Source of the DNA: Methanothermococcus sp. Ax23
Lineage (GTDB): Archaea; AGJL01; Methanococci; Methanococcales; Methanococcaceae
Direction of reading: 5' to 3'
NCBI RefSeq assembly: GCF_049075655.1
Contig: NZ_CP157522.1
Span: forward strand, 288,001 to 352,000
Length of the DNA: 64,000 nucleotides
In this document: positions 1 through 64,000 of the stretch, in pieces
Numbering within the stretch: the first letter of the stretch is position 1
Layout: the number at the start of each line of letters is the position of its first letter
Made by a program: the position numbers and the translations under genes
The notes under the pieces: generated by a model
What the model was told of the DNA's origin: nothing
The model's input: only the letters and a program-made list of their open reading frames with translations
Database searches by the model: none

Positions 1-65
1 ACTTACTGCTCCATAGCTATCTATCTTTTCATTTTTATAAACCAAATAATACATCATTTTATCCC

Positions 66-296
66 TCATACATCTGCATTCAAGTTAATTTCCAATAATG
101 GTTTATTTTTACATTTTTTTATCCATCCTTTTTCTATCCATTCATTTAATACCTCCCTTACATTTTCTTTATTTTCCTTGATGTATTGTTTTATTTCGTA
201 GAGCGATACTACTGGACAATTTTGTTGTTTAATTTCTTTAAACAATTCTTTTGAGTCCATTTTCACCCCCTCTTTGTTTGAATCATTGCCAGTCAA
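66..296 (-). CDS. Small hypothetical protein, possible winged-helix DNA-binding protein (start probably internal, MDSKE)
   Basis: ORF in element operon; pattern VREVLNEWIEKGWI is wHTH-like. Confidence 0.5.
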   Translation of the reverse strand: MTGNDSNKEGVKMDSKELFKEIKQQNCPVVSLYEIKQYIKENKENVREVLNEWIEKGWIKKCKNKPLLEINLNADV

Positions 297-603
297 AACA
301 ATATTCTTTCACTTCTCCATCATAGTATATTCTCAACAGTTTTGAGCCCCACTTGATGACATGAATAGTTTGTGTCATATCTGGCTCTCTTTTAGCAATG
401 CTGTCAGGATATTCTGAACATGGAATTGGATCGGCATATTTTTTTACAACTTCATCCTCCATTTTTGTTATGTTGTGTTGCAGTCTTTCTCCTACTGGCA
501 TTGCTTCATATCTTGCATTCAATTCATCGCATATCTTTTTTCCCAATCTTCTAATGTGAACTAGTTCTATTATTCTTCTTTTCTCTTCTCTTGATATTGC
601 CAT
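283..603 (-). CDS. Hypothetical protein (element)
   Basis: 106-aa ORF with GGAGG RBS upstream. Confidence 0.65.
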   Translation of the reverse strand: MAISREEKRRIIELVHIRRLGKKICDELNARYEAMPVGERLQHNITKMEDEVVKKYADPIPCSEYPDSIAKREPDMTQTIHVIKWGSKLLRIYYDGEVKEYCFDWQ

Positions 604-604
604 T

Positions 605-760
605 TTATACCTCCAATTTATTTATTTCATCGTCATTTCCTTCTTCTTCTATAACATATACATTTACACGCCTTCCAATGTATTTTTTAGGAACTAATAC
701 TCGCCCCGTATTGCATGACCGTTTTACTTCTTTGTTTTCCACGATTAATTTTTCCTTCAT
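605..760 (-). CDS. DUF2080/AbrB-like small DNA-binding protein (51 aa, not in ORF track)
   Basis: Hand translation MKEKLIVENKEVKRSCNTGRVLVPKKYIGRRVNVYVIEEEGNDDEINKLEV; VPKKYIG-x-V-x-V motif; abuts next gene. Confidence 0.7.
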   Translation of the reverse strand: MKEKLIVENKEVKRSCNTGRVLVPKKYIGRRVNVYVIEEEGNDDEINKLEV

Positions 761-911
761 AGTTTCACCATACTATATAATTATCCAATAGTGTAATATT
801 TTCCACTATATATCTTTGGTGCATCTTTCATATATATACTTTTCTATTGGATTACATTCCATTATTGGATAGTATTACCATAATGTTTAATGTAATAGTA
901 TCGCAAAATAT

Positions 912-1310
912 TTGGACAATAGCACATTAAAGACAGTGGAAACGATGCTTCAAACAATATCCAAAAAGAACAGCAGAACAGTAATGTTATTACTTGCAAA
1001 ATTTGACAAATTACATTTTGGAGCATTAAAGAAAAAGTCAAAAATAGAAGGCAAATCTTTAACAAATGCTTTAAATGAACTACTCGGTGAAGGCTTAATA
1101 CAAAAAGAATACGAAGACCCTACAAAAAGAACAGCGAAGGTTTATTATTCCCTAACTCCACTTGGCAAGGAAGCATTAAAAATATATAAATTAGCAGAAG
1201 AGTTGGAAAGGAAAAAAGAGACGGTTGCAAATTCAGTTATTATCAATGGGGATGTTAATGGGGGAATTATTATTGGTAATGCTTCAAAAGTCAATATAAA
1301 AAAACATTAA
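912..1310 (+). CDS. HxlR/MarR-type winged-helix regulator (start may be ATG 945)
   Basis: LHFGALKK...LTNALNELLGEGLI...VYYSLTPLG pattern; divergent from the 605-760 gene. Confidence 0.8.
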   Translation: MDNSTLKTVETMLQTISKKNSRTVMLLLAKFDKLHFGALKKKSKIEGKSLTNALNELLGEGLIQKEYEDPTKRTAKVYYSLTPLGKEALKIYKLAEELERKKETVANSVIINGDVNGGIIIGNASKVNIKKH

Positions 1311-1492
1311 TATTATCATAATTATCATTTGGTGATAGTATGCCTCCAAAAACCTAAGGGAAAATTAAGGAGAGCATTAACTGGTGATGGTAGGAAGAAA
1401 CCTTCAAAGTTTTTTAAAAATAATGTTAAAGAAGCCTTGGGGAAGTCAAATTCTAAAAAACGCAAAAAGTAATAAAGTAATGGGGGTTCAAC

Positions 1493-1858
1493 ATGGTAAA
1501 ATATTCTCTTGATGAAAAAATTTTAGTTAAGCATAATATTACATTAACCGACAATGTGATGCAGATTAGTAGATTTAATATAAAAGCGTATGTTTCAATC
1601 GATAAAATTTCAGCCGTCGAATTGGATTTAAGATGGATGATTATCAATTTTTTAATAGCATTTCTATTGTTTTTGTTTGGGGTATTTATTAAAGGTAGTT
1701 ATTCAATGATTTGTTTTATATTGGGTTTTGTTCTTGTTATTTTTGGCTATTTTGGTGCAATAGTTAAAGTTTATCCTATTGGATATAAAGCCGTTGTAAT
1801 TATGGGGTCTTATCATTCCATGAAAGAATTGTTTTATGAACTTAGGAAATTAGTTTAA
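1493..1858 (+). CDS. Membrane protein, two TM helices, possible PH-like N-terminus
   Basis: Two hydrophobic segments; IDKISAVEL motif. Confidence 0.6.
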   Translation: MVKYSLDEKILVKHNITLTDNVMQISRFNIKAYVSIDKISAVELDLRWMIINFLIAFLLFLFGVFIKGSYSMICFILGFVLVIFGYFGAIVKVYPIGYKAVVIMGSYHSMKELFYELRKLV

Positions 1859-1867
1859 AGGGAAATC

Positions 1868-2284
1868 ATGGACAGGGATATAATCGAAACCGTGCTAAAA
1901 GAACATGGTTTGTTAAAATATGAATATAGGGGGATTGCAAAGGCGTTGTCTAAAATCATGAATCGTAATGAATCCATCAAAGCCGTTTTTCTAACTGACG
2001 GGGGGTATTGGATTCTAATGAGTAGGAGAATTATTATTGTCTCATCTGGATTTTTAGGACATGGTGTTAGTGTTGATGAAGTTATTAATCATAGTCAGAT
2101 AGAACGGTTGTATTATAATATCAATAAAGGGTTTTTCTCATCATCTATGGAACTTAAAATAAAATTAAAAAAAGAAAAAACTCGAACCTATAAAGTAAGT
2201 AGTAATTATAATTTTAATTATGTTGCCAAAGCAATTGATAATTTAAAATATGCCAAATCCAGAAGGAAAAAGAAAAAATCTTAA
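1868..2284 (+). CDS. Bacterial-type PH domain protein (YokE/bPH-like)
   Basis: ESIKAV...[17 protein letters not shown]...I..SQI pattern typical of bPH domains. Confidence 0.55.
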
Positions 2285-2724
2285 TCTTTTTTATTTCTTA
2301 ACTCATCCCTAATCTCTTTTAAAATTTCTTTTATTTCATCCTGTCCTTTTTTAACATCTTCCAAAACTCCAAAAATCATTTTAATATATTTAACTCCTTC
2401 ATCGAGTTTTTTATTTAATTCAAGCAAATCATCAGCAGAGATTCTATTTATTCCTTTTGGAAACTCAATATATGTTTTTAATTCTTTCTCTTCTATTCTA
2501 TCGATATTTATAAGATTGTCGTCTTCTTCCAACTCTTTAATTACTTCTTTGAATAATCTCTTCTTTTTTTCAGAGTTGAAGTTTGCTAAAATCCTAACTG
2601 TTCCATCCTTATAATTATAAACTACACCATCAATACCTAAACCTCTCCCAATATCCTCTATCCTATCTCTAAAACCAACATGTTGGACTTTACCATATAT
2701 TTTTAACTCGTAAGTTGTTGCCAT
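2281..2724 (-). CDS. Acylphosphatase-like domain protein with coiled-coil C-terminal extension
   Basis: GKVQHVGFR and GVVYN..DGTV acylphosphatase motifs. Confidence 0.8.
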
Positions 2725-2856
2725 ATTCTCACCTTTTAATGTTATATTATAACATAACTTCTATATATTTTATTCGATATTGTCAATGTAGTATCGGAGC
2801 TCCTGGAACATAGTGATACCAGGAGAGGGTGAGCTCTGCATGATATATCATGAGAG

Positions 2857-3369
2857 TTATTCCACATACTCCCGGAGCTCCGACAACAACTCATACGCTC
2901 GGTTCAAATCTCCAACTTCAACAGCATGTTCCAACTCACTAAATAATATTTTCACAGAAGCAATGTTGTATAAATCATTATCAATAAACACTTCCTTAAA
3001 CTCATAAATCAACTCTTTTAATTGTTCTTTTTTCATGTTTATTATGTCATCCTTTACATAATCATATACTGTGGATTTTGGAATTCCGACCATCTCCGCA
3101 GTCTCTCTTATTGAATGCCCTTCTTTTATAAGGTTTAATAGTTCTCTCTTTTGAGTTTCATTTATTTTCTTTTTCCTTCCCTTTTGTTTAGATTTAACTT
3201 CAATAAATATTCCTGTGTTCTCTTTAAGAATTTGGATTTTATATGCCATTTTGGGATGGTTAAATACTGATTCTGGCATTCTTATAAATACCAAATCTTT
3301 ATTGGAATCTACAATGATTTTGTTTATTTCCTCCCAACTAACTATTTTATTAATGTCCTTTTCTATCAT
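2857..3369 (-). CDS. HTH protein (resolvase/terminase-like HTH), partner of adjacent recombinase; paralog of 24050-24583
   Basis: KGRKKKI...EGHSIRETAEMVGIPKSTVYDY; ATGA overlap with recombinase stop. Confidence 0.8.
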   Translation of the reverse strand: MIEKDINKIVSWEEINKIIVDSNKDLVFIRMPESVFNHPKMAYKIQILKENTGIFIEVKSKQKGRKKKINETQKRELLNLIKEGHSIRETAEMVGIPKSTVYDYVKDDIINMKKEQLKELIYEFKEVFIDNDLYNIASVKILFSELEHAVEVGDLNRAYELLSELREYVE

Positions 3370-3920
3370 CCTTCTCTCCTCAAAACATCCTCCGCTATTT
3401 TAGATTGAGTATATTTTAAAATCATGTCTATTTTTTTATGCCCTGTTATTGATGCCACAATTTGAGCAGGATATTGCTTTTTACCAAGGTATGAAATGTA
3501 GGAATACCTCAAAGAGTGTGTATTTATCCCTAAGTTTGTTAAATACCATGATGATGCATTGTTTGCAATCCGTTTAATGGTTTTATTTTCCCATTCCAAC
3601 ACCACATCTTTTGTCAGTTCAACATCTCTATTTGATATTTCCTTTGGAAGAATGAGTTTTCTCATTGCATTATCTTTCCTTTTTTCCACTTTAACAGATA
3701 CTTCATGTTCTTTTGATTTTGTAAATTTGATTAGTCCTTCAATCGCTTCCCCTATTCTGCAACCATTTCTCAATTGTATGAGTCCCAAAATCAAATAAGC
3801 ATATTTTTTCCTGTCGTTTTTATAAAGGGGTTTCTTGTTTCTCAACTGTTCCAGTTGTTGGATGAGTTTTTGTTTAGTTTCTTCATAATCCAATCCCATA
3901 TCCCAGTCATTTTCTCCCAT
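3366..3920 (-). CDS. Short tyrosine recombinase (catalytic domain only, 184 aa)
   Basis: Catalytic residues R (NGCRIGEA), K (VEKRK), HSLR, GH and Y (KYTQ) present; no N-terminal core-binding domain. Confidence 0.9.
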   Translation of the reverse strand: MGENDWDMGLDYEETKQKLIQQLEQLRNKKPLYKNDRKKYAYLILGLIQLRNGCRIGEAIEGLIKFTKSKEHEVSVKVEKRKDNAMRKLILPKEISNRDVELTKDVVLEWENKTIKRIANNASSWYLTNLGINTHSLRYSYISYLGKKQYPAQIVASITGHKKIDMILKYTQSKIAEDVLRREG

Positions 3921-4073
3921 GTTGATTACCTCTCATAATGTTAGAATGTCCGAAAAATACTAACTTAAAATAATAAAACTATCCTTTGATTAGTTTAATC
4001 GAATGTCTAAAAAAATAATCCATTCCAAAAATTTCCAACTAACAAACTATACATTTTGTTAGGTCGTATAGTT

Positions 4074-4328
4074 TCAACTAATCCCTAAGAGTTTTAGTTT
4101 TTCACGGAATTCTTTAATTGGGATTTCATAACGCCATTCTCCAAATACGACATACACCATTCTTTTTTTTCTATCGTGGCTAATCGGTATGCTCCGAATA
4201 TCATCCATCTCTTTAACATAGCCTCTTATATACGCTTCCTTATAATATCCGTTGTATGAATGATGCCTTTTTCTATCTCTCTTGTGTAATTTTTTAAAGC
4301 ATTTCCGTTTCATGTTGATCATGTTCAT
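4074..4328 (-). CDS. Basic hypothetical protein (element)
   Basis: 84-aa ORF overlapping upstream ORF. Confidence 0.5.
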   Translation of the reverse strand: MNMINMKRKCFKKLHKRDRKRHHSYNGYYKEAYIRGYVKEMDDIRSIPISHDRKKRMVYVVFGEWRYEIPIKEFREKLKLLGIS

Positions 4329-4509
4329 CCCTTTTTATCTTATAAACTGTCCCGTCTTCTTTAACTAAAATCACTTCTTTATAATTGCCCTCTATTTCTT
4401 CTGCGTCAATATTGAGAAAACAGTTTGCAGATATTAAAATTCCTTCAGTTGAGAACTTTATAGCATCTATTTTCTTAACATTGAATTCTTTTAAGTTGTT
4501 TTTGTCCAT
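4294..4509 (-). CDS. Hypothetical protein (likely start MDKNN at 4509)
   Basis: GTGA RBS-like motif before ATG 4509; upstream extension is AT-rich promoter-like sequence. Confidence 0.5.
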   Translation of the reverse strand: MDKNNLKEFNVKKIDAIKFSTEGILISANCFLNIDAEEIEGNYKEVILVKEDGTVYKIKRDEHDQHETEML

Positions 4510-4629
4510 AATATCACTAAAAGCCCATTTGATTAGTTTAATCGAGTAAATTAAGTTAGAGTATAATATGTTATTAAAAGAATATTGAATGCTGATGATA
4601 TATAGAGCAATTTCCAATAAGTGCTTTCT

Positions 4630-4896
4630 TCATTCCATTTCTTCTTCATCTTCCTCAATATCTTCATCATACCCCATCTCCTCCAAATATTTTCCATATT
4701 TCTTCAACATTTGCATCGTATATTCAACATCTTCTTTGAGTGCCTGCCACCGTGCCAGTGCATCCGTGTAATCTTTCCATGTTTCTTCATCAAGATCTGC
4801 ACCAAAAATTAAAAAACACTTTTCAATTTCATTATCGCTGCCATAAACCTTCTGGTATATATGCCCCATTGCGTTTATGATGTCATGGATATTCAT
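4630..4896 (-). CDS. Acidic hypothetical protein
   Basis: 88-aa ORF translationally coupled to upstream gene. Confidence 0.65.
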   Translation of the reverse strand: MNIHDIINAMGHIYQKVYGSDNEIEKCFLIFGADLDEETWKDYTDALARWQALKEDVEYTMQMLKKYGKYLEEMGYDEDIEEDEEEME

Positions 4897-5252
4897 TATT
4901 CCACCTTTCTGTTTTTAACAATGTCATTTATAAGTTCCAGGTCACTTAAGATTTCAAGACATTTTTCCTTAACTTCTTGCGAGTACGAAATGTGATATAT
5001 TTCTTTCAACCTCGTCCCTACTCGAACCATTAGCCTACTGTATAAGTTATCAACATCAATAACAGGTTCTTTTTTAGGCCTTCCTCTTTTGGGCTGTTCC
5101 ACAACATCCACACTTTCTCCATCAGGACTATCCGGAGCTCCTACGTGTTCATCATCATTCACAATTATGAGTTCATCTTCTTCACTTTCTTGGCTAGATT
5201 CTATTCCTCCAAATAGTTCTTCATCATCACTTATCATCATCAAAACCCCCAA
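4896..5252 (-). CDS. Acidic protein with AT-hook-like motif
   Basis: PKRGRPKK motif; operon position. Confidence 0.65.
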   Translation of the reverse strand: MGVLMMISDDEELFGGIESSQESEEDELIIVNDDEHVGAPDSPDGESVDVVEQPKRGRPKKEPVIDVDNLYSRLMVRVGTRLKEIYHISYSQEVKEKCLEILSDLELINDIVKNRKVE

Positions 5253-5988
5253 CGGTTTTTATAAAGTTGTCAAAACTAAATCCTAGTTCTACACCCGAAA
5301 ACTCTTTTGATTTATTTCCTTTTTTCCTATCGGTCTGCGTTTCTTTACCTTGATATGCCCTCATAGTAGGATTTAATTTAAGAGATGAATCAATAACTCT
5401 CGGTAATTCAACACCCAATTTTTCAAGTGCTGCCTTATACATTGCAGCTTCCTGCAATGCTATTTCATATAGCTGTCTTCTTCTAGGGTCTAATACTTCC
5501 AAAGGTTTTGCCTCTTCGGTGTAATTGTTTATTATCTCAAAACTATGTGCATAGATAGTAATTATTTCATCAGATAGATCAATACATCCAGCAGGAACAT
5601 GCACCACCCTATACTGTTCCTTTTTTCCAAAGATTAATGCTTTAAATGCTGAAATTATTTCTTCAATAAAATCAGGGCTTCGTCTCCTATACAATATAAT
5701 ATGAATATCATTTGGCCGTGGAATTAATGCAATGGGGTATCCATATATTTTTTCTCCATGTCCATTGTTCCAAATCAGTAACTTTTGTTTTACTTTATAG
5801 GGAGTTAGTGAAGCCATTGCAATTTTTTCATTTTCTATTTCCTCTTGCTTCTTTTTTATTAATTTCAAAGGATTTTTTGTTTTCCCATCAGATTTGTTAT
5901 ATTTAGGTTGTGACTTATTATCCCCATTTTCAGACAATTCTTCCTTTTCCCCCAATTCTTTTTCCTTAGATTTTTTAAATCCAAACAT
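5227..5988 (-). CDS. Hypothetical protein downstream of ATPase (putative core gene of element)
   Basis: 253-aa ORF with GGTGA RBS directly after ATPase. Confidence 0.75.
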   Translation of the reverse strand: MFGFKKSKEKELGEKEELSENGDNKSQPKYNKSDGKTKNPLKLIKKKQEEIENEKIAMASLTPYKVKQKLLIWNNGHGEKIYGYPIALIPRPNDIHIILYRRRSPDFIEEIISAFKALIFGKKEQYRVVHVPAGCIDLSDEIITIYAHSFEIINNYTEEAKPLEVLDPRRRQLYEIALQEAAMYKAALEKLGVELPRVIDSSLKLNPTMRAYQGKETQTDRKKGNKSKEFSGVELGFSFDNFIKTVGGFDDDK

Positions 5989-5996
5989 TATATCAC

Positions 5997-7337
5997 CTAC
6001 AACGATTGTGGATGCCTGTAAGCTATCCTTTCAACATATTGCTTATCGTATGCAAAATACCCCCTGAATTTATTTTTCTGTTTCATTTTTTGGTATTCGT
6101 CAATAGAAAATGATTCTTCCATTCCAATATCATCTTCATCAATTCCGGGAATCATTTTTTTCAACAGTTTTAAGTCTTCAGGACTTGCTATTTTTCCAAC
6201 AATTCCGATGTGTGTGCATCCCTCAATAAGGGATTTATTCAAACCTGCCATATATTGAGTAGCACCAATTAGATTGATACCCATGGACCTACCTTCCCTA
6301 TATATTTTATTAATTGCAGACAGGCCCACAGGATTATTGGCAAAGTGCTGTATCTCATCCACAAAGAAAAAAATAGGTATCTTTAACTTAAACGCAGATT
6401 TAACTGCCATATCTACAATCATTTTAAAAATAAGATTTTCTTCCTCTGTTGTAAGGTCTGAATTTTGGGAAAAATCAATCACATTTATCCGCTTGTTTGA
6501 AACATACTTAAAAAAACTCTCATCTTTTGAAAATAAAGGGTCTTTTTTCAATCTGTCCATAGTTTCTTCAATTCGTGAGTAAGTCCTGGAAGGTTTTTCT
6601 GGGTTATCCCATTCTAATGCTTTTTCCAATACTTTATCAGGGTCCCTAATTTTTTCAATATTCCAAATTTTCCTTAATCTTTCACCATGTAAAGCCCCAC
6701 TCCCAACATGAGTTAATTTCTCAATGAATGAAAAATCAATACTGCTGTATTTTATTTTCGCTTCAATTACTTCCGTTTTCCACCCATTATCTATTTTAAT
6801 ATTATTTAACCTCCTCCTTGGCCTGAATACAAAACGATTAACTGGGAATGCATAAGGAGACAATCCAAAATAACCTAATATTGTATTATTACCTGCCCAT
6901 TTCGTATATTTTCCCAATATATTAGGCATTCCCATTGCAAAATCTCCGGGGCTTCCGTATAAGTGAGGATATTTATTCATTAACTCCACATATTTTATGA
7001 TATAATCCCATGTATTTTTCCCATATTTTTTATACAGCATTTCTTTTGAATATTTTTGAGATTCCTTATAATATATTTCTTTGATTTTTTCTGCCTTTGA
7101 AACATCAATTTTCCTCTCAAACACAAAAATAATTGGAGCAATTCCTTTGTTAAGATATGCTGACCATATGGATTCAATTAGTGCCCTCATTACTGTTGTT
7201 TTTCCAAATCCTGAACCGCCCAAAAATAACATGTGATTTGCTTCCTCTGTTTTAAGGTCGAGTGTTCTTCTTGTTTTATTGCCTGTTGCTCTACCATATA
7301 ATGCATGACCTCTCCCAAGATATATTGGAACCTTCAT
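5997..7337 (-). CDS. HerA/FtsK/VirB4-like P-loop ATPase (start likely ATG 7337)
   Basis: Walker A GGSGFGKT, Walker B FFFVDE, REGRSMG..L..ATQ motif. Confidence 0.9.
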   Translation of the reverse strand: MKVPIYLGRGHALYGRATGNKTRRTLDLKTEEANHMLFLGGSGFGKTTVMRALIESIWSAYLNKGIAPIIFVFERKIDVSKAEKIKEIYYKESQKYSKEMLYKKYGKNTWDYIIKYVELMNKYPHLYGSPGDFAMGMPNILGKYTKWAGNNTILGYFGLSPYAFPVNRFVFRPRRRLNNIKIDNGWKTEVIEAKIKYSSIDFSFIEKLTHVGSGALHGERLRKIWNIEKIRDPDKVLEKALEWDNPEKPSRTYSRIEETMDRLKKDPLFSKDESFFKYVSNKRINVIDFSQNSDLTTEEENLIFKMIVDMAVKSAFKLKIPIFFFVDEIQHFANNPVGLSAINKIYREGRSMGINLIGATQYMAGLNKSLIEGCTHIGIVGKIASPEDLKLLKKMIPGIDEDDIGMEESFSIDEYQKMKQKNKFRGYFAYDKQYVERIAYRHPQSL

Positions 7338-7486
7338 AATCACCACCAAAATAGACCACTTGATAAATAGCAAACTTATCCAAAATAGTTATTATTTGTA
7401 AAAAATAGGCATGTGAGGTTATTTAATGAATAAAAAAATTATATAAATGCGTGTAGTAGTTAAAAAATAAAAACTAAAAAAAGTCT

Positions 7487-8101
7487 TCATACTGGATAGT
7501 CATACCTTTTTTTGTATCTTACAAATCCATATCCTATAACTATACATGCTAATCCACCAAATATAACTGCAGTTTTAAAATTAGAAACATCTTTCTTCCA
7601 TTCATTGTAAGCAGATATGTAATCTTCTTTTGTTTCATTTGATTGTTTGTTGATTAAATCAGTTATAATGTCTTTGTATTGTTCATTTTGTTGTTTAATG
7701 ATTTCATTTTCTGCTTTTAGTGTTGTAATTTGTTTTTGTAAATTTGTAATGTTTTTATTAAGTTCTATATTCTTCTTTTTGTAAGAAATATACTCTGCTA
7801 ACAATTTGTTTTTCTTATCTAGCTCGTTTTGTAATTTTGTCATGTTTTTTTGCAGCTCTGCTATCAATACATTATATGCCTTGACCATGTTGGCATCATA
7901 TACAATTACTGTTTTATTTCCCTCAATTTCCAACTTTTTAATGATTTGAACTGTTAAATTCTCTGGAAGATTCTCATCAGTATCATTAATCCAGAATACT
8001 TTTTGTTCCCCCGTCTGTGCATCTATTAATGTTATATTCTTTGCACTCACTCCTATGGGAACTGCCATTATTATCAGTATCAAAACTAATCGCTTTAACA
8101 C
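7487..8101 (-). CDS. Secreted coiled-coil protein with C-terminal TM anchor
   Basis: Signal peptide, heptad region (LQNELDKKNKLL...LQKQITTLKAEN), C-terminal TM and basic tail. Confidence 0.8.
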   Translation of the reverse strand: MLKRLVLILIIMAVPIGVSAKNITLIDAQTGEQKVFWINDTDENLPENLTVQIIKKLEIEGNKTVIVYDANMVKAYNVLIAELQKNMTKLQNELDKKNKLLAEYISYKKKNIELNKNITNLQKQITTLKAENEIIKQQNEQYKDIITDLINKQSNETKEDYISAYNEWKKDVSNFKTAVIFGGLACIVIGYGFVRYKKRYDYPV

Positions 8102-8113
8102 AATGCAATCACC

Positions 8114-8572
8114 TCAACCAAATAATCCTTGTATCTTACAATATCCACTCTGCCTATCTACTAAAACATACCCCATGAAATCGCCCTTAGTGTTCTTTCT
8201 ACCAAACAGCAATTTAAACTGCCAGTAATAATTTCCATCTTTGAATTCTTCAATGCTACCTGGGTCAACATCAAGATGATAATTATGCTCTTCCAACATC
8301 TTGTTGTAGTTGTCATCAAGATACTTCCGTGCCAAATTTAACGCCTGAACCCCACCGATTGAATACTTTTTTGGTGGAGTTGATAGAACCACAAAAGAGC
8401 CATCTGGATAACGAATTGTTTCATTCACAATAATGTATCCTGATGAAGGATAGCCAAACTCCAAAAGTTTTTCTTTAATAATATCATCATCGGATTGTTG
8501 GAAACTCATGACCGTGAAAGTAATTAAAAAAATAGCTAAAAAAGAAAAAAATAGAATTCTTAAAACTTTCAT
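8114..8572 (-). CDS. Membrane-anchored protein, possible PepSY-like C-terminal domain
   Basis: N-terminal TM; ALNLARKYL...YYWQF...VLVDRQSG pattern. Confidence 0.7.
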   Translation of the reverse strand: MKVLRILFFSFLAIFLITFTVMSFQQSDDDIIKEKLLEFGYPSSGYIIVNETIRYPDGSFVVLSTPPKKYSIGGVQALNLARKYLDDNYNKMLEEHNYHLDVDPGSIEEFKDGNYYWQFKLLFGRKNTKGDFMGYVLVDRQSGYCKIQGLFG

Positions 8573-8582
8573 ATTATCACTC

Positions 8583-9104
8583 TTACTGAGTGCTTATGTT
8601 AAGAACTTCTGAACCATTTTCTGGAACTCTGTATATCGTGTTGTTATATAACACAGTTGTATAGTAGTAGAGCTCGGTTGCAGTATCATTTGTAATTGGA
8701 ATGGTTGCGGTTGTTGGCAATGTAACATTAGTTGCAATGTATGACTCTGTGAATGTTGTATTATCATAGCTCGTAAATACTGCTATTTGTGATACCGATA
8801 TATTATCTTGTGAAGATGTTATTGAAACAAGAGAACTATTTGTTGAATTATCATAAATTGCAGCAATTGAGAAAGACAACTGATTTACAACTGTTAAATT
8901 ATCTGTTGTGTTTGTAGTTTGATTAATAGTTTCATTAAATGTTAAATTGTCTGCTGTTGTAGTGTTCGTAGTGCTGTTTTTTAGGAAGTCAAGGAGGAAA
9001 CCGCCGCCATCACTACTATGTGAGCTCATCCAGAACGCTCCAATACATGTTAATACTAATGCAATTACAAGCCCGATTGTTATATTACGCTCCATATAGA
9101 CCAC
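8583..9104 (-). CDS. Membrane-anchored Thr/Asn-rich protein
   Basis: N-terminal TM; many N-x-S/T sequons. Confidence 0.7.
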   Translation of the reverse strand: MVYMERNITIGLVIALVLTCIGAFWMSSHSSDGGGFLLDFLKNSTTNTTTADNLTFNETINQTTNTTDNLTVVNQLSFSIAAIYDNSTNSSLVSITSSQDNISVSQIAVFTSYDNTTFTESYIATNVTLPTTATIPITNDTATELYYYTTVLYNNTIYRVPENGSEVLNISTQ

Positions 9105-9351
9105 CTACAATAGATTTAATGCTTTCAATTATTCCATTAAGGTCAAGAACTCCAAAATATGAGAGTGCAGCAGCTACAATTATAACGCATACTAACACCC
9201 ATAAACTCCTGAGGATTATTGCCCCAATCGTAAAAAATGCAACTGCAACTATCCACCATTGCAAAAAGATACCTGAAAAAATCCCCAATAAGAAAAATAA
9301 AATTGCATGATTTTCCTTCTCATTTTCAAGTTTTTCAAGAAAACTCTTCAA
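9085..9351 (-). CDS. Small multi-TM protein
   Basis: Hydrophobic 88-aa ORF in operon. Confidence 0.7.
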   Translation of the reverse strand: MKSFLEKLENEKENHAILFFLLGIFSGIFLQWWIVAVAFFTIGAIILRSLWVLVCVIIVAAALSYFGVLDLNGIIESIKSIVGGLYGA

Positions 9352-9355
9352 CTTA

Positions 9356-9493
9356 TCACCCCTTCTTTTTGGATTTTTTGGATTTTCTCTTTTTCAGCAT
9401 TTCAGACCTATCCGCTTCAATCACATTTCCATTTTTATCCACATAATAGAATTTTCCTTTCTTTTTCTGTATTTTTCCAACTGTTCTTGCCAT
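9356..9493 (-). CDS. 45-aa highly basic protein with CC1-like motif (not in ORF track)
   Basis: Hand translation MARTVGKIQKKKGKFYYVDKNGNVIEADRSEMLKKRKSKKSKKKG; GGTGA RBS; fills the operon gap exactly. Confidence 0.8.
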   Translation of the reverse strand: MARTVGKIQKKKGKFYYVDKNGNVIEADRSEMLKKRKSKKSKKKG

Positions 9494-9497
9494 AATA

Positions 9498-9773
9498 TCA
9501 CCCAGTAATATTTGTAGAATTAATAGTTTCATTAATGGTTGAATTTATAAGAGACAATGGAAAACCACCTGAGCTCAGATGGATGTGTGAAAGTATCAAG
9601 TCTTTGAGTGAGCTCAGGTCATACCCTTGATGAGCCAATACAATTACTACAATCACACCGATTAGAATTATTTGCCAATTCTTGATGACCCATGCAACCC
9701 CTAATACAATTAACAATTCCAACCAGTGCGACTGAATAAAACTCATAATTGTTGCAGTATCTATTGCCATCAA
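9498..9773 (-). CDS. Small membrane protein
   Basis: Two hydrophobic segments; operon. Confidence 0.7.
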   Translation of the reverse strand: MMAIDTATIMSFIQSHWLELLIVLGVAWVIKNWQIILIGVIVVIVLAHQGYDLSSLKDLILSHIHLSSGGFPLSLINSTINETINSTNITG

Positions 9774-10093
9774 TCATCACCTTTAACAAGATAACCTATT
9801 ATGACCCCAACACCCAGTCCCAGCATGAGTTTAGAAACTTCTAAAATTATCCTGCCTATATCTTGTGTATAATACAGCATTACTAAAATAGAGAGAACAA
9901 TTACTGCAACTGCATCTCCAAGATTCCAGTCTCTTCCTACGAGTTTCCATACACTCAATAAAATTAAGAGTGTAGGAACAGCCCATGCCAAAATTCCACT
10001 GAAACCTAAACTATTTCCTATAATCTCCAACTTGCTCTGCATCACATAACAGAGCATAAAAGTAATTATTGTTGATATAATCTGTTGAATCAC
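9770..10093 (-). CDS. Small multi-TM protein
   Basis: 3-4 hydrophobic segments; overlaps next gene. Confidence 0.7.
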   Translation of the reverse strand: MIQQIISTIITFMLCYVMQSKLEIIGNSLGFSGILAWAVPTLLILLSVWKLVGRDWNLGDAVAVIVLSILVMLYYTQDIGRIILEVSKLMLGLGVGVIIGYLVKGDD

Positions 10094-10106
10094 ATCGAAT
10101 CACCTA

Positions 10107-10589
10107 TTATTGAGTTAATCCAGGGATTGTTGGGATTAATGTCAAGTATTTTGCTACTGTTGCAATCGTAGCTCCTAACCACATATACAATATAATCTCA
10201 TCATCCCCCGTCTCTGGGGCAAGTATGTATAGAGCAAGAAGCCCTGCCACAACTAAAACAGCTGGACTCATTGAACCCACATTAAGAGTCATGGTTCCTG
10301 CCAATGCCCATAATATTCCAAAGAAGCCAAGCAGAGCTCCTGCAAATACTAAGGCATATCCTGTTGCTCCACTACTCTGTTGATATAATGATGTCAAAAC
10401 ATCCTTCATATCTACGAATTTATCAATACCTTCAACAAGGAGAATTACCAGCAAAGGGACGCTTGCAAATGTTGTGATAATATCATTGAATGCTACTGAA
10501 TGCTGTCCAGCATACCAGAATATTGCTCCAGCACCAAGAGATGTGGCTATCATTTTCACTACCCACATGTTCCAATTAGTTTTTGCCAT
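10107..10589 (-). CDS. Multi-TM membrane protein (about 5 TM)
   Basis: Strong GGAGGTG RBS; very hydrophobic. Confidence 0.8.
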   Translation of the reverse strand: MAKTNWNMWVVKMIATSLGAGAIFWYAGQHSVAFNDIITTFASVPLLVILLVEGIDKFVDMKDVLTSLYQQSSGATGYALVFAGALLGFFGILWALAGTMTLNVGSMSPAVLVVAGLLALYILAPETGDDEIILYMWLGATIATVAKYLTLIPTIPGLTQ

Positions 10590-10634
10590 AAAAACACCTC
10601 CAATATAAGTTAAAAAAGAATTTAAAAAAGTAAT

Positions 10635-12623
10635 TTAGAAGAGTTTAAGCACAATCACGGCTCCACCGACAATTACAATAACTACAACAAGGATTAAAAC
10701 CCAATCTGGAATATTTCCAATTCCAAAGCCCTCTTTAAATGACTGCCATGAATCTCCGAGCCATGAACCGGCAGTGAAAAACATGCTCGGTTCATATTGT
10801 TTTGTTAATTCTTCGAGTTTCTGTGCATTTTCTATATCTGCTAATGCCTGTTCACTCTGACCATAAAACTCTTTCTGTGCTGCATCGCTGTAATAATCCC
10901 CAATCATTTCATAGTTTTTACTTAGTTTGTATGATGTTGCAATTTGTGCTGCATCATTTGTAGATTTTAATTTACTAAGTTGCTCAATTGCTTTTTCATA
11001 ATAAGTTGATGCTTTATCAGCATAGGATGCTGCTGTTTGTCTATTGTATGTTTTACATTTCTGTGAAAATGATATTGCACTGTTTTTCTTCTCAGTGAGT
11101 GATGTAATTGACGAATCTACAAGGTTCTTCAATGTCTGAATTTCATTATCTGTAATTTTTGAGTCATTAATTATCTCAAGAATTTCATTTGTTTGAGTAT
11201 CTCCTAAAACCACTTCTTGATTACTTAGTACGCTGACTTGCGGTTTAATTATACACCATAATGGCAAATCATTTACGGTTGCATAGACTAGTGCATATGA
11301 ATCAAAACTCACTGTATTATTGTCTGTTTTATAATATAGTGAAGATGCTGCCAAATTAATATTTGAAAGGTCTCCAAATTTTACAGGCGATTGTGATGAA
11401 ATATATGATGTATTATCTTTTTGAATCCTAAATGCAGCCATTTTAAAATCATCACTAATTGTTGCTGGAATTGGTTTAAAATTATCAGGGAGACCTATGA
11501 ATACATACTTATAATCAGCTGTGGAATCGAATAAATGAACGGGTGTAGCCCATACTCTTCCAATGATATTTGATGTTGCTCCATTAGCCCATGCTGCATA
11601 TGCAGTATAATTCCTGTCAAATGCAAACTTTGCTGGAAGACTGCCTGTTGTTCCCCTAATATAATATTTACCATTGTTAATATGTTTCCACGCACTCAAA
11701 GATTTGTATTGTGCATTAATCGGAATGTCATCAATATGCCTTTTTTCTTTTGATATGTATGTCGACCCATCAGGGTTTGTTTTTGTTATTTCTACCCAAG
11801 CCCACACTTCCCTATATCCTTCCACTTCAACACACACTTCAAACTTATTTACTTTTGCATTCAGGAGTTCCTCAAGTGTTTTTCTATCTGCTGTGCCTGT
11901 TGCCATTGCTTTTGCTTTTCCATAATAAGGGTCTGGCGTTTTAAGTAAGAAATTCCATGTATAATCACTATTTCTTAGTATTTGGTCACCAGTCCAAGTC
12001 TGCTTCCACCAAGTCTGCCCAGTCTCTATGTCTTTAACATATGTCGTTATTTTCTGAATATGAACCTTATTTTCACTTGGGTCTGGTGCTGCTGGTGCGT
12101 ATATATTAATTACAGTTGGAAACGCTGAAAAACCATATATCTTACCTGCACCTTTTAAACTCAAACGAATATCTGCCAATGAACCACTTGACTCAAAATC
12201 ATATGTTGTTAATGAACTTGCAACATCTTGACGTAGAATAAATAAATCTTGTGCCGCTTTTTCATTTGAAAAGCCCCTAATCTCCGCTAATTTATTTATC
12301 ACATCTTCATCTTTCATGTCGGATGTTGTAGGCGTTTTTCCATCAGTAACTGCTGCACCATCATTACTGTTTTTTCCTGTGAGCTCCCTATAAATGTAGT
12401 TCGCAGCAATACCTCCACCTATTGCTACACCTGCGACAACAAGTGCGGGAACTTCAACAGGTGCAAGAACTATTGCTGCACCAGCAACTGCTGCACCTAC
12501 CGCAAGTGATGCAACATCTCCTGTATCAACATTTACTTCATGCCCGAACAGCTCAAAAGCATGAGCAGGTGCGATGATATACATGAGAATTAAAAAAATA
12601 GAAGAAAGTTTTTCAAACTTCAA
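10635..12623 (-). CDS. Large surface protein: signal peptide, Gly/Ala-rich hydrophobic hairpin, beta-rich core, helical bundle, C-terminal TM (t26-6p-like)
   Basis: TTG start 12623 after GGTGA; APAHA|FE cleavage-like site; C-terminal WVLILVVVIVIVGGAVIVL. Confidence 0.8.
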   Translation of the reverse strand: MKFEKLSSIFLILMYIIAPAHAFELFGHEVNVDTGDVASLAVGAAVAGAAIVLAPVEVPALVVAGVAIGGGIAANYIYRELTGKNSNDGAAVTDGKTPTTSDMKDEDVINKLAEIRGFSNEKAAQDLFILRQDVASSLTTYDFESSGSLADIRLSLKGAGKIYGFSAFPTVINIYAPAAPDPSENKVHIQKITTYVKDIETGQTWWKQTWTGDQILRNSDYTWNFLLKTPDPYYGKAKAMATGTADRKTLEELLNAKVNKFEVCVEVEGYREVWAWVEITKTNPDGSTYISKEKRHIDDIPINAQYKSLSAWKHINNGKYYIRGTTGSLPAKFAFDRNYTAYAAWANGATSNIIGRVWATPVHLFDSTADYKYVFIGLPDNFKPIPATISDDFKMAAFRIQKDNTSYISSQSPVKFGDLSNINLAASSLYYKTDNNTVSFDSYALVYATVNDLPLWCIIKPQVSVLSNQEVVLGDTQTNEILEIINDSKITDNEIQTLKNLVDSSITSLTEKKNSAISFSQKCKTYNRQTAASYADKASTYYEKAIEQLSKLKSTNDAAQIATSYKLSKNYEMIGDYYSDAAQKEFYGQSEQALADIENAQKLEELTKQYEPSMFFTAGSWLGDSWQSFKEGFGIGNIPDWVLILVVVIVIVGGAVIVLKLF

Positions 12624-12624
12624 T

Positions 12625-14703
12625 TTAATCACCTCTTCGGATGAGGTATGCTCCAACTCCTCCAACTAAAAGAATAGCTCCTGCAACCAATGCCCATAAT
12701 GGAATTCCTGAACTTCCCCCAATTGGAATGAATGAACTTTCAACAATCTTCAATACTACCTTATCACTGAATACTGGTTCTGCTTCGTCCTTCTCGAATA
12801 CCTGAACCTGCAACTCGTATGAATCGAATTCTAAATCACTTGGAACTTCAAACTTAACTTCCAACTCTTTTGTTTCCATTGGAGCCACTGCTATTGATGC
12901 TGTTGGGGTTTCATTGCCAAATATTGAAGCAATTAATTTTGCATCATAGTATTTTACTTCATTAGTTGGGTTTTTTATTTCCAATTTTACTGTTGCTACG
13001 CTGCCCTTACTTCCTTCGACTTCCGGGGTTAAGAGTTTGATAGGTTGCAATACACTAATTGGAATGTATGTGATTATTGCTCCGTTCTTTGCTGAAATTT
13101 CAAGAACATAATTATTTGGTGCAGGAATAGGGATTGTGAATGATTGGCTATCGTAAGCGTTAAATGCTGCACTTTGTGACCAGATTTCTGTGTTGTTAGT
13201 ATCTCTTAGCACCATTAATATTGAATAGTCCTCTCCTGACTGTTCTGTAATTGATAACTGATTATCTCCTATACTCCATGATGGTTGTTGGATGATAAAT
13301 GGCAATTCTTCAACTTCATAGATTATTGTTTTCTGTGTTGTGTATTCATTTCCTAAAATATCAGTTCCTACAACCCTCACAGTATATTGATGTTCTCCAA
13401 CACTCGCAGATGTTTTAAATGTTATTTTAACTTGTGCTTCTTCATTTTCTTTCCCATCACCTAAAATATATGAACCATCTGCACTTTTAGGAACATTAAC
13501 TCCATCTTTTTCAACTTTTACAATTTCACCACCAGTTATGTATAATTTAGTCCCGTATGCATCCCTAACAGGAGTTAATTTCAATATAACATCTGCAACT
13601 GAATTTGGCGAGGTTGTAATCTCTGCTGGAGTTTGGGTTATTTTAAAGATTGATGTTTTTGGAAATAGGTATACAGTTATGTTTTTGTCCCCATCCACAA
13701 CTATCTCTTTTTCTTCTTCCCAATATCCTTCTTTTTCAAAATTCAAAGTATATTCTCCATAAGGCATATTTGTAGTCCATTCTCCATCAATTGTTGTTGT
13801 TAAGTTTCCTGAAACACCTATATCTGAAAGAGACTCTCCTGAAAGTCCATCTACAATTTTAAATGTTATTGCACCATACTCAAAATTGACAGTGTTATTT
13901 CCATCAGCAGTTACTTCTACTGTTTTCTCGATTGTAATTCCATTAGTGAATACTACCTCCACAGAGTATGTTCCATCAGGTTTTTCAATAATTAATTTTC
14001 CTTCACTATCTGTTGTTCCTACCAAATCTCCATCAACATATACCTGAGCTCCGGGTTCTGCATATATTGTCAAATCATGATATGACCTAAAATGATACAC
14101 ATTATAACAAATCCCTGAATAAGAATCCAATAACAATTTTACAGTCCCAGGAACTAACAACACAGCATTGGTGAAATGACCAGAATATGCCGATGCACGT
14201 ACGGAAAAATTACCTTCTGATAAAAGAACTGAGCTGACAACTAAAGAATCACTACCTCGACTATATTTGCAGATATCGTTCTGAATAATTTGAACATAGT
14301 CACTATCTGCCCAATCAGTCCCTACTCCTATATACGACGTCCCCTCACCTGCACCACTGAAAAAATACTCATCAGCAGAACTGTCACACTGAATTATTGA
14401 AACCAAAGAATACTCATTAGAAAGTACCAACTCATTAGGATTAAACAAAAAGTTATAAGGATTCGCACGAATTTTAACAGGCATTAGGAACCTTGCCATA
14501 TCTTTCTCAGATGCAAAATATATTGTATTCCCTTCAACTCTTGTTATCTGCGGAGTGAATATGTCCCAAGATGCTGAATCCAGCTTTGACTGAATTTCAT
14601 CTTGACTGTATCCATCAACAACTACAAAATATTCCTCAGCACTAACTGCTGAAACAAAACATAATGCAAAAACTGAAAGCAATAGAAGAATTAACTTCCT
14701 CAT
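12625..14703 (-). CDS. Large surface protein with PEGA/Ig-like beta-sandwich domains and C-terminal TM (t26-5p-like)
   Basis: Signal peptide MRKLILLLL...VSA; PGAQVYVDG..VGTT PEGA-like motif; TM followed by IRR tail. Confidence 0.85.
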   Translation of the reverse strand: MRKLILLLLSVFALCFVSAVSAEEYFVVVDGYSQDEIQSKLDSASWDIFTPQITRVEGNTIYFASEKDMARFLMPVKIRANPYNFLFNPNELVLSNEYSLVSIIQCDSSADEYFFSGAGEGTSYIGVGTDWADSDYVQIIQNDICKYSRGSDSLVVSSVLLSEGNFSVRASAYSGHFTNAVLLVPGTVKLLLDSYSGICYNVYHFRSYHDLTIYAEPGAQVYVDGDLVGTTDSEGKLIIEKPDGTYSVEVVFTNGITIEKTVEVTADGNNTVNFEYGAITFKIVDGLSGESLSDIGVSGNLTTTIDGEWTTNMPYGEYTLNFEKEGYWEEEKEIVVDGDKNITVYLFPKTSIFKITQTPAEITTSPNSVADVILKLTPVRDAYGTKLYITGGEIVKVEKDGVNVPKSADGSYILGDGKENEEAQVKITFKTSASVGEHQYTVRVVGTDILGNEYTTQKTIIYEVEELPFIIQQPSWSIGDNQLSITEQSGEDYSILMVLRDTNNTEIWSQSAAFNAYDSQSFTIPIPAPNNYVLEISAKNGAIITYIPISVLQPIKLLTPEVEGSKGSVATVKLEIKNPTNEVKYYDAKLIASIFGNETPTASIAVAPMETKELEVKFEVPSDLEFDSYELQVQVFEKDEAEPVFSDKVVLKIVESSFIPIGGSSGIPLWALVAGAILLVGGVGAYLIRRGD

Positions 14704-14704
14704 T

Positions 14705-15028
14705 TTAATCACCTAAAACAGTATTAAGAGCAATCTCTAATATTTTATAATCTTTCCAACGATTATGCTCTCTTTTTAACTTAATAATCGTGTTAAAAAA
14801 CTGCTCTTTTTGCTCATCTGTTAATTGTAATTCTTTTGCTATTTTCCCGCCCGCAACCTTTAAACCTTGAATGTTCGAGCATTTTGCATTTTTATAAACA
14901 TTACTCGCAAGAAGAACACTGCATTTTGCATTTTCCACATCAACTTTAACTGCCTTCACTTCCCCCGCTAAATAATCCCTATCAAAACAGACGACAGGAT
15001 GAAGACAATGAGGACATATGGCAATCAT
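14705..15028 (-). CDS. Cys-containing small protein, first gene of the membrane operon
   Basis: CPHC motif; GAGGTG RBS. Confidence 0.7.
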   Translation of the reverse strand: MIAICPHCLHPVVCFDRDYLAGEVKAVKVDVENAKCSVLLASNVYKNAKCSNIQGLKVAGGKIAKELQLTDEQKEQFFNTIIKLKREHNRWKDYKILEIALNTVLGD

Positions 15029-15423
15029 AATAACACCTCAATAGATTTATGAAAATAAATATTCAAAAAATAGCGATACTAATGACTACCTTAAAAGCCA
15101 CCTCTTCACCGATAGATACTATCTCAGAGGAGGGAGGGGGCATAAAATAGATTTGGTAAAAATTATAGAAAAACTACTATATAAATATATTCATATATTG
15201 CAATTTAACCATAATTTTTATGGTTAGAACACCATAAAAATAAAAAAATATAGGCATACAGTCCAACACATAAGAACAAAATAAGGAACAAAAGAACAAT
15301 AGCAAAACATATTACAAATACTCTAAAAACACACTGAACCAGCAAAAATATAAAATAAATAACACAACACCATCAAAAATAAGAAATAAACGCCGATTAA
15401 AGACACATTTTTAAAACTTTTGC

Positions 15424-15478
15424 ACTTAAGATCCAGTCCCATAGGGGTTCGGGGGTTCAAATCCCCTCCCCTGCACCA
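15424..15478 (+). repeat. att site: 3' part of tRNA-Leu(TAA) from anticodon loop to CCA
   Basis: ACTTAAGATCCAGTCCCATAGGGGTTCGGGGGTTCAAATCCCCTCCCCTGCACCA has anticodon loop, variable arm, T arm and CCA; no D arm or 5' acceptor strand upstream. Confidence 0.9.
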
Positions 15479-15589
15479 TTTTTATTTTAGGCAACTATAT
15501 TTGTTAATTTAAATACATAGTTAAATTTAGGTTCCAAAACGAACGAAGTGAGTTTTGGACTTTGGGTAGCATCCTTTTTTAAAGGATGC

Positions 15590-15637
15590 GTTTGAATCTA
15601 CTCTTCTGCACCATTTTTATTTTAGGCAACTATATTT
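15590..15637 (+). repeat. Degenerate second tRNA-Leu 3' end with duplicated downstream flank
   Basis: CTGCACCATTTTTATTTTAGGCAACTATATTT identical at 15471-15502 and 15606-15637, preceded by decayed T arm GTTTGAATC. Confidence 0.8.
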
Positions 15638-15721
15638 ATTAATTGGAATATATTGATTAATATTTAACAGAAAATTTTTAAATCATAATATCCATAATAT
15701 TTATTACTAATAGGGGATATT

Positions 15722-16507
15722 ATGAAAATAGCTTTGGTGTTTGACTGCTCAGGAACACTTGTGCGTGTTAAACGAATTATTAAAGATGTGGATTCTCAGA
15801 AATTTTTATGCGATAATCAAACAGTGGATATTGTGGATGAAAAAAAGGGGAGAGCATTAATTATTATAAAGGAAAATATTAACTTAATGGGTCCAAATCC
15901 TGAAATGCCCATAGTAGATTTACTTAGTAAAACTGAATGGGGAATATCATACTGCAATCCCCCAATAATTAAAGAAAATATTTTAAAAGACAGAAAAACC
16001 AAACTAAAAGAACTACAAGACCCCACCAATATATTAAATAGATTTGAGATAGGGACTGATTACGGCTATGCTTTAATTGTTGATACTATAAACGGTAAGA
16101 TAGAATACACCATAGCAACTGGGGGCTGTGTATTTCCAGAAGTGCCTGAAACTATTAAAAAATTAAAGGAAATGAAAATAAAGGTTTTTGTAGCATCTGG
16201 GGATGGCAAGTATGCTGTTGAAAAGTTAAGTGAATTGATTGGAATAAATAAAAAATATATCATGCCTGAGGCTCACCAAAATCTCAAAAAGGAATTGATA
16301 ATAAATTTAAAAAAAGAAGGATATAAGGTTATAATGGTAGGCGATGCATCAAATGATGTTCCAGCAATGCTTGAAAGCGATTTATCTGTGATTACACTTC
16401 AAAATGGAAATGTTTCAAAAAAGGCATTAGATGTTTCAGATATAAAAATAGAAAATATCAAAGAAATTATAGGCGTAGTTGAAGAGCTCAGAAAAACAGA
16501 GCAATAA
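15722..16507 (+). CDS. HAD-superfamily soluble P-type ATPase-like protein
   Basis: DCSGT, ASGD and MVGDASND motifs. Confidence 0.85.
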   Translation: MKIALVFDCSGTLVRVKRIIKDVDSQKFLCDNQTVDIVDEKKGRALIIIKENINLMGPNPEMPIVDLLSKTEWGISYCNPPIIKENILKDRKTKLKELQDPTNILNRFEIGTDYGYALIVDTINGKIEYTIATGGCVFPEVPETIKKLKEMKIKVFVASGDGKYAVEKLSELIGINKKYIMPEAHQNLKKELIINLKKEGYKVIMVGDASNDVPAMLESDLSVITLQNGNVSKKALDVSDIKIENIKEIIGVVEELRKTEQ

Positions 16508-16569
16508 AACATAAAAATAGTATAAAAAGTAATAAAATAAAAAAAATAAAATAAAAAATTAAATATTAA

Positions 16570-17784
16570 TTAGAACGTTTTTATTTCCCCTTCTATTACT
16601 TTATCCCTAACTTCTGTAATGTTGTTCAACCATTTTTCTGCGATTTCTTTTGCTTTTGGTTCAATATCTTTTAAATCATAACCTTCTTCTGTAATGATTT
16701 CAATGTCAAGGATTTTTGGCTCGTTTATTGGTTTTCCTATCTGGCTGAGTATTCTTACATAGCACTCCTTAACTCCATCGAGCTCCGCTACATCACTTGC
16801 AATTAAGTTTGCTAATATGTTGTATATCTTTCCAATATGGTTTATAGGGTTCTTACCGCTTGTAGCTTCCATACTCATAGGTCTAAATGGTGTAATTAAT
16901 CCGTTTGCCCTGTTTCCTCTTCCAACAGAACCATCATCCCCCATTTCTGCGGATGTTCCTGTTACTGTTAAGAATATACTATCCTCAGTATCCGCTGTGT
17001 TTATACATACCTCAACTTCATAGCCATCGGCAAGTTTTTTTGCCAGTTCTTCCACTTTTGCCTTTGCCTTTTCTTTTACTTCAGTGTATTCCTCAATTGA
17101 ATTCACATATTTATCCACAACTGCCATGGCTATTGTTAATGTAATCTTTTTACCTTCTCTTAATCCCATAACTTTTATGTCTTCTCCAACAGCAGGGAGC
17201 TCCTTCTTCAACTCATCGCTGTTTAAAAGTTTTTCAGTTTCAAAAACAAGTTTTTCTGTAATACTGAATGGAGCATGACCTACCCCAAATGATGTATCGT
17301 TTGCCAGTGGGATGTCTGTTTTTTGTCTGTCAAACACTTCCACTAAATCCACAGAACCCTGCCCGATTCTGCAATCTACAACAATATCTTTTTCTAAATC
17401 GGCATTTCTCAAAACCTTTTTTAAGTATTCTCTTGCCGCATTTACTGCAACGGTTCCAACTGGAAGTTTTATTGTTTCGTTTTTCTCCCTATCAAATACT
17501 TCCATAGTAGCCCTACCTGACAAAAGAACGTATATTGGGCTCACCATATGCCCCCCACCTAATTTCGGGTAGGCATAACCACCAACGAGCTCTACCTGGT
17601 CGGTGTTGTGATGAAGTATTGTTCCCATCTTTTCCTTATACATCTTGCACAATGCCGCACTTACACTTTCTGCTATACCATCACAGATACTGTCTGGGTG
17701 TCCCAATCCTTTTCTTTCTACAATTTCTGTTGGTCTTTCTTCTATTGGAGTAATGTCTAATTTTTTAACTACTATATTTGCCAA
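16570..17784 (-). CDS. mat: Archaeal S-adenosylmethionine synthetase
   Basis: [37 protein letters not shown]. Confidence 0.97.
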
Positions 17785-17942
17785 TTACATCACCTAAAAT
17801 ATCAATAAATTAATTTATATTAAATTTATACCGCCTTAAATCAAACCATAAAATATAATAAAGAATATATTATTTAATGATTTCTATTCTATTTTCCTAT
17901 CTTTTTTAACCTATTATATGTCTTTATATACCTTTATATCTG

Positions 17943-19244
17943 TTATATGTTTTTATTATATATTTTTATAAGCATTTCTACCTTTTTAATTACATCAACT
18001 GAATCATGACCAAGCACCCGTATCATCGGCTCCTTTCCATCTCCGCCTCTATCGTAGATAATGTCGGGAGCTCCCCCAAACTTTTCACATGCAAATTTTG
18101 TCCCCCACTCCATTGAAGATACATTTTCTGGTTCGTCTCTTCTGTCGAAAGATGACACGGTGAAACCGCAATCTTCATTTTCAAGGATATTGATAAGTTT
18201 TTTAGAATATTTTATATTCATACAGCTTCTTATTTTAGGGTCATAATGGTTCGCTGCAAGTATTATTTTTGATATATGCTCCGAAGCTCCAAACTCTATA
18301 TTCCCAACAACATAAAACTCTTCGGAGCTCATGCCATTATTTACAATTCCTCCAAGTTTGTTTTTTATTATCCTTCCAGTTAATGCCGCAATATCTTTAT
18401 AACTCTTTGGAAGAACAAGCCCTTCTGCAATATTTGAGCCAACTTCTGGGACAAAATCTTCAAAATTCATCTTTTTTAACAAATAAATGGCATAATTAAG
18501 GTTTTTTATAACTCTTTCTTTATTTATATATGTTGGATTTGAGTTATAGCCGTATTTTGTTTTATTGGCATAGATTACAGAAGATAATACTACATTCTTT
18601 GCCTCCTTAATGGCATGGACAATATCGTATCCTTTTGCCATGAACGAAGCAATTGCGGAAGAAAAAACACATCCTGTCCCATGAACCTCTTTATTTATTT
18701 TTTTTCCTTTAAATATTCTTAATTCTTTGTTGTTGTTATATAAAAGTTTGTCATCTGTTCCAGTGATTAATATGTAATTATTGTTATTTAGGTTCTCAAA
18801 TTCATCAAAATTCTTTATTATATTATATTCTTCTTTATTTGGCGTAATTATATGAGATTTTTCAAATAATTTAAAATATTTGGCAATTAACTCATTATCT
18901 ATAAAATCATATCCTGTGGTAGATTTTAGAACAGGGTCGCAAATAATTTTAAAATCATATTCTTTTTGATATTTTAGTATTAAATCTATGGCATCATTAT
19001 TCAATACGCCAGTTTTTACAATAGACACTTCAAAATCTTCAAAAATAGCATTTAATTGATTTTCTATCTCTTCCTTTGGTAAATCGATTTTACCATATAC
19101 TTTTAAATTGTTCTGGGGGATTATAGCACTAATTGCCGTTAATGGATTACAACCTAGCACTTTAATTGTTTTTGCATCTGCAACAATACCTGCTCCTCCT
19201 GTTGGGTCATATCCGCCTATTGATAGCACATTCAACTGTTTCAA
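17943..19244 (-). CDS. thiDN: Bifunctional HMP-P kinase / thiamine-phosphate synthase ThiDN
   Basis: GYDPTGGAG and HGTGC (ThiD); PEVGSN...FGASEH...GKEPMI (ThiN). Confidence 0.92.
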   Translation of the reverse strand: MKQLNVLSIGGYDPTGGAGIVADAKTIKVLGCNPLTAISAIIPQNNLKVYGKIDLPKEEIENQLNAIFEDFEVSIVKTGVLNNDAIDLILKYQKEYDFKIICDPVLKSTTGYDFIDNELIAKYFKLFEKSHIITPNKEEYNIIKNFDEFENLNNNNYILITGTDDKLLYNNNKELRIFKGKKINKEVHGTGCVFSSAIASFMAKGYDIVHAIKEAKNVVLSSVIYANKTKYGYNSNPTYINKERVIKNLNYAIYLLKKMNFEDFVPEVGSNIAEGLVLPKSYKDIAALTGRIIKNKLGGIVNNGMSSEEFYVVGNIEFGASEHISKIILAANHYDPKIRSCMNIKYSKKLINILENEDCGFTVSSFDRRDEPENVSSMEWGTKFACEKFGGAPDIIYDRGGDGKEPMIRVLGHDSVDVIKKVEMLIKIYNKNI

Positions 19245-19345
19245 AAAATCACCGTATTACATCATATTTATTTAATATTATTATAATTATTATTTAGGTC
19301 ATATTTCCTATTGTATTCAAATAATAGTTAGTATAAATGGTTATA

Positions 19346-20146
19346 TTATAATTCATCAATAAAAACTATTTCACTATTCCCATTTTCTTTAAGCCAATTG
19401 ATTAATTTTTCAGCATACTGCAACTTTTTTATTTTAATATCGTCTGCCTTTTCAATATCATTCTTTAAATAGGGTCTGGAATATTTGGTGGTATATTTTC
19501 CAAAGTCCATGCCACATAATATTATCATTTTAGCTCCAAAATGCTCTGCAAAAAAACAGCATCTATCCCCGTCTGTGAATCCACCGTAGTTTATAAGATA
19601 GAGAATATCCTTTGGAACCTGCGAGCTCCCAACAATATTTTTTAATTTTGGTGCGTATGTTTTTATATTATCTATATTATCGCCATGTGCATGAACTACA
19701 ACAACAGAACCTCTTTCATTGCTTTCAAATATTGAGTTTAAATCACCATCTAAATCCGAAACAATTATATCTGGAACAATATTTTCTTCTAAAAGTGCCT
19801 TTGTGGCACCATCTGCGGATATTATTATGAAATTTTTGTTTTTGTCATTATTATCATTATTATCTTCTTCATTATTATTTTCATTAACATTATTTTCAAT
19901 TAATTCTTTTACAATTTTAACATGCTTTTTTAAAGATGGTCCAGCTCCAAAAACATAAACATCTTTGTTTTTTATCAGTTCATCCATATTATTTAATGAA
20001 ATACTATTTTTCGTATCTTTTATTATATCACATAGCATTAAGGCACTTTCCAAATCATCCGCTTTACTAAATCCAAAATCATCCATAATTTCATTGTATA
20101 ATGGCTCCCATTCTCTTAATTCCATAGTATCATCTTTTTTTATCAT
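19346..20146 (-). CDS. mptE: 6-hydroxymethyl-7,8-dihydropterin pyrophosphokinase
   Basis: GAGPSL, ADGA, SDLDG, HAHGDN, GGFTDGDR, GMDF. Confidence 0.9.
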   Translation of the reverse strand: MIKKDDTMELREWEPLYNEIMDDFGFSKADDLESALMLCDIIKDTKNSISLNNMDELIKNKDVYVFGAGPSLKKHVKIVKELIENNVNENNNEEDNNDNNDKNKNFIIISADGATKALLEENIVPDIIVSDLDGDLNSIFESNERGSVVVVHAHGDNIDNIKTYAPKLKNIVGSSQVPKDILYLINYGGFTDGDRCCFFAEHFGAKMIILCGMDFGKYTTKYSRPYLKNDIEKADDIKIKKLQYAEKLINWLKENGNSEIVFIDEL

Positions 20147-20198
20147 TAATATTTATTGAAATATTAATTGAGATATTATATTGGTGTGTTATATGTTA

Positions 20199-20915
20199 TT
20201 ATTTAATTATATGGATGGTCTCGTCCTTTGATTTTACAACAACATTTTTAATATATTCTTTTGCAATCTTCCCGAGCTCTACAAGTTCATTTGTTGTAGG
20301 TTCTCTCATTTGTTTATATTCCTCTTTCCAGGCATGTTCTCTGTCAAATTGCTGAATAGTGTATAAATCACAGCCCTTTACAGTTTTGGATATTTCTATT
20401 ATATCCTTCTCATCCATTAAATCAGGAATAAATGTTGTTCTACATTCAATAAAAACATTATTTTTTTTGCAGTAGTTTAGGAGCTCCGGTATATTTTTTC
20501 TTATCTCTTCCCCGTCGTAGTCAGTAATATTTTTGTATTTTTCAAAGGCACATTTTACATCAAGGGCAATATAATCTATTAATTTACCATCTATTAAATC
20601 CTTTACAACCTCAATATTTGTTCCATTTGTATCAAGTTTTACTGAAAAGCCCTCTTTTTTTGCAATCTTGCAGAGCTCCTTTAAATCGTCAGGTTGAAGT
20701 GTTGGCTCCCCTCCACTTATCACTATTGCCTCTGCAAACATTAAATCTATATTGTTAAATACTTCCTCAGGCGTCATCTCATATATATTTTCCATCATAT
20801 GTTCATAGTTATGACAGTATCCGCATTTCATATTGCAATCACTCATAAAAACAACGGCTGAGCATTTTTTTGGATAATCTATTGTTGATACATCTATAAT
20901 TCCAAAAACTTTCAT
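20199..20915 (-). CDS. nrdG: Radical SAM anaerobic ribonucleotide reductase activating protein
   Basis: CNMKCGYCHN, SGGEPTL, KLDTNG. Confidence 0.8.
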   Translation of the reverse strand: MKVFGIIDVSTIDYPKKCSAVVFMSDCNMKCGYCHNYEHMMENIYEMTPEEVFNNIDLMFAEAIVISGGEPTLQPDDLKELCKIAKKEGFSVKLDTNGTNIEVVKDLIDGKLIDYIALDVKCAFEKYKNITDYDGEEIRKNIPELLNYCKKNNVFIECRTTFIPDLMDEKDIIEISKTVKGCDLYTIQQFDREHAWKEEYKQMREPTTNELVELGKIAKEYIKNVVVKSKDETIHIIK

Positions 20916-21052
20916 ACTATCACATTTTTAATTCTTCAATTTTTATTAATATTTTTTATAAAGTATTATATTTCATTATTTTGCACTTATGGGATAAATA
21001 TATATTGTAGAGTAAGTTTAGTATAAATTAAAAATATATAAATGGTGGTTAA

Positions 21053-21865
21053 ATGGAGATAAAAATTCTTGTTGATGATATGGCGTATAAAAGATACTTT
21101 GCTCAGCATGGGCTCTCAATAATTATAAAAACAGACGATAAAAAAATATTATTTGATGTGGGTCAAAATCCATATACATTAAAGAAAAACTTAGAGCTCA
21201 TGGGTGAAGATGATAATTTTGATAGTATAGTTATAAGTCATGGGCATTATGACCATACCGATGGACTATCATACTTTATAGATAAAAAAAATAAAAACAA
21301 AAAATCCGATATAAACATTCCAATATATATTCATCCAGACGCTTTCCTCGATAGGTATTCTCAAAATAAAAGATACATAGGAATCGATAAGGATATAAAA
21401 GAATTTTTAAAGAATTATGAATATTTAAAATTGGTAAATGAACCGTATTTTGAAGATAATATGATAATATCTGGAAAGGTTGAAAGAAATAATCCCTATG
21501 AACCTGAAATATTTTATAAATCAATAGATGATAACAGCAGTAAAAATTTTGAAATTGACAATGTAAATGATGATATGTTTATTATCGTAGATGATGTAAT
21601 AATTACTGGATGCTCCCACAGCGGAATTATAAATGTAATAGAATATGCCAAAAAGATAAACAAAAATAAAATTAGGGGGGCTATTGGGGGCTTCCATTTG
21701 GTTGTGTCTTCAAATGAATATATAAACACGGTTTATGAATATCTAAAAAACAGCGATTTAGAGTTTATAATGCCCATACACTGCACAGGGTTCAATGCTA
21801 TGAATGTTTTAAGTGAGCTCGACAATTTTATTTACGGTCATGTTGGAAAAGTAATGGAATTATAA
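21053..21865 (+). CDS. MBL-fold metallo-hydrolase
   Basis: HGLS, SHGHYDHTDG, TGCSHSG, GGFHL, HCTG. Confidence 0.9.
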   Translation: MEIKILVDDMAYKRYFAQHGLSIIIKTDDKKILFDVGQNPYTLKKNLELMGEDDNFDSIVISHGHYDHTDGLSYFIDKKNKNKKSDINIPIYIHPDAFLDRYSQNKRYIGIDKDIKEFLKNYEYLKLVNEPYFEDNMIISGKVERNNPYEPEIFYKSIDDNSSKNFEIDNVNDDMFIIVDDVIITGCSHSGIINVIEYAKKINKNKIRGAIGGFHLVVSSNEYINTVYEYLKNSDLEFIMPIHCTGFNAMNVLSELDNFIYGHVGKVMEL

Positions 21866-21901
21866 TTAAAAATATAATAGGCTTGTGGAATATGTGAAAT
21901 T

Positions 21902-23143
21902 ATGGCATTTAAATCAAGAATATGTTCCCTATGCAAAGGAAGAAAGTTATTATGTGGTAAATCAAAATGTCCCATACTTGAAAAACTTAGGGTATTTGAT
22001 GATATAAAAAAGAAATTCGATAAAAAATTAAATAAAAATGAAGTATTTGGAGCTTCCCCTCCATCAATATTTGTTGGTGAATATATCTATCCAAATGTTA
22101 GGATAGCTCCCCTTGTCCCACCAATAGATGGAGATACCTCGTTTATGGACAGTCCCTTAAAATGGGAAAATAAATCCATAAAGGCAGTTATAAAATACCG
22201 CTCCATGCTTGTAATGGGTGAAACTAAACACATCAATGTGAATATGTGTAAAAATAGCAACGACATATCCAAGATATTAGAGTCAATACAGGAGCTCGCC
22301 ATGGCAGTAAAGCCTGTTGATAGCGAAATTATATTAAAACGCAAACCGTCATTTGACATAGTTCCAAGCGGTTTTGCCCCTCCAATATCTCCAAAAGGTG
22401 ATTTATTAAAATTCAATATAGCAGAAAATCCAAAAATACCTTCAAAAAGTGATTATATTGTAAATGATGAATTAAAAGCAGTAGATTCGATAATATCGTT
22501 ATACAATTATGGATTTGATGAATACTATATAGTAAAGCTTCTGTCAGCAGGTCTTTTGGGCATAAATAAAAAACTAGTTCCCACTAGGTGGAGCATCACA
22601 GGAGTTCAGGACACTATTGGAAGGTATTTAACAAAAAGGATAATTGATTATCCTTTAATAAATGACTATGAAGTTTATTACAGTGAATTTCTTGGAAATA
22701 GGTATGTCATATTGTTGATACCAGACTATTATGCCTATGAGCTCATGGAAGTTTGGGAAAAGGGAGCTCTCTTTGGGTGTGATAATCCACCAGTTTTGGG
22801 AGATTACGAAGATTTAAAAACAAAAGGATATGCAAAAGAGACCACCGGAGCATTTTATGCCGCTCGTCTAAGTGTTCTCGAATATCTAAATGAAAGGAAG
22901 AGACAAAGTAAAATTGTTGTATTTAGAGAAATTACCTCAGATTATTATGCACCAGTAGGAGTGTGGCAGGTAAGAACTGGTGTCAAAAAAAGTTTTAATG
23001 AAGTCTTTAAATTCAACACATTAGAAGGAGCTCTAAATAAAATTAATGAGTTATTAAATAATCCTCTTGAAAAATATAGGTTAAAAAGTAGGATATTAAC
23101 AAAAGACAGGCAAATGCGTATTGATGAATTTATATATTTATAA
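21902..23143 (+). CDS. nreA: Nre family DNA repair protein
   Basis: N-terminal CxxCKGRKLLCGKSKCP, LVPTRWSIT, C-terminal PIP box QMRIDEF. Confidence 0.9.
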   Translation: MAFKSRICSLCKGRKLLCGKSKCPILEKLRVFDDIKKKFDKKLNKNEVFGASPPSIFVGEYIYPNVRIAPLVPPIDGDTSFMDSPLKWENKSIKAVIKYRSMLVMGETKHINVNMCKNSNDISKILESIQELAMAVKPVDSEIILKRKPSFDIVPSGFAPPISPKGDLLKFNIAENPKIPSKSDYIVNDELKAVDSIISLYNYGFDEYYIVKLLSAGLLGINKKLVPTRWSITGVQDTIGRYLTKRIIDYPLINDYEVYYSEFLGNRYVILLIPDYYAYELMEVWEKGALFGCDNPPVLGDYEDLKTKGYAKETTGAFYAARLSVLEYLNERKRQSKIVVFREITSDYYAPVGVWQVRTGVKKSFNEVFKFNTLEGALNKINELLNNPLEKYRLKSRILTKDRQMRIDEFIYL

Positions 23144-23349
23144 TTTTTAAATAGTATGGGAGCTCCGGTTTTATATCTACTTTAAAAACTCTACAATGAT
23201 ATTAATCAAGAGTGTGCAAAAATAGTCCTGTTTGGTATCAACCACTTTTTAGTAGTCCTTTAAATTCTATGCAAGTATTTTATATAAAAGAGCAACAATT
23301 TAATTTAGGACTTAATAAAATAACTTCAAAATAGTCTTAAAAAGTATGA

Positions 23350-23434
23350 CGCGGAGGCCGAGATTTGAACTCGGGTTGGGCAAAGCCCAACGGGATTAGC
23401 AGTCCCGCGCCGTACCAGGCTGGGCCACCTCCGC
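23350..23434 (-). tRNA. tRNA-Ser(GCT)
   Basis: Reverse complement folds as a cloverleaf with CT-GCT-AA anticodon loop, long variable arm and GTTCAAATC; CCA not encoded. Confidence 0.95.
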
Positions 23435-23446
23435 ATATTAACATAA

Positions 23447-24031
<585 letters not shown>

Positions 24032-24049
24032 TAAAATCTAATAATATTT

Positions 24050-24583
24050 TTATTTTCTTTGCATTTGTTTGATGTATTTAATTATTTCTTTTAGTTTTTT
24101 GTAGGCAGTTTCAAGGTCGTTATTATCCACATACATTTTTAATTCTGAAAACTGGGTTTCTATATATGGATTATATAAATCATTTTTAATAAGGTATTCT
24201 TTATATTCATACATTAATGAGGTGAGCTCCTCCATTTTCATTTCAGTTTTTATTTCATTTATCTCTTCCTTTACATTGGTAAATATTGTGCTCTTTGGTA
24301 GATTTAACATACTTGCTATTTTGTTTATCGAATACCCTTCTCTATATAATTCCAGTATTTCTTTTTTTATATCTTCATCTATCTTTTTACTCCTGCCCCT
24401 TTTATCGTTTTCCACTTCCACAATTATATGGTTCTTTCTCATAAATTCGATTTTATATGTCATCTTTGGACTGCTGTATATGCTGTTTGGCAGTTTGACT
24501 ATTACCATGTTATTTTTGGCACTTTCCACGAGCTCGTTTATTTCATCCCATCTTAAAAAATGGTGAAATTTTAATTCAATCAT
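24050..24583 (-). CDS. HTH protein, paralog of 2857-3369
   Basis: Shared WDEIN/WEEIN, PKMTYKI/PKMAYKI, GR.KKI, PKST and YEYKE/YEFKE motifs. Confidence 0.85.
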   Translation of the reverse strand: MIELKFHHFLRWDEINELVESAKNNMVIVKLPNSIYSSPKMTYKIEFMRKNHIIVEVENDKRGRSKKIDEDIKKEILELYREGYSINKIASMLNLPKSTIFTNVKEEINEIKTEMKMEELTSLMYEYKEYLIKNDLYNPYIETQFSELKMYVDNNDLETAYKKLKEIIKYIKQMQRK

Positions 24584-24768
24584 ATGAATACCTACATATC
24601 ATCTTTTTTTAAATTTTTTAAACTATATTTTTTATTATATATTTATTTATATTCATTATAGCTATAAATTTAAATAAATTGCTAAATATATTATTGTATT
24701 TTTTAGTGTAAATATTTACATACACACTTTAAAAAAATACCTATTTAGTTCAGAAATTTTTTACCAAT

Positions 24769-24795
24769 TGTTGCCTTATGTATCGTAAGGCAACA
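24769..24795. promoter_or_regulatory. Palindrome with 10-bp arms and 7-bp spacer (operator or recombination core site)
   Basis: TGTTGCCTTA-TGTATCG-TAAGGCAACA immediately before the TATA-like box of the recombinase gene. Confidence 0.6.
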
Positions 24796-24837
24796 TTTTA
24801 TATATGAGCTCCATAATATACATATACTGGTGATAAT

Positions 24838-25452
24838 ATGGTGGAAATTAAATTAAATAAAAGAAATGATAGGTCGTGGGATAAAGGTTTGGATTTTGAT
24901 AACATATATCGTCTATTTGAAAGAGACATCGTGAAAATAAGGGAAAAACTAAACAATGGAATAGTTTATAAAAAAGACATTAAACGCCTTGCTTATTTAA
25001 CCATTGCCCTATTTCAACTTAGAAACGGATGCAGGATTGGAGAGGCAATTGAGGGCATGATTTTGATATGTAAAAATAACAATTTAAATTGGGACAAGCC
25101 TATTGAAGTTAGAGTTAAGGTAGAGAAAACAAAAAAAACAGTATCATACAGAGATATGGTTCTTCCATCAATCATTACCAAGCATGATGTAGAGCTCATA
25201 CGGGATGCAGTTTTAAATTTGGAAAATGCCAAAAGACCAAGAATGAGGATATACACTTGGTTAAAAAATCACTATGGAATAAATACACATTCTTTAAGGT
25301 ATGCATTTATTACCAAATATGCTGTAATGAACACATCACCACAATTAATTGCAAAAATGACAGGTCATGTGAATTTAAACCATATTATTACATATACGCA
25401 AGAGAAAGTGGCAAAACAAATGTTATATGATTTGGAAAAGCATATAAAATAA
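24838..25452 (+). CDS. Short tyrosine recombinase (204 aa), paralog of 3366-3920
   Basis: WDKGLD, QLRNGCRIGEAIEG, KVEK, GINTHSLRY, TGH, YTQ. Confidence 0.9.
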   Translation: MVEIKLNKRNDRSWDKGLDFDNIYRLFERDIVKIREKLNNGIVYKKDIKRLAYLTIALFQLRNGCRIGEAIEGMILICKNNNLNWDKPIEVRVKVEKTKKTVSYRDMVLPSIITKHDVELIRDAVLNLENAKRPRMRIYTWLKNHYGINTHSLRYAFITKYAVMNTSPQLIAKMTGHVNLNHIITYTQEKVAKQMLYDLEKHIK

Positions 25453-25453
25453 A

Positions 25454-26677
25454 TTAAATATTCGGAATATAATTCCAAGAACCACTCACCAAACCTTTTT
25501 GGGACAACTGCCCGAGAGCTCTCAAAGTCTTCCTATCCAACACAGTGGGTTTTTGATTTTCAAAGTATGTGCCAGGTAATGGCATGAAGTAATGTGCATG
25601 AGCTCTTCCATTCTTTTTTATAATGTAGTGTAGGAGCTCCATGCTATCTTTTCTATGAAACTCATTTTCATTTGGGAATCCAAATATAAAATCAACCTTT
25701 GGTATTAAGTCGTAATCTCTGCATAAATCAACGGCATTTAACACATCATCCACAGTATGCCCTCGCCTTATATATCTCAACATCCCATCACTACCACTCT
25801 GAGCTCCGAAATGTAAAAACTTATTATCGCAGTATTTTACAACCAATTCAATTGTATCTTTTTGAATAAATTCAGGTCTAACCTCTGATGGAAATGTTCC
25901 AAAAAATAGCTTTCCTTTTCCTTCACTTAGTTTTTTTAATAGTTTTTCTAATTTTTCAATGTTTGGTTTTCGAAGCGAATCCGAAGGATTCGCTGACTTG
26001 CAAAAACTCGAAGAGTTTTTGCCAAGTGTTCCAGTTTTCGAGCCATAGCAAAAGGCATTTGGGCTTATTACTCGTGTATCTGTGTTGGGATTTGTAAGTT
26101 TTAAAATGCTTTCTATGCTTCTATGTCTTACATTGTTGCCGAATATTTGAGGCGTCTGACAAAATCTACATTTGTATGGGCATCCCCTCGTTATTTCAAC
26201 TGGTGTAAGTGGTTCAATCTTTTCAAATTCATCTAAATTGATTACTTGTTCTCCTATGATGATTTTTTCATTTAGTTCCTTTCTATCATTTTTATCGTCT
26301 TTATCATCTTTATTTTCGTCAAGTTCTTTTAATTTGTTTATTATTTTTGGCAGTGTAATCTCCCCCTCACCAACAACCACATAATCAAATCTCATTTTTA
26401 TAGTATCTTTTGGAGCTCCTGTTGGGTGAGCTCCTCCTGCAATCAAAATTGGTTTATTTGATTTAGTTAATTTTTTTAATTTATTTATTTCTTTTATTTC
26501 CTTTGCAATTTTACCCTTACTTAGTGTTGTAAATGAATAAATTAATATATCTAAATTATTATTTTTAATATTGTTAATTATTTCTTCAAAATTTTTAAAT
26601 AATTTTCCACCAATCAGTGGATACAATCGTGATATGCTGTATTTGTTTTTTGAAGTTAATCTAAATCCAATATCCAC
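25454..26677 (-). CDS. B12-binding domain radical SAM protein carrying an in-frame palindromic insertion
   Basis: GGAHPT, GEGE, RGCPYKCRFCQTP, GAQSGSD. Confidence 0.9.
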   Translation of the reverse strand: MDIGFRLTSKNKYSISRLYPLIGGKLFKNFEEIINNIKNNNLDILIYSFTTLSKGKIAKEIKEINKLKKLTKSNKPILIAGGAHPTGAPKDTIKMRFDYVVVGEGEITLPKIINKLKELDENKDDKDDKNDRKELNEKIIIGEQVINLDEFEKIEPLTPVEITRGCPYKCRFCQTPQIFGNNVRHRSIESILKLTNPNTDTRVISPNAFCYGSKTGTLGKNSSSFCKSANPSDSLRKPNIEKLEKLLKKLSEGKGKLFFGTFPSEVRPEFIQKDTIELVVKYCDNKFLHFGAQSGSDGMLRYIRRGHTVDDVLNAVDLCRDYDLIPKVDFIFGFPNENEFHRKDSMELLHYIIKKNGRAHAHYFMPLPGTYFENQKPTVLDRKTLRALGQLSQKGLVSGSWNYIPNI

Positions 26678-26693
26678 AAAAACACCATTTTAT

Positions 26694-27098
26694 CTGACCT
26701 ACTCCAACGAGTGAACTCGTTGGGTTCTCGCTTACGGTAGTAAGCGAGCAACGAAATCACGAAGTGATTTCGTCTAATTTTAGCAGGGTTTAACCCTACA
26801 TGGGTGGCCAAGCCCACTACCCCTATCTCCGTTTAGGAGATTCAGGGCTACGCTGTATCACTAAGATTACTCTATCAAAACAAACCACGATACCAACCAC
26901 TACCAGCGGTAGAGTTTTCACTAACCCTACCCATTAGAACTTGGACTGGTAGCGTTACTTACTATTAATCTTCACATATTTATATTTTACTACTTACTAG
27001 CCGATATAATGTCCGCCTCTCATCCAATCTCATAAGAGATTTTACAAAACTATGTTTTGTATAACGATTAAAATCGTTGGCTTTCTCGGCGGTTTATC
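26694..27098 (-). mobile_element. IS200/IS605-derived MITE (about 400 bp) with putative omega-RNA scaffold
   Basis: Subterminal hairpins CCAACGAG/CTCGTTGG and an interrupted CCAACGATT/AATCGTTGG; end motif GGAGTAGGTCAG on minus strand; GC-rich structured core; YRGLF tnpB-tail remnant. Confidence 0.65.
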
Positions 27099-27167
27099 GT
27101 AAAAAATAAAACAAAAAAAGATTTTTATAATTATTTTATATTATATGTTAAAAAATAAAAATTTAAA

Positions 27168-28172
27168 TTAACAAACTCTCGGGATAGGGTCGCCAATAGG
27201 AGTATCCACAATTCTTTTTCCAACTATTGTTTCCATAATTACCTTGTTGTGTTCAGATACAACTTCACCAATTATTTGGGCATTTTTACCTAATGGGTGA
27301 GCTCTTAAAACTTCCAATGCTCTTTCGGCATCCTCTTTTTTAACTGCCATTACAACCTTACCTTCATTTGCCACAGTCATGGGGTCAATACCAAGTGCAT
27401 CAGCTATTGACTGAACTTCATCACTGATAGGGATTTTTTCCTCATAAATGTTTATTCCTAAACCACTTTTTTCAGCCATTTCATTTAATGAGTCAGCGAG
27501 CCCTCCTCTAGTTGGGTCTTTCATAGCATGAACCTCTATACCTGCATCGAGAACCTTTTTTATAAGTTTATTCAGTGGTGCAACATCGGATTTTAAATTA
27601 GTTTCAAATTCAAACCCTTCTCTTGATAGGAGTATAGCCATACCATGTTCTCCAATATTTCCAGAGACAATGATTACATCTCCTTCTCTCATTCCTGAGT
27701 CTCTAATGGCCTTTCCTTTATCTACTATACCAATTCCAGCGGAGGATATTATTATATCATCAACATTTGACACCTTTGTATCTCCTGTAATTATCGGAGC
27801 TCCGGCTTCCTTACAAGTTTCGTTTATTGACTTCATTATTTTATCCAATTTTTCTATATCAAAACCTTCTGGAAGAACTATTGACAATGACAATGCAAGG
27901 GGTTCTGCTCCCATAACTGATAAATCGTTTATTGTTCCGCAGACGGAGAGTTTTCCTATGTCTCCGCCGGGGAAGAATATTGGATTAACAGTATGTCCAT
28001 CCACTGTAAAAACTATCTCTTTATCACCCAGTGGAATTGTGGCACCATCGTCTAAATCTTTTAATCCTATTCCGCCATTTACCGAAGTATTTTCTAAATT
28101 ATTTAATATGGTATTCTTAATTAAATCCTGCATAACTTTTCCGCCAGCACCGTGCATTCTTGTTATTTTCAT
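27168..28172 (-). CDS. hypE: Hydrogenase maturation protein HypE
   Basis: HGAGG, DPTRGG, ANEGK, C-terminal PRVC. Confidence 0.97.
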   Translation of the reverse strand: MKITRMHGAGGKVMQDLIKNTILNNLENTSVNGGIGLKDLDDGATIPLGDKEIVFTVDGHTVNPIFFPGGDIGKLSVCGTINDLSVMGAEPLALSLSIVLPEGFDIEKLDKIMKSINETCKEAGAPIITGDTKVSNVDDIIISSAGIGIVDKGKAIRDSGMREGDVIIVSGNIGEHGMAILLSREGFEFETNLKSDVAPLNKLIKKVLDAGIEVHAMKDPTRGGLADSLNEMAEKSGLGINIYEEKIPISDEVQSIADALGIDPMTVANEGKVVMAVKKEDAERALEVLRAHPLGKNAQIIGEVVSEHNKVIMETIVGKRIVDTPIGDPIPRVC

Positions 28173-28324
28173 AAAAAATCATCTCCTTTTGGTGAAATAA
28201 ATACCTTGCTATAACTTACTATAATACATCATTTGAAAATAAAAAAATTAAAAAAATAAGAATTAAAATAGTTTATAAGTATATGAATATAATATAAGGT
28301 TTAATTTAATATTTAATAGCTGCT

Positions 28325-28834
28325 TTATGATTTTTTTGATTTTAATATTTTGGAGCCCCTCATAAGTGCAGTTAATCCAGTTCTTGCCATTTCTTTAATG
28401 CCCAAAGGTTTGACCAAATCAATAAATGCATTAACCTTATCTACATCCCCCGTAATTTCTACGGTTAATGATTCAGAACTTAAATCTACAATTTTTCCCC
28501 TAAATATATTTGCATATTGTATTACTTGCGATTTACTGCTTTCAGTTGGTGCATAAACTTTAATAAGGCATAATTCTCTTTCTACACATTTTTTGTCATC
28601 TAAATCACTTACTTTAACGACTTCTACAAGTTTATTAAGCTGTTTTACAACCTGTTCAAGGACTTTGTCATCCCCCTTAACTACAATGGTCATTCTAGCT
28701 ATATTTGGAGAGTCTGTGGCACCAACTGTAATGCTTGAAATATTATACCATCTTCTTGTAAAAAGTCCGGCAATTCTTTGAAGCACCCCGGGATTATTTA
28801 AAACTAAAACTGAAATGATGTGAGTATGTTCCAT
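28325..28834 (-). CDS. ilvN: Acetolactate synthase small subunit
   Basis: ACT domain [25 protein letters not shown]. Confidence 0.95.
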
Positions 28835-28896
28835 AAAACCACCATTCTTCTGGTTAATAATAAGATAAATAAGTAGATATATAGATTTATAATTTA

Positions 28897-30726
28897 TTAA
28901 TTAGTGGTATTTGCAGTTTCAGACTCTGTCTGTTCGTTTAATTTTATATTTTCAGGAGTAGTTCCCTCCTTTTTAGTTAGATATCTTCTCTTTATCTCAT
29001 CGAAGCATATTACCTTTTCATTAGGATGTTCCCTAACAGGTTCGATAATATTTGTTAATTTACCTCCTGGCGGAACCATGGATAATGCCTCAGCAGGGTC
29101 AATAATGAAATCAAGCAAATAAGGCTCATCGCTAACTATTGCCTCCCTAAGTGCTTCTTTTATTTCACCAGGTTTTGATATTCTAAGGGCCTTTATGCCA
29201 AAGCTCTCTGCAAGTTTTACAAAGTCAGGCGTGTCTCCAAAATTAACACTACACTGTCTTTTTCCGTAGTATAGGTTCTGCCACTGATAAACCATTCCTA
29301 AGGTTCTGTTATCAAACAAACATATAACAACAGGTATCTGGTAATCTGCAATTGTTCCGAGCTCCTGACAATTCATCATGAATCCACCATCACCACTAAC
29401 ACAGATTACCTTGGAATCTGGTTTTGCTATTTTAGCACCAATTGCCGCAGGGAACCCAAAGCCCATTGTTCCTAAGCCACCAGATGATAAAAATGACCTT
29501 GGAGCACATGATTTAAAGTAATGTGCCATCCACATCTGGTTCTGCCCAACATCTGTGGTTATAATTGAATTTTTATTAAGATTTAAATCATTTATTACAT
29601 CCATTAGTTCTTTTACTATTCTTTGAGGTTTAATAGGGGTGTCATCATAATCCATCTTAGGAATACTTGATTTTTTCAAGGATGTAACATATTCCATCCA
29701 TTTTTCATTTGATTCAATATTTGTTTTAAGAAGGTGAATCATCAAATCCTTTAAAACGATTTTTGCATCTCCAACGATTGGAACTTCAACTTTAACATTT
29801 TTTCCAATTTCCGCAGGGTCTATATCAATGTGTATAATTTTTGCATGTGGTGCAAAGCTTTTTATGTCCCCAGTTATTCTATCCGAGAATCTGCATCCTA
29901 TTGCTATTAAAACATCGCTCTCAGATACGCAGTAGTTCGCGGCTTTTGTTCCATGCATACCAACCATTCCAAGTGCCAACGGGTGCTCCCCTGGGAAACT
30001 GCCTTTTCCCATTAATGTTGTGCATACTGGAATATTGGTGAGCTCCGCAAATTTCATGAGCTCATGTGTAGCATTTGCAATATTTACTCCACCACCTGCA
30101 ATTATTACAGGTTTTTCAGCTGTTGATATTAAATTAGCGGCTTTTTTAATCTGTCTTGGATGACCTATTGTGGTAGGTTTATATCCTACTAGATTTATTT
30201 TAGAAGGTATTGGATATTTAGCTAAGTCCAATTCCATTTCCTGAACATCTTTTGGTAAATCGATATGCACAGGCCCAGGTCTCCCTGTTTTTGCTATTTC
30301 AAATGCTGCCCTAAATGTTTCAGGGATTTCCTCAGTCCTGCGAATTTGGAAATTGTGCTTTACTATTGGCATAAAAAGTCCAAGTGCGTCAATTTCCTGG
30401 AATGCGTCATTTCCTATTAATTTTGTGGGAACCTGTCCCGTAAGGGCTACAACAGGGGAAGAATCTGCGTATGCCGTAGCTACACCAGTTACAAGATTGG
30501 TTGCACCAGGCCCCGAGGTTCCGATACATACTCCAACCTTTCCACTTGCCCTTGCATAACCATCTGCTGCATGAGCTGCTGCCTGTTCATGTCTTGTCAA
30601 TATGTGTATAAAATCGCTGTCATATAGTGCATCATAAAATGGTAATAATGCCCCGCCAGGATACCCAAAGAGAATATCAACTTTTTCTGCTTCAAGTGCT
30701 TTTATCATTGCTTCTGCTCCTTTCAT
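28897..30726 (-). CDS. ilvB: Acetolactate synthase large subunit
   Basis: [23 protein letters not shown]; start ATG 30726. Confidence 0.97.
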
Positions 30727-31007
30727 AAAACCACCAAAAAATATTAACAAAATCTTTTAGATTTTGCGGTTTAATTCGTTTGAAAAGATAATTTTGAGTA
30801 TTGATAATAATTAAATTAATATTATATAAATTTTGTCTATAACTTTTTTAACCAAAAATAAAAAAAGGAAATATTAGATATTATTAATATTTACAATTTT
30901 TTGCTTATCGTAGTGAAACGGAGAGCTACAACTCGAAGTTCTGTTCAATTGAGGTAAAATGGGAGTATTGAATCAAGATTTCGTCTAATTGATTGTTATT
31001 TAAGTTA

Positions 31008-31895
31008 TTATGATAATCTATCCAAGTTTCCCAATTTATATTTTAATCCAAGATATCCTCCAATATCCAACAGGATGATGTTTATTATAAGAAATACAAA
31101 TGTGGTGTATATTAACGCCATATCCTGTGTAGATAATGCTAAACCCACCAACAACGCAGGTATTAATATAGATACATCTATTGTAACTCCTATAATTTCA
31201 TAGTCCTTTCCAGATGCTATGCTCATACCCCCTGACACTCCTGCAATAATTGCTATAATTGCACTTAACAATAAGGTGTTTTCATGGAGGTATGTTGTAA
31301 TTATAGGTTTTGGTATTTCAAATAAAATACCCAATAAAAATGCACAGGCTATAACTATCAATGTGCATATTATTTCTTTTTTCATACCTTTATATGCCAG
31401 TTTCTTTTCTTTAAGCACATTTCCAATAGCACTAGCCATTACAGTATCTACCAATGGAGCTATAATCATGGCACCAATCAATGTTGGTATATTATGTTCA
31501 ATTAAACCAATAACTCCCATGACACTTGCCAATATAATTTTTATAATAACATCCTTTGATAATTTTACCATCGATGTGCCTTTATAGTAGAGCTCTAATG
31601 GTGAAAGTTTTGATGATGCTAAACCTTCATCCCTGCATGAAAATGTGATATTTGCAGGCATTATGTTTATTGAACCATAACCTTTCTCGCCGATGCCCAT
31701 TTTTCTCAGTTTTATAACTATCTTTTCGGCATCATCTGTCTTGGCATTGCAGGTAATTATTACTCCATCTTTTATTGAAGTTTTTAAAGGTTCAATTATA
31801 GATATGGAATATGCATCATGTTCTTTTAAAATATCCTCCACTTCATTTAATAGTTTTTTGGGGACTATTATTTTAATATACTTTATATGACTCAC
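31008..31895 (-). CDS. TIGR00341/DUF389-like membrane protein
   Basis: IGAMIIAPL motif; multiple TMs. Confidence 0.75.
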
Positions 31896-32089
31896 CCCTA
31901 TTTATTTTATTGAAATATATTATTTCATATTATATAAATTCCACCAGCGGTGATTGTTAATAAAAAATAAAATAAAAATTAATCGATAGGCAGTAATAAA
32001 AATAATTAAAAAATAAAAAGAATAAAAATATAATAAAAAATTATTTTCTAAATCACCAAGATGAGCTCTAAAATTTATTAAATAAATAT

Positions 32090-33460
32090 TTATTTTTTAA
32101 ATTTAAGTGATATGTCAGTTGGGTAGTTGCCTGAAACACATGCAAGGCATAGATTTTTTCTACCTATTGCCTTTATTAAACCTTTAATACTCAAATAACC
32201 CAATGAATCGGCATGAATATAATCCCTTATTTCATCAACAGATTTTGAGCTGGCAATTAATTCTTCCTTTGTTGGCATATCTATTCCATAAAAACATGGA
32301 GATATTATTTTTGGAGAACCCACTCTTAAATGCACTTCCTTTGCTCCTGCCTTTCTAACCATATCTACGATTCTTCTTGATGTTGTCCCTCTAACGATAC
32401 TATCGTCAATTAAGACTACTCTTTTACCTTTTAATATGGTCTTAACAGGATTTAATTTTAATCTAACAGCTAAGTTTCTCTCCTCTTGGGAAGGGAGTAT
32501 AAATGTTCTTCCTACATACCTGTTCTTTATTAATGCCTCGTAATATGGAATATCCAATTCTTCGGAATATCCTATTGCCGAAGTTATTCCAGAATCGGGA
32601 ACTGGCGAGATAATATCCGCATCGCAAGGTTCTTCTTTTGCAAGTATTCTACCAATATTTCGCCTTACATTATATACGCTGATACCGTCAATTACTGAAT
32701 CAGGTCTTGCAAAATAGACATATTCAAACATGCATGTTGATGCGTTTTTTAAACAATCATCCTCTGAAACATAATAATTCTCAATACCTTCTTTGTTAAT
32801 TACAATGATTTCTCCTGGATTAACATCCCTTATGAGCTCGGCATCAACTACATCTAAGCCACAGCTTTCTGATGAAATATAAAAATTATCTTCATCTTTT
32901 CCAATGCACAATGGCTTAAAACCATTTGGGTCTCTAACAGCTATAAGTGTGTTGTTGTATAGTATAATTAAAGAATATGCTCCAATTAACTCTTTTGAAA
33001 CATTTATTATTGACTGGATAATGTCTTCTGTTTTTAGGAGCTCCTTTACAAGCAGGTGTGCTACAACCTCAGAATCTGTTGATGATGTAAATATATGCCC
33101 TTGCTTTTCCAATTCCTCCTTTAAAATATGAGAATTAACAATATCACCGTTGTGAGCTATTGCCAAATTCCCAAGTGAGCTATTTACTATAAACGGCTGG
33201 CAGTTTTCAATTACGGAGCTCCCTGTGGTTGAGTATCTAACATGACCTATTCCAATATGACCTTTAAGGAGCCGGATATTTTCATTATTAAATACCTCGG
33301 GAACCAATCCCAATCCTTTATGGGAGTGTAATTCATGTCCATTGCTTACTACAATTCCTGCTCCTTCCTGCCCTCTATGCTGTAAAGCATAAAGACCATA
33401 GTATATCTTTCTTGCAACATCTTTATCTGAAAAAGAATATATTCCGAATATTCCGCACAT
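32090..33460 (-). CDS. purF: Amidophosphoribosyltransferase
   Basis: [27 protein letters not shown]. Confidence 0.97.
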
Positions 33461-33639
33461 TTTATCACAGTTTAAATATGTTATAGAAAATATGATATAT
33501 GTTAAATATTAATGAGATATAAATAAAATTAATATTATTAGTTTAATAATCTAATATTTAAAGATTAACTGTAAAAATGTATTTAAAATAAAGTATAAAA
33601 AATAATAAAATAATTTTAATTAATGATTTTTTATATTTT

Positions 33640-35583
33640 TTATCGAGCTCCTGCACCTCCACCTCCAAATCCACCACCTGCACCAAATCCACCACCCATT
33701 CCCGGAGTTCCGCTGGTGGGTTTTATGGTGGCAATATATGCAGTATTTACTGAGGAATGCATGGAGCCGAAGGAATAGTATATTAGAGGATAGTAATTTA
33801 TCATCTCCCGCGTATTTTCAGGTAATTTAACATCTAATGATTTCAATGCCTTTTCAACATTCCTTCCAACACCAAGGGCAGTTCCATATATCAACCATTC
33901 TTTCCACATCAATATATCCTGAGGAGCGTATTTTTTTATCATGGCAATATCTGATAGAAACTTTTTAAATGATTCCCATTCAAGTTTTTCTTTATAATAA
34001 TCCTTTTTCCATTTACCAAATAGAGTTTTAGGGGCTATAATCAATACAACGCACTGCATAATCCACGCAATTGATAGATAGAATATGTGTGCAGTATCTG
34101 GATACAGGATTTTATAGTCTCCTGAGGATAATATGTAAGATACTACTGCAACAATCACCGAACAGGCAAGCAAAGCCCATATTATTATATTTCCCGTATT
34201 GTCCATATATTCATTAACAGAATACGATGATACAGGTGAGCTCATAATACCATTAACTTCATCCCATAGTCGCTGAGCTCCTATTCTGTTTTTGTTATAC
34301 TTATGTTCTGATGCTATTGCCTCAATTGTTGAAGGTTTAAATATGTTATTTTTCGAGTATCTTATTAAGAAAGCCATAATCTTTTTTTCGTAGTTATCTA
34401 AATTGGATAAATCCTTGCTGTGTATCTCTATACTAACATCATCGGTTGATTCCCCTGGCGATATTTTGATATATTTTTTATCATGAAGGTCTAAAAGTGT
34501 GGCATAAAATCCCTCCTTCCCAAACTCACCCACCTTTCCATTGAATATTAAATTAACAACCCAGGGTTTTCTATTTTTGTTTGGAACATAGCTTAGATAT
34601 TCGGGGACAATGTATTTCTTTTCTGCACCATATTTCTTATAAAGAATATATGCCATTAATGGAAAGATTACAACCATTATGGAAAACAGATATTTGATTA
34701 TGGATAATACCCTGTTTATTAAGAAATATCTATTATTTGCAGATAGGGTCTTTTCCTTAACATTATCTACATAATTGTAATACCCTACAACAGATTCTGG
34801 TTTTAAAAGCATCTCTAATTCAATTAATCCGTTTTCTGGACTATGGCCTGTGATTATATACTCATCACCTGTTTTTGATACCTTAAAACCCACTGGATGC
34901 ACAAATAGATTTAAAATATTATCATTTTTATCTACAACATGGATATTTACTTTTTTATATGGGAAATGCTCATCTGCAAGTTTTAGATTTAAATGGGATA
35001 CAGTATTATCGTATTCTATCGGAGGATATATGCTGAATAGATAGGATGTCGAATAATCCCCTGAACTGTATTTGTTCGGATTGTAAAATCCCACTTCATT
35101 TATTACATTGTATTGAACTACTAAGCTTTTTATATCCCTTAAAATCTCGAAGGATTCGGTATCTGCACGTAAAGTTCCATTGTATTCCACCACATAACCC
35201 ACCATATCCCCACTGGACGCGCTTAAATTAAGCAAAGTTATGTGAGGTTGGGAAACTGTTTCACTATAATTTGGATAATTATAATAACTATAATCATGAG
35301 CTCCGATAACCTCAACTTTGGAAATATTGCAACCACAAATTAAAGGCACCTTCCAATCCCTATAAAGCATCCTATATTTTTTATTTTCATATATTTGATA
35401 ATTATAGGTTTCTCTTAGGGATATGTTTTTATCCAATATGAGCTCGGCATTGTAAGAATTTACATCTATTGAACTGAAAGATGAGGAGGGCAGGTATTGA
35501 CTGCCTAAGCTTAAAGCTACCCCCAACATACCAATAACTGCCATTATAATCAATACTATAAACAACTGTTTTTCTTCCCTCAT
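33640..35583 (-). CDS. DUF2207 family membrane protein
   Basis: W..FKKFL...WKEWLIYGTALGV and Gly-rich tail; adjacent to lemA. Confidence 0.85.
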   Translation of the reverse strand: MREEKQLFIVLIIMAVIGMLGVALSLGSQYLPSSSFSSIDVNSYNAELILDKNISLRETYNYQIYENKKYRMLYRDWKVPLICGCNISKVEVIGAHDYSYYNYPNYSETVSQPHITLLNLSASSGDMVGYVVEYNGTLRADTESFEILRDIKSLVVQYNVINEVGFYNPNKYSSGDYSTSYLFSIYPPIEYDNTVSHLNLKLADEHFPYKKVNIHVVDKNDNILNLFVHPVGFKVSKTGDEYIITGHSPENGLIELEMLLKPESVVGYYNYVDNVKEKTLSANNRYFLINRVLSIIKYLFSIMVVIFPLMAYILYKKYGAEKKYIVPEYLSYVPNKNRKPWVVNLIFNGKVGEFGKEGFYATLLDLHDKKYIKISPGESTDDVSIEIHSKDLSNLDNYEKKIMAFLIRYSKNNIFKPSTIEAIASEHKYNKNRIGAQRLWDEVNGIMSSPVSSYSVNEYMDNTGNIIIWALLACSVIVAVVSYILSSGDYKILYPDTAHIFYLSIAWIMQCVVLIIAPKTLFGKWKKDYYKEKLEWESFKKFLSDIAMIKKYAPQDILMWKEWLIYGTALGVGRNVEKALKSLDVKLPENTREMINYYPLIYYSFGSMHSSVNTAYIATIKPTSGTPGMGGGFGAGGGFGGGGAGAR

Positions 35584-35668
35584 ATTATCCCCAATATAAA
35601 AAAATAGTATATTTTTATATTTTTTACTTTTTTGTTTTATTTACTTCTATTTTTGTATTTTTGCAATA

Positions 35669-36262
35669 TTAGAACTCTATTTTTGGTCTTTGACTTAGTT
35701 CCCGCTCCCCCTCTTCAAATTCTAAATAACTCATCTTCTTAAAGTTAAACATGCCTGCAACAATGTTTGATGGAATAACATCGGCTTTTGTGTTGTATTC
35801 CTGCACTATGTTGTTGTATGTATATCTATGCCGTGCTATTTCATTTTCCATATCATTAATGGCATCCATGAGCTCCATTACAGTGGATGAAGTTTTTAAA
35901 TCTGGATAATTCTCAACTGCAACCATTATATTGCCCAATATCTGTCTTGACTGTTTTTCTATATCCTGTATTTCTGAGGTGGACTGAGCTCCTAATACAC
36001 TACTTCGGAGCTCTGTTATTTTTGTCAAAGTCTCTTTTTCAAATGAGACATAGCTTTTAACACTATCAACAAGCTGATTTATCATATCCAGTCTTTTTTT
36101 AAGTGCTACTTTAATTTGACCAAGCGTAGCTTCTGCCCCATTTTTAAGCGTTTTAAATCGATTGTATATCATTGCAACATATATAATTAAAATAATCAGT
36201 AAGATTAAAATTACTCCGCCTATGAATATTCCCAAAATTAACGATGTCATAATAACCCCCAT
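35669..36262 (-). CDS. lemA: LemA family protein
   Basis: N-terminal [20 protein letters not shown]. Confidence 0.92.
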
Positions 36263-36454
36263 GTTATATTCTAAATTATATATTCTAAATTATAATATGT
36301 TTAAGTATAAAATATTTGCAGTATTGGCAAGATATTAGATAGATATCATATAATTACTTAAAAAAATAGAAAACAACTAAAAATAAATTAAAAAAACTAA
36401 AATAAAAAAATTATAAAAATAAAAAAGAATTTTTTTAATCTTGTTCCATTGTGT

Positions 36455-36643
36455 TTATTTTACTCTTGCGCCATTTACTTTTTTGGATTTCCATGAATAT
36501 CTTCTAATTCTTTTACTTGCTCCAAATCCGCATGCAGCACAGGTTTTCTTTTTAACATGGTATGCTCTTCTTCCACATCTTCTACATATCATATGATTTG
36601 AACCTTTGTTATGTTTACCCTGGGAAGGTGTTCCTTTACTCAT
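36455..36643 (-). CDS. rpl37e: 50S ribosomal protein L37e
   Basis: [19 protein letters not shown]. Confidence 0.97.
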
Positions 36644-36704
36644 TTTTTCACCGTGTTTTATTTTTATTTCCTTTAATAATAATTATCGTTTATAAATTTT
36701 ATGC

Positions 36705-36920
36705 TTATAATGATATAAACAATACATTGTCTCCTCTTATAACAATGAGTTGGTATTCTTTTTCATCATTTTCAAATTTTGCATTTTCAAGTGCTACATT
36801 CAAATGTAAATCATAAGCTTTTAATCTACCTTTTACCATACTGCTATCTTTTAAATGAACAACTACATTTGTGTTTATTGATTTACCCAATGCGTCTAAT
36901 GGTCTTTGAGTATCTATCAT
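36705..36920 (-). CDS. Sm-like (Lsm) protein
   Basis: RPLD, YDLHLNV, IRGDNV; conserved position before rpl37e. Confidence 0.95.
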   Translation of the reverse strand: MIDTQRPLDALGKSINTNVVVHLKDSSMVKGRLKAYDLHLNVALENAKFENDEKEYQLIVIRGDNVLFISL

Positions 36921-37189
36921 TTATTACACCTCATATAAAACAAATATAAATAATGTATTTAAGATTTAAAAATTATTAAATACTTCTAATATATAAGAGT
37001 TTCCAATATTATGATTAAAAGTAGCTTTATTTTTACATATATATTCAATATAAATTTGTATAAATTTCTACAATATAGAACTATGTTTTAGATTTATGTT
37101 TTTTAAATGATAAATTTATATAATACTATTTTAGTAGTATAATCAAACAAATTTAAATTATCATATATAAAACATACGGAGGTCATATT

Positions 37190-38467
37190 ATGGGAATGAC
37201 ATTACCTGAAAAAATACTTGCAAAGGCGTCAGGAAATAAAACTGTGTCTCCCGGAGACATAGTAATGGCAAAGATAGAAACAGCAATGGCACACGATATT
37301 ACAGGTCCATTGACTGTAAATACATTAAAAAAAGAAGGGATAGATAAAGTCTGGGATAATGAAGAAAAAATAGTCATACTCTTTGACCACCAGATACCTG
37401 CTGACAGTATAACCGCAGCAGAAAACCATATATTAATGAGAAAATTTGTAAAAGAACAGAATATAAAGAACTTCTACGATATAAGAGAAGGAGTATGTCA
37501 TCAAGTATTGCCTGAAAAGGGACATGTTCTCCCAGGAACTGTGGTTGTTGGGGCAGATTCCCACACATGCACACACGGAGCATTTGGAGCATTTGCAACA
37601 GGTATAGGAAGTACAGACATGGCGGCAGTATTTGCAACAGGTGAATTATGGTTTAAAGTGCCCGAAACACTATATTTCAACATTACAGGAGAATTAAAAC
37701 CTCATGTAATGTCAAAAGATGTAATACTTCATATTATTGGAGAAGTTGGATTCGATGGTGCAACATATAAGGCAGCACAATACGGCGGAGAAACAGTTAA
37801 AAACATGAGTATAGCTTCAAGAATGACAATGTCAAACATGGCTATCGAAATGGGAGCTAAAACAGGAATAATCGAACCAGATGAAAAAACAATAAACTAT
37901 GTAAAAAGTGTAATGCAAAAACACGGAACAACAAGACCATTTGAACCACTTAAAGCAGATGAAGATGCAGAATATGAAGAAGTATTTGAAATTGAAGTAA
38001 ATGATTTAGAACCTGTATTTGCATGTCCTCATGCTGTTGATAATGTGAAGCAGGCAAGAGAAGTTGCTGGAAGACCTATTGACCAGGTATTTATTGGTTC
38101 ATGCACAAACGGAAGATTGGAAGATTTAAGAGCTGCCATAAAAGTTATAGAAGAACATGGCGGTATAGCAGATGATATAAGGGTGGTAGTATCTCCTGCT
38201 TCAAGAGAAGTAATGCTTGCTGCAATGGAAGAAGGAATAATCCAGAAGTTCTATAAATATGGATGTGTTGTAACAAACCCATCCTGTTCCGCATGTATGG
38301 GAGCTCTCTATGGTATATTGGGACCTGGTGAAGTTGGAGTTGCTACATCAAATAGAAATTTCAGAGGAAGAGAAGGTTCATTAGATTCAGAAGTATATCT
38401 TGCATCACCAATTACAGCAGCAGCCTGTGCGGTTAAAGGAGAATTAATAGACCCGAGAGACTTATAA
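37190..38467 (+). CDS. leuC: Isopropylmalate/citramalate isomerase large subunit
   Basis: [24 protein letters not shown]. Confidence 0.88.
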
Positions 38468-38519
38468 AAAAGCTATTAACGATTTTTTTTAATTATAATT
38501 TTTTAGAGGTAGTGTTTTT

Positions 38520-38972
38520 TCAATGAGATAGTTTTTTACATACGCCGTTGTTAAAACTACAATCCCCACATGCGAGACATACGAGCTTTTCTTTCATGCC
38601 AATACCAATAGTATTTAATCCTGCAATAATAGTTTTATCTTTAAAGTTATCAGATATGGTTTTTAATCCTGCTCCGCATGCAAGTACTAGTATGGAATCA
38701 AAAGACTCTCCATCAGTATATTCGGATAATTTTCTGACAGTCCTGTATCGACATGCCCCATCATTCAAAACCTCGGGAATACTTTTATTTTCAAATATTT
38801 TAAAACCTCTTTTTGATAGCATGTTTTTCATAGCTCTTACTTCATCTAATCCCCCCGTTTTGCAACTTTTTGCACACATGCCACAACCGATTATCATTAC
38901 TGTATTTACATTATTCTCTATTAATTTTCTGATGATTTCATTAATATCTTTCTTAGTTGTAACTACAGACAT
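38520..38972 (-). CDS. MTHFR C-terminal-like (MetV-like) Cys-rich protein
   Basis: GCGMCAKSCKTGG, LACGAG, CLACGDC. Confidence 0.7.
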   Translation of the reverse strand: MSVVTTKKDINEIIRKLIENNVNTVMIIGCGMCAKSCKTGGLDEVRAMKNMLSKRGFKIFENKSIPEVLNDGACRYRTVRKLSEYTDGESFDSILVLACGAGLKTISDNFKDKTIIAGLNTIGIGMKEKLVCLACGDCSFNNGVCKKLSH

Positions 38973-39198
38973 AGTACCACATACATGGACTTAATTTATT
39001 TTATAATTATTTAATAAAAATCGTTTAATTCCATATATAAACTACTTAATACAAAAAAAGATGATATATGATAATTGTAAGGGGATAGCAAGAGAGTGGT
39101 CAGCCACCAACGAATTGAGCGAAAACATTTTTCTGTTTTCTGTTTCCATTAGCATTAGCATTTCCGAACTCAACGAATATACTCTATTATACTTATTA

Positions 39199-40794
39199 TT
39201 AATGTCCAATCATCTCTTCTTTCTCCTCTTCCGTCAATATTTTAACAATTTCTTCTGGTTTTCCCATTTTTATTATTTTTCCGTTTCTCATCAATGCAGC
39301 CCTATCACAAACATTCAAAACAAAGTCCATATCGTGAGATACTATAATATATGTTTGCTCCAATTCTTTTCTTGATTTTTGAATGGATTCTGCCACCATG
39401 TTTCTTGTGAATGGGTCCATTGTCCCAGTAGGTTCATCGAGAAGTATTACATGAGGCTCCCTTATCAATACCTGAGCAAGTGCCACCCTATGCCTTTCAC
39501 CAACACTGAGCTCCTTTGGATATTTATCCAATATCTTTTCTGCCTCTTCCTCAGTAAATCCTACTGATGCCAAGGTGTGTTCTGCCTTCATTCTTGCAAA
39601 CTCCCCAGGGAGCTCTAACCCTATGGATTCTGTAAGGTTGTATAATATTGTTCTATGTGGGTATAATGTATATTCTTGGAAAAGCATTCCTATGTATCTT
39701 CTTGCTCTACCTCTGTTCATAGGACCTGGTTTTGTCATATCTATCCATTCATCACCAAGTCTAAATTGATATTTCCCTTTTGACGGTGGAAGAACCCCTG
39801 CTATAATCTTTGAAAGTGTGGTCTTTCCTGCACCACTGGTTCCAACAAGTCCAAATATTTCCATTTCTTTTATATCCAATGAGACGCCATCAACAGCCTT
39901 TACAACACCTCTTTCAACTGAACAGTATTTTTTCTCAATATTTTCCAATACTATCTGCTCATCCCTTACCTCTACCTTTTCAAACTTCTTAAACTCCGTC
40001 ATTGTTTCCATGAACTTATTTACGACCTCTTCACTATCTCCACATTCTTTGATTTCTCCACCTTCAAGCCATATTGCCTTGTTTGAGAGCTCCGCTATTA
40101 CCTCAGCCCAGTGGGATGTGATAATCATACCTATGTTGTTTTTGATAACTGTTTCTTTCAATGCATCATGGACAAGTTTGGCAGTTTTTGGGTCGAGTGT
40201 TCCAGTTGGTTCGTCAGCTAAGAAGATTACGGGTTTTTTAGCAATCTGTCTTGCAAGAACAACCCTCTGTTTTTCACCACCACTTAAATCCCTTGCAATA
40301 TGTGTAATTCTATGTTCCAATTTAACCATTTTTATTAATCTCATGGCAATATCTGTTGCTTCCTTGCCATCAAATCCTGCTGAGGATAGAGCCTCCAATA
40401 TGTTTTCAATTACTGATTTTTCACCATATAGTGCAAAAGTTCTTTGAAGCATTATAGCAATTTTTTTCTTTAAGTTATAAGTTATTTCCTTATCATTCCA
40501 GAAATCAACTGAAATCTCATGGAATGTTCCCCCACATTCACATTTTTGACCATCTTTTGAAGGAACATCTACTTCTCCACAATTATCACATTTTGCAATA
40601 TGGTAAATGACTTTTCCTTCCGTAGGTTCATACCCCTCCATACCTCTGAGCATATGGAGTAAAACGGATTTTCCAGAACCACTTCTACCGAGAACACCGA
40701 GAACCTCTCCTTCATTGAGCTCGAAATTTATATTCTTCAATACCTCATTGTCTCCGAACTTTTTTGAAACATTTTTGACTTCCAACAACAGCAT
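39199..40794 (-). CDS. atwA: Methyl-coenzyme M reductase system component A2
   Basis: Two ABC ATPase domains with a Cys insert; MLQRTFALY. Confidence 0.95.
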   Translation of the reverse strand: MLLLEVKNVSKKFGDNEVLKNINFELNEGEVLGVLGRSGSGKSVLLHMLRGMEGYEPTEGKVIYHIAKCDNCGEVDVPSKDGQKCECGGTFHEISVDFWNDKEITYNLKKKIAIMLQRTFALYGEKSVIENILEALSSAGFDGKEATDIAMRLIKMVKLEHRITHIARDLSGGEKQRVVLARQIAKKPVIFLADEPTGTLDPKTAKLVHDALKETVIKNNIGMIITSHWAEVIAELSNKAIWLEGGEIKECGDSEEVVNKFMETMTEFKKFEKVEVRDEQIVLENIEKKYCSVERGVVKAVDGVSLDIKEMEIFGLVGTSGAGKTTLSKIIAGVLPPSKGKYQFRLGDEWIDMTKPGPMNRGRARRYIGMLFQEYTLYPHRTILYNLTESIGLELPGEFARMKAEHTLASVGFTEEEAEKILDKYPKELSVGERHRVALAQVLIREPHVILLDEPTGTMDPFTRNMVAESIQKSRKELEQTYIIVSHDMDFVLNVCDRAALMRNGKIIKMGKPEEIVKILTEEEKEEMIGH

Positions 40795-40829
40795 ACACTA
40801 TCACCAATTATTAAAATATATTTTTTATT

Positions 40830-41243
40830 TTAATCTCCACTATCTTTGACATGAAATGTAGAACACCAATTTGCAGGTTTAAATACACAATATTTGCCTT
40901 TACCGCATATTTCATTCATTCCACATTCTCTTAGTTTGTAATATCCGCCTTCTATTTTTATGACCTTTCCATTAATTAAAAAATCACTTACCTTTTTTCT
41001 TGCAGATTTCAGAATGTTCCAGAATACTCTTCTTGATACGCCCATGGCATTTGCAGCTTCTTCATGGGAATAACCTAAATAATCTACAAGTCTTATGGAC
41101 TCCAATTCTTCGAAACTTAGATTTAAAACGTCTATTTCTTTATTATCTAAAATATCTTCTGGTTTGAATATTCTTGCTTTTGGTTCTTCTGATATAATTC
41201 TTGGAATTTTTGGCCTTCCCTTTCTGAATCTCATAAAAATCAC
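40830..41243 (-). CDS. DUF134 family HTH protein
   Basis: [20 protein letters not shown]. Confidence 0.85.
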
Positions 41244-41246
41244 AGG

Positions 41247-41576
41247 TTAGTCTGTTCTATTCACTTTTAAGCCACCAATTGGAACTTCTGCAATAGTGTA
41301 TCTTTCATTTGAAAGTCTTTCATAAATACATTTTTTTATTAAATTTAGATTTTTCTCATCTACTATAGTGCCTATCATTACGGCATTACGGGACATATCG
41401 TTAATTATCTTCAAAGCCTTTTCAGGTTCTTCATCCAACAAAAAGCCGCTCCAATCTTGGGGGGACATTCCTTTATATTCCGTCAGAAAGAATCCTGAGA
41501 TTCCTCCTTCGGATAAAGCATTTATCGCTTTTCCAATATTTTCCGTTTCAACAAAGAGATAGAGTAATATTTTCAT
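41247..41576 (-). CDS. Conserved methanogen protein (PII-like fold possible)
   Basis: EYKGMSPQDW motif; clustered with atwA. Confidence 0.65.
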   Translation of the reverse strand: MKILLYLFVETENIGKAINALSEGGISGFFLTEYKGMSPQDWSGFLLDEEPEKALKIINDMSRNAVMIGTIVDEKNLNLIKKCIYERLSNERYTIAEVPIGGLKVNRTD

Positions 41577-41744
41577 AATAGCCCTCCAATTATTTAGCCC
41601 TTATGTGCAAAATTTATTAAATAAAATTATATATATACTTATCTATGTAGCAATAGCTTAAAATTGCAGATTTTAAATTTTATTATTAAATTATGATATA
41701 TAATTTATTATGATATAATTATTAGACACAATTTTATAAATAAC

Positions 41745-42383
41745 TTAATGTATTATATCAATACCTTTTTTTACTATTTTGTATCTAATCCTTTCCCCCT
41801 CTTCTGAATATCTGTGCTTTTCCAGTATTAATTCTCTTGATTTGTCTAGTTTTTCCATTCTAATTATTGTTTTACTCCAATATTCAAGTAGTTTCCCCCC
41901 AGTTGCTTTGAATCCATTTGATGTATCGCTAACTTGATTTGTAATTAAAACTGCCACATTCTTTTTTTTAGCAATATTTAACAGTGTGAGTATCTGCTTA
42001 CCAAGTATTCTGTTTAGTCTAGTGTTTTCATTTACATTGTCCGAGAGCTCTAACCTATATAAAGAAGAAATACCATCGACAACAACCAACCCTAAATTAT
42101 CAATAAAAAATAATTTTTCAAGTATTGCCGACTGCTCTTCAAAGCTTTCAGGCTCGTAAATAATTAGGTTATCGAGAATGTTTTCAATGTCATTTCCAGA
42201 TATTTGTTTTATTCTTTCAATGGATAATCCGCCTTCTGTATCTACATATACAACTTTAAAACCTTTTTTTATAAAATTTATTGCTGAAATTATGCCTATG
42301 TTGGTTTTTCCAACTCCCGGTGGTCCGTAAATTTGAGTAATTGTTTTTCTTTCGATATTTCCCTTTAAAATTTCATTTAACAT
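41745..42383 (-). CDS. radB: DNA repair and recombination protein RadB
   Basis: GPPGVGKT, DTEGG, NQV, KHR motif. Confidence 0.95.
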   Translation of the reverse strand: MLNEILKGNIERKTITQIYGPPGVGKTNIGIISAINFIKKGFKVVYVDTEGGLSIERIKQISGNDIENILDNLIIYEPESFEEQSAILEKLFFIDNLGLVVVDGISSLYRLELSDNVNENTRLNRILGKQILTLLNIAKKKNVAVLITNQVSDTSNGFKATGGKLLEYWSKTIIRMEKLDKSRELILEKHRYSEEGERIRYKIVKKGIDIIH

Positions 42384-42437
42384 TATATCACTTAATTAAT
42401 ATTAATTTTGAGATTGGAGATATAATCTTAACAACGC

Positions 42438-43691
42438 TTAAAATAAAATTAACGGCTTGCTTAAATGCCTTCTTGCAGATGGTGGAACTTCATAAAATCC
42501 TTCCTTTATATCTCTTTTAACTTCTATTAATTTTATTTCATCATATTTTATTTTTTTACCGCATTTATTACATACATAACCGCTTTTAACTCCTTTTGAT
42601 TTTAATGTTCCACCGCAGGAGCATTTTTTGTCTTTCATATACTGTTTGGATAGTTTTAATATCTTTAATTTTTCAATATTTATTCCAAGTGGTTCCTCCC
42701 TAACTGTTCCATATACTCCTACAATATCGCCTTTTTTCAATTTTCTTATTAAATTCCTAAAATCCTTCGTAGGTTCATAAGCTACGCAGTTTATTTTTCC
42801 AGTTCCATCATCTATTTCAAATACTACAATTCCGCCTGCAATGTCTTTTGGATTATTTACCACTATTCCATAAACTATTACTCCCGTGTTTGGATATATG
42901 TCCTTTATTTTCATATATCTTAAATGAACATCGGTTCCCTGATTTGTTTTGTATATCATGTATCTGTCTATTTCTTCCCCGCATTTAACCATATTCATGG
43001 CATCTATTAAAACATCCTTTTTTATTCCACGAATGCCGTATAGAACTGGACATTTTGTTCGCGGTGCAATTATCTGCTTCTCGCCATCTACATTATTAAA
43101 TGTAAATGGAATAGTTTTTTCATCCATTTCAACAACTGATTTACTGTCTATTGCTCTTTTCTTTCCCCAGTTTTCCCTTTTCCTATATGTTAGGAGCTCA
43201 TATGTATATGGTCCAACTGATGCTATACTTCCCAATGCCCCTATTATACCATGTCCTTTTTTATATGCTTTATATTCTCCGCCGATTTTGCCTATTATTT
43301 CCTTTGCATAATCTACGGTGATTATATCATAAAGCACTTTTTTGTAGTAATCATCTAAAATCTTTCTGTTTTTTGTATAATTTTCTTCACTTAAAAACAC
43401 TATTCCAGGGTTTGTGTTCTCGCATTCAAAATCAGAGTATTCTTCAACAAGATTTATTACAGTTTCTTTTATGTAATTTATATCCTTTTCAGTTAGTTTC
43501 TTTTCATCTTCAATAATCCTTAAACTAACTCCCCCGTTTCCACGAGTTTTATATTTAACCATGGGGTTCATTCTTATTAACTTTGGAGTGTCCATTTTGT
43601 ATTTCTCTCCGAGCTCATCCATTAAAAGCATTCCAATATATGTTGTGCAATACCTATCCCTACTATCTGTGTCATCAAGTCCTATGAACAT
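42438..43691 (-). CDS. tiaS: tRNA(Ile2) agmatinylcytidine synthetase
   Basis: GLDDTDS, KTRGNG, TNQGTD, YEPT, RRHLSKP. Confidence 0.95.
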   Translation of the reverse strand: MFIGLDDTDSRDRYCTTYIGMLLMDELGEKYKMDTPKLIRMNPMVKYKTRGNGGVSLRIIEDEKKLTEKDINYIKETVINLVEEYSDFECENTNPGIVFLSEENYTKNRKILDDYYKKVLYDIITVDYAKEIIGKIGGEYKAYKKGHGIIGALGSIASVGPYTYELLTYRKRENWGKKRAIDSKSVVEMDEKTIPFTFNNVDGEKQIIAPRTKCPVLYGIRGIKKDVLIDAMNMVKCGEEIDRYMIYKTNQGTDVHLRYMKIKDIYPNTGVIVYGIVVNNPKDIAGGIVVFEIDDGTGKINCVAYEPTKDFRNLIRKLKKGDIVGVYGTVREEPLGINIEKLKILKLSKQYMKDKKCSCGGTLKSKGVKSGYVCNKCGKKIKYDEIKLIEVKRDIKEGFYEVPPSARRHLSKPLILF

Positions 43692-43832
43692 TTTTTCACC
43701 GAATAAAATATAAAATTAGAATTAAAGTGATACAATGAATAATTATAACTATAATATAGCATAACATTATAAAATATTTATCAAAGATATTTTTAATAAA
43801 GAATAATACAAAACAAATTTAAGGACGATATT

Positions 43833-45149
43833 ATGAGAAACTACTTAATAAATAAAAGAAAAGCGGAATCGCAGGAAAATTTAAACAATTATCGTAAAAA
43901 TATCATATTAAAATTTAGAAAAAGTAAAATTTATAGCACAATAGATGAAATGAAACCGAATTTAAACAAATACCTTTTAAATCTAAAAATAAACGGAGGT
44001 ATAAAAAAATATCCTGAAGATTTTATTGTGGAAGAAATTACAGAAGATGGAATTGTTTTAGAACATGGAAAAGACTTAAAAGACATTTATTTTAAAGATA
44101 CGCCAAATTGGAACGGTTCTTTTATACACTTCACATTGGAAAAAATAAACTGGAACACAATGGATGCCATAAGGGAACTGGCAAAAAGAACAGGCACTAA
44201 GAGAAAAAACTTTGGTTTTGCAGGAACAAAGGATAAATTTGCCTTAACAACTCAAAGGGTTGGTTGTTTTGGAATAAAACCGGAGAAACTGGAAAAAATA
44301 AAGGACAGTATAAAAGATATAAAAATAAGGGATATTCAAAAAACAAATATTAAACTTAGAATGGGAAGTTTATGGGGTAATAGATTTACAATAAGGATAA
44401 GATTAAAAGATAATGGTAATAATAAAAATAATAATATCGAAGAAATAGCCAACTCCTTAAAAAATACCAAATTGGATTATGTTTTAAACTACTACGGCAT
44501 GCAGAGATTTGGAACATATCGTCCTATTACTCATGTGGTGGGAAAATTCATATACAATAGGGATTTTGAAAGTGCATTTTATACATATTGCGGAGCTCCG
44601 ATAAATGAAACTGGAAAAACACTTGAAGCAAGAAAGCTTGTAGATGAAGGGGACTTTAAAAATGCCTTAAAAATATACCCTAAGAGCCAGTATTATGAAA
44701 GAAAGATGATAAGGCACTACTTAAAAACGGGGAGTTTTAAGGAAAGCTTTAAAGTCCTCCCGCCACAGTTAAAAAGCATGTTTGTAAATGCCTACCAGTC
44801 CTATTTATTCAATGAAATGATAAATAAAAGATATGAATATGGATTTGAAGCAATGGAAGGGGATATTTTAATAGACGGCATTCCAACAGGAATATTAATT
44901 GGTAGTAATTCAGAATTATCTGGCGGAATTCAGGGAGAAATTGAAAAAGAAATAATAGATAGGGAAAATCTCGATTTAAAAGCATTTAAAATTGAAGACT
45001 TTGGGAACTTTCCCGGAGCTCGGAGGAAGTTAATCACAAAAGTTTATGATTTCAACTATTATATAGATAATGAAGGAATTGTCTTAAAATTCAAAATGGA
45101 AAGAGGAAACTATGCCACTGTGGTTTTGAGAGAGTTTATAGGGATATGA
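43833..45149 (+). CDS. truD: tRNA pseudouridine(13) synthase
   Basis: PEDFIVEE, AGTKDKFA, NYYGMQRFG, YATVVLRE. Confidence 0.95.
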   Translation: MRNYLINKRKAESQENLNNYRKNIILKFRKSKIYSTIDEMKPNLNKYLLNLKINGGIKKYPEDFIVEEITEDGIVLEHGKDLKDIYFKDTPNWNGSFIHFTLEKINWNTMDAIRELAKRTGTKRKNFGFAGTKDKFALTTQRVGCFGIKPEKLEKIKDSIKDIKIRDIQKTNIKLRMGSLWGNRFTIRIRLKDNGNNKNNNIEEIANSLKNTKLDYVLNYYGMQRFGTYRPITHVVGKFIYNRDFESAFYTYCGAPINETGKTLEARKLVDEGDFKNALKIYPKSQYYERKMIRHYLKTGSFKESFKVLPPQLKSMFVNAYQSYLFNEMINKRYEYGFEAMEGDILIDGIPTGILIGSNSELSGGIQGEIEKEIIDRENLDLKAFKIEDFGNFPGARRKLITKVYDFNYYIDNEGIVLKFKMERGNYATVVLREFIGI

Positions 45150-45200
45150 AGTAATAGATAATAATGATAAAATATAATAAATAATATAAAGAGGTGCAGA

Positions 45201-46571
45201 ATGTCAAAGAATATGAAGAATATTATAATTTTATTTTTCAGTTTTTTGTTAATGATATTAATATTAATGTTCTTTCCTGCACACGATGGAGTAAAAAAAG
45301 GATTAGCGATATTGTTATTCATATCTATTCTGTGGATATCCGAGGTTTTCCCTCTATCCATATCTGCATTATTTATTCCAGTATTTGCAGTTATTTTTGG
45401 AATCTTTGATGTAAAAGATGCTTTTAAATCATTTGCACATCCCATTATATTTTTATTCTTGGGAGGTTTTGCGTTGGCGTCTGCATTAAAAAAGCACAAT
45501 ATAGATAAAATAATCGCCTATAAGGTTGTTAAACTGGGAAATGGGGATTTTAAAACAGCGAGCTTTTTAATTATGCTGACCGCCTATATTCTCTCAATGT
45601 GGATAAGCAATACTTCGGCAACATTGATAATACTACCTCTCGCACTTGGTTTGTTATCCTACGAAAGTATGAATTTAAATGACAAGGATGAAAATAGAAA
45701 TAGAAATATTAAAAACATTTATTCATTTCTTCTTTTAGGTGTTGCATACTCTGCAAGCATTGGGGGAATTGCAACTATAATTGGAAGCCCTCCTAATGCC
45801 ATTACAAGCAGCTCATTAAATATGGGTTTTTCAGAGTGGTTTAAAGTAGGTTTTCCAGTAAGTTTAATACTAATGCCTGTAATTTATGCCATATTATATC
45901 TTTACTTTAAGCCAAATGTAAAAAATTATAAAATTAATTTAAATAATGATTTTAAATATACAAATAAAACAATTTTAACATTTATTGTATTTTTATTAAT
46001 TGCCATTTTATGGATGATTAGTGGAAAAATTGCAAATTTAATTGGCGTAAGTAGTTATATGGATTCCATAATTGCCGTAATTGGTATAATTCTATTGTTT
46101 TCCCTAAAACTAATTAATTGGAAGGATTTGGACGACTCTACTGATTGGGGAGTATTGATGCTTTTTGGAGGAGCTCTATCTCTAAGCAGTATAGTATCCA
46201 CAACAGGAACGGGAGAATTTATTGCAAACATTTTAATAAGTTTTATAAATAGCGTTCCAATTTCTATATTCATATTTGGAATAATCGTATTTTCCATGCT
46301 ATTAACTAATATTATGAGCAACACAGGAGTTGCAAGCGTTCTAATGCCTGTATTAATGGCAGCCGCAATGGAACTGAATATAAGTCCAGAATTAATTGCT
46401 TTACCAGTTGGGATTGCCGTATCCTGTGCATACATGCTCCCTGTGGGAACTCCCCCAAATGCCATAGTTTTTGCAGAGGGGCATTTAAGTGAAAAGGACA
46501 TGATAAAAGTAGGTTTTATATTATCGTTAGTATCATCGATTATTATTGCAGGTTATTTTTTAATGTTGTAA
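45201..46571 (+). CDS. DASS/SLC13 family anion transporter
   Basis: SMWISNTS, IGSPPN, SNTG, PVGTPPNA. Confidence 0.92.
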   Translation: MSKNMKNIIILFFSFLLMILILMFFPAHDGVKKGLAILLFISILWISEVFPLSISALFIPVFAVIFGIFDVKDAFKSFAHPIIFLFLGGFALASALKKHNIDKIIAYKVVKLGNGDFKTASFLIMLTAYILSMWISNTSATLIILPLALGLLSYESMNLNDKDENRNRNIKNIYSFLLLGVAYSASIGGIATIIGSPPNAITSSSLNMGFSEWFKVGFPVSLILMPVIYAILYLYFKPNVKNYKINLNNDFKYTNKTILTFIVFLLIAILWMISGKIANLIGVSSYMDSIIAVIGIILLFSLKLINWKDLDDSTDWGVLMLFGGALSLSSIVSTTGTGEFIANILISFINSVPISIFIFGIIVFSMLLTNIMSNTGVASVLMPVLMAAAMELNISPELIALPVGIAVSCAYMLPVGTPPNAIVFAEGHLSEKDMIKVGFILSLVSSIIIAGYFLML

Positions 46572-46641
46572 ATTTCAGAAAAAATCGAAAAAGCCCTATA
46601 AAAATGGAAGATTTTAAAAATAAAATTCTAAGATTCTAAAA

Positions 46642-46980
46642 GTGAATTACTCCTCTCTTACGGAAGGAGCTTCCTGCTTCATTAAGCTTTTGCCCTCCAC
46701 AGGCACAACGGACTCTCCCAGCCCTGACTTTATTATATCTTAGAAAAGATTTGTAAGTCCTGCATATACTTCTAGGGACTATAACGCATCCAATATATTT
46801 TATAACAAAAACTAATATAAATATTTTTCGTCGGATTTCCGAGCGATAGCGAAGGAAAGTAATGAAATGCGAAGCATTTCATCTGATTTCATCTCCTCCC
46901 TTACGGAAGGGGATGTCTGAGCGATAGCGAAGACATTTATAAATTCCGAAGGAATTTATCAAACTTCCCGCCGACATTAG
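46642..46980 (-). mobile_element. Non-autonomous IS605-type MITE related to the tnpB element, retaining omega-RNA region
   Basis: Reverse complement matches tnpB 3' end (AAAGTCAGGGCTGGGAGAGTCCGTTGTGCCTG ... GAGTAATTCAC); both end hairpins with CGTAAG loops; TTTAA target at left end. Confidence 0.85.
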
Positions 46981-47024
46981 TTAAAAAATAAAAAAATTAG
47001 ATGTTATTAATAAATACTATTAAT

Positions 47025-48170
47025 TTATTCCATGTCTCCCCTATCTCTTACACTATCCAATTTTTTAACTTTTTCAGCATCTACAAATCTATCTTTTAAT
47101 GTTTCCAATATCTGTGGAACGGATGTGTATTCCATCATAGCTTCTGGCAATCTGTGAGGCTGGAATGGTCCCATGCTTCTTATCATGTCTGCCATATCCA
47201 ATGCTTTCTGTCTTGCATTGTCGAATGAAATATCTGCGAATAAGTCATTAGGTCCTACCAATCTTCCTTCTGAGAGCTGGAATCCTAATGCCATTACTCT
47301 CGCAGGACCATCGAATCTTGAAGGTCTTGCGTCATCTTCACCAACAGGCATTAACGGTCCCCAGTGGCATCCTCTCATCCATCCTGGAACAAGATGTGGT
47401 ATTGCAAATGCCTCTAAAATTTCTCCAACTGCTGGCATACCACTCTGAGCTCTCACAATTGCAACAGGGTCGTCTTTACCAACATATTCACCAGCTATTT
47501 TATTCAATTTTTCGGAGCTCGCTATTGCTGCAATTTCATTATCTTTTGCTCTGAATACTCTTTTTACAGCATATTTTTCTAAGTTTCCGATTAATGCCAA
47601 TAAGGAGTAGGATTCTTCTGGTGTTTTTAAGGTAATTTGTTTGTTTTCATACATGTCCAATACATCGAATTTAAATCCGCCAGTCATGGATTTATCATAA
47701 ACAAGACCTGCTGTATGGAATGGGTCTGCAAACATCTTGTAGAATGGCATGTTGAATGCTGTTGGGTCTGTTTTATCACAGCAAAATACTATTACAGGTT
47801 CGCTTGGTCTTTCAACAAATTCCATTTCAGCACATCCTGGTCCCATACCTTTTACATTTCCTGTAAAACCTTCTGCAAGTAAATCCTGACCTGCACCATA
47901 TAATTTTAATTCCTTTGCAACTTCTGTTGCTTCTTCAAATGCTTTCCATGCCAATCCATGTATTTTTTCATTATCTGTTCCAAGCTTATGGGTCATGATT
48001 AAGTCTATATCATCCCCACATCTTGTAACATAATAATCAATCAATAGCTCATCGATAGCTTCTTCAAGAACATATTCACATGCATCCAACAATTCTTCTG
48101 GTGCCAATGTGTGTCCGCACAATCCTCCAACATCCGCTTTGATAACACTTAGAGTTATTTTTTCTTCCAT
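47025..48170 (-). CDS. fbp: Fructose-1,6-bisphosphate aldolase/phosphatase
   Basis: IKADVGG, YGAGQDLL, YVGKDDP, MEYT. Confidence 0.97.
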   Translation of the reverse strand: MEEKITLSVIKADVGGLCGHTLAPEELLDACEYVLEEAIDELLIDYYVTRCGDDIDLIMTHKLGTDNEKIHGLAWKAFEEATEVAKELKLYGAGQDLLAEGFTGNVKGMGPGCAEMEFVERPSEPVIVFCCDKTDPTAFNMPFYKMFADPFHTAGLVYDKSMTGGFKFDVLDMYENKQITLKTPEESYSLLALIGNLEKYAVKRVFRAKDNEIAAIASSEKLNKIAGEYVGKDDPVAIVRAQSGMPAVGEILEAFAIPHLVPGWMRGCHWGPLMPVGEDDARPSRFDGPARVMALGFQLSEGRLVGPNDLFADISFDNARQKALDMADMIRSMGPFQPHRLPEAMMEYTSVPQILETLKDRFVDAEKVKKLDSVRDRGDME

Positions 48171-48372
48171 ACAATCACGCTCTCTTTTTTATTTTTTCTT
48201 TTATATTTTTTCTATAATCTTGGTTAATAAGGATTTCACACGAAAGGGTGAAATTTGTTTACGGGCATTTTTTATTTTAATTTATCCAAAATCAATATAT
48301 CGTTTAAAAATATTTATACTTAATGATTTCGTTGATAAGGTATATTCCATATTTATAATTTTCAAATTTTAA

Positions 48373-49786
48373 CATATTCCGCAAGAAGTCCCCTCCCGTA
48401 AGGGAGGGGATGAATTATGATAAAAACCTTCGGTTTTTATATATTTCCTTCGCTTCGCTCGGAAATGCGGGCATTATTTATATATAGCATAAGTAGCAAC
48501 ATACTATTTATAAGTTATCAAACTGTGAGGCAAATGTTGAAAAGGACTTATAGGTTCAGAATTTATCCTTCAAAGAGTATCCAAAGAACAATAGAGGAAC
48601 ATCTAAATATATGTAGATACCTCTATAACTATCTTTTGGAACAGAAAACCAAAAATCCAAAACTAAACAAAATGAATACTCAAAAACTAATAACCGAACA
48701 TAAAAAGGAAAATCCTGAACTTAAAAAAGTCCATTCAAAAGTCCTTCAAATGGTAAATAATAAACTCTGGGGAAACCTCAAAGCATTAGGCAAACTAAAA
48801 CAGAATGGGCATAAAGTCGGTAAGTTAAGATTCAAATCATCAAAGAATCGATATAAAACATTAGAATACAATCAATCAGGTTTTAAGATTAAGGATAACA
48901 AACTTCACCTATCTAAGATAGGAGAAATTCCTATAAAACTACACCAAAACATTAAAGGAAAGATTAAAAGTGTAATCATAAAAAAAGAACCAACAAACAA
49001 ATGGTTTGCTTTCTTCCAAGTTGAGGAAGAACCTAAACCACTGCCTAAAACTAATAAGGTTGTAGGTATCGATTTAGGAATCGATGGTTATACCATCGAT
49101 TCAGACGGGAACAAGTTTGAAAATCCAAAGTTTATAGATAAAACATTGGATAAAATAAAGAGAGTCCAAAAGAACCTATCACGAAAGGTTAAAGGTTCTA
49201 ACAATTGGAATAAAACTAAACTAAAACTTATCAAGGTTTATGACAAGTTAAAGAATCAGAAAAACGATTTTCTACATAAACTATCAAGATATTACATAAA
49301 TAACTACGATAAAATAGTTTTAGAGGACTTAAATATAAAATCAATGGTTGAAAATGGAAAAGGTAAGACCTTAAACCGTCATATTCTTGACAGTTCTTGG
49401 AAAAAATTTATAAATCAACTTCTCTACAAGGCGGAGGGTGCTGGTAGAGAAGTAATATTAGTAAATCCGTCTTATACTTCCAAAAAGTGTTCCAACTGCG
49501 GGCATGTTGTTAAAGACTTAAAACTTTCAGATAGAACCTTTTTTTGTCCTGTCTGCGGTTGGAAAATTGATAGGGATTATAACGCATCTCTAAATATATT
49601 AAAGTCAGGGCTGGGAGAGTCCGTTGTGCCTGCCGAGAGAAAACCTCTACTCCAAACCATTTCTTATAAAGAAGTGGTTTTGGGGCAAGTTTTCTCAATG
49701 AATCAGGAAGCCTTGCCCGAAGGGCGAGGGCTACGAAAACCGAAAGGTTTTCGTTTAACCCCGTCCGTAAGGGCAGAGTAATTCAC
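48373..49786 (+). mobile_element. IS200/IS605-family solo-tnpB element (IS1341-like)
   Basis: TTTAA at 48368-48372; left hairpin CCCCTCCC-GTAA-GGGAGGGG; right end ...GTAATTCAC; no tnpA. Confidence 0.88.
48534..49781 (+). CDS. tnpB: RNA-guided endonuclease TnpB
   Basis: ATG 48534 after GTGAGG; RuvC GIDLG, VLEDL and DRDYNA; zinc finger CSNC/CPVC. Confidence 0.95.
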   Translation: MLKRTYRFRIYPSKSIQRTIEEHLNICRYLYNYLLEQKTKNPKLNKMNTQKLITEHKKENPELKKVHSKVLQMVNNKLWGNLKALGKLKQNGHKVGKLRFKSSKNRYKTLEYNQSGFKIKDNKLHLSKIGEIPIKLHQNIKGKIKSVIIKKEPTNKWFAFFQVEEEPKPLPKTNKVVGIDLGIDGYTIDSDGNKFENPKFIDKTLDKIKRVQKNLSRKVKGSNNWNKTKLKLIKVYDKLKNQKNDFLHKLSRYYINNYDKIVLEDLNIKSMVENGKGKTLNRHILDSSWKKFINQLLYKAEGAGREVILVNPSYTSKKCSNCGHVVKDLKLSDRTFFCPVCGWKIDRDYNASLNILKSGLGESVVPAERKPLLQTISYKEVVLGQVFSMNQEALPEGRGLRKPKGFRLTPSVRAE

Positions 49787-49921
49787 TGGATATGGATGTA
49801 ATTTAGTATATATTGTATTTATTATATTATGGGTTTTAGGACAATATATGAATATATAAATAGCGGCTTCCATAATATATTTAACTGACATATATGTTCA
49901 TCGACTAAAAAAGGGGAGATT

Positions 49922-50944
49922 ATGCAATCGTTTAAAATCGCAAGAATTATGGGAATTCCAATTGAACTTCATATTACGTTTATTTTACTTCTAATGCTGG
50001 TATATTATCTTTGGGGCATTGGGGGCTTTATATTATATGTATTTCTATTTACATCAGTAGTTTTGCACGAATTAGGTCATTCATATGTGGCTAAAAAATA
50101 TGGAGTATATATAGAAAAGATTCTTCTTCTTCCAATCGGCGGAATGGCTATGATGGATAGAATTCCCAAAGAAGGGGAGTTTAAAATAGCCATTGCTGGA
50201 CCTGCTGTAAGCATTATTTTGGGAATTTTATTCCTGGGCCTATCAAATTTTATGGATTTCAATATTTTAAAAATTGATAATATGGTATATCCATTATTTA
50301 TGACAGTTGGAGTGTTAAATTTTATGCTCGGGATATTTAATTTACTTCCTGCATTTCCAATGGATGGTGGAAGGATATTGAGAGCTCTGATTTCACATAA
50401 AGTAGGTTATATAAAAGCCACAAAGATTGCATCCACCATTGGACAGTATCTTTCATTTATTATGCTTGGTTTTGGTATTATATCGTTAAATATTATCTTG
50501 ATTTTGATAGCTCTGTTTATATACTATGGGGCTTCTCAGGAATATAGTGCATTACTTGCCTATGATGTATTCAATAAAATAAAAGTTAAAGATATAATGT
50601 CAAAAAATATCGTATCGGTTTCGCCAGAAGATTCTGTTAAAGATTTGGTGGATTTAATGTTTAAATACAAATATCTGGGTTATCCCGTAATTAAAAATGG
50701 GAAACTCGTGGGTAGCGTTTCTTTTGACGATATAACAAATGTTGATGAAAATATATTGGTAAAAGATATTATGACTCCCCCAGTTATAGTGCCTGAACAT
50801 ATGGATTTAAACGACCTTTTGCTTAAAATAAATAATTCTGAAAGGGTTTATGTTGTAGATAACAATGAATTAAAAGGAATAATCTCAAAAACAGATGTGA
50901 TTAGAATATTGAAACTATTGGGACTAAAAAACAATTATAAGTAA
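49922..50944 (+). CDS. Site-2 protease (M50) with CBS domains
   Basis: HELGH, AGP, NLLPAFPMDGG; C-terminal CBS pair. Confidence 0.93.
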   Translation: MQSFKIARIMGIPIELHITFILLLMLVYYLWGIGGFILYVFLFTSVVLHELGHSYVAKKYGVYIEKILLLPIGGMAMMDRIPKEGEFKIAIAGPAVSIILGILFLGLSNFMDFNILKIDNMVYPLFMTVGVLNFMLGIFNLLPAFPMDGGRILRALISHKVGYIKATKIASTIGQYLSFIMLGFGIISLNIILILIALFIYYGASQEYSALLAYDVFNKIKVKDIMSKNIVSVSPEDSVKDLVDLMFKYKYLGYPVIKNGKLVGSVSFDDITNVDENILVKDIMTPPVIVPEHMDLNDLLLKINNSERVYVVDNNELKGIISKTDVIRILKLLGLKNNYK

Positions 50945-50963
50945 AAATAAAAATTAAATTAAA

Positions 50964-51140
50964 TTATTCATTTTTCTTCCATTCTGTGTATCCGCATTTT
51001 CCGCATGCGTATCTGTTTAAATGTTCAGCCATGAACACACCAGGACCGCATTTTGGGCACACTTTTTTTATTCTTTCTACGCTGTCTCCTTCAACTTTGT
51101 AGTATTTGTATTTTTGAACGCCTGTATTTTTTGTAGCCAT
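50964..51140 (-). CDS. rps27ae: 30S ribosomal protein S27ae (not in ORF track)
   Basis: Hand translation ...KYYKVEG...[28 protein letters not shown]. Confidence 0.95.
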
Positions 51141-51463
51141 TATTCTCCCTCCGCTTCAATTTCTTCTTTTTCTTCTTCAATTTTATTTTTTTCTAAAACT
51201 GATTTCTTTTCAATTAAATTCATCATTTTTTCGTCGTTGTATATTTTTGCATATCCATTGGATTCCATTTTACCGAATTCCTGATTAAGCGTATCTACTA
51301 TAACCATGTTTTTATCTGCATTTAACATTGCAACGAGTTTCATCTTTACATCTTTTATTGAAGGTGTAGCTCCTTCATATTCTACTAGGAATTTAATTTC
51401 CCTTCTATTTAATAATGGATTTTCTCTGTCTGAAATTATTTTTATCTCCATGACCATCACCAT
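51140..51463 (-). CDS. rps24e: 30S ribosomal protein S24e
   Basis: [20 protein letters not shown]. Confidence 0.95.
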
Positions 51464-51695
51464 GATATTTTATGCAAATGTTTGATATAATATAAAAAGT
51501 GTAATTTTTAGATATTTAATATATAATATTTTTTATGTTAAAATCTTTTATATATTCTCAGATTTTTCACCGAATGTTTAGATTATTAATTCATCGGTTA
51601 TATAATATTTAATAGTTTATATTATTATCCTTTTGAAAGGTTTTAACATAACTTCAAATAAGTATGGACATATAATTATTTATTATAATTATTTA

Positions 51696-52172
51696 TTATT
51701 TTTCATCCATCATACTTAATATTTCATCTATTTTAGTCTTCAAATCCTTGTTTATTTTTAGCAATACTACGCCTTCATCAGGTTGTCCATACAATACAAT
51801 AGTATCCTCAGGAAAATATTTGATAACAGGTATGGTGAGCAAATCTTCTTCACCATCTACCTTTAAAGCAACATTTTCATTGTTTTTTGTGGAAAGGTAT
51901 TTAATTTTTTCCATGGCTTCATCAGATATACATCCCGGAGGATTCTTTATTTCAAAAACCTTTTTAAATTTGTGGCTTATATCCACAGAGATATCTCTTT
52001 TAGTTTTTAAATCGAAAATTGATAAATTTGGTATTATGTTTTTTGATAAAAGATTTTTTGTAGTAATATCACCAATAGAAACGACCTTTCCATTTATAGG
52101 AGGTAGTTCTTTATATACTTTTCCAAAGGGTTTTTTAAGTATTTCCCTTAATCTCTCAGTTAATATATACAT
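51696..52172 (-). CDS. GTP-dependent dephospho-CoA kinase (DUF359)
   Basis: GDITT, DLKTKR, NPPG, VDGEEDL, YGQP. Confidence 0.9.
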
Positions 52173-52196
52173 AATGTCCCTGCTCTATGTAAATTT

Positions 52197-52373
52197 TCAT
52201 TTTACACTTAATGCATATTTTCCTTTGCAGTCTGCCTTAATCTTTTTGGCAACTTCTGAGTTCAAAGGGTCCAATATAATTAAAAGACCTCTCCAATTTT
52301 CAGAAGTTTCAGAGCCGCAAAGAGGGCATTTATCTTCATTGGTTAAATATTTACACCTTAAACAAGCATTCAT
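52197..52373 (-). CDS. spt4: Transcription elongation factor Spt4 (RpoE''; not in ORF track)
   Basis: Hand translation MNACLRCKYL...CPLCGS...WRGLLII...GKYALSVK. Confidence 0.95.
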   Translation of the reverse strand: MNACLRCKYLTNEDKCPLCGSETSENWRGLLIILDPLNSEVAKKIKADCKGKYALSVK

Positions 52374-52438
52374 AAATAATTCACCTTGTTTATATTGGAT
52401 TTGTTATTTTACTATTATTTAATTTCCTTCATCATCAT

Positions 52439-52996
52439 TCATTCTTTTTTCTTCTTTTTGTCTTCTTCTATCCATTCTAATTTTCCCAATCCTGGCTGTC
52501 TCATGGTTAGTGCTATTTTACTACCTCTCTTTCTAGCCTCTCTTAAACTGACTGCTACAATTCTTGCTCTTACTTTATCTCCTTTTTCAATTACTCTTCC
52601 AGTTTCTTTTCCAATTATTGCCTCTCTTTTTGGGTCATAGGATACATAATCATCCATAATCTGGGATATGTGTATAAGCCCGTCAAGAGGTCCCAATCTT
52701 ACAAAGACACCGAATTCCACGACATCAACAACTTCCCCTTCTACAACTTCGTAGAGCTCCGGCATATAACATAAAACATCGAAAACTGCTGGGTGGTATG
52801 CTGCACCATCTCCATAAATTACCTTACCATCTCCAATTTCTCGTATTTCTCCGATTGATAATATAAATCCCATATCTTTATCAAGTATGCCCTCGTATTT
52901 TTCCATAAGTATTTTGTGTAGGGACTCGTTTAGCGGAGCTCCGAACATATATGGCGGAACTCTTACGGTATCTGAAATAGTTACTAATCTATACAA
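52439..52996 (-). CDS. rpo7: RNA polymerase subunit Rpo7 (E')
   Basis: GDGAAYH, S1 domain GPLDGLIHISQ, MRQPGLG. Confidence 0.97.
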   Translation of the reverse strand: MYRLVTISDTVRVPPYMFGAPLNESLHKILMEKYEGILDKDMGFILSIGEIREIGDGKVIYGDGAAYHPAVFDVLCYMPELYEVVEGEVVDVVEFGVFVRLGPLDGLIHISQIMDDYVSYDPKREAIIGKETGRVIEKGDKVRARIVAVSLREARKRGSKIALTMRQPGLGKLEWIEEDKKKKKE

Positions 52997-53317
52997 ATAA
53001 TCACCTCATATTTTTAAATAGAGCCATTATGATAGAACCATTATACTAATTATAATAATAAATATATTATATGCAAAATGATTTAAAATTAGAAATTTCT
53101 AAAAAAATCAAATATTTTTAATGTTATTTCCTTGGAAATAGTAGAATAGAAAAGTCAAGGTATTTTATACTAAAATAATATGTATTATTTATATGTTATA
53201 TATGTTATTGTATATTTATTTTATTCATATTTTAAATATTTTTTAAATATTACTTAATTATTTTACAAATAATATATTAATTTTATAATATATAAACTCA
53301 ACGATTTTGGTGAGATT

Positions 53318-54970
53318 ATGGTTGATTATGATAATACAGATGCCATTTATAAAAAATTTATAAGGTGTATAATAGATAAATTATTGTTAAATAAGGATAA
53401 GTTAAACTCCCTTCCACCAAAGAGGAAAAAACAAAAGGTTGAAGATATTAAGGCACAGTGTTTGAGAAAATTTGATTTAAATATTGGATTTCCCCCAAAT
53501 TCAGAAATAATAAAATATGCAACAGAAGATGAAAAGAAAGAAATAATACCTCTTCTTAGAAAAAAACCAATTAGAACACTATCAGGGGTTGCAGTGGTGG
53601 CAGTAATGACATCCCCTGACAAATGCCCCCATGGAAAATGCTTCTTCTGTCCCGGGGGGGCTGAAAGCACCTTTGGGGATGTTCCTCAGAGCTATACTGG
53701 TAAGGAGCCCGCCACAATGAGAGGTCTCATGTATGGATTTGACCCATATATTCAGACAAAGGAGAGAATAGAACAGCTTGAAAAAGTGGGGCATCCAACG
53801 GACAAAATAGAATTAATTATAATGGGCGGAACATTTCCTGCAAGACCTATTGAATATCAGGATAGTTTTATAAAGGGATGCCTTGATGCCATGAACGGCA
53901 CAATATCAGAAACACTTGAAGAGGCACAGAAAATAAACGAAACCGCAAAACATAGATGTGTGGCCATTACAATTGAAACAAGACCTGATTACTGTAAAGA
54001 AAAGGAAATAAACCAAATGCTTAAATTAGGTGCTACTAGGGTAGAGCTCGGAGTCCAAACAATATATAACGATATTTTGGAGTATATAAAAAGAGGACAT
54101 ACTGTTGAAGATACCATAAAAGCAACGCAATTATTAAAGGACAGCGGTTTAAAGGTGTCATACCATATTATGCCGGGGCTTCCTAAATCTTCAAAGGAAC
54201 TTGATAAAAAGGTATTTTATGAAGTATTCAATAATCCAGATTTTAAACCGGATTTAATAAAAATATACCCGTGCCTTGTGATAGAAGGAACTGAGTTATA
54301 TGAAATATGGGAAAAAGGAGAATTTAAACCAATAAATGATGATGAAGCAATAGAGCTCATCACCTATGCAAAATCCATAATGCCAAAATGGGTAAGGACT
54401 TCACGAATACAGAGGGATATTCCAGCAACAGTAATTGAGGAAGGAGTTAAGAAAAGCAATTTAGGTGAGCTCGTTTATAAGAACCTTGATAAAAAAGGCA
54501 TAAAATGTAAGTGTATAAGATGTAGGGAAGTAGGGCATGTAATGTATAAAAAAGGAATTATTCCAGATGTTGAGAATATAAAATTATGTAGGGAAGATTA
54601 TATTGCAAGTGGCGGAACAGAGATATTCCTATCCTACGAGGATGTTAAAAATGACATACTTATTGGATATTTAAGATTAAGGATACCGTATAAGCCATTC
54701 AGACCAGAGATAGACGACAAAACCGCATTGGTAAGGCAGTTGCATGTGTGCGGTCAGGAGCAGAAATTAACCGAAAAGGAAGGGAAAGAAACAGCATGGC
54801 AGCATAAAGGATACGGTAAATTATTATTAAAAGAGGCTGAAAGAATAGCAAAAGATGAATTTGATAAAAATAAATTGCTGATTACAAGCGGTATTGGTGC
54901 AAGGGAATATTATAGAAAGTTAGGATATGAACGAGTTGGGGCATACATGGGGAAAATGTTATATAAATAA
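53318..54970 (+). CDS. elp3: tRNA uridine(34) acetyltransferase Elp3
   Basis: RTLSGVA, CPHGKCFFCPGG, ETRPD, QHKGYG. Confidence 0.95.
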   Translation: MVDYDNTDAIYKKFIRCIIDKLLLNKDKLNSLPPKRKKQKVEDIKAQCLRKFDLNIGFPPNSEIIKYATEDEKKEIIPLLRKKPIRTLSGVAVVAVMTSPDKCPHGKCFFCPGGAESTFGDVPQSYTGKEPATMRGLMYGFDPYIQTKERIEQLEKVGHPTDKIELIIMGGTFPARPIEYQDSFIKGCLDAMNGTISETLEEAQKINETAKHRCVAITIETRPDYCKEKEINQMLKLGATRVELGVQTIYNDILEYIKRGHTVEDTIKATQLLKDSGLKVSYHIMPGLPKSSKELDKKVFYEVFNNPDFKPDLIKIYPCLVIEGTELYEIWEKGEFKPINDDEAIELITYAKSIMPKWVRTSRIQRDIPATVIEEGVKKSNLGELVYKNLDKKGIKCKCIRCREVGHVMYKKGIIPDVENIKLCREDYIASGGTEIFLSYEDVKNDILIGYLRLRIPYKPFRPEIDDKTALVRQLHVCGQEQKLTEKEGKETAWQHKGYGKLLLKEAERIAKDEFDKNKLLITSGIGAREYYRKLGYERVGAYMGKMLYK

Positions 54971-55079
54971 ATACCATTACAGATATATTTAATCAAAAAT
55001 AAGCATTACTCTATAACTAAAACATATGATAAAAAATAAAAAAAATAAAAATAAAAATAAAACATTAAAAGGTGAAAAA

Positions 55080-55733
55080 ATGAAGTTTTTCTTAGATACT
55101 GCAAATGTTGATAAAATTAGAGAATTCGCTGAATTAGGAATGGTAGATGGCGTTACAACAAACCCAACACTTATTGCAAAGGAAGGCAGAGATTTCCACG
55201 AAGTAATTAAAGAAATATGTTCAATTGTAGATGGCCCAGTAAGTGCCGAGGTAACTGCACTTGATGCAGAAGGTATGATAAATGAAGCAAGAGAGCTCTC
55301 AAAACTTGCAGATAATGTTGTGATTAAAATACCTATGACAAAGGAAGGAATGAAGGCAGTAAATGTTTTATCAAAAGAAGGTATAAAAACAAATGTTACC
55401 CTTATCTTCTCAGCAAATCAGGCATTAATGGCGGCAAAAGCAGGTGCTACCTATGTATCCCCATTCGTTGGAAGATTGGATGATATTGGTCAAAATGGAA
55501 TGCAGTTAATAGCTGAAATTGTTCAGATATTCAGAAACTACGACATAAAAACAGAGATAATTGTGGCATCTGTAAGACATCCAATGCATGTAATAGAAGC
55601 TGCTGAGCTCGGTGCAGACATTGCAACAATTCCATTTGCAGTATTGGATAAAATGTTCAACCACCCATTAACAGATAAGGGTATTGACGCGTTTATGAAG
55701 GATTGGGAAGAATATTTGAAAAATAAAGAGTAA
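55080..55733 (+). CDS. tal: Transaldolase / fructose-6-phosphate aldolase family
   Basis: FFLDTA, GVTTNPT, VIKIP, SPFVGR; start ATG 55080 after GGTGA. Confidence 0.92.
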
Positions 55734-55779
55734 AAAATAAAATATCAATTTATTTTTTTATAATATTTTCAGTAATAAA

Positions 55780-56643
55780 TTATAAATATCCTTTTTCTTG
55801 CATTTTTTCTTTATAATATGTTGAGATAGACCTATATAAAGCCACAGAAGTGAAAAATCCTATAAATGATAATAGGACAGAATTAATAACTGCGGAAATG
55901 ATTAATAATATTACATTATTGTCTGATAATGCCGCCCCAACTCCCATAAACAATCCCGGCAATGATGCTATAAATGACAATGCCATCATTATTATGATTA
56001 ATACAATTACCAATAGAACGTATTTTAAAGATAATAGACTAATGATTTTTTTGAATTCAAAGAATCCTTTAAATCCAACATTTGCAAAATTTACAGACGC
56101 CAAGTAGAAATAGAACATATACAATAATGCTATCAACAAATAGGCACCCAATACTGCGAAAAAGTATATTATCAACAGCAGAGGAATTCCAATTAAGTAG
56201 ATTCCGTATCCAATTATTGATGCAATTATTATGAATGGCAGGAATACAATTAAGGCGAGTAATAGGCTTCCAATGTAGAACATTATACCTTTTTTAAATA
56301 GGTCATACCATCCTTCCCATTCTGGCAGTTGAGTATCGTATGATTCCACAGTATTTTTAGCCAATTTCATATAGTATCCATATTGGAGTGAGCCAAATAT
56401 TATGGATAAAAATATAATTAATGCAAATACCCCAAGAAGACCCAACAATATGGAGTAGTCAAAACTTGCTGATGACTCCATATTTTGAACATGGTTATTT
56501 GCACGCAACATGGCATCGAATACTTGGGAAGGTAGCATATACATTAATCCAAATACCCCTCCAACAAATATTTTTTTCCAATCGGACATGGCATATTTAA
56601 ATGGTTCTTTAATGTATTTTTCAACAAACATATTTTCTCCCAT
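55780..56643 (-). CDS. DUF4013 family membrane protein
   Basis: GY..K.AKNTV...LPEW...LF..G pattern; multiple TMs. Confidence 0.8.
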   Translation of the reverse strand: MGENMFVEKYIKEPFKYAMSDWKKIFVGGVFGLMYMLPSQVFDAMLRANNHVQNMESSASFDYSILLGLLGVFALIIFLSIIFGSLQYGYYMKLAKNTVESYDTQLPEWEGWYDLFKKGIMFYIGSLLLALIVFLPFIIIASIIGYGIYLIGIPLLLIIYFFAVLGAYLLIALLYMFYFYLASVNFANVGFKGFFEFKKIISLLSLKYVLLVIVLIIIMMALSFIASLPGLFMGVGAALSDNNVILLIISAVINSVLLSFIGFFTSVALYRSISTYYKEKMQEKGYL

Positions 56644-56769
56644 TTATATAACCACCTTTTTTGATATTAAATATTACTTAGGTATTCAAATAATATATTT
56701 TTAAGTAATCAATAAAAAGTTTATTAACAGAAATGTTTATATGTGAGTTAATCATATTGTTTAATGTCC

Positions 56770-56990
56770 AGCTCTCATCAACTTCAACTTAAACTTTAAA
56801 CGCTCCATTGACATCTGCATGGAATATTTTTTTAAGCAACTCCCGAGCTGTTCCCTTATAGAACAGTAGGGAGGATGGACAGTCCCATAATAATACGGGA
56901 GCGGGTGTCGATGATAAAGGTATTCAAAATATATCGGATATAATTACATGAAACTTATGGTATATTTTAAATATCTTTTGAGATACCTTC
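56770..56990. pseudogene. Scrambled tnpB/IS605 remnant
   Basis: Minus strand 56798-56821 encodes HADVNGAF (TnpB RuvC-III motif); adjacent CTCCC/GGGAG hairpin. Confidence 0.45.
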
Positions 56991-57049
56991 ACACCCTCTT
57001 ATTTTTAATTTTTCTTTTTCTTATTTTTATTTTTTTAATTATTATTTAA

Positions 57050-58026
57050 TAGTATGGGTCAAAATATATAAACTATACTAAATATAACATTATAAAAAAG
57101 ACGATATTATGAGGGCTGAGGAAGTAGTAAATGAGATAATTACATCAGATTTAATTGACCAAATCCCTAAACGAAGAAAGGTAGGGAGGAAAGGATATAA
57201 TTTAGAGTTGAGGCTTAAACTATTAGTGTATGCCTTTTTAAAAGGCATACACTCAAATAGAGCGTTAGTATTACACTTACAAAATAATCCACAGATTTTA
57301 ACTGCATTAGGATTTAAATCCTGCCCTGGTAGAAGAACCATCGATAGATGGAAAAAATCCCTAGATGAAGAATTGCATGCAATAATTACTTTATTAGGTG
57401 ATAAATATATTGAACTGAATAATCCTGAATGGTCAATATACGATAGCACCCCAATCAAAGACGAACAAGATGAGGATGGAAAGATAGGATATAACAGTGA
57501 AGGAATGTTTAAAGGCTTCAAATTACATTTAGCAGTGGATAAAAAGGGGATACCATTAAGAGCAGAATTTACCACAGCAAATACTCATGATTGTAAAGTG
57601 GCTGATAAATTATTAGTATGCACTAAGAAATCCTGTGCAGATGCGGGTTATGATTCAAAAGATTTAAAAAAATTTCACAAATCCTTTGGATTTGCTTATT
57701 TCCTCGCTATCGCTCGGAAAAGCCATGGAATTATACCAAAACGAACTAATAACTGCCCACAATCCAAGAAGATTAGGTAAGAAAAATAAAAAGAAACTTC
57801 CGAAGGAAATTTCTAAGATAAGAGTTAAAATAGAACATACCAATTCGATATTAAAGAACAGATTTATGAATAAGTTTTGGATTAACATTAAAGGCTATAT
57901 CCGTAAAAAAGTATTCTGTCTCTGTGCAGTGGCTTCTGCACAGGTTTTAGCGTTATATAATCTCATTACCAGAGGTTACCCTTATATGAAAGTCTTAGAG
58001 GTTAGGGTGTAATATGACCCACACTA
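57050..58026 (+). mobile_element. DDE insertion sequence (IS5/IS982-like), 977 bp
   Basis: 12-bp TIRs TAGTRTGGGTCA; 11-bp target duplication TTATTATTTAA at 57039-57049 and 58027-58037. Confidence 0.88.
57109..58012 (+). pseudogene. DDE transposase frameshifted by an insertion of about 46 bp
   Basis: DST, GFKLHLAVD and ADAGYD in one frame, RVKIE in another; frames rejoin if 57673-57718 is removed. Confidence 0.85.
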
Positions 58027-58029
58027 TTA

Positions 58030-58908
58030 TTATTTAATTTTATTTATTTTATCAACATAGTAGTTTGAAAAGGATTTATAATATACCACATAAATAAAGA
58101 AAGAAATAAATGCAACTACTGACTCCCCAATAATATTTAATGATTCATTAATTACAATGTTTGGCAATACCATATCAAAAATAAATCCAAATATTGCAAA
58201 TATCATGGATATTGCAGAGATTATAATAAATATTCCAATGATATATATAATAACCAACAATAGATATTCAAGAGACATTAATTTTAAAATATACTTAAAT
58301 TCAAAAAATCCTTTAAATCCTTTTTTAGCAAAATTCACCGTTGCCAATGGTTCGTATATTGTATATATTACAAATCCCACCATATACAGCAATATGGCAA
58401 ATATAAATGTAATCCAAACCAATGGTTCAGGAGCTCCGATAGGTGGTATGTTGTAGGGCAAATTTCCATGAGCTCCTGAGAGATTATGAATAAATGAAAT
58501 ATATAAATATATCCCGATACCTAAAACAATAGTTGGTATTGCAAAAATTATTATTCCCAACAGTATCATTCCAACAGTCCATTTAATTCCATTTAGAAAC
58601 AAATCTTTAAAATTTTCCCATTTTGGTAAATGCCCTCCCCCATCTACCGTATTTTTTGCTATTTTTATTAAATATCCTGTTTGAATTATCAATAACATCA
58701 ATCCCAATAGTGCCAATATTCCCAAAATTGCGGCAATAATTTGCTCCACGATGGATAATTGATAAAATAATGAAAAATCTGGTAATATTAAACTTAATAA
58801 ATCAATAGATATATAAAATATCAATCCAAATACGCCACCAACAAATATCTTTTTCCAGTCTGATATTGCGTATTTTATCGGTTCTTTAAAATATCGTTCT
58901 ATAAACAT
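58030..58908 (-). CDS. DUF4013 family membrane protein, paralog of 55780-56643
   Basis: Shared N-terminus KEP.KYA.SDWKKIFVGGVFGL and GFKGFFEFK. Confidence 0.8.
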   Translation of the reverse strand: MFIERYFKEPIKYAISDWKKIFVGGVFGLIFYISIDLLSLILPDFSLFYQLSIVEQIIAAILGILALLGLMLLIIQTGYLIKIAKNTVDGGGHLPKWENFKDLFLNGIKWTVGMILLGIIIFAIPTIVLGIGIYLYISFIHNLSGAHGNLPYNIPPIGAPEPLVWITFIFAILLYMVGFVIYTIYEPLATVNFAKKGFKGFFEFKYILKLMSLEYLLLVIIYIIGIFIIISAISMIFAIFGFIFDMVLPNIVINESLNIIGESVVAFISFFIYVVYYKSFSNYYVDKINKIK

Positions 58909-59013
58909 ACTCCACCCCCTTTCTTTTAATAATACTATAAATAAAATATATATAAATTTTTTTAATATTAAATTGAATGCGTTAATAAAATGTAAAATAG
59001 ATTTTAAATTTGA

Positions 59014-59894
59014 TTAGTTCCTTCTTCTGTTTATTAAATACAATATAGATGCTGAGGATATAATTAAAGCACCAATTGGAATTGGAGTAGGAATGGAAAT
59101 AAGAGAATTGCTTGGAAGGAAGAAAGGAGAACCATCGGGATTAGTAGGAGGAGCATATGTTAAAGTTTTATTTGCATCTGGTGTATTACCGCTTATATTA
59201 TATATAGTTGCATTAGAACCATTTAATGGAATTATAGCCCTGTATGTCTCACCGCCTCCACGATTTTTGTATGGCATTGTGACATTCCAAGTTTCATTTG
59301 TATCAATATCAGTAAATACAAATGATGAGTTATGGAAATATCCTCCTGATTGATGAGCATCAAGGATTTCTACTCCATTTTCAGTTATGTTTAAGTTCCA
59401 ATGCCCATCGGCGTAGTTATCATCCCTCCAATTATCATTCATAATTACGATACCTGTGAGCCTATGGGAATCTCTGTCACATAGGGCAAAGAAGTAACAT
59501 TATTAGTATTACCCCCTGACTGTTCAAATATTGTGTATGTAGTTCCATTTGGTGCAGTCCATGATAATGCGGCTGTTGGTGCTGGGTCGGTTGTTCCTTT
59601 ATTATCCGTTAAAGGTATTGTTTGCCTAATGGTTTGCCCGTTGTCTAATTCATAAACCATTACTGCATAGTTGTAATCCCAACCTAGATATTTGCTTTCC
59701 CCTTCAAAAGTATTATTCAATGGGTCGTAGTATGTTCCATTGTATTCATACACTCCAAGATATGCTTTAACCACTTTTGGAGGGGTATCTGCATACACAT
59801 AGGAAGAGGTTAAAAGCATTATTCCAATTAAGGGTAATGCATAGTTGGATTTAAATATCATAGTATCACTTTTATGATTTAAATGACATATCAC
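59014..59894 (-). pseudogene. Secreted surface protein with PIP-CTERM-like sorting signal, split by a frameshift near 59445-59470
   Basis: Upstream ORF has a signal peptide and no anchor; downstream ORF in another frame ends PTPIP-TM-RRRN. Confidence 0.6.
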
Positions 59895-59913
59895 AAATAT
59901 ACATATTTTGAAC

Positions 59914-61140
59914 TTACAACATATAAACTTTTACCTCGTCCCCCTTTTCATAACCTTCAATATTCTCATCGATAATTACATAGCCGTCTGCTTTTGTCAT
60001 TGAAGATAAAACACCACTCCCCGTTATTCTTAATGGTTCAATATAGGTTTTATTGTCTTTATTTATTAATTTTATTCTAACAATGTCGGTTCTTCCAAGT
60101 GTGGATGCAATATTTCTATTTAATGGAAGATAAACATGTTTTCGAGCTCTAAAATAACTTCTAAAAAACAGCTCAAATTGAACCGCAGAAGCGACCGGAT
60201 AGCCTGATAGTATGAATATGAATTTTTCTTCATCATTTAGAACACATTTTGCAAATCCAAATGGTTTTCCCGGTCTTATTTGAACTCCGTGCAATATTAC
60301 ATTTCCCATCTCTTTAATCACTTCAATTGTGTAATCCCTATCTCCAACAGATGTTCCGCCAGTTGTGATTATTATATCGTTCTCATTAAGTGCCTTCAAT
60401 ATTGTATTTTTTATTTCTTCCCTATTGTCCCTTGCTCTTTTGTATATTTTTGGAGTGAGCCCAGTTTCACATATCAATGAATAAAGCATTGGTGAGTTTG
60501 AATTTACTATTTTATATTCATTTTTTAATTCATCTATATTAGTAAAATCATCTAAATCAACCAATTCATCCCCTGTGGATATTAATCCGATTTTTAAATC
60601 ATAAACTTTAATATTTTTTATCCCTAATGACAATAATAGTGCTATGTGGTATGGTGTAATTACTTCCCCTTTTTTTATTATTAAATCTCCCTTTTTTACA
60701 TCTTCCCCAACCCTTGCAACATTCTCATAGGGATGAGCTCCCTTTCTAACTTCCACAAATCCATCTTCTTCAATACAGTATTCCTTCATCACTACGGCAT
60801 TTGCCCCTTTCGGAATGGGCATTCCAGTAGATACCTTTATGCACTCATCAGTTCCAATTTCTGCATTATTTGGGCTTTCATCAACTAAATTTAAGATTAT
60901 CGGATTATTTTCAGAAGCTCCAAATGTATCTTCCGCTATTACGGCATATCCATCCATTGCGGATTTGTTGAACATGGGCAAATCTATCGGAGCTCTTATA
61001 TCTTCAAAAGAAATTTTATTATGTGAGCTCAGGATATCAACAGTTTTATATTTATATTTCATCATTTCATTAAAGCTGTTGAATACGATATTTTTAGCCT
61101 CATTGTAGCTAATTAGATTTTTTAGAAGCATGTTGAACAC
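59914..61140 (-). CDS. moeA: Molybdopterin molybdenumtransferase
   Basis: SAMDGYAV, STGDEL, GGTSVG.RD, PGKP. Confidence 0.95.
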   Translation of the reverse strand: MFNMLLKNLISYNEAKNIVFNSFNEMMKYKYKTVDILSSHNKISFEDIRAPIDLPMFNKSAMDGYAVIAEDTFGASENNPIILNLVDESPNNAEIGTDECIKVSTGMPIPKGANAVVMKEYCIEEDGFVEVRKGAHPYENVARVGEDVKKGDLIIKKGEVITPYHIALLLSLGIKNIKVYDLKIGLISTGDELVDLDDFTNIDELKNEYKIVNSNSPMLYSLICETGLTPKIYKRARDNREEIKNTILKALNENDIIITTGGTSVGDRDYTIEVIKEMGNVILHGVQIRPGKPFGFAKCVLNDEEKFIFILSGYPVASAVQFELFFRSYFRARKHVYLPLNRNIASTLGRTDIVRIKLINKDNKTYIEPLRITGSGVLSSMTKADGYVIIDENIEGYEKGDEVKVYML

Positions 61141-61250
61141 CTAAAATTTTAATATAAATTAATTACAATTATAATGGTTAATATAATGACAATATTATTA
61201 TTTTACTTAAACTATAAAATATTATATAAAAAATAAAAAGGCGATGGATA

Positions 61251-62219
61251 ATGGATAAAGATTTAAGACCTATAATATGGGATGATGAAAATAACCAGTT
61301 AATATTGATTGACCAAAGAAAACTCCCAAATAGTTTGGAATACTTCACATGCAAAGATTACAATGATGTGGCATTTGCTATAAAAGATATGGTTGTAAGG
61401 GGAGCTCCTGCAATAGGAGTATCCGCGGCATACGGTATGGCACTTGCTGAATTAAATGATGATAATATAGAAAAAGCATATGAACAGTTAAAAAACACAC
61501 GACCAACTGCTGTAAATTTATTTTGGGCTTTGGATAGATGTATTAATGCATATAAAAGCAATAAATCAATATTGGACGAAGCAAAAAAGATTCACGAAGA
61601 AGATATTGAAGTATGTAGGAAAATAGGACAGATTGGGGAAAAAATTATCGATGATGGAGATACCATTCTAACCCATTGCAATGCAGGAGCTCTTGCCACT
61701 TCGGCATATGGAACAGCTTTAAGTGTAATTAGGTTTGCACACTACAACAACAAAAAAATCAATGTCATAGCAGATGAAACAAGACCAAGACTTCAAGGTG
61801 CAAAATTAACGGCATTTGAGCTTAACTATGAAGGTATTCCAGTTAAAGTAATTTCCGACAACACGGCGGGCTTTTTAATGAAAAAGGGAATGATTGATAA
61901 AATCATAGTTGGAGCAGATAGAGTTTTAAAAGATTACACAGTATTTAATAAAATAGGAACATATTCCCTTGCCGTTCTTGCAAAATACCACAACATACCT
62001 TTTTATGTGGCGGCTCCTTATTCAACATTTGATTTTAAAAACGATTTAGAGGATATTGTAATTGAAGAGAGGGATGAAAAGGAGGTTATATATATCGACG
62101 GCGTTAGAATAATTCCAGAAGGAGTTTCAGCATATAACTATGCCTTTGATAGCACACCGCCGGAGTTGATTGCAGGCATAATTACTGAGAAGGGGATAAT
62201 TTACCCCAATGAGAAATAA
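61251..62219 (+). CDS. mtnA: Methylthioribose-1-phosphate isomerase
   Basis: DQRKLP, VRGAPAIG, RPTAVNL, THCNAG, ETRP..QG. Confidence 0.93.
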   Translation: MDKDLRPIIWDDENNQLILIDQRKLPNSLEYFTCKDYNDVAFAIKDMVVRGAPAIGVSAAYGMALAELNDDNIEKAYEQLKNTRPTAVNLFWALDRCINAYKSNKSILDEAKKIHEEDIEVCRKIGQIGEKIIDDGDTILTHCNAGALATSAYGTALSVIRFAHYNNKKINVIADETRPRLQGAKLTAFELNYEGIPVKVISDNTAGFLMKKGMIDKIIVGADRVLKDYTVFNKIGTYSLAVLAKYHNIPFYVAAPYSTFDFKNDLEDIVIEERDEKEVIYIDGVRIIPEGVSAYNYAFDSTPPELIAGIITEKGIIYPNEK

Positions 62220-62441
62220 ATGATAAAATGAAAGTTAAAGAATAATATAAAAAACAATATCATAAATATAATTATAAAATTAACGAAAAATTATTTATAA
62301 TGCAAATTACTTTTAAGTTATGGCTAATTGTCATTTTGTAAATATTAAATTAAATATAACTATAAATCAATTATTTAATTTTATAGATATCATTATAATC
62401 AAAAATAAAAATAATACATTAAAAAATAAAAGGATGATAAT

Positions 62442-63758
62442 ATGTATGTATTGGGCGATTGGAGAAGAACGCACTTTTCAAATGAGATAACACCTGAAAT
62501 GGATGGAGAAGAAATTATCGTTATGGGATGGACCCATTCCATAAGAAAATTGGGAAAATTGGTATTTATCATATTGAGAGATAGAGAAGGAACAGTCCAA
62601 ATAGTAGTTCCTAAGCAGAAGGTATCAGAAGAAGTATTTACAACGGCAAAATCCGTAGGAAGAGAGGATGTTCTCGCTGTAAAGGGAAAAGTTGTGGCAA
62701 ATGAAAAGGCACCAGCGGGATATGAGGTAATACCTATTGAAATTAGAATATTGAACAAGGCAGATACTCCGCTTCCATTAGACCCATCAGAGAAGGTTCC
62801 TGCGGATATTGATACAAGATTGGACAAAAGATTTTTGGATTTAAGAAGACCAAAAATACAGGCATTATTTAAATTAAGGTCTGAAATGTTCAAATCAGTA
62901 AGAGATACATTTTATGACAATGGATTTATTGAGGTAAATACTCCAAAGCTTGTGGCAAGTGCAACAGAGGGAGGAACAGAATTATTCCCTATATCCTACT
63001 TTGAGAAAGAGGCATTTTTAGGTCAAAGTCCGCAGTTATACAAGCAGATGATGATGGCAGCAGGATTTGACAGAGTGTTTGAAATTGGTCCTATATTCAG
63101 GGCAGAGGAACACAACACAAGAAGACACTTAAACGAAGCTATATCAATTGACTGTGAAATGTCATTCTCAGATGAAAAGGATGCAATGAATGTTCTTGAA
63201 AAGATAGTCCATAATGTGTTTGCTGACTTGTATGAAAATAACCAGAAGGAGCTCCAAACATTAGGCATAAATTTGACTGTTCAAGAAACACCATTCCCAA
63301 GATTATCCTACACAGAAGCAGTTGATATTGTAAATTCAAAAGGAATAGAAATGGAATGGGGCGAAGACTTTTCAAGAGCTGCTGAAAAAGCGCTTGGAGA
63401 CTCCATGGAAGGATTCTATTTCATCACAGACTGGCCAACTGAAACAAGACCATTCTACACCCTTCCAAACCAGGAAGACCCTAAACTCTGTAAGGCATTT
63501 GACTTAATGTATAAGGATTTGGAGATTTCATCCGGAGCTCAGAGGAACCACAAATACGACTTACTTGTTGAAGGCATAAAAAGAATGGGACTCAACCCAG
63601 AAGGCTTTGGAACCTACTTAGAGGCATTTAAATACGGTATGCCACCGCATGCAGGTTGGGGATTAGGTGCAGAAAGATTTATGATGATAATCACCTGCCA
63701 AGAAAACATTAGAGAGTGTGTCTTATTCCCAAGAGACAGGCAGAGATTGACCCCATAA
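62442..63758 (+). CDS. aspS: Aspartyl-tRNA synthetase (probably non-discriminating)
   Basis: [31 protein letters not shown]. Confidence 0.97.
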
Positions 63759-63842
63759 TATTTAAAGGACTATTTGTAAAAACAATTACAGATTTTTTAA
63801 TTTTTTAAAATACCTAATAAAATAAAAAAGCTGGTGAAAATT

Positions 63843-64000
63843 ATGGTTTCAAAAGATGATGTTTTAAATGCTTTGAAAAAAGTTGCAGACCCCCACATGG
63901 GAATTAGCATAGTAGATATGGGATTGATAAAAAATGTAGAAATCGACGAAGAAAATAATGTTTCATTTGATTTAATTCCTACAAACCCAGGATGTATGAG
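63843..64000 (+). CDS. DUF59/SufT-like metal-sulfur cluster assembly protein (runs off window)
   Basis: MVSKDDVLNALKKVADPHMGISIVDMGLI...PTNPGC. Confidence 0.85.
   Translation, partial: MVSKDDVLNALKKVADPHMGISIVDMGLIKNVEIDEENNVSFDLIPTNPGCM

Follow-up and report, generated by a model that had tools for sequence, protein, structure and literature searches.

GAGCTC in the window and in the host genome

The stretch of DNA analysed here (the window, 64 kb of the genome designated G000) raises the question of why a single palindromic hexamer, GAGCTC, is so frequent in it. The window contains 89 GAGCTC sites, all of them located between positions 2797 and 63540, and 17 of the 89 have the extended form GGAGCTCC. 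In 100 dinucleotide-preserving shuffles of the window the count was 4.32 ± 2.04 (maximum 10), and none of the shuffles reached 89. The first-pass annotation had reported about 88 sites against some four expected by chance, and all ten positions that it quoted are among the sites found.

The sites are distributed unequally between the chromosomal part of the window (15701-64000; 78 sites, 1.61/kb) and positions 1-15700 (11 sites, 0.70/kb). The ORF block of an integrated pT26-2-like element (2857-15028, minus strand), which encodes T26-6p domains and a HerA/FtsK-like ATPase, has 9 sites (0.74/kb); this is about half of the chromosomal density and yet about ten times chance, and the previously estimated densities of about 1.6/kb and 0.65/kb are close to these values. 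One radical-SAM gene (25454-26677) has four sites at 25516, 25600, 25634 and 25801 (25516-25806). Three sites noticed earlier as intergenic do lie between genes: 23160-23165, between the Nre gene (21902-23143) and tRNA-Ser (23348-23435); 24806-24811, flanked by the ORFs 24050-24583 and 24838-25452; and 32063-32068, flanked by the ORFs 31008-31895 and 32090-33460. As also noticed earlier, GAGCTC is missing from the two insertion sequences (IS), namely from the TnpB (OrfB_IS605/Cas12f-like) gene (48417-49781, plus strand) and its element region (48300-49900), and from the DDE transposase IS (57109-58012, plus strand; region 57000-58020). The three genomic copies of the TnpB IS (4.4 kb) and the eight of the DDE IS (7.5 kb) are equally free of it, with no site in 11.9 kb. 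The chromosomal part carries housekeeping genes, including those for AdoMet synthetase, ThiDN, TruD and IlvB-like, PurF-like and ELP3-like proteins.

On the whole chromosome of G000, 2085 GAGCTC sites (1.25/kb) were counted, whereas 124, 106 and 160 were expected under zero-, first- and second-order Markov models, respectively, and the enrichment is 16.8-fold. GAGCTC ranked first among hexamers under every Markov order tried; no other palindromic hexamer of the chromosome exceeded 2.64-fold, and no other GC-rich hexamer of the genome was comparably enriched. The small plasmid C2 is enriched too (4 sites in 7.7 kb). The initial observation is thus confirmed as real, and it is stronger than first stated.

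That GAGCTC is a by-product of protein sequence, or of codon, codon-pair or translational preferences, has practically no chance of being correct. The distribution over reading frames 0, 1 and 2 is 1106/631/226, and the 53% of sites in frame 0, where they encode Glu-Leu, would be in favour of such an explanation. However, frames 1 and 2 are enriched for the same word, and the enrichment is about 16-fold in coding DNA (1962-1963 vs 120 expected) and about 18-fold in non-coding DNA (123 vs 6.8 expected), in agreement with the frame independence claimed at first. When synonymous codons were shuffled 60 times within each gene, keeping the protein sequence and the per-gene codon usage, only 193 ± 12 sites (maximum 224) were obtained, vs 1963 observed; this outcome, like the lack of comparably enriched GC-rich hexamers, runs counter to the refuting conditions set in the first-pass annotation. 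Of all Glu-Leu pairs, 1106/3985 (27.8%) are encoded by GAG-CTC, vs 68 expected, although CTC makes up just 6.7% of the Leu codons. GAGCTC occupies 944/2949 (32%) of the Glu-Leu opportunities, 526/696 (76%) of the [G/R]-Ala-[L/P/H/Q/R] opportunities and 168/1149 of the S-S opportunities; at aligned positions of the congeneric genome G005 the occupancy is 2/1177 (E-L) and 1/296 ([GR]-A-[LPHQR]), and 1 of 769 orthologous E-L pairs aligned in G005 uses GAGCTC. The frame data, the synonymous shuffles and the G005 pairs refute the by-product explanation. Dicodon bias cannot account for the sites in frames 1 and 2 or in non-coding DNA; in frame 0 a dicodon-preserving null would itself contain the GAGCTC signal.

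Strictness, distribution and turnover of the sites

The word is read strictly. When the last base is varied (GAGCTN), the chromosome has 2085 sites with C, vs 175 with A, 155 with G and 163 with T. The one-mismatch variants of GAGCTC sum to 1947 vs 3107 expected and are therefore mildly depleted, and the ratio of the motif to its one-mismatch neighbours is about 27 times the compositional expectation. By our calculation this ratio amounts to a scaled per-site advantage of about 3.3 (ln 27); for a single site that is weak, yet it suffices to fill most of the synonymous opportunities that come at low cost. Weak symmetric flank preferences towards CGGAGCTCCG are present in non-coding DNA and in every frame, and beyond two bases the flanks carry nearly no information.

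Whole-genome counts are high in G000 (2089), G012 (2070), G010 (1645), G013 (1515) and G003 (1321), and range from 4 to 229 in the remaining 26 of the 31 genomes counted. These five carriers are the only ones that stand out among the 38 genomes of the group. Within the genus the contrast is between about 2000 sites in carriers and 4-16 in the others, and in an IlvB tree the carriers do not form one clade. In G010, where the hexamer is enriched 16.8-fold, 1259 of the 1645 sites read GGAGCTCC, and this 8-mer is enriched 571-fold. Congeners deplete the core AGCT 10-20-fold, and avoidance is found in G002, G005, G007, G008 and G015 (283 vs 2608 expected in G005; 2/42, 3/56 and 6/57 in G008, G007 and G002, respectively). 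GAGCTC is thus a lineage-specific hyperabundant palindromic word, with the strict 8-mer form GGAGCTCC in G010.

The turnover of sites was analysed in 102 kb aligned between G000 and G012 at 86% identity, with 130 sites shared, 33 specific to G000 and 24 specific to G012. The two genomes agree fully in 130/187 motif windows (69.5%), vs 2982/14090 (21.2%) for other hexamers with four G/C and 42.8% for all hexamers. Of the conserved E-L pairs encoded by GAGCTC, 65/80 (81%) have kept their sequence, vs 36/60 (60%) of those encoded by GAATTA and 0-25% of the one-mismatch pairs, and 7 of 16 one-mismatch E-L pairs read GAGCTC in the other species. Differing motif windows have three or more base changes in 27/57 cases (47%), vs 8.8% of controls (P = 3e-14), and gains of GAGCTC often consist of three or more clustered substitutions. 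With G010 as outgroup, the motif is found at 4/27 G000-only, 4/22 G012-only and 39/112 shared sites, and most species-specific sites look like gains. A directional force that acts on the DNA itself and prefers the exact palindrome keeps GAGCTC up, independently of coding, codon usage and any recognisable cognate methyltransferase.

It is therefore very improbable that GAGCTC is the relic of a past, now inactive process, or that a small dispersed repeat gave rise to the sites as its copies. In favour of a relic, some of the sites are old: at conserved E-L pairs the motif is shared with the distant G010 in 215/640 (34%) vs 112/1256 (odds ratio 5.2), which is above independence and indicates that part of the pattern is due to old inheritance or local context. 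Nevertheless, the identity of motif windows between G000 and G012 and the apparent gains argue against a relic, and the nearly uninformative flanks show that the sites are not repeat copies.

Methyltransferases, repair and chromosome organisation

The first-pass annotation had interpreted the word as HIP1-like, host-specific and thinner in mobile DNA, and as possibly linked to a methyltransferase. The former part holds genome-wide and in four relatives; the latter is not supported, since no DNA methylase family or ortholog is common to the carriers G000, G012 and G010. Using eight Pfam DNA methyltransferase families, we found six DNA methyltransferases in G000 and no C5 enzyme (PF00145); the MT-A70, Dam and EcoRI-methylase families gave no match, the MT-A70 control being silent as well. 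G010 lacks orthologs of all six. Among motif genomes, close orthologs of two of them, M1 and M6, were found in G003 alone, and M1 also has relatives (74-77%) in five genomes of family f2 without the motif. The complete and equally motif-rich genome G012 lacks N6_N4 and C5 DNA methylases; its enzymes are limited to those of type I and one of type IIG on a plasmid. The single DNA methylase of G010, the strongest carrier, adjoins an RE_MjaI (CTAG-type) nuclease. RE_SacI, a family that was also silent in all 14 control genomes, was found in 0/31 genomes. MutS was detected in 0/19 family-f1 genomes and in no motif genome, and all five motif genomes were also negative for NucS; methyl-directed mismatch repair therefore has no known parts here.

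These results make it unlikely that a GAGCTC or AGCT methyltransferase marks the word and that mark-dependent repair converts near-cognate or protects cognate sites; this would require an enzyme of an unrecognised family, or one that is present in some strains only. A strict 6-base palindromic specificity is typical of type II enzymes, and the depletion of AGCT in congeners suggests that AGCT-directed enzymes circulate in the gene pool. G010 avoids GATC, ACGT and other words though it has just one restriction-modification (R-M) system, so that such signatures may persist after, or exist apart from, the genes that any one genome holds. Moreover, an in-cell process predicts the enrichment of the plasmid and the integrated element, and the alternate HIPs of cyanobacteria go with matching methylases, according to the available part of PMC4390886. 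Against this, besides the results on methylases and repair proteins, GAGTTC/GAACTC, the neighbour by C-to-T deamination, shows no depletion (0.88), and single-base correction would leave the 47% of changes involving three or more bases unexplained. The enrichment appears to be separable from methylation, with no cognate methylase detectable.

A chromosome-organising role, which had been suggested for GAGCTC at first sight, has been proposed for HIP1 from its periodicity (10-90 kb). GAGCTC would then be the site of an abundant nucleoid or chromosome-organising protein, selected for compaction, protection or domain structure. The even spread of about 2000 sites over the chromosome, the conservation above background, the dyad symmetry, which suits a dimeric binder, and the weak symmetric flanks in non-coding DNA and all frames are consistent with this. 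However, no periodicity or regular spacing was seen: the placement is Poisson-like (variance/mean 0.88-1.21 from 1 to 50 kb), nearest-neighbour distances are no different from random (KS P = 0.42), and the strongest spectral peak of the G000 chromosome was equalled in 37% of 500 randomisations, by a method other than the one used in the HIP1 paper. Nucleoid proteins seldom show strict all-or-none recognition, congeners lack GAGCTC or avoid its core, and no binder is known. We consider this explanation quite improbable.

DNA exchange and comparison with known systems

Our best guess at an overall explanation, put forward tentatively, is a drive that favours the palindrome, with GAGCTC tagging self DNA for exchange or recombination, much as an uptake signal or a Chi site does. 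Uptake, packaging, escape from degradation or recombination would be more frequent for alleles with GAGCTC, which would spread by molecular drive; lineages with the same tag would exchange DNA preferentially, and sister lineages without it would be under AGCT-directed restriction pressure. An uptake-signal or Chi-like role has been proposed for HIP1 in the available parts of 10.1101/2024.09.10.611283 and PMC13756078. The strictness of the word (one-off variants are not enriched) and its dyad symmetry point to a putative homodimeric, restriction-enzyme-like DNA reader. The more specific proposal, namely that GAGCTC/GGAGCTCC would be the first archaeal self-recognition word, methylation-free, read by a dimer in DNA import, packaging or end-processing and spread by transmission bias, is possible but rather doubtful.

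Exchange-linked drive fits the even, Poisson-like placement, the IS copies free of GAGCTC and the higher density in G000 genes with a G010 ortholog (1.52/kb) than in those without a G010 hit (0.78/kb). Of 1240 proteins compared between G000 and G010, 69 share 90% identity or more and 11 share 95% or more, vs 10 of 641 and none, respectively, between G000 and the 53% of G005 that was compared; one protein is 92% identical to that of G010 but 88-89% to those of G012 and G003, which are closer to G000. This excess of near-identical alleles could also stem from a common habitat or from closer kinship. The ends of high-identity G000/G010 blocks are 24-870 bases from the nearest site, so that the sites are no tract-end markers, and the sharing of sites with G010 described above also counts against exchange. 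For the enriched plasmid and integrated element an in-cell process is the simpler account. No reader protein or motif-linked uptake or packaging machinery was identified, which counts against the exchange reading as well: a screen for genes present in G000 and G010 and absent from the syntenic place in the compared 53% of G005 gave 22 candidates, and none of the 18 judged by eye without a Pfam scan resembles a sequence-specific DNA enzyme. Genus g3, which includes G016 and is placed as sister to G013 by the IlvB tree, has just 97-100 GAGCTC sites and probably holds Methanococcus maripaludis. This species is naturally transformable, according to the available part of PMC10133366; if it belongs to g3, competence in the order does not require GAGCTC.

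GAGCTC is an archaeal counterpart of the still unexplained HIP1 repeat (GCGATCGC) of cyanobacteria, which also have alternate HIPs; the comparison refers to the available parts of PMC4390886, PMC5861425, PMC13756078 and 10.1101/2024.09.10.611283. Both are GC-rich hyperabundant palindromes (15-300-fold for HIP1, 17-fold for the hexamer here and 571-fold for the G010 8-mer), present about once per kb in every reading frame and in non-coding DNA alike, conserved between genomes above control palindromes, not explained by codon preference, extended or varied in some lineages and missing in some relatives. Unlike HIP1, GAGCTC has an archaeal host, a 6-base core, no detectable cognate methyltransferase (HIP1 goes with DmtA and DmtC), one-off variants that are neither enriched nor conserved, no periodicity (the method differing from that of the HIP1 paper) and close relatives of its carriers that strongly avoid the core AGCT.

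The uptake sequences USS (Pasteurellaceae) and DUS (Neisseriaceae) are also evenly spread at near 1 per kb (see also PMC2346458). Like GAGCTC, they occur within genes in every frame at a cost that is mostly synonymous, are thinner in mobile and accessory DNA, have lineage dialects and are explained by a weak per-site transmission bias. In contrast, they are asymmetric words of 9-12 bases, often paired in terminators, tolerate or enrich one-off variants and are tied to known competence machinery (for DUS, a receptor). Graded recognition of the USS/DUS kind was not found for GAGCTC, whose near-matches are not enriched, and the likeness to uptake signals is weakened by its being a 6-base palindrome with mildly depleted one-off variants. 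Chi (RecBCD/AddAB) is likewise short, over-represented and specific to a taxon, and it identifies self DNA to the recombination machinery, but it is asymmetric, oriented with replication and few-fold enriched; GAGCTC is its own reverse complement, so that orientation is impossible and a Chi-like asymmetry does not occur. We know of no archaeal Chi equivalent. Very-short-patch repair (Dcm/Vsr, CCWGG, E. coli) is an example of a sequence-specific repair enzyme that can raise the frequency of its word, and the Mig glycosylase adjoins a GGCC methylase on a plasmid of a thermophilic methanogen. In these systems, unlike here, the effect is under 2-fold, the deamination neighbour is depleted and a C5 methylase is needed, of which G000 has none. 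Restriction-site avoidance concerns the same class of words (SacI site, AluI core) and is similarly patchy from lineage to lineage, but the sign is opposite in five genomes, and AGCT is avoided in G002, G005, G007, G008 and G015.

Hyperabundant palindromes have been a standing problem since HIP1, with discussion focused on methylases that recognise HIP1. In the literature searched, which also covered over-represented palindromes and oligonucleotides, we found no report of an abundance of GAGCTC or GGAGCTCC in Methanococcales, nor of archaeal HIPs, although a REBASE methylome entry could exist; archaea and GAGCTC are unmentioned in the two main HIP papers. GAGCTC provides an independent case in another domain of life, with a shorter word and strict reading, and the clean contrast among congeners between presence, absence and avoidance supplies natural controls: carriers, non-carriers and a carrier with an 8-base dialect. 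In practice, SacI and AluI-type enzymes will shred the DNA of carrier species, the density of GAGCTC is a sensitive marker of foreign DNA in carrier genomes, and the word may matter for genetic tools and for the transformation of thermophilic methanogens. If the self-recognition reading is true, these organisms would offer a methylase-free natural system for solving what HIPs do, and GAGCTC would define exchange groups among thermophilic methanogens.

Abundance and placement of GAGCTC in Methanothermococcus sp. Ax23

The count of the 6-base palindrome GAGCTC reported in the first-pass annotation was confirmed: 89 sites were found in the window, every quoted position among them, against 4.32 ± 2.04 expected (largest 10) in 100 dinucleotide-preserving shuffles. 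In the Ax23 genome (G000; 1,662,948 + 7,732 bases, GC 31.9%), where the window spans G000:C1:288001-352000, the chromosome carries 2085 copies (1.25/kb), where zero-, first- and second-order models predict 124, 106 and 160, respectively. Markov-model scoring of hexamers genome-wide, which had been proposed as a check, placed GAGCTC at the top: it ranks first of all hexamers by observed/expected, and also by z-score under the maximal-order model, whose ratio of 1.60 (z = 30.7) is computed with pentamers already inflated by GAGCTC itself. The sixth base is decisive, as GAGCTA, GAGCTG and GAGCTT occur only 175, 155 and 163 times on the chromosome. The earlier caveat that other GC-rich hexamers might be equally enriched did not hold, the runner-up among the 64 palindromic hexamers being CCATGG with 2.64-fold. 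The one-mismatch neighbours of the motif total 1947 against 3107 expected, and the resulting motif/neighbour ratio is 27 times expectation; by our own calculation, we take this to mean a scaled advantage of about 3.3 that is limited to the exact word. Other palindromes are extremely depleted on the same chromosome (GATC 0.03, GTAC 0.07, ACGT 0.10, CGCG and GCGC 0.13, CTAG 0.14), and all GTNNAC and CTNNAG palindromic hexamers stand at 0.03-0.14 of expectation. A similar palindrome avoidance was seen in the relative G010, yet only one R-M system was recognised there.

The gene model used was our own heuristic rather than an annotation, and consisted of the 1651 longest ORFs (87% coding). Coding DNA contains 1962 copies against 120 expected from coding composition (16-fold), and non-coding DNA 123 against 6.8 (18-fold). 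Frames 0, 1 and 2 hold 1106, 631 and 226 sites, in agreement with the previous observation of several codon frames and intergenic sites. Synonymous codons were shuffled within each gene, which keeps the protein and that gene's (already motif-inflated) codon usage; 60 shuffles gave 193 ± 12 copies and never more than 224, compared with the 1963 observed, so the loss of enrichment that would have counted against the motif is not seen when both are preserved. Glu-Leu pairs are written GAG-CTC in 1106 of 3985 cases, against 68 predicted by codon usage. In orthologous alignments, GAGCTC fills 944/2949 synonymous E-L opportunities in Ax23, 531/2941 in G010 and 2/1177 in the aligned G005, a congener depleted in the motif; the corresponding values are 526/696, 436/764 and 1/296 for [G/R]-A-[L/P/H/Q/R], and 168/1149 and 177/1225 for S-S, counted in Ax23 and G010. 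At the amino-acid level, E-L pairs written with the motif are conserved no worse than the remaining ones (67% vs 62% to G010, 56% vs 53% to G005), which indicates that the word mostly exploits synonymous freedom. The E-L, S-S and G-A dipeptides are 16-20% commoner in Ax23 than at aligned G005 positions, an excess taken only as a hint, because the genome compositions differ. The flanks are low in information: non-coding sites and each frame alike show a weak, symmetric bias towards G at -1 (35-38%), C at -2 (27-30%) and T at -5, so that the consensus is close to CGGAGCTCCG. A dispersed repeat is not the source of the sites.

Along the Ax23 chromosome, counts per 1 to 50 kb bin have a variance/mean of 0.88-1.21, nearest-neighbour distances are indistinguishable from random (KS P = 0.42), and no periodicity was detected between 3 and 300 kb, the strongest spectral peak being matched by 37% of 500 randomisations. 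The suggestion that the motif organises the chromosome thus gained no support from its spacing. Within genes the sites are evenly spread except for a thinner first tenth (113 sites vs 161-197 in the other tenths of genes of at least 600 bases), which may be an artefact of longest-ORF start calls; non-coding sites show no preference for gene starts or gene ends.

The density is 1.52/kb in genes with a G010 ortholog and 0.78/kb in genes without a G010 hit. The integrated pT26-2-like element in the window has 0.74/kb, plasmid C2 has four sites in 7.7 kb, and no site is present in three TnpB-IS copies (window 48417-49781, G000:C1:199570-201007 and G000:C1:1308517-1309834) and eight DDE-IS copies, which are about 88% alike and total 11.9 kb. 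The thinner integrated element and the motif-free tnpB and DDE IS described before were thus recovered. The element (window 2857-15028, all on the minus strand) is marked as a member of the pT26-2 plasmid family by T26-6p Ig-like and helical domains and a HerA/FtsK-like ATPase; an integrase or flanking tRNA was not found for it, and the sole tRNA of the window is a Ser tRNA at 23348-23435. A paralogous TnpB-IS copy shows 88% protein identity to a G010 copy, against a genome median of 75%, and no TnpB-IS was found in the part of G005 compared. Three AT-rich islands (26-28% GC) form the longest gaps in the distribution of sites: an 11.1 kb stretch at G000:C1:113847-124945, a 12.5 kb stretch with one GAGCTC at G000:C1:1342926-1355392, and a 5.3 kb stretch at G000:C1:1198428-1203719 with a type III Mod/Res pair (R-M system) inside. 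These are probably recently acquired islands.

Distribution among relatives and turnover of sites

Whole-genome counts single out five carriers: Ax23 (2089), G012 (2070), G010 (1645), G013 (1515) and G003 (1321; 90% complete). Near-expected counts (43-229) were found in 21 of the 31 genomes, and five congeners are depleted (G007 4, G008 9, G005 14, G002 16, G015 26). The same five carriers stand out by 8-mer count among all 38 group genomes of 80% completeness or more, and the proposed survey of Methanococcales relatives thus confines the enrichment to them. In G010, 1259 of the 1645 sites have the extended form GGAGCTCC (571-fold) and 215 have GGGAGCTCCC. The depleted congeners avoid the core AGCT, with 283 copies against 2608 expected in the first 800 kb of G005, and observed/expected values of 2/42 (G008), 3/56 (G007) and 6/57 (G002) in samples. 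No other palindromic hexamer exceeds about 4-fold in the whole of G010 or in 800 kb of G005. In a tree of one protein, IlvB, the carriers do not form one clade: G013 groups with genus g3, and genus g1 forms an unresolved trichotomy of G010, {G000, G012, G003} and the depleted clade. The well-supported branches of this tree imply at least two changes of motif state. Among 17 public runs listed, 14 contain the window stretch or part of it, and 10 contain at least half of its sampled words.

Several other words were considered. The apparent 22-fold enrichment of GGGATGG in G007 and G017 is due to CRISPR repeats (46 repeats with a period of about 67 bases at 11170-14340 of the G007 stretch L033; 14 repeats with a period of about 74 bases at 1560-2530 of the G017 stretch L029). 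GGCC (3-5-fold in G002, G007 and G008) and CAGCTG (4-5-fold in samples of family f2) were dismissed owing to small counts. Purine-rich words are strongly enriched in G005:C1:1-800000 (GAGGAG 10-fold, GGAGGAGG 38-fold), mostly on one strand in a 20-kb sample (43 forward, 8 reverse); this is a phenomenon distinct from the palindrome.

Turnover was analyzed in 102 kb aligned between Ax23 and G012 (86% identity), where 130 sites are shared, 33 are specific to Ax23 and 24 to G012. Identity holds for 69.5% of the windows with GAGCTC in either species, vs 21.2% of other four-G/C hexamers and 42.8% of hexamers overall (chi-square P = 2e-56). At conserved E-L pairs, GAG-CTC is unchanged in 65/80, GAA-TTA in 36/60 and one-mismatch pairs in 0-25%; the other species has GAGCTC at 7 of the 16 one-mismatch pairs. 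Where motif windows differ, 27/57 change at least three of the six bases, vs 8.8% in controls (P = 3e-14), and the same contrast holds for E-L pairs (9/24 vs 3/63, P = 3e-4). The changes are restricted to the word: flanking identity is 0.84 at three-mismatch motif sites and 0.86 at shared sites, so that an origin of the clustering in local recombination tracts is not supported. The idea that new sites arise with extended flanks was also discarded, since species-specific and shared sites have equal flank composition. The outgroup G010 has the motif at 39/112 shared, 4/27 Ax23-only and 4/22 G012-only sites, so that most species-specific sites look like gains. Conserved E-L pairs compared with the distant G010 carry the motif in both genomes in 215 cases, in Ax23 only in 425, in G010 only in 112 and in neither in 1144; the odds ratio of 5.2 indicates that part of the site set is old or context-dependent and that most of it has turned over. 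The clustered multi-base changes may reflect never-fixing intermediates crossed quickly under a motif-favouring landscape, or multi-base mutations retained under it. GAGCTC is a HIP-like word (after HIP1, the cyanobacterial highly iterated palindrome) under a continuing directional force, which acts on the DNA and on the exact palindrome.

Methylases, mismatch repair and possible gene exchange

A Pfam family search found no C5 methylase in Ax23. Its six DNA methylases include M1, an N6_N4 enzyme of 300 aa that is closest, among solved structures, to N4-cytosine enzymes, the others being a type III Mod, a type I HsdM, two type IIG and one Eco57I-like enzyme. No member of the MT-A70, Dam or EcoRI-methylase families was detected, the MT-A70 search being silent in controls too. 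The sole ortholog of M1 (92%) is that of G003, and relatives at 74-77% occur in five f2 genomes without enrichment; M6, another of the six, was found only in G003. No ortholog of any of them is present in G010, where the only match of M1 is 26%. The single DNA methylase of G010 adjoins a RE_MjaI-family nuclease, and the Pfam family name points to a CTAG-type system. The methylases of G012 are two type I HsdM and one type IIG enzyme carried on a plasmid; N6_N4 and C5 DNA methylases are absent from it. RE_SacI was found in 0/31 genomes, this family being silent in control genomes as well. The methyltransferase link previously inferred was therefore not upheld, as no DNA methylase family is common to G000, G010 and G012.

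MutS was found in 0/19 genomes of f1, the family of Ax23. NucS was detected in no carrier, and its hits within f1 are limited to G017 and, weakly, G008. By these families both known mismatch-repair routes appear to be lacking in f1 save for these NucS hits, and neither MutS nor NucS is co-distributed with the motif. As far as sequence families can tell, the enrichment does not travel with a methylase or a known mismatch-repair system. The AGCT-depleted G005 has an R-M-like pair at G005:C1:46254-48234 (L117:6254-8234), in which a 254-aa N6_N4 methylase overlaps a 415-aa protein without a Pfam match. Intact copies of the latter occur only in G005 and G021, and fragments in G002, G004 and G015; with this distribution and an unproven AGCT link, the pair was not retained as an AGCT system.

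Of 1240 proteins compared between Ax23 and G010, 69 reach 90% identity and 11 reach 95%, vs 10 of 641 and none for the compared part of G005. One Ax23 protein is 92% identical to G010 and 88-89% to the nearer G012 and G003. Four Ax23 blocks (G000:C1:1028791-1030402, 1078985-1083565, 1370618-1374467 and 1516534-1520821) are 90-93% DNA-identical to G010 over a background of about 76%, and their motif density is normal to high. These identities suggest recent gene flow between the two motif-bearing lineages. Block ends do not coincide with GAGCTC sites, and a role of the motif as their boundary is not supported. A G010 homolog is present for 1352 of the 1651 Ax23 ORFs, 22 of which are absent at the syntenic place in G005 (53% of G005 compared). 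Inspection by eye of 18 differential sequences, presumably transporters, a kinase, a signal peptidase, PheRS alpha, TnpB fragments and a wHTH regulator, gave no candidate reader of the word; as the screen spans about half of this one negative genome, a co-distributed gene may still exist.

Possible origin of the word

Our preferred reading, held tentatively, is that GAGCTC tags self DNA for exchange or recombination and has spread by transmission bias. The even placement, the density halved in accessory DNA and reduced to zero in IS copies, the dialect of G010 and the excess of near-identical Ax23/G010 alleles all fit such a tag. Additionally, recent publications assign HIP1 a role in natural transformation (10.1101/2024.09.10.611283; PMC13756078). 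Against the tag, GAGCTC is short, palindromic and strictly read, unlike known uptake signals, and it does not lie at the ends of the high-identity blocks. Moreover, genus g3, which we take to be that of the transformable M. maripaludis, shows no enrichment, and the gene-content screen, judged by eye against 53% of one negative genome, yielded no reader. Such a reader would be a strict, dimeric, restriction-enzyme-like protein.

The enrichment of plasmid C2 and the integrated element is more simply explained by a process within the cell than by the tag, which speaks for an unrecognised or strain-variable methylase acting with repair bias; this we consider unlikely, since no methylase family or mismatch-repair system tracks the enrichment. 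That the word is a nucleoid-protein site seems quite improbable to us, and that it is a relic very improbable. A coding artefact has practically no chance of being correct, given the synonymous shuffles and the excess in non-coding DNA.

Like uptake signals, GAGCTC is dense, even and divided into dialects, but it does not match them in length, asymmetry or tolerance. Like HIPs, it is hyperabundant, frame-independent and conserved beyond controls, but it lacks a detectable cognate methylase, enriched one-off variants and periodicity. A literature search, with supplements and REBASE outside its scope, found no published report of GAGCTC hyperabundance, and the two main HIP papers (PMC4390886, PMC5861425) do not mention archaea or GAGCTC. 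We file GAGCTC as an archaeal highly iterated palindrome without a detectable methylase, which has its mirror image, AGCT avoidance, in congeners.

Follow-up and report, generated by a model that had tools for sequence, protein, structure and literature searches.

A probable family of miniature double-hairpin insertion elements nesting at IS200/IS605-type ends in Methanococcales

How can a pair of small stem-loops come to stand again and again at the ends of insertion sequences in one archaeal chromosome? The window, which is the whole stretch of 64,000 nucleotides analysed here, holds nine clear intervals that a first-pass annotation had described as two adjacent stem-loops each, and all nine indeed fold so, at -8.0 to -18.9 kcal/mol with DNA energy parameters (Table 1). 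It is probable that the cassettes are a family of miniature non-autonomous DNA insertion elements, 35-57 bp long and built of one or two hairpin modules, which is distributed across Methanococcales and would represent a little-studied type of selfish DNA.

Table 1. Features of the window, with coordinates, strand, and basis or context.
Feature	Coordinates	Strand	Basis or context
F5 double hairpin, repeat unit of about 70 bp	15533..15589	+	between direct repeats of a tRNA 3' end (att scar)
Radical-SAM/B12-binding ORF	25454-26677	-	Pfam
F3-subfamily cassette, 57 bp, two hairpins	about 25971-26027 (earlier listing 25974-26026)		in frame (19 aa) in the radical-SAM/B12-binding gene
MITE of tnpB element ISX	26695..27102 (approximate)	+	IS608-like ends; carries X49 and X35
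X49, 49-51 bp	about 26729..26777	+	4-5 nt from element end hairpin; filled/empty copies
X35, 35-37 bp	about 27028..27062	+	within arm of other ISX end hairpin; filled/empty copies
Two decayed cassettes	30909..30990	+	head motif, degraded hairpin B and tail, against intact family members
IS-W left-end fragment (MITE)	about 46700-46990	-	
Cassette at inner edge of that fragment	46836..46887	+	hairpin A with mini-hairpin loop, B with C-GAA-G
Cassette directly outside IS-W left-end hairpin	46913..46959	+	IS-W copies 199k and 336k empty here
IS-W, tnpB-only IS200/IS605-type element	48367..49787 (approximate); tnpB ORF within 48417-49781	+	Pfam; ends from three-copy alignment
Cassette, 50 bp	48417..48466	-	7-8 nt past IS-W left-end hairpin, after GATGAATT; paralogues
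Double hairpin just upstream of IS-W right-end hairpin	49711..49758	+	in 3' tail of tnpB ORF
DDE_Tnp_1 transposase ORF	57109-57780		Pfam
Cassette, 48 bp, in frame in that ORF	about 57670-57717	-	Pfam; paralogues

The cassettes are assembled from recurring parts. Module B has an A/T-rich stem of 7-10 bp with a C-GAA-G closure, while the stem of module A ends in a mini-hairpin of the GCGNAGC/GCGNNAGC type or in another C-GAA-G loop. The short linkers are conserved, as is a tail resembling C(T)AAT. Among the 1,936 perfect hairpins of the genome (stem of at least 7, loop of 3-8), TTC (63) and then GAA (56) are the commonest loops, with a C-G closing pair in 110 of these 119; three Markov-3 simulated genomes gave 1,546-1,646 hairpins, 7-14 GAA/TTC loops and 16-25 adjacent hairpin pairs, against 159 such pairs in the real genome, so that both the C-GAA-G/C-TTC-G triloop hairpins and the adjacent pairs outnumber those of the simulation by a factor of about 7-10. 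The mini-hairpin motif occurs 400 times (175-204 simulated), and a 14-mer loop quoted in the first-pass annotation is present ten times in the whole 1.66-Mb genome. That annotation's picture of recurrent loops on stems which differ and yet stay paired is thus borne out, while its idea of purely structure-defined cassettes must be given up, since there are sequence subfamilies with defined ends that are conserved across genera. One of them is bounded by the hairpin-A stem on the 5' side and the CTAAT tail on the 3' side in the genome under study (G000) and in G004, G016 and G037, and the 57-bp cassette has the same ends in three genes. The loops carry exactly the motifs (GCGAAGC, CCGAAGG) of mini-hairpin DNA (GCGNAGC/GCGNNAGC, CCGAAGG), which is described at single-strand priming sites and phage promoters; such DNA is reported to resist nucleases and to bind SSB poorly, a 9-mer has a Tm of about 82 C, and the RNA version is far less stable (PMC13037366). 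The match with these motifs was counted for a DNA-level reading, as were their excess over the simulation and the loops that stand in both orientations within the same flanks. In what that source describes, the motifs serve as signals on the single strands of phages and plasmids, whereas no priming of replication or transcription is indicated for the cassettes.

Are the cassettes later arrivals in the places where they stand? X49 and X35 are each present in some near-identical MITEs and missing from others, and full-length copies of ISX vary in the same way: of 25 fully scored MITEs, 15 carry both, four only X35, three only X49 and three neither, and in copies about 99% identical the cassettes are the sole difference. 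Two ISX copies that are 87% identical (893k and 431k) have as their only indels of 5 bp or more three cassettes of 51, 47 and 37 bp, and a diverged full-length copy is free of all three. An unbiased self-BLAST for indels of 20-150 bp between paralogous repeats gave 53 rows, all of them hairpin cassettes (22 X49, with one locus listed twice, 27 X35 and 4 others), and one site exists in three states: vacant, filled by a 43-bp cassette, or filled by a nested one of 93 bp. Cassettes can also disappear seamlessly. The ISX MITE itself is missing at the orthologous place in G033.

Genes tell the same. The 57-bp insert of the radical-SAM gene is missing from all seven aligned orthologues, a 90%-identical one included, with a 1-nt junction ambiguity and no duplication, and it has relatives of equal length and ends in the gene of a P-type ATPase and in that of an M20 peptidase. 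The latter insert (57 bp) is missing in G033, as is a 48-bp insert in the gene of a GHMP kinase, and in trpD the difference is confined to the 30-bp B module; all three in-gene cases testable in this comparison, which covered 0.78 Mb and left seven further cases with no match there, support secondary gain. The DDE insertion sequence has its cassette in one of eight copies, the seven paralogues being shorter by 41-52 bp across the insert point (exactly 48 bp in the four that were aligned), and the nearest relative of this cassette, with 87% identity over 53 nt, lies at an unrelated locus. Where cassettes persist within genes, their length is divisible by three. At the junctions, inspected by eye, no target duplication was found, and the ambiguity, mostly 0-3 nt, reaches 6 nt in two events. 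Filled and empty paralogues and orthologues, with their seamless boundaries, bear out the earlier claim of secondary insertion, the double hairpin at 49711-49758 apart: the cassettes are gained secondarily, with no target duplication, as subfamilies with defined ends.

To which places do they go? IS-W, whose kin are IS605 elements with intact tnpA in G007 and G038, has cassettes before, inside and after the left-end hairpin in different copies; different cassettes stand at four positions around one IS605-type left-end hairpin, and another such hairpin has a cassette within its 3' arm. The site of the 50-bp cassette is empty in the G007 relative and in the 199k and 1308k paralogues, both of which carry other cassettes elsewhere in the left end, and is filled in the G038 IS605 and in the IS-W copies of G033, which carry two cassettes. 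The cassette directly outside the hairpin is repeated together with its site in a full copy (C1:1308441-1308490), and the cassette of the inner edge is missing from other IS-W left ends, comparators that do not cover exactly the same junction. The view that cassettes recur at IS end hairpins is therefore upheld by the four positions, the 3' arm and a same site that is filled in a different genus; cassettes nest beside or inside hairpins, and chiefly those that bind the transposase at the ends of IS200/IS605-type (tnpB) elements.

One alternative holds that the IS ends had the cassettes from the start, as functional parts that bind the transposase or form modules of the tnpB guide RNA, and that some copies have lost them. 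X49 and X35 are indeed as conserved as the ends of the MITE, but this origin is very improbable, as different cassettes occupy different positions in homologous ends, the diverged ISX copy has none of the three, related cassettes lie in housekeeping genes and unique intergenic DNA, and their orientation relative to tnpB varies between elements; it is rejected for most copies. The exception is 49711-49758, which stands at the place expected for a guide-RNA scaffold and is missing from the matching place in the G007 IS605. Since it is identical in all three paralogous copies, nothing shows it to be secondary, and it is either native to IS-W or an old resident.

The first-pass annotation had offered hyperparasitism or a disabling of IS elements as the role of the cassettes. 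A host device, or a selected means, that disables IS elements by disrupting their end hairpins is scarcely credible: two insertions do lie within the 3' arm of a left-end hairpin, but the cassette-bearing MITEs are the majority and the most similar copies, and because they have multiplied, disabling is not supported. Cassette-bearing tnpB elements keep open tnpB frames, and a cassette-bearing IS-W copy occupies a G033 site that is empty in G000. Moreover, two thirds of the cassette contexts are outside mobile DNA. The cassettes would rather be hitch-hiking hyperparasites of IS elements, and they are amplified passively as their host IS elements and MITEs multiply.

In the window, eight of nine copies lie in IS ends, a transposase or an att scar, as was said at first, but genome-wide the association is not near-exclusive: of 52 independent contexts, 17 belong to repeated or mobile sequence, whereas the unique remainder divides into 12 cases in ORFs and 23 between genes, and the enrichment in mobile DNA is real and modest, about 2-3 fold. 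Covariance-model matches are present in at least 20 of 40 genomes of the class, with counts that are minima, as scoring took in 150 of about 2,500 candidates in each genome, and that come from related genomes which are not independent; in sister-family genomes the largest match count listed is 10, again a lower bound.

By what mechanism can such units be gained and lost? It might be that replication does so with no dedicated enzyme, if a fork stalls at a stable hairpin and the nascent strand either copies a module via 0-6 nt of microhomology, giving an insertion, or jumps across the base of a folded cassette, giving seamless loss, the most stable mini-hairpins being copied best. Many observations suit template switching of this kind. 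Insertions cluster beside or inside existing hairpins, cassettes nest in cassettes, the junction homologies are as short as given above, and loops are present in both orientations between identical flanks. Modules A and B also reassort: no full-length donor above about 90% identity was found for young cassettes, their modules being identical elsewhere in other combinations, and at one orthologous site hairpin A is unchanged (23/23) beside a different hairpin B, a pattern no less compatible with recombination or template switching than with transposition. One insertion of 49-52 bp is an inverted copy of its own flank, a local inverted-duplication hairpin from which it follows that enzyme-free hairpin creation by snap-back synthesis occurs in the lineage. 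Against the reading as insertion elements it also counts that of 50 indels of at least 25 bp between G000 and G033, only 10 are strongly hairpin-forming. However, members of one subfamily that were inserted independently agree in ends and length (57 bp in three genes, and the same cassette ends across four genera), which random switch points would not yield, some of the genes hit have no hairpin at the empty site, and the sequences are conserved between families of the order, which implies that units are copied faithfully and as a whole. Template switching, the main rival, seems rather unlikely, and a structure-specific mechanism on single-stranded DNA is favoured over it. The cassettes may, at somewhat less than even chances, act as single-stranded DNA hairpins moved in trans by a putative structure-specific cut-and-rejoin activity, which would work at replication forks like the seamless 'peel-and-paste' of HUH/Y1 enzymes.

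Which enzyme could provide this activity? This genome, 98.9% complete in 2 contigs, has no HUH/RAYT or Y1 transposase gene. Of 40 genomes of the class, six have a Y1 transposase and one has a reverse transcriptase, the IS607-type serine recombinase is patchy, and none of them tracks the cassettes, Y1 being missing from the cassette-rich G037; the co-distributed HUH/RAYT nuclease or reverse transcriptase that the first reading had envisaged was thus not found across the 40 genomes, which also suits template switching. Only tnpB tracks the cassettes, in 17 of 20 cassette-positive genomes, and part of this co-occurrence is hitch-hiking. The putative mover would lie outside the families searched and would not be a Y1 transposase encoded in this genome.

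Another possibility is that the cassettes are minimal passengers of the IS200/IS605 type, similar to PATEs, REPs or REPINs, moved in trans by a Y1 HUH transposase or RAYT that a virus, a plasmid or a relative carries and that was lost from this genome. The seamless gain and loss without duplication, the hairpin architecture, the co-occurrence with tnpB and the intact tnpA in three relatives all speak for it, and ISX MITEs have multiplied to at least 25 near-identical copies in a genome with no tnpA, so that a trans source of such an enzyme is needed anyway. Even so, we consider it improbable: both G000 and G037 are without a Y1 gene, no conserved target tetra- or pentanucleotide was found beside cassettes in the 11-14 inspected events, unlike IS200/IS605, the two hairpins of a cassette resemble neither each other nor the end hairpins of resident IS elements, and the covariance model had no match in the IS605 copies with tnpA in G007 and G014. 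REP/BIME and REPIN with their RAYT (Y1 HUH) transposases are likewise described as short paired hairpin repeats, thought to move as single-stranded DNA with no target duplication (PMC3116915, PMC3337134, PMC3733652), but a REPIN, by these descriptions, consists of two inverted copies of the same REP and has a cognate RAYT, whereas the cassette hairpins differ and have no Y1 gene. PATEs and MITEs derived from IS200/IS605 elements are portrayed as non-autonomous, hairpin-ended and seamless (PMC3119063), and the two MITEs of the window, at 26695-27102 and about 46700-46990, are such elements; PATEs share both end hairpins and the target motif of the parent IS, while the cassettes share neither and are passengers inside MITEs.

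Among known systems, the cassettes most resemble the palindromic repeats of Methanocaldococcus jannaschii (MJRE) and the Rickettsia palindromic elements (RPE). MJREs average about 100 bp, with 141 in one genome, and RPEs are about 100-150 bp long. By their description, MJRE1-3 (Suyama, Lathe and Bork 2005, FEBS Lett) are small palindromic repeats of the same archaeal order, mostly extragenic and in some cases in frame in genes (PMC2229807, PMC2996958), while the units found here are 35-57 bp, with at most 10 matches, a lower bound, in a sister-family genome; those descriptions, as far as they characterise the repeats, contain no nesting in IS200/IS605 ends, no gain and loss in MITEs and no mini-hairpin loop motifs. 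RPEs are portrayed as selfish palindromic DNA with no known transposase, inserted in frame in housekeeping genes and tolerated by the proteins (PMC6649704, PMC2996958). They are bacterial and unrelated in sequence, and these accounts of them do not report two-module cassettes or IS-end targeting.

Two further intervals deserve mention. The DNA near 30909-30990, called a decayed copy before, indeed consists of two decayed cassettes by sequence; it folds weakly (-4.7 kcal/mol), and the intergenic region of G033 is not alignable with it. The F5 unit in the att scar is separate from the cassettes, although the GA-rich loop of its first hairpin resembles cassette A hairpins. It has many genomic copies, with one tandem array, and is present as a mere remnant at the orthologous site of G033.

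Can a family of short double hairpins arise by chance in the genome of Methanothermococcus sp. Ax23 (G000), which consists of 1.66 Mb plus a 7.7-kb contig and has 32% G+C? This genome has 1,936 perfect hairpins (stem of at least 7, loop of 3-8), to be compared with 1,546-1,646 in three genomes simulated with a Markov-3 model. The commonest loops are TTC (63) and GAA (56), and 110 of these 119 hairpins have a C-G closing pair. GAA/TTC loops number 7-14 and adjacent hairpin pairs 16-25 in the simulated genomes, against 119 and 159 in the real one, which rules out a chance origin. Folding with DNA parameters gave two adjacent stem-loops in all nine clear intervals of the first-pass annotation (-8.0 to -18.9 kcal/mol) and a weak fold in the tenth, and a GA-rich loop cited there occurs 10 times in the genome. 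Thus, the double-hairpin family reported from this window, C1:288001-352000 of G000, is real and lies far beyond chance. Dispersed small palindromic repeats of G000 amount to about 100 loci. An Rfam scan of the 64-kb window at the gathering score assigned the cassettes, as we call these inserts of 35-57 bp, to no RNA family, its sole match being one tRNA. Three of the intervals have to be reassigned, as shown in the table together with other features mentioned below.

Reassigned intervals and other features. Positions without a contig are those of the window; C1 and C2 are contigs of G000 unless another genome is named.
Position	Feature	Basis
15533-15589	Different repeat unit, in tRNA att scar	Sequence comparison
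23350-23434 (minus)	tRNA gene, ~1.4 kb from the ORF at 24838-25452	
24838-25452	ORF with weak, sub-threshold match to Phage_integrase	Pfam
25974-26026	Within radical-SAM gene, not mobile element	Pfam
30909-30990	Two decayed cassettes	
49711-49758	IS-W right-end double hairpin	
~63760-63765 (C1:351760-351765)	IS-W copy in G033 (left end on C46, right end on C11); empty in G000	
C1:38671 (outside window)	49-52-bp insertion beside 12-bp direct repeats, absent in G033 (L074/L118)	
C1:46898-48239	IS607-type element (serine recombinase and tnpB)	
C1:1510997-1512338	IS607-type element (serine recombinase and tnpB)	
C1:869118-869857 (outside window)	Seven tandem 112-bp units	
C1:904003-904109	Intergenic DNA orthologous to L068, without its cassettes	
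G033:C55:1429-2263 (L068)	Two tandem cassettes	
G037:C1:1310830-1311110 (L047)	53-bp cassette, tandemly duplicated, then partial third copy	
C2, 7,732 bp (L178)	Small replicon, 27% G+C	

Once oriented, most of the loci share a common plan: hairpin A, a linker of 2-4 nt, hairpin B, and a short C(T)AAT-like tail. Hairpin A has a variable stem capped by a C-GAA-G loop or by a GA-flanked mini-hairpin, GCGNAGC/GCGNNAGC, and in hairpin B a C-GAA-G loop closes a 7-10-bp stem rich in A/T. Subfamily F3, 57 bp long and with fixed ends, has two C-GAA-G hairpins, while X35, one of the two cassettes at the ends of the MITEs of ISX (a resident tnpB element with IS200/IS605-type ends), represents a separate subfamily of 35-37-bp units. 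Arrays of three to six hairpins are also present, and loops are found either way round inside identical flanks. By sequence match, the cassette loops carry a motif of mini-hairpin DNA, either GCGNAGC/GCGNNAGC or a short stem with a C-GAA-G cap; GCGN(1-2)AGC occurs 400 times in G000 as against 175-204 in simulated genomes, and lies within 50 nt of 40 of the 110 C-GAA-G hairpins. According to a 2026 review, a 9-mer mini-hairpin DNA has a Tm of about 82 C, is far less stable as RNA, is bound poorly by SSB and resists nuclease, and mini-hairpins, including a CCGAAGG hairpin, are found at single-strand priming sites (PMC13037366). For the cassette loops the match is one of sequence, and the thermal stability is that given in the review.

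Are the cassettes original parts of the DNA that carries them? Comparison of filled and empty paralogues and orthologues tells that they have been added, as the first-pass annotation proposed, apart from the double hairpin at 49711-49758, which is identical in all three copies of IS-W, another tnpB element, present in the window at about 48367-49787, so that nothing marks a secondary origin. In an unbiased scan for indels of 20-150 bp between paralogous repeats, every one of the 53 rows contained a hairpin cassette (22 of X49, the other cassette of the ISX MITEs, with one locus counted twice; 27 of X35; four others). Internal indels of at least 5 bp between two full-length ISX copies, which are 87% identical, are three cassettes only (51, 47, and 37 bp); in ISX, one cassette lies 4 nt off the right-end hairpin and another within the 3′ arm of the left-end hairpin. 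IS-W and its two paralogues each have one left-end cassette, with unlike stems and at unlike sites (before, inside, or 7-8 nt after the end hairpin), and the IS-W copies of the close relative G033 have two cassettes. An IS605 with an intact tnpA in G038, a further genome of the class, has a cassette after GATGAATT, a site that is empty in a relative of the element in G007 and also used in G000. One site exists in three states, being vacant, occupied by a 43-bp cassette, or occupied by 93 bp made up of that cassette and a nested double hairpin. A DDE IS present in eight copies has 48 bp inserted in frame in one of them.

The same is seen in unique genes. The 57-bp (19-aa) insert of the radical-SAM gene is missing in all seven orthologues aligned (13 were fetched), a 57-bp insert in an M20 peptidase gene and a 48-bp insert in a GHMP kinase gene are both missing in G033, and trpD differs from that of G033 by a 30-bp B module only. 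All three in-gene cases testable against G033 differ, with seven other ORFs unmatched in the 0.78 Mb of G033 compared. More cassettes lie within genes for a TPP enzyme, a P-type ATPase, a YjeF_N protein and an ATP-grasp protein (Pfam). The in-gene lengths, 57, 57, 48, 48, and 30 bp, are all multiples of three, while the non-coding inserts of 37-51 bp show no three-periodicity, a pattern consistent with selection on which inserts persist within genes. An origin of the empty alleles by deletion only is rejected by outgroup orthologues. The alignment of G000 with G033 over 616 kb shows 50 indels of at least 25 bp. Of these, 20 have at least one perfect hairpin and 10 are strongly hairpin-forming; the ten include several cassettes and single-hairpin inserts, located in the genes for GHMP kinase and M20 peptidase and their vicinity, in intergenic DNA, and, for two of the inserts, in IS-W copies of G033. 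At L068, a locus of G033, two tandem cassettes have an identical hairpin A and different hairpins B. The insertion at C1:38671, a further case from this comparison, holds an inverted copy of the flanking repeat, and its hairpin therefore arose de novo from local sequence, a signature of snap-back or template switching. Among environmental sequences, which in all four runs compared were contigs, one of 197 nt from a vent metatranscriptome library matches 46802-46998 without differences, showing presence only and not transcription; a metagenome contig skips 48406-48497, but with one side aligned over 29 nt at 88% likeness it is too weak to count.

Where do the cassettes go? The 110 C-GAA-G hairpins fall into 101 loci and, if loci are clustered on flank homology of at least 130 bp, into 52 contexts. 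On a crude ORF map of our own making, repeated DNA accounts for 17 of these, unique ORFs for 12, and unique intergenic sequence for 23. The repeated fraction is 10.6% for the genome as a whole and 21.7% for its non-coding DNA, and the cassettes are enriched in mobile DNA about 2-3 fold (binomial, 17/52 against 10.6%, p = 1.5e-5; 17/40 outside unique ORFs against 21.7%, p = 0.0025). A preference for mobile DNA is thus borne out, but it is not near-exclusive, with 35 of 52 contexts outside repeated DNA. What is striking locally is the crowding of independent insertions into some 35 nt around end hairpins of the IS200/IS605 type. The suggestion that cassettes serve to disable IS elements does not hold, as the elements carrying them are not disabled. 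The first interpretation is supported in part, for secondary insertion and for nesting at hairpins.

Gain and loss go on. The ISX MITEs in which both X49 and X35 can be scored have both cassettes in 15 cases, X35 only in four, X49 only in three, and neither in three; 13 further BLAST matches, partly scorable, stay outside this tally. Four MITE copies about 99% identical over a 250-bp middle segment represent three of these states (both; X49 only, twice; neither), which on any tree requires at least two changes of X49 and at least three of X35. Such differing states among near-identical MITEs mean that seamless gain or loss is recurrent and recent. Filled and empty pairs show seamless excision, no target duplication, and a junction ambiguity of 0-3 nt by visual reading of the alignments, with 6-nt junction homology in two events. 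No shared flank or conserved tetra- or pentanucleotide was seen by eye 5′ of the insertion in 11-14 such pairs of G000. In G037, a cassette-rich genome, four of 11 cassettes have a 5′ flank T(T/C)AAT equal to their own 3′ tail; this genome also contains L047.

What moves them? The cassettes would act as single-stranded DNA hairpins, and a structure-specific cut-and-rejoin activity, in a peel-and-paste style like that of HUH enzymes, would move them; we hold this reading tentatively, at somewhat less than an even chance. The main rival is spreading by template switching during replication, which we consider rather unlikely. No full-length source more than about 90% identical was seen for the young cassettes, and taken singly their A and B modules can be matched exactly at other loci, where they are combined differently; one orthologous site has the same hairpin A (23/23 identical) next to a different hairpin B. 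Template switching accounts for this reassortment of modules, as well as for microhomology, nesting, and flipped loops, but it leaves the fixed ends unexplained: independent insertions of one subfamily have common ends and a common length, and one subfamily keeps the same ends across four genera. Replichores could not be defined in G000 because its cumulative GC skew is too noisy.

For the cut-and-rejoin reading, candidate enzymes were sought in G000 and in its class (40 genomes, with the Methanocaldococcus family as sister family). The covariance model consists of hairpin B and flanks only, because MAFFT aligned hairpin A in a structurally inconsistent way, and its counts are lower bounds: at least 99 matches in G000 at E≤1, and matches in at least 20 of the 40 genomes at E≤0.01. 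A co-distributed HUH/RAYT nuclease or reverse transcriptase, which the first-pass annotation suggested looking for, did not emerge: the Y1/HUH transposase (PF01797) has no match in G000 and is found in six of the 40 genomes, and reverse transcriptase (PF00078) is likewise absent from G000 and occurs in one. The IS607-type serine recombinase (PF00239) has two matches in G000, one with a TAG stop in its frame, is patchy in the class, and is absent from the cassette-rich G037 and G026. Serine recombinase and reverse transcriptase are rejected as movers, since their distributions are unlike that of the cassettes. tnpB has 20 matches in G000 and occurs in 19 of the 40 genomes; with cassette calls as lower bounds, 17 genomes have both, three cassettes only, two tnpB only, and 18 neither. 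Hitch-hiking explains part of this association, and the genomes compared include related ones, which do not count as independent samples. At least 25 near-identical ISX MITEs without a resident tnpA make it necessary to assume a trans-acting or lost activity. IS-W, too, occupies a site in G033 that is empty in G000 and so moved after the two lineages split, an intact tnpA being present in neither genome. A scan of genome contigs for a 19-nt head motif was uninformative: its 18 matches are in unrelated bacteria, a number close to chance expectation, and none of the matches listed is in Methanococcales. The second contig, with neither an HUH/Rep Pfam match nor a covariance-model match, is dominated by one helicase-like ORF that apparently continues across the contig ends.

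How do the cassettes compare with known systems? They work like the palindromic repeats of Methanocaldococcus jannaschii (MJRE) and the Rickettsia palindromic elements (RPE). MJRE, to which likeness is judged by description and not by consensus sequence, are also small, palindromic, dispersed in Methanococcales, mostly extragenic (here 40 of 52 contexts outside unique ORFs), and in some copies within coding regions with the frame intact. To our knowledge, no mechanism has been established for such in-gene micro-insertions in the roughly 20 years since they became known. The cassettes differ from REP/REPIN-RAYT systems in that their genome has no match to PF01797 and in that hairpins A and B differ in stem and loop, a REPIN being two inverted copies of one REP. 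They resemble the PATEs (IS200/IS605-derived passengers) and MITEs of IS200/IS605 in lacking target-site duplication and in seamless excision, but no conserved tetra- or pentanucleotide was seen before them in the 11-14 pairs, and the end hairpins of IS-W and ISX are unlike those of the cassettes, being rich in G+C and having loops of 3-4 nt that are not GAA/TTC (in IS-W, GTAA). Unlike in classical MITEs (Correia, SMN1), no TIR spans the cassette and no target site is duplicated. By their defining features, therefore, the cassettes are neither REPINs of RAYT, nor IS200/IS605 PATEs, nor classical MITEs, and no description of them was found in the literature on palindromic or IS605-type repeats of Methanocaldococcus and Methanothermococcus. 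The feature is real and well supported, a further case of the mechanistically unsolved palindromic kind: small DNA elements with defined ends, inserted secondarily, lost seamlessly, and tolerated in frame in genes, which nest at hairpins and multiply as passengers of IS elements and MITEs. It is conceivable, if quite improbable, that single modules with ultra-stable mini-hairpin caps form a new self-propagating class of DNA in thermophilic archaea, which would home to the base of any single-stranded hairpin (transposase-binding hairpins of IS200/IS605, other cassettes, occasionally genes) via a structure-specific enzyme or the replication machinery, with arrays growing by accretion, as hyperparasites of single-strand transposons.

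G000 is unusually clean material, with MITEs about 99% identical that differ solely by the seamless presence or absence of cassettes, with independent insertions within about 35 nt of one transposase-binding hairpin, and with empty alleles in close relatives that give the direction of change; these make single-strand transposition and template switching directly testable against each other. The elements are tied to the physical chemistry of mini-hairpin DNA, which would be of importance at the temperatures at which the thermophiles of this order grow. They also bear on the proliferation of tnpB-only elements and their MITEs where no TnpA is resident, and on the way in which short in-frame insertions enter proteins. 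Each of the seven tandem 112-bp units has a double hairpin of the F5 type, a separate repeat unit of ~70 bp, resembling that at 15533-15589, and the tRNA gene with the Phage_integrase-like ORF may represent what is left of an integrated element adjoining the cassette-bearing radical-SAM gene.
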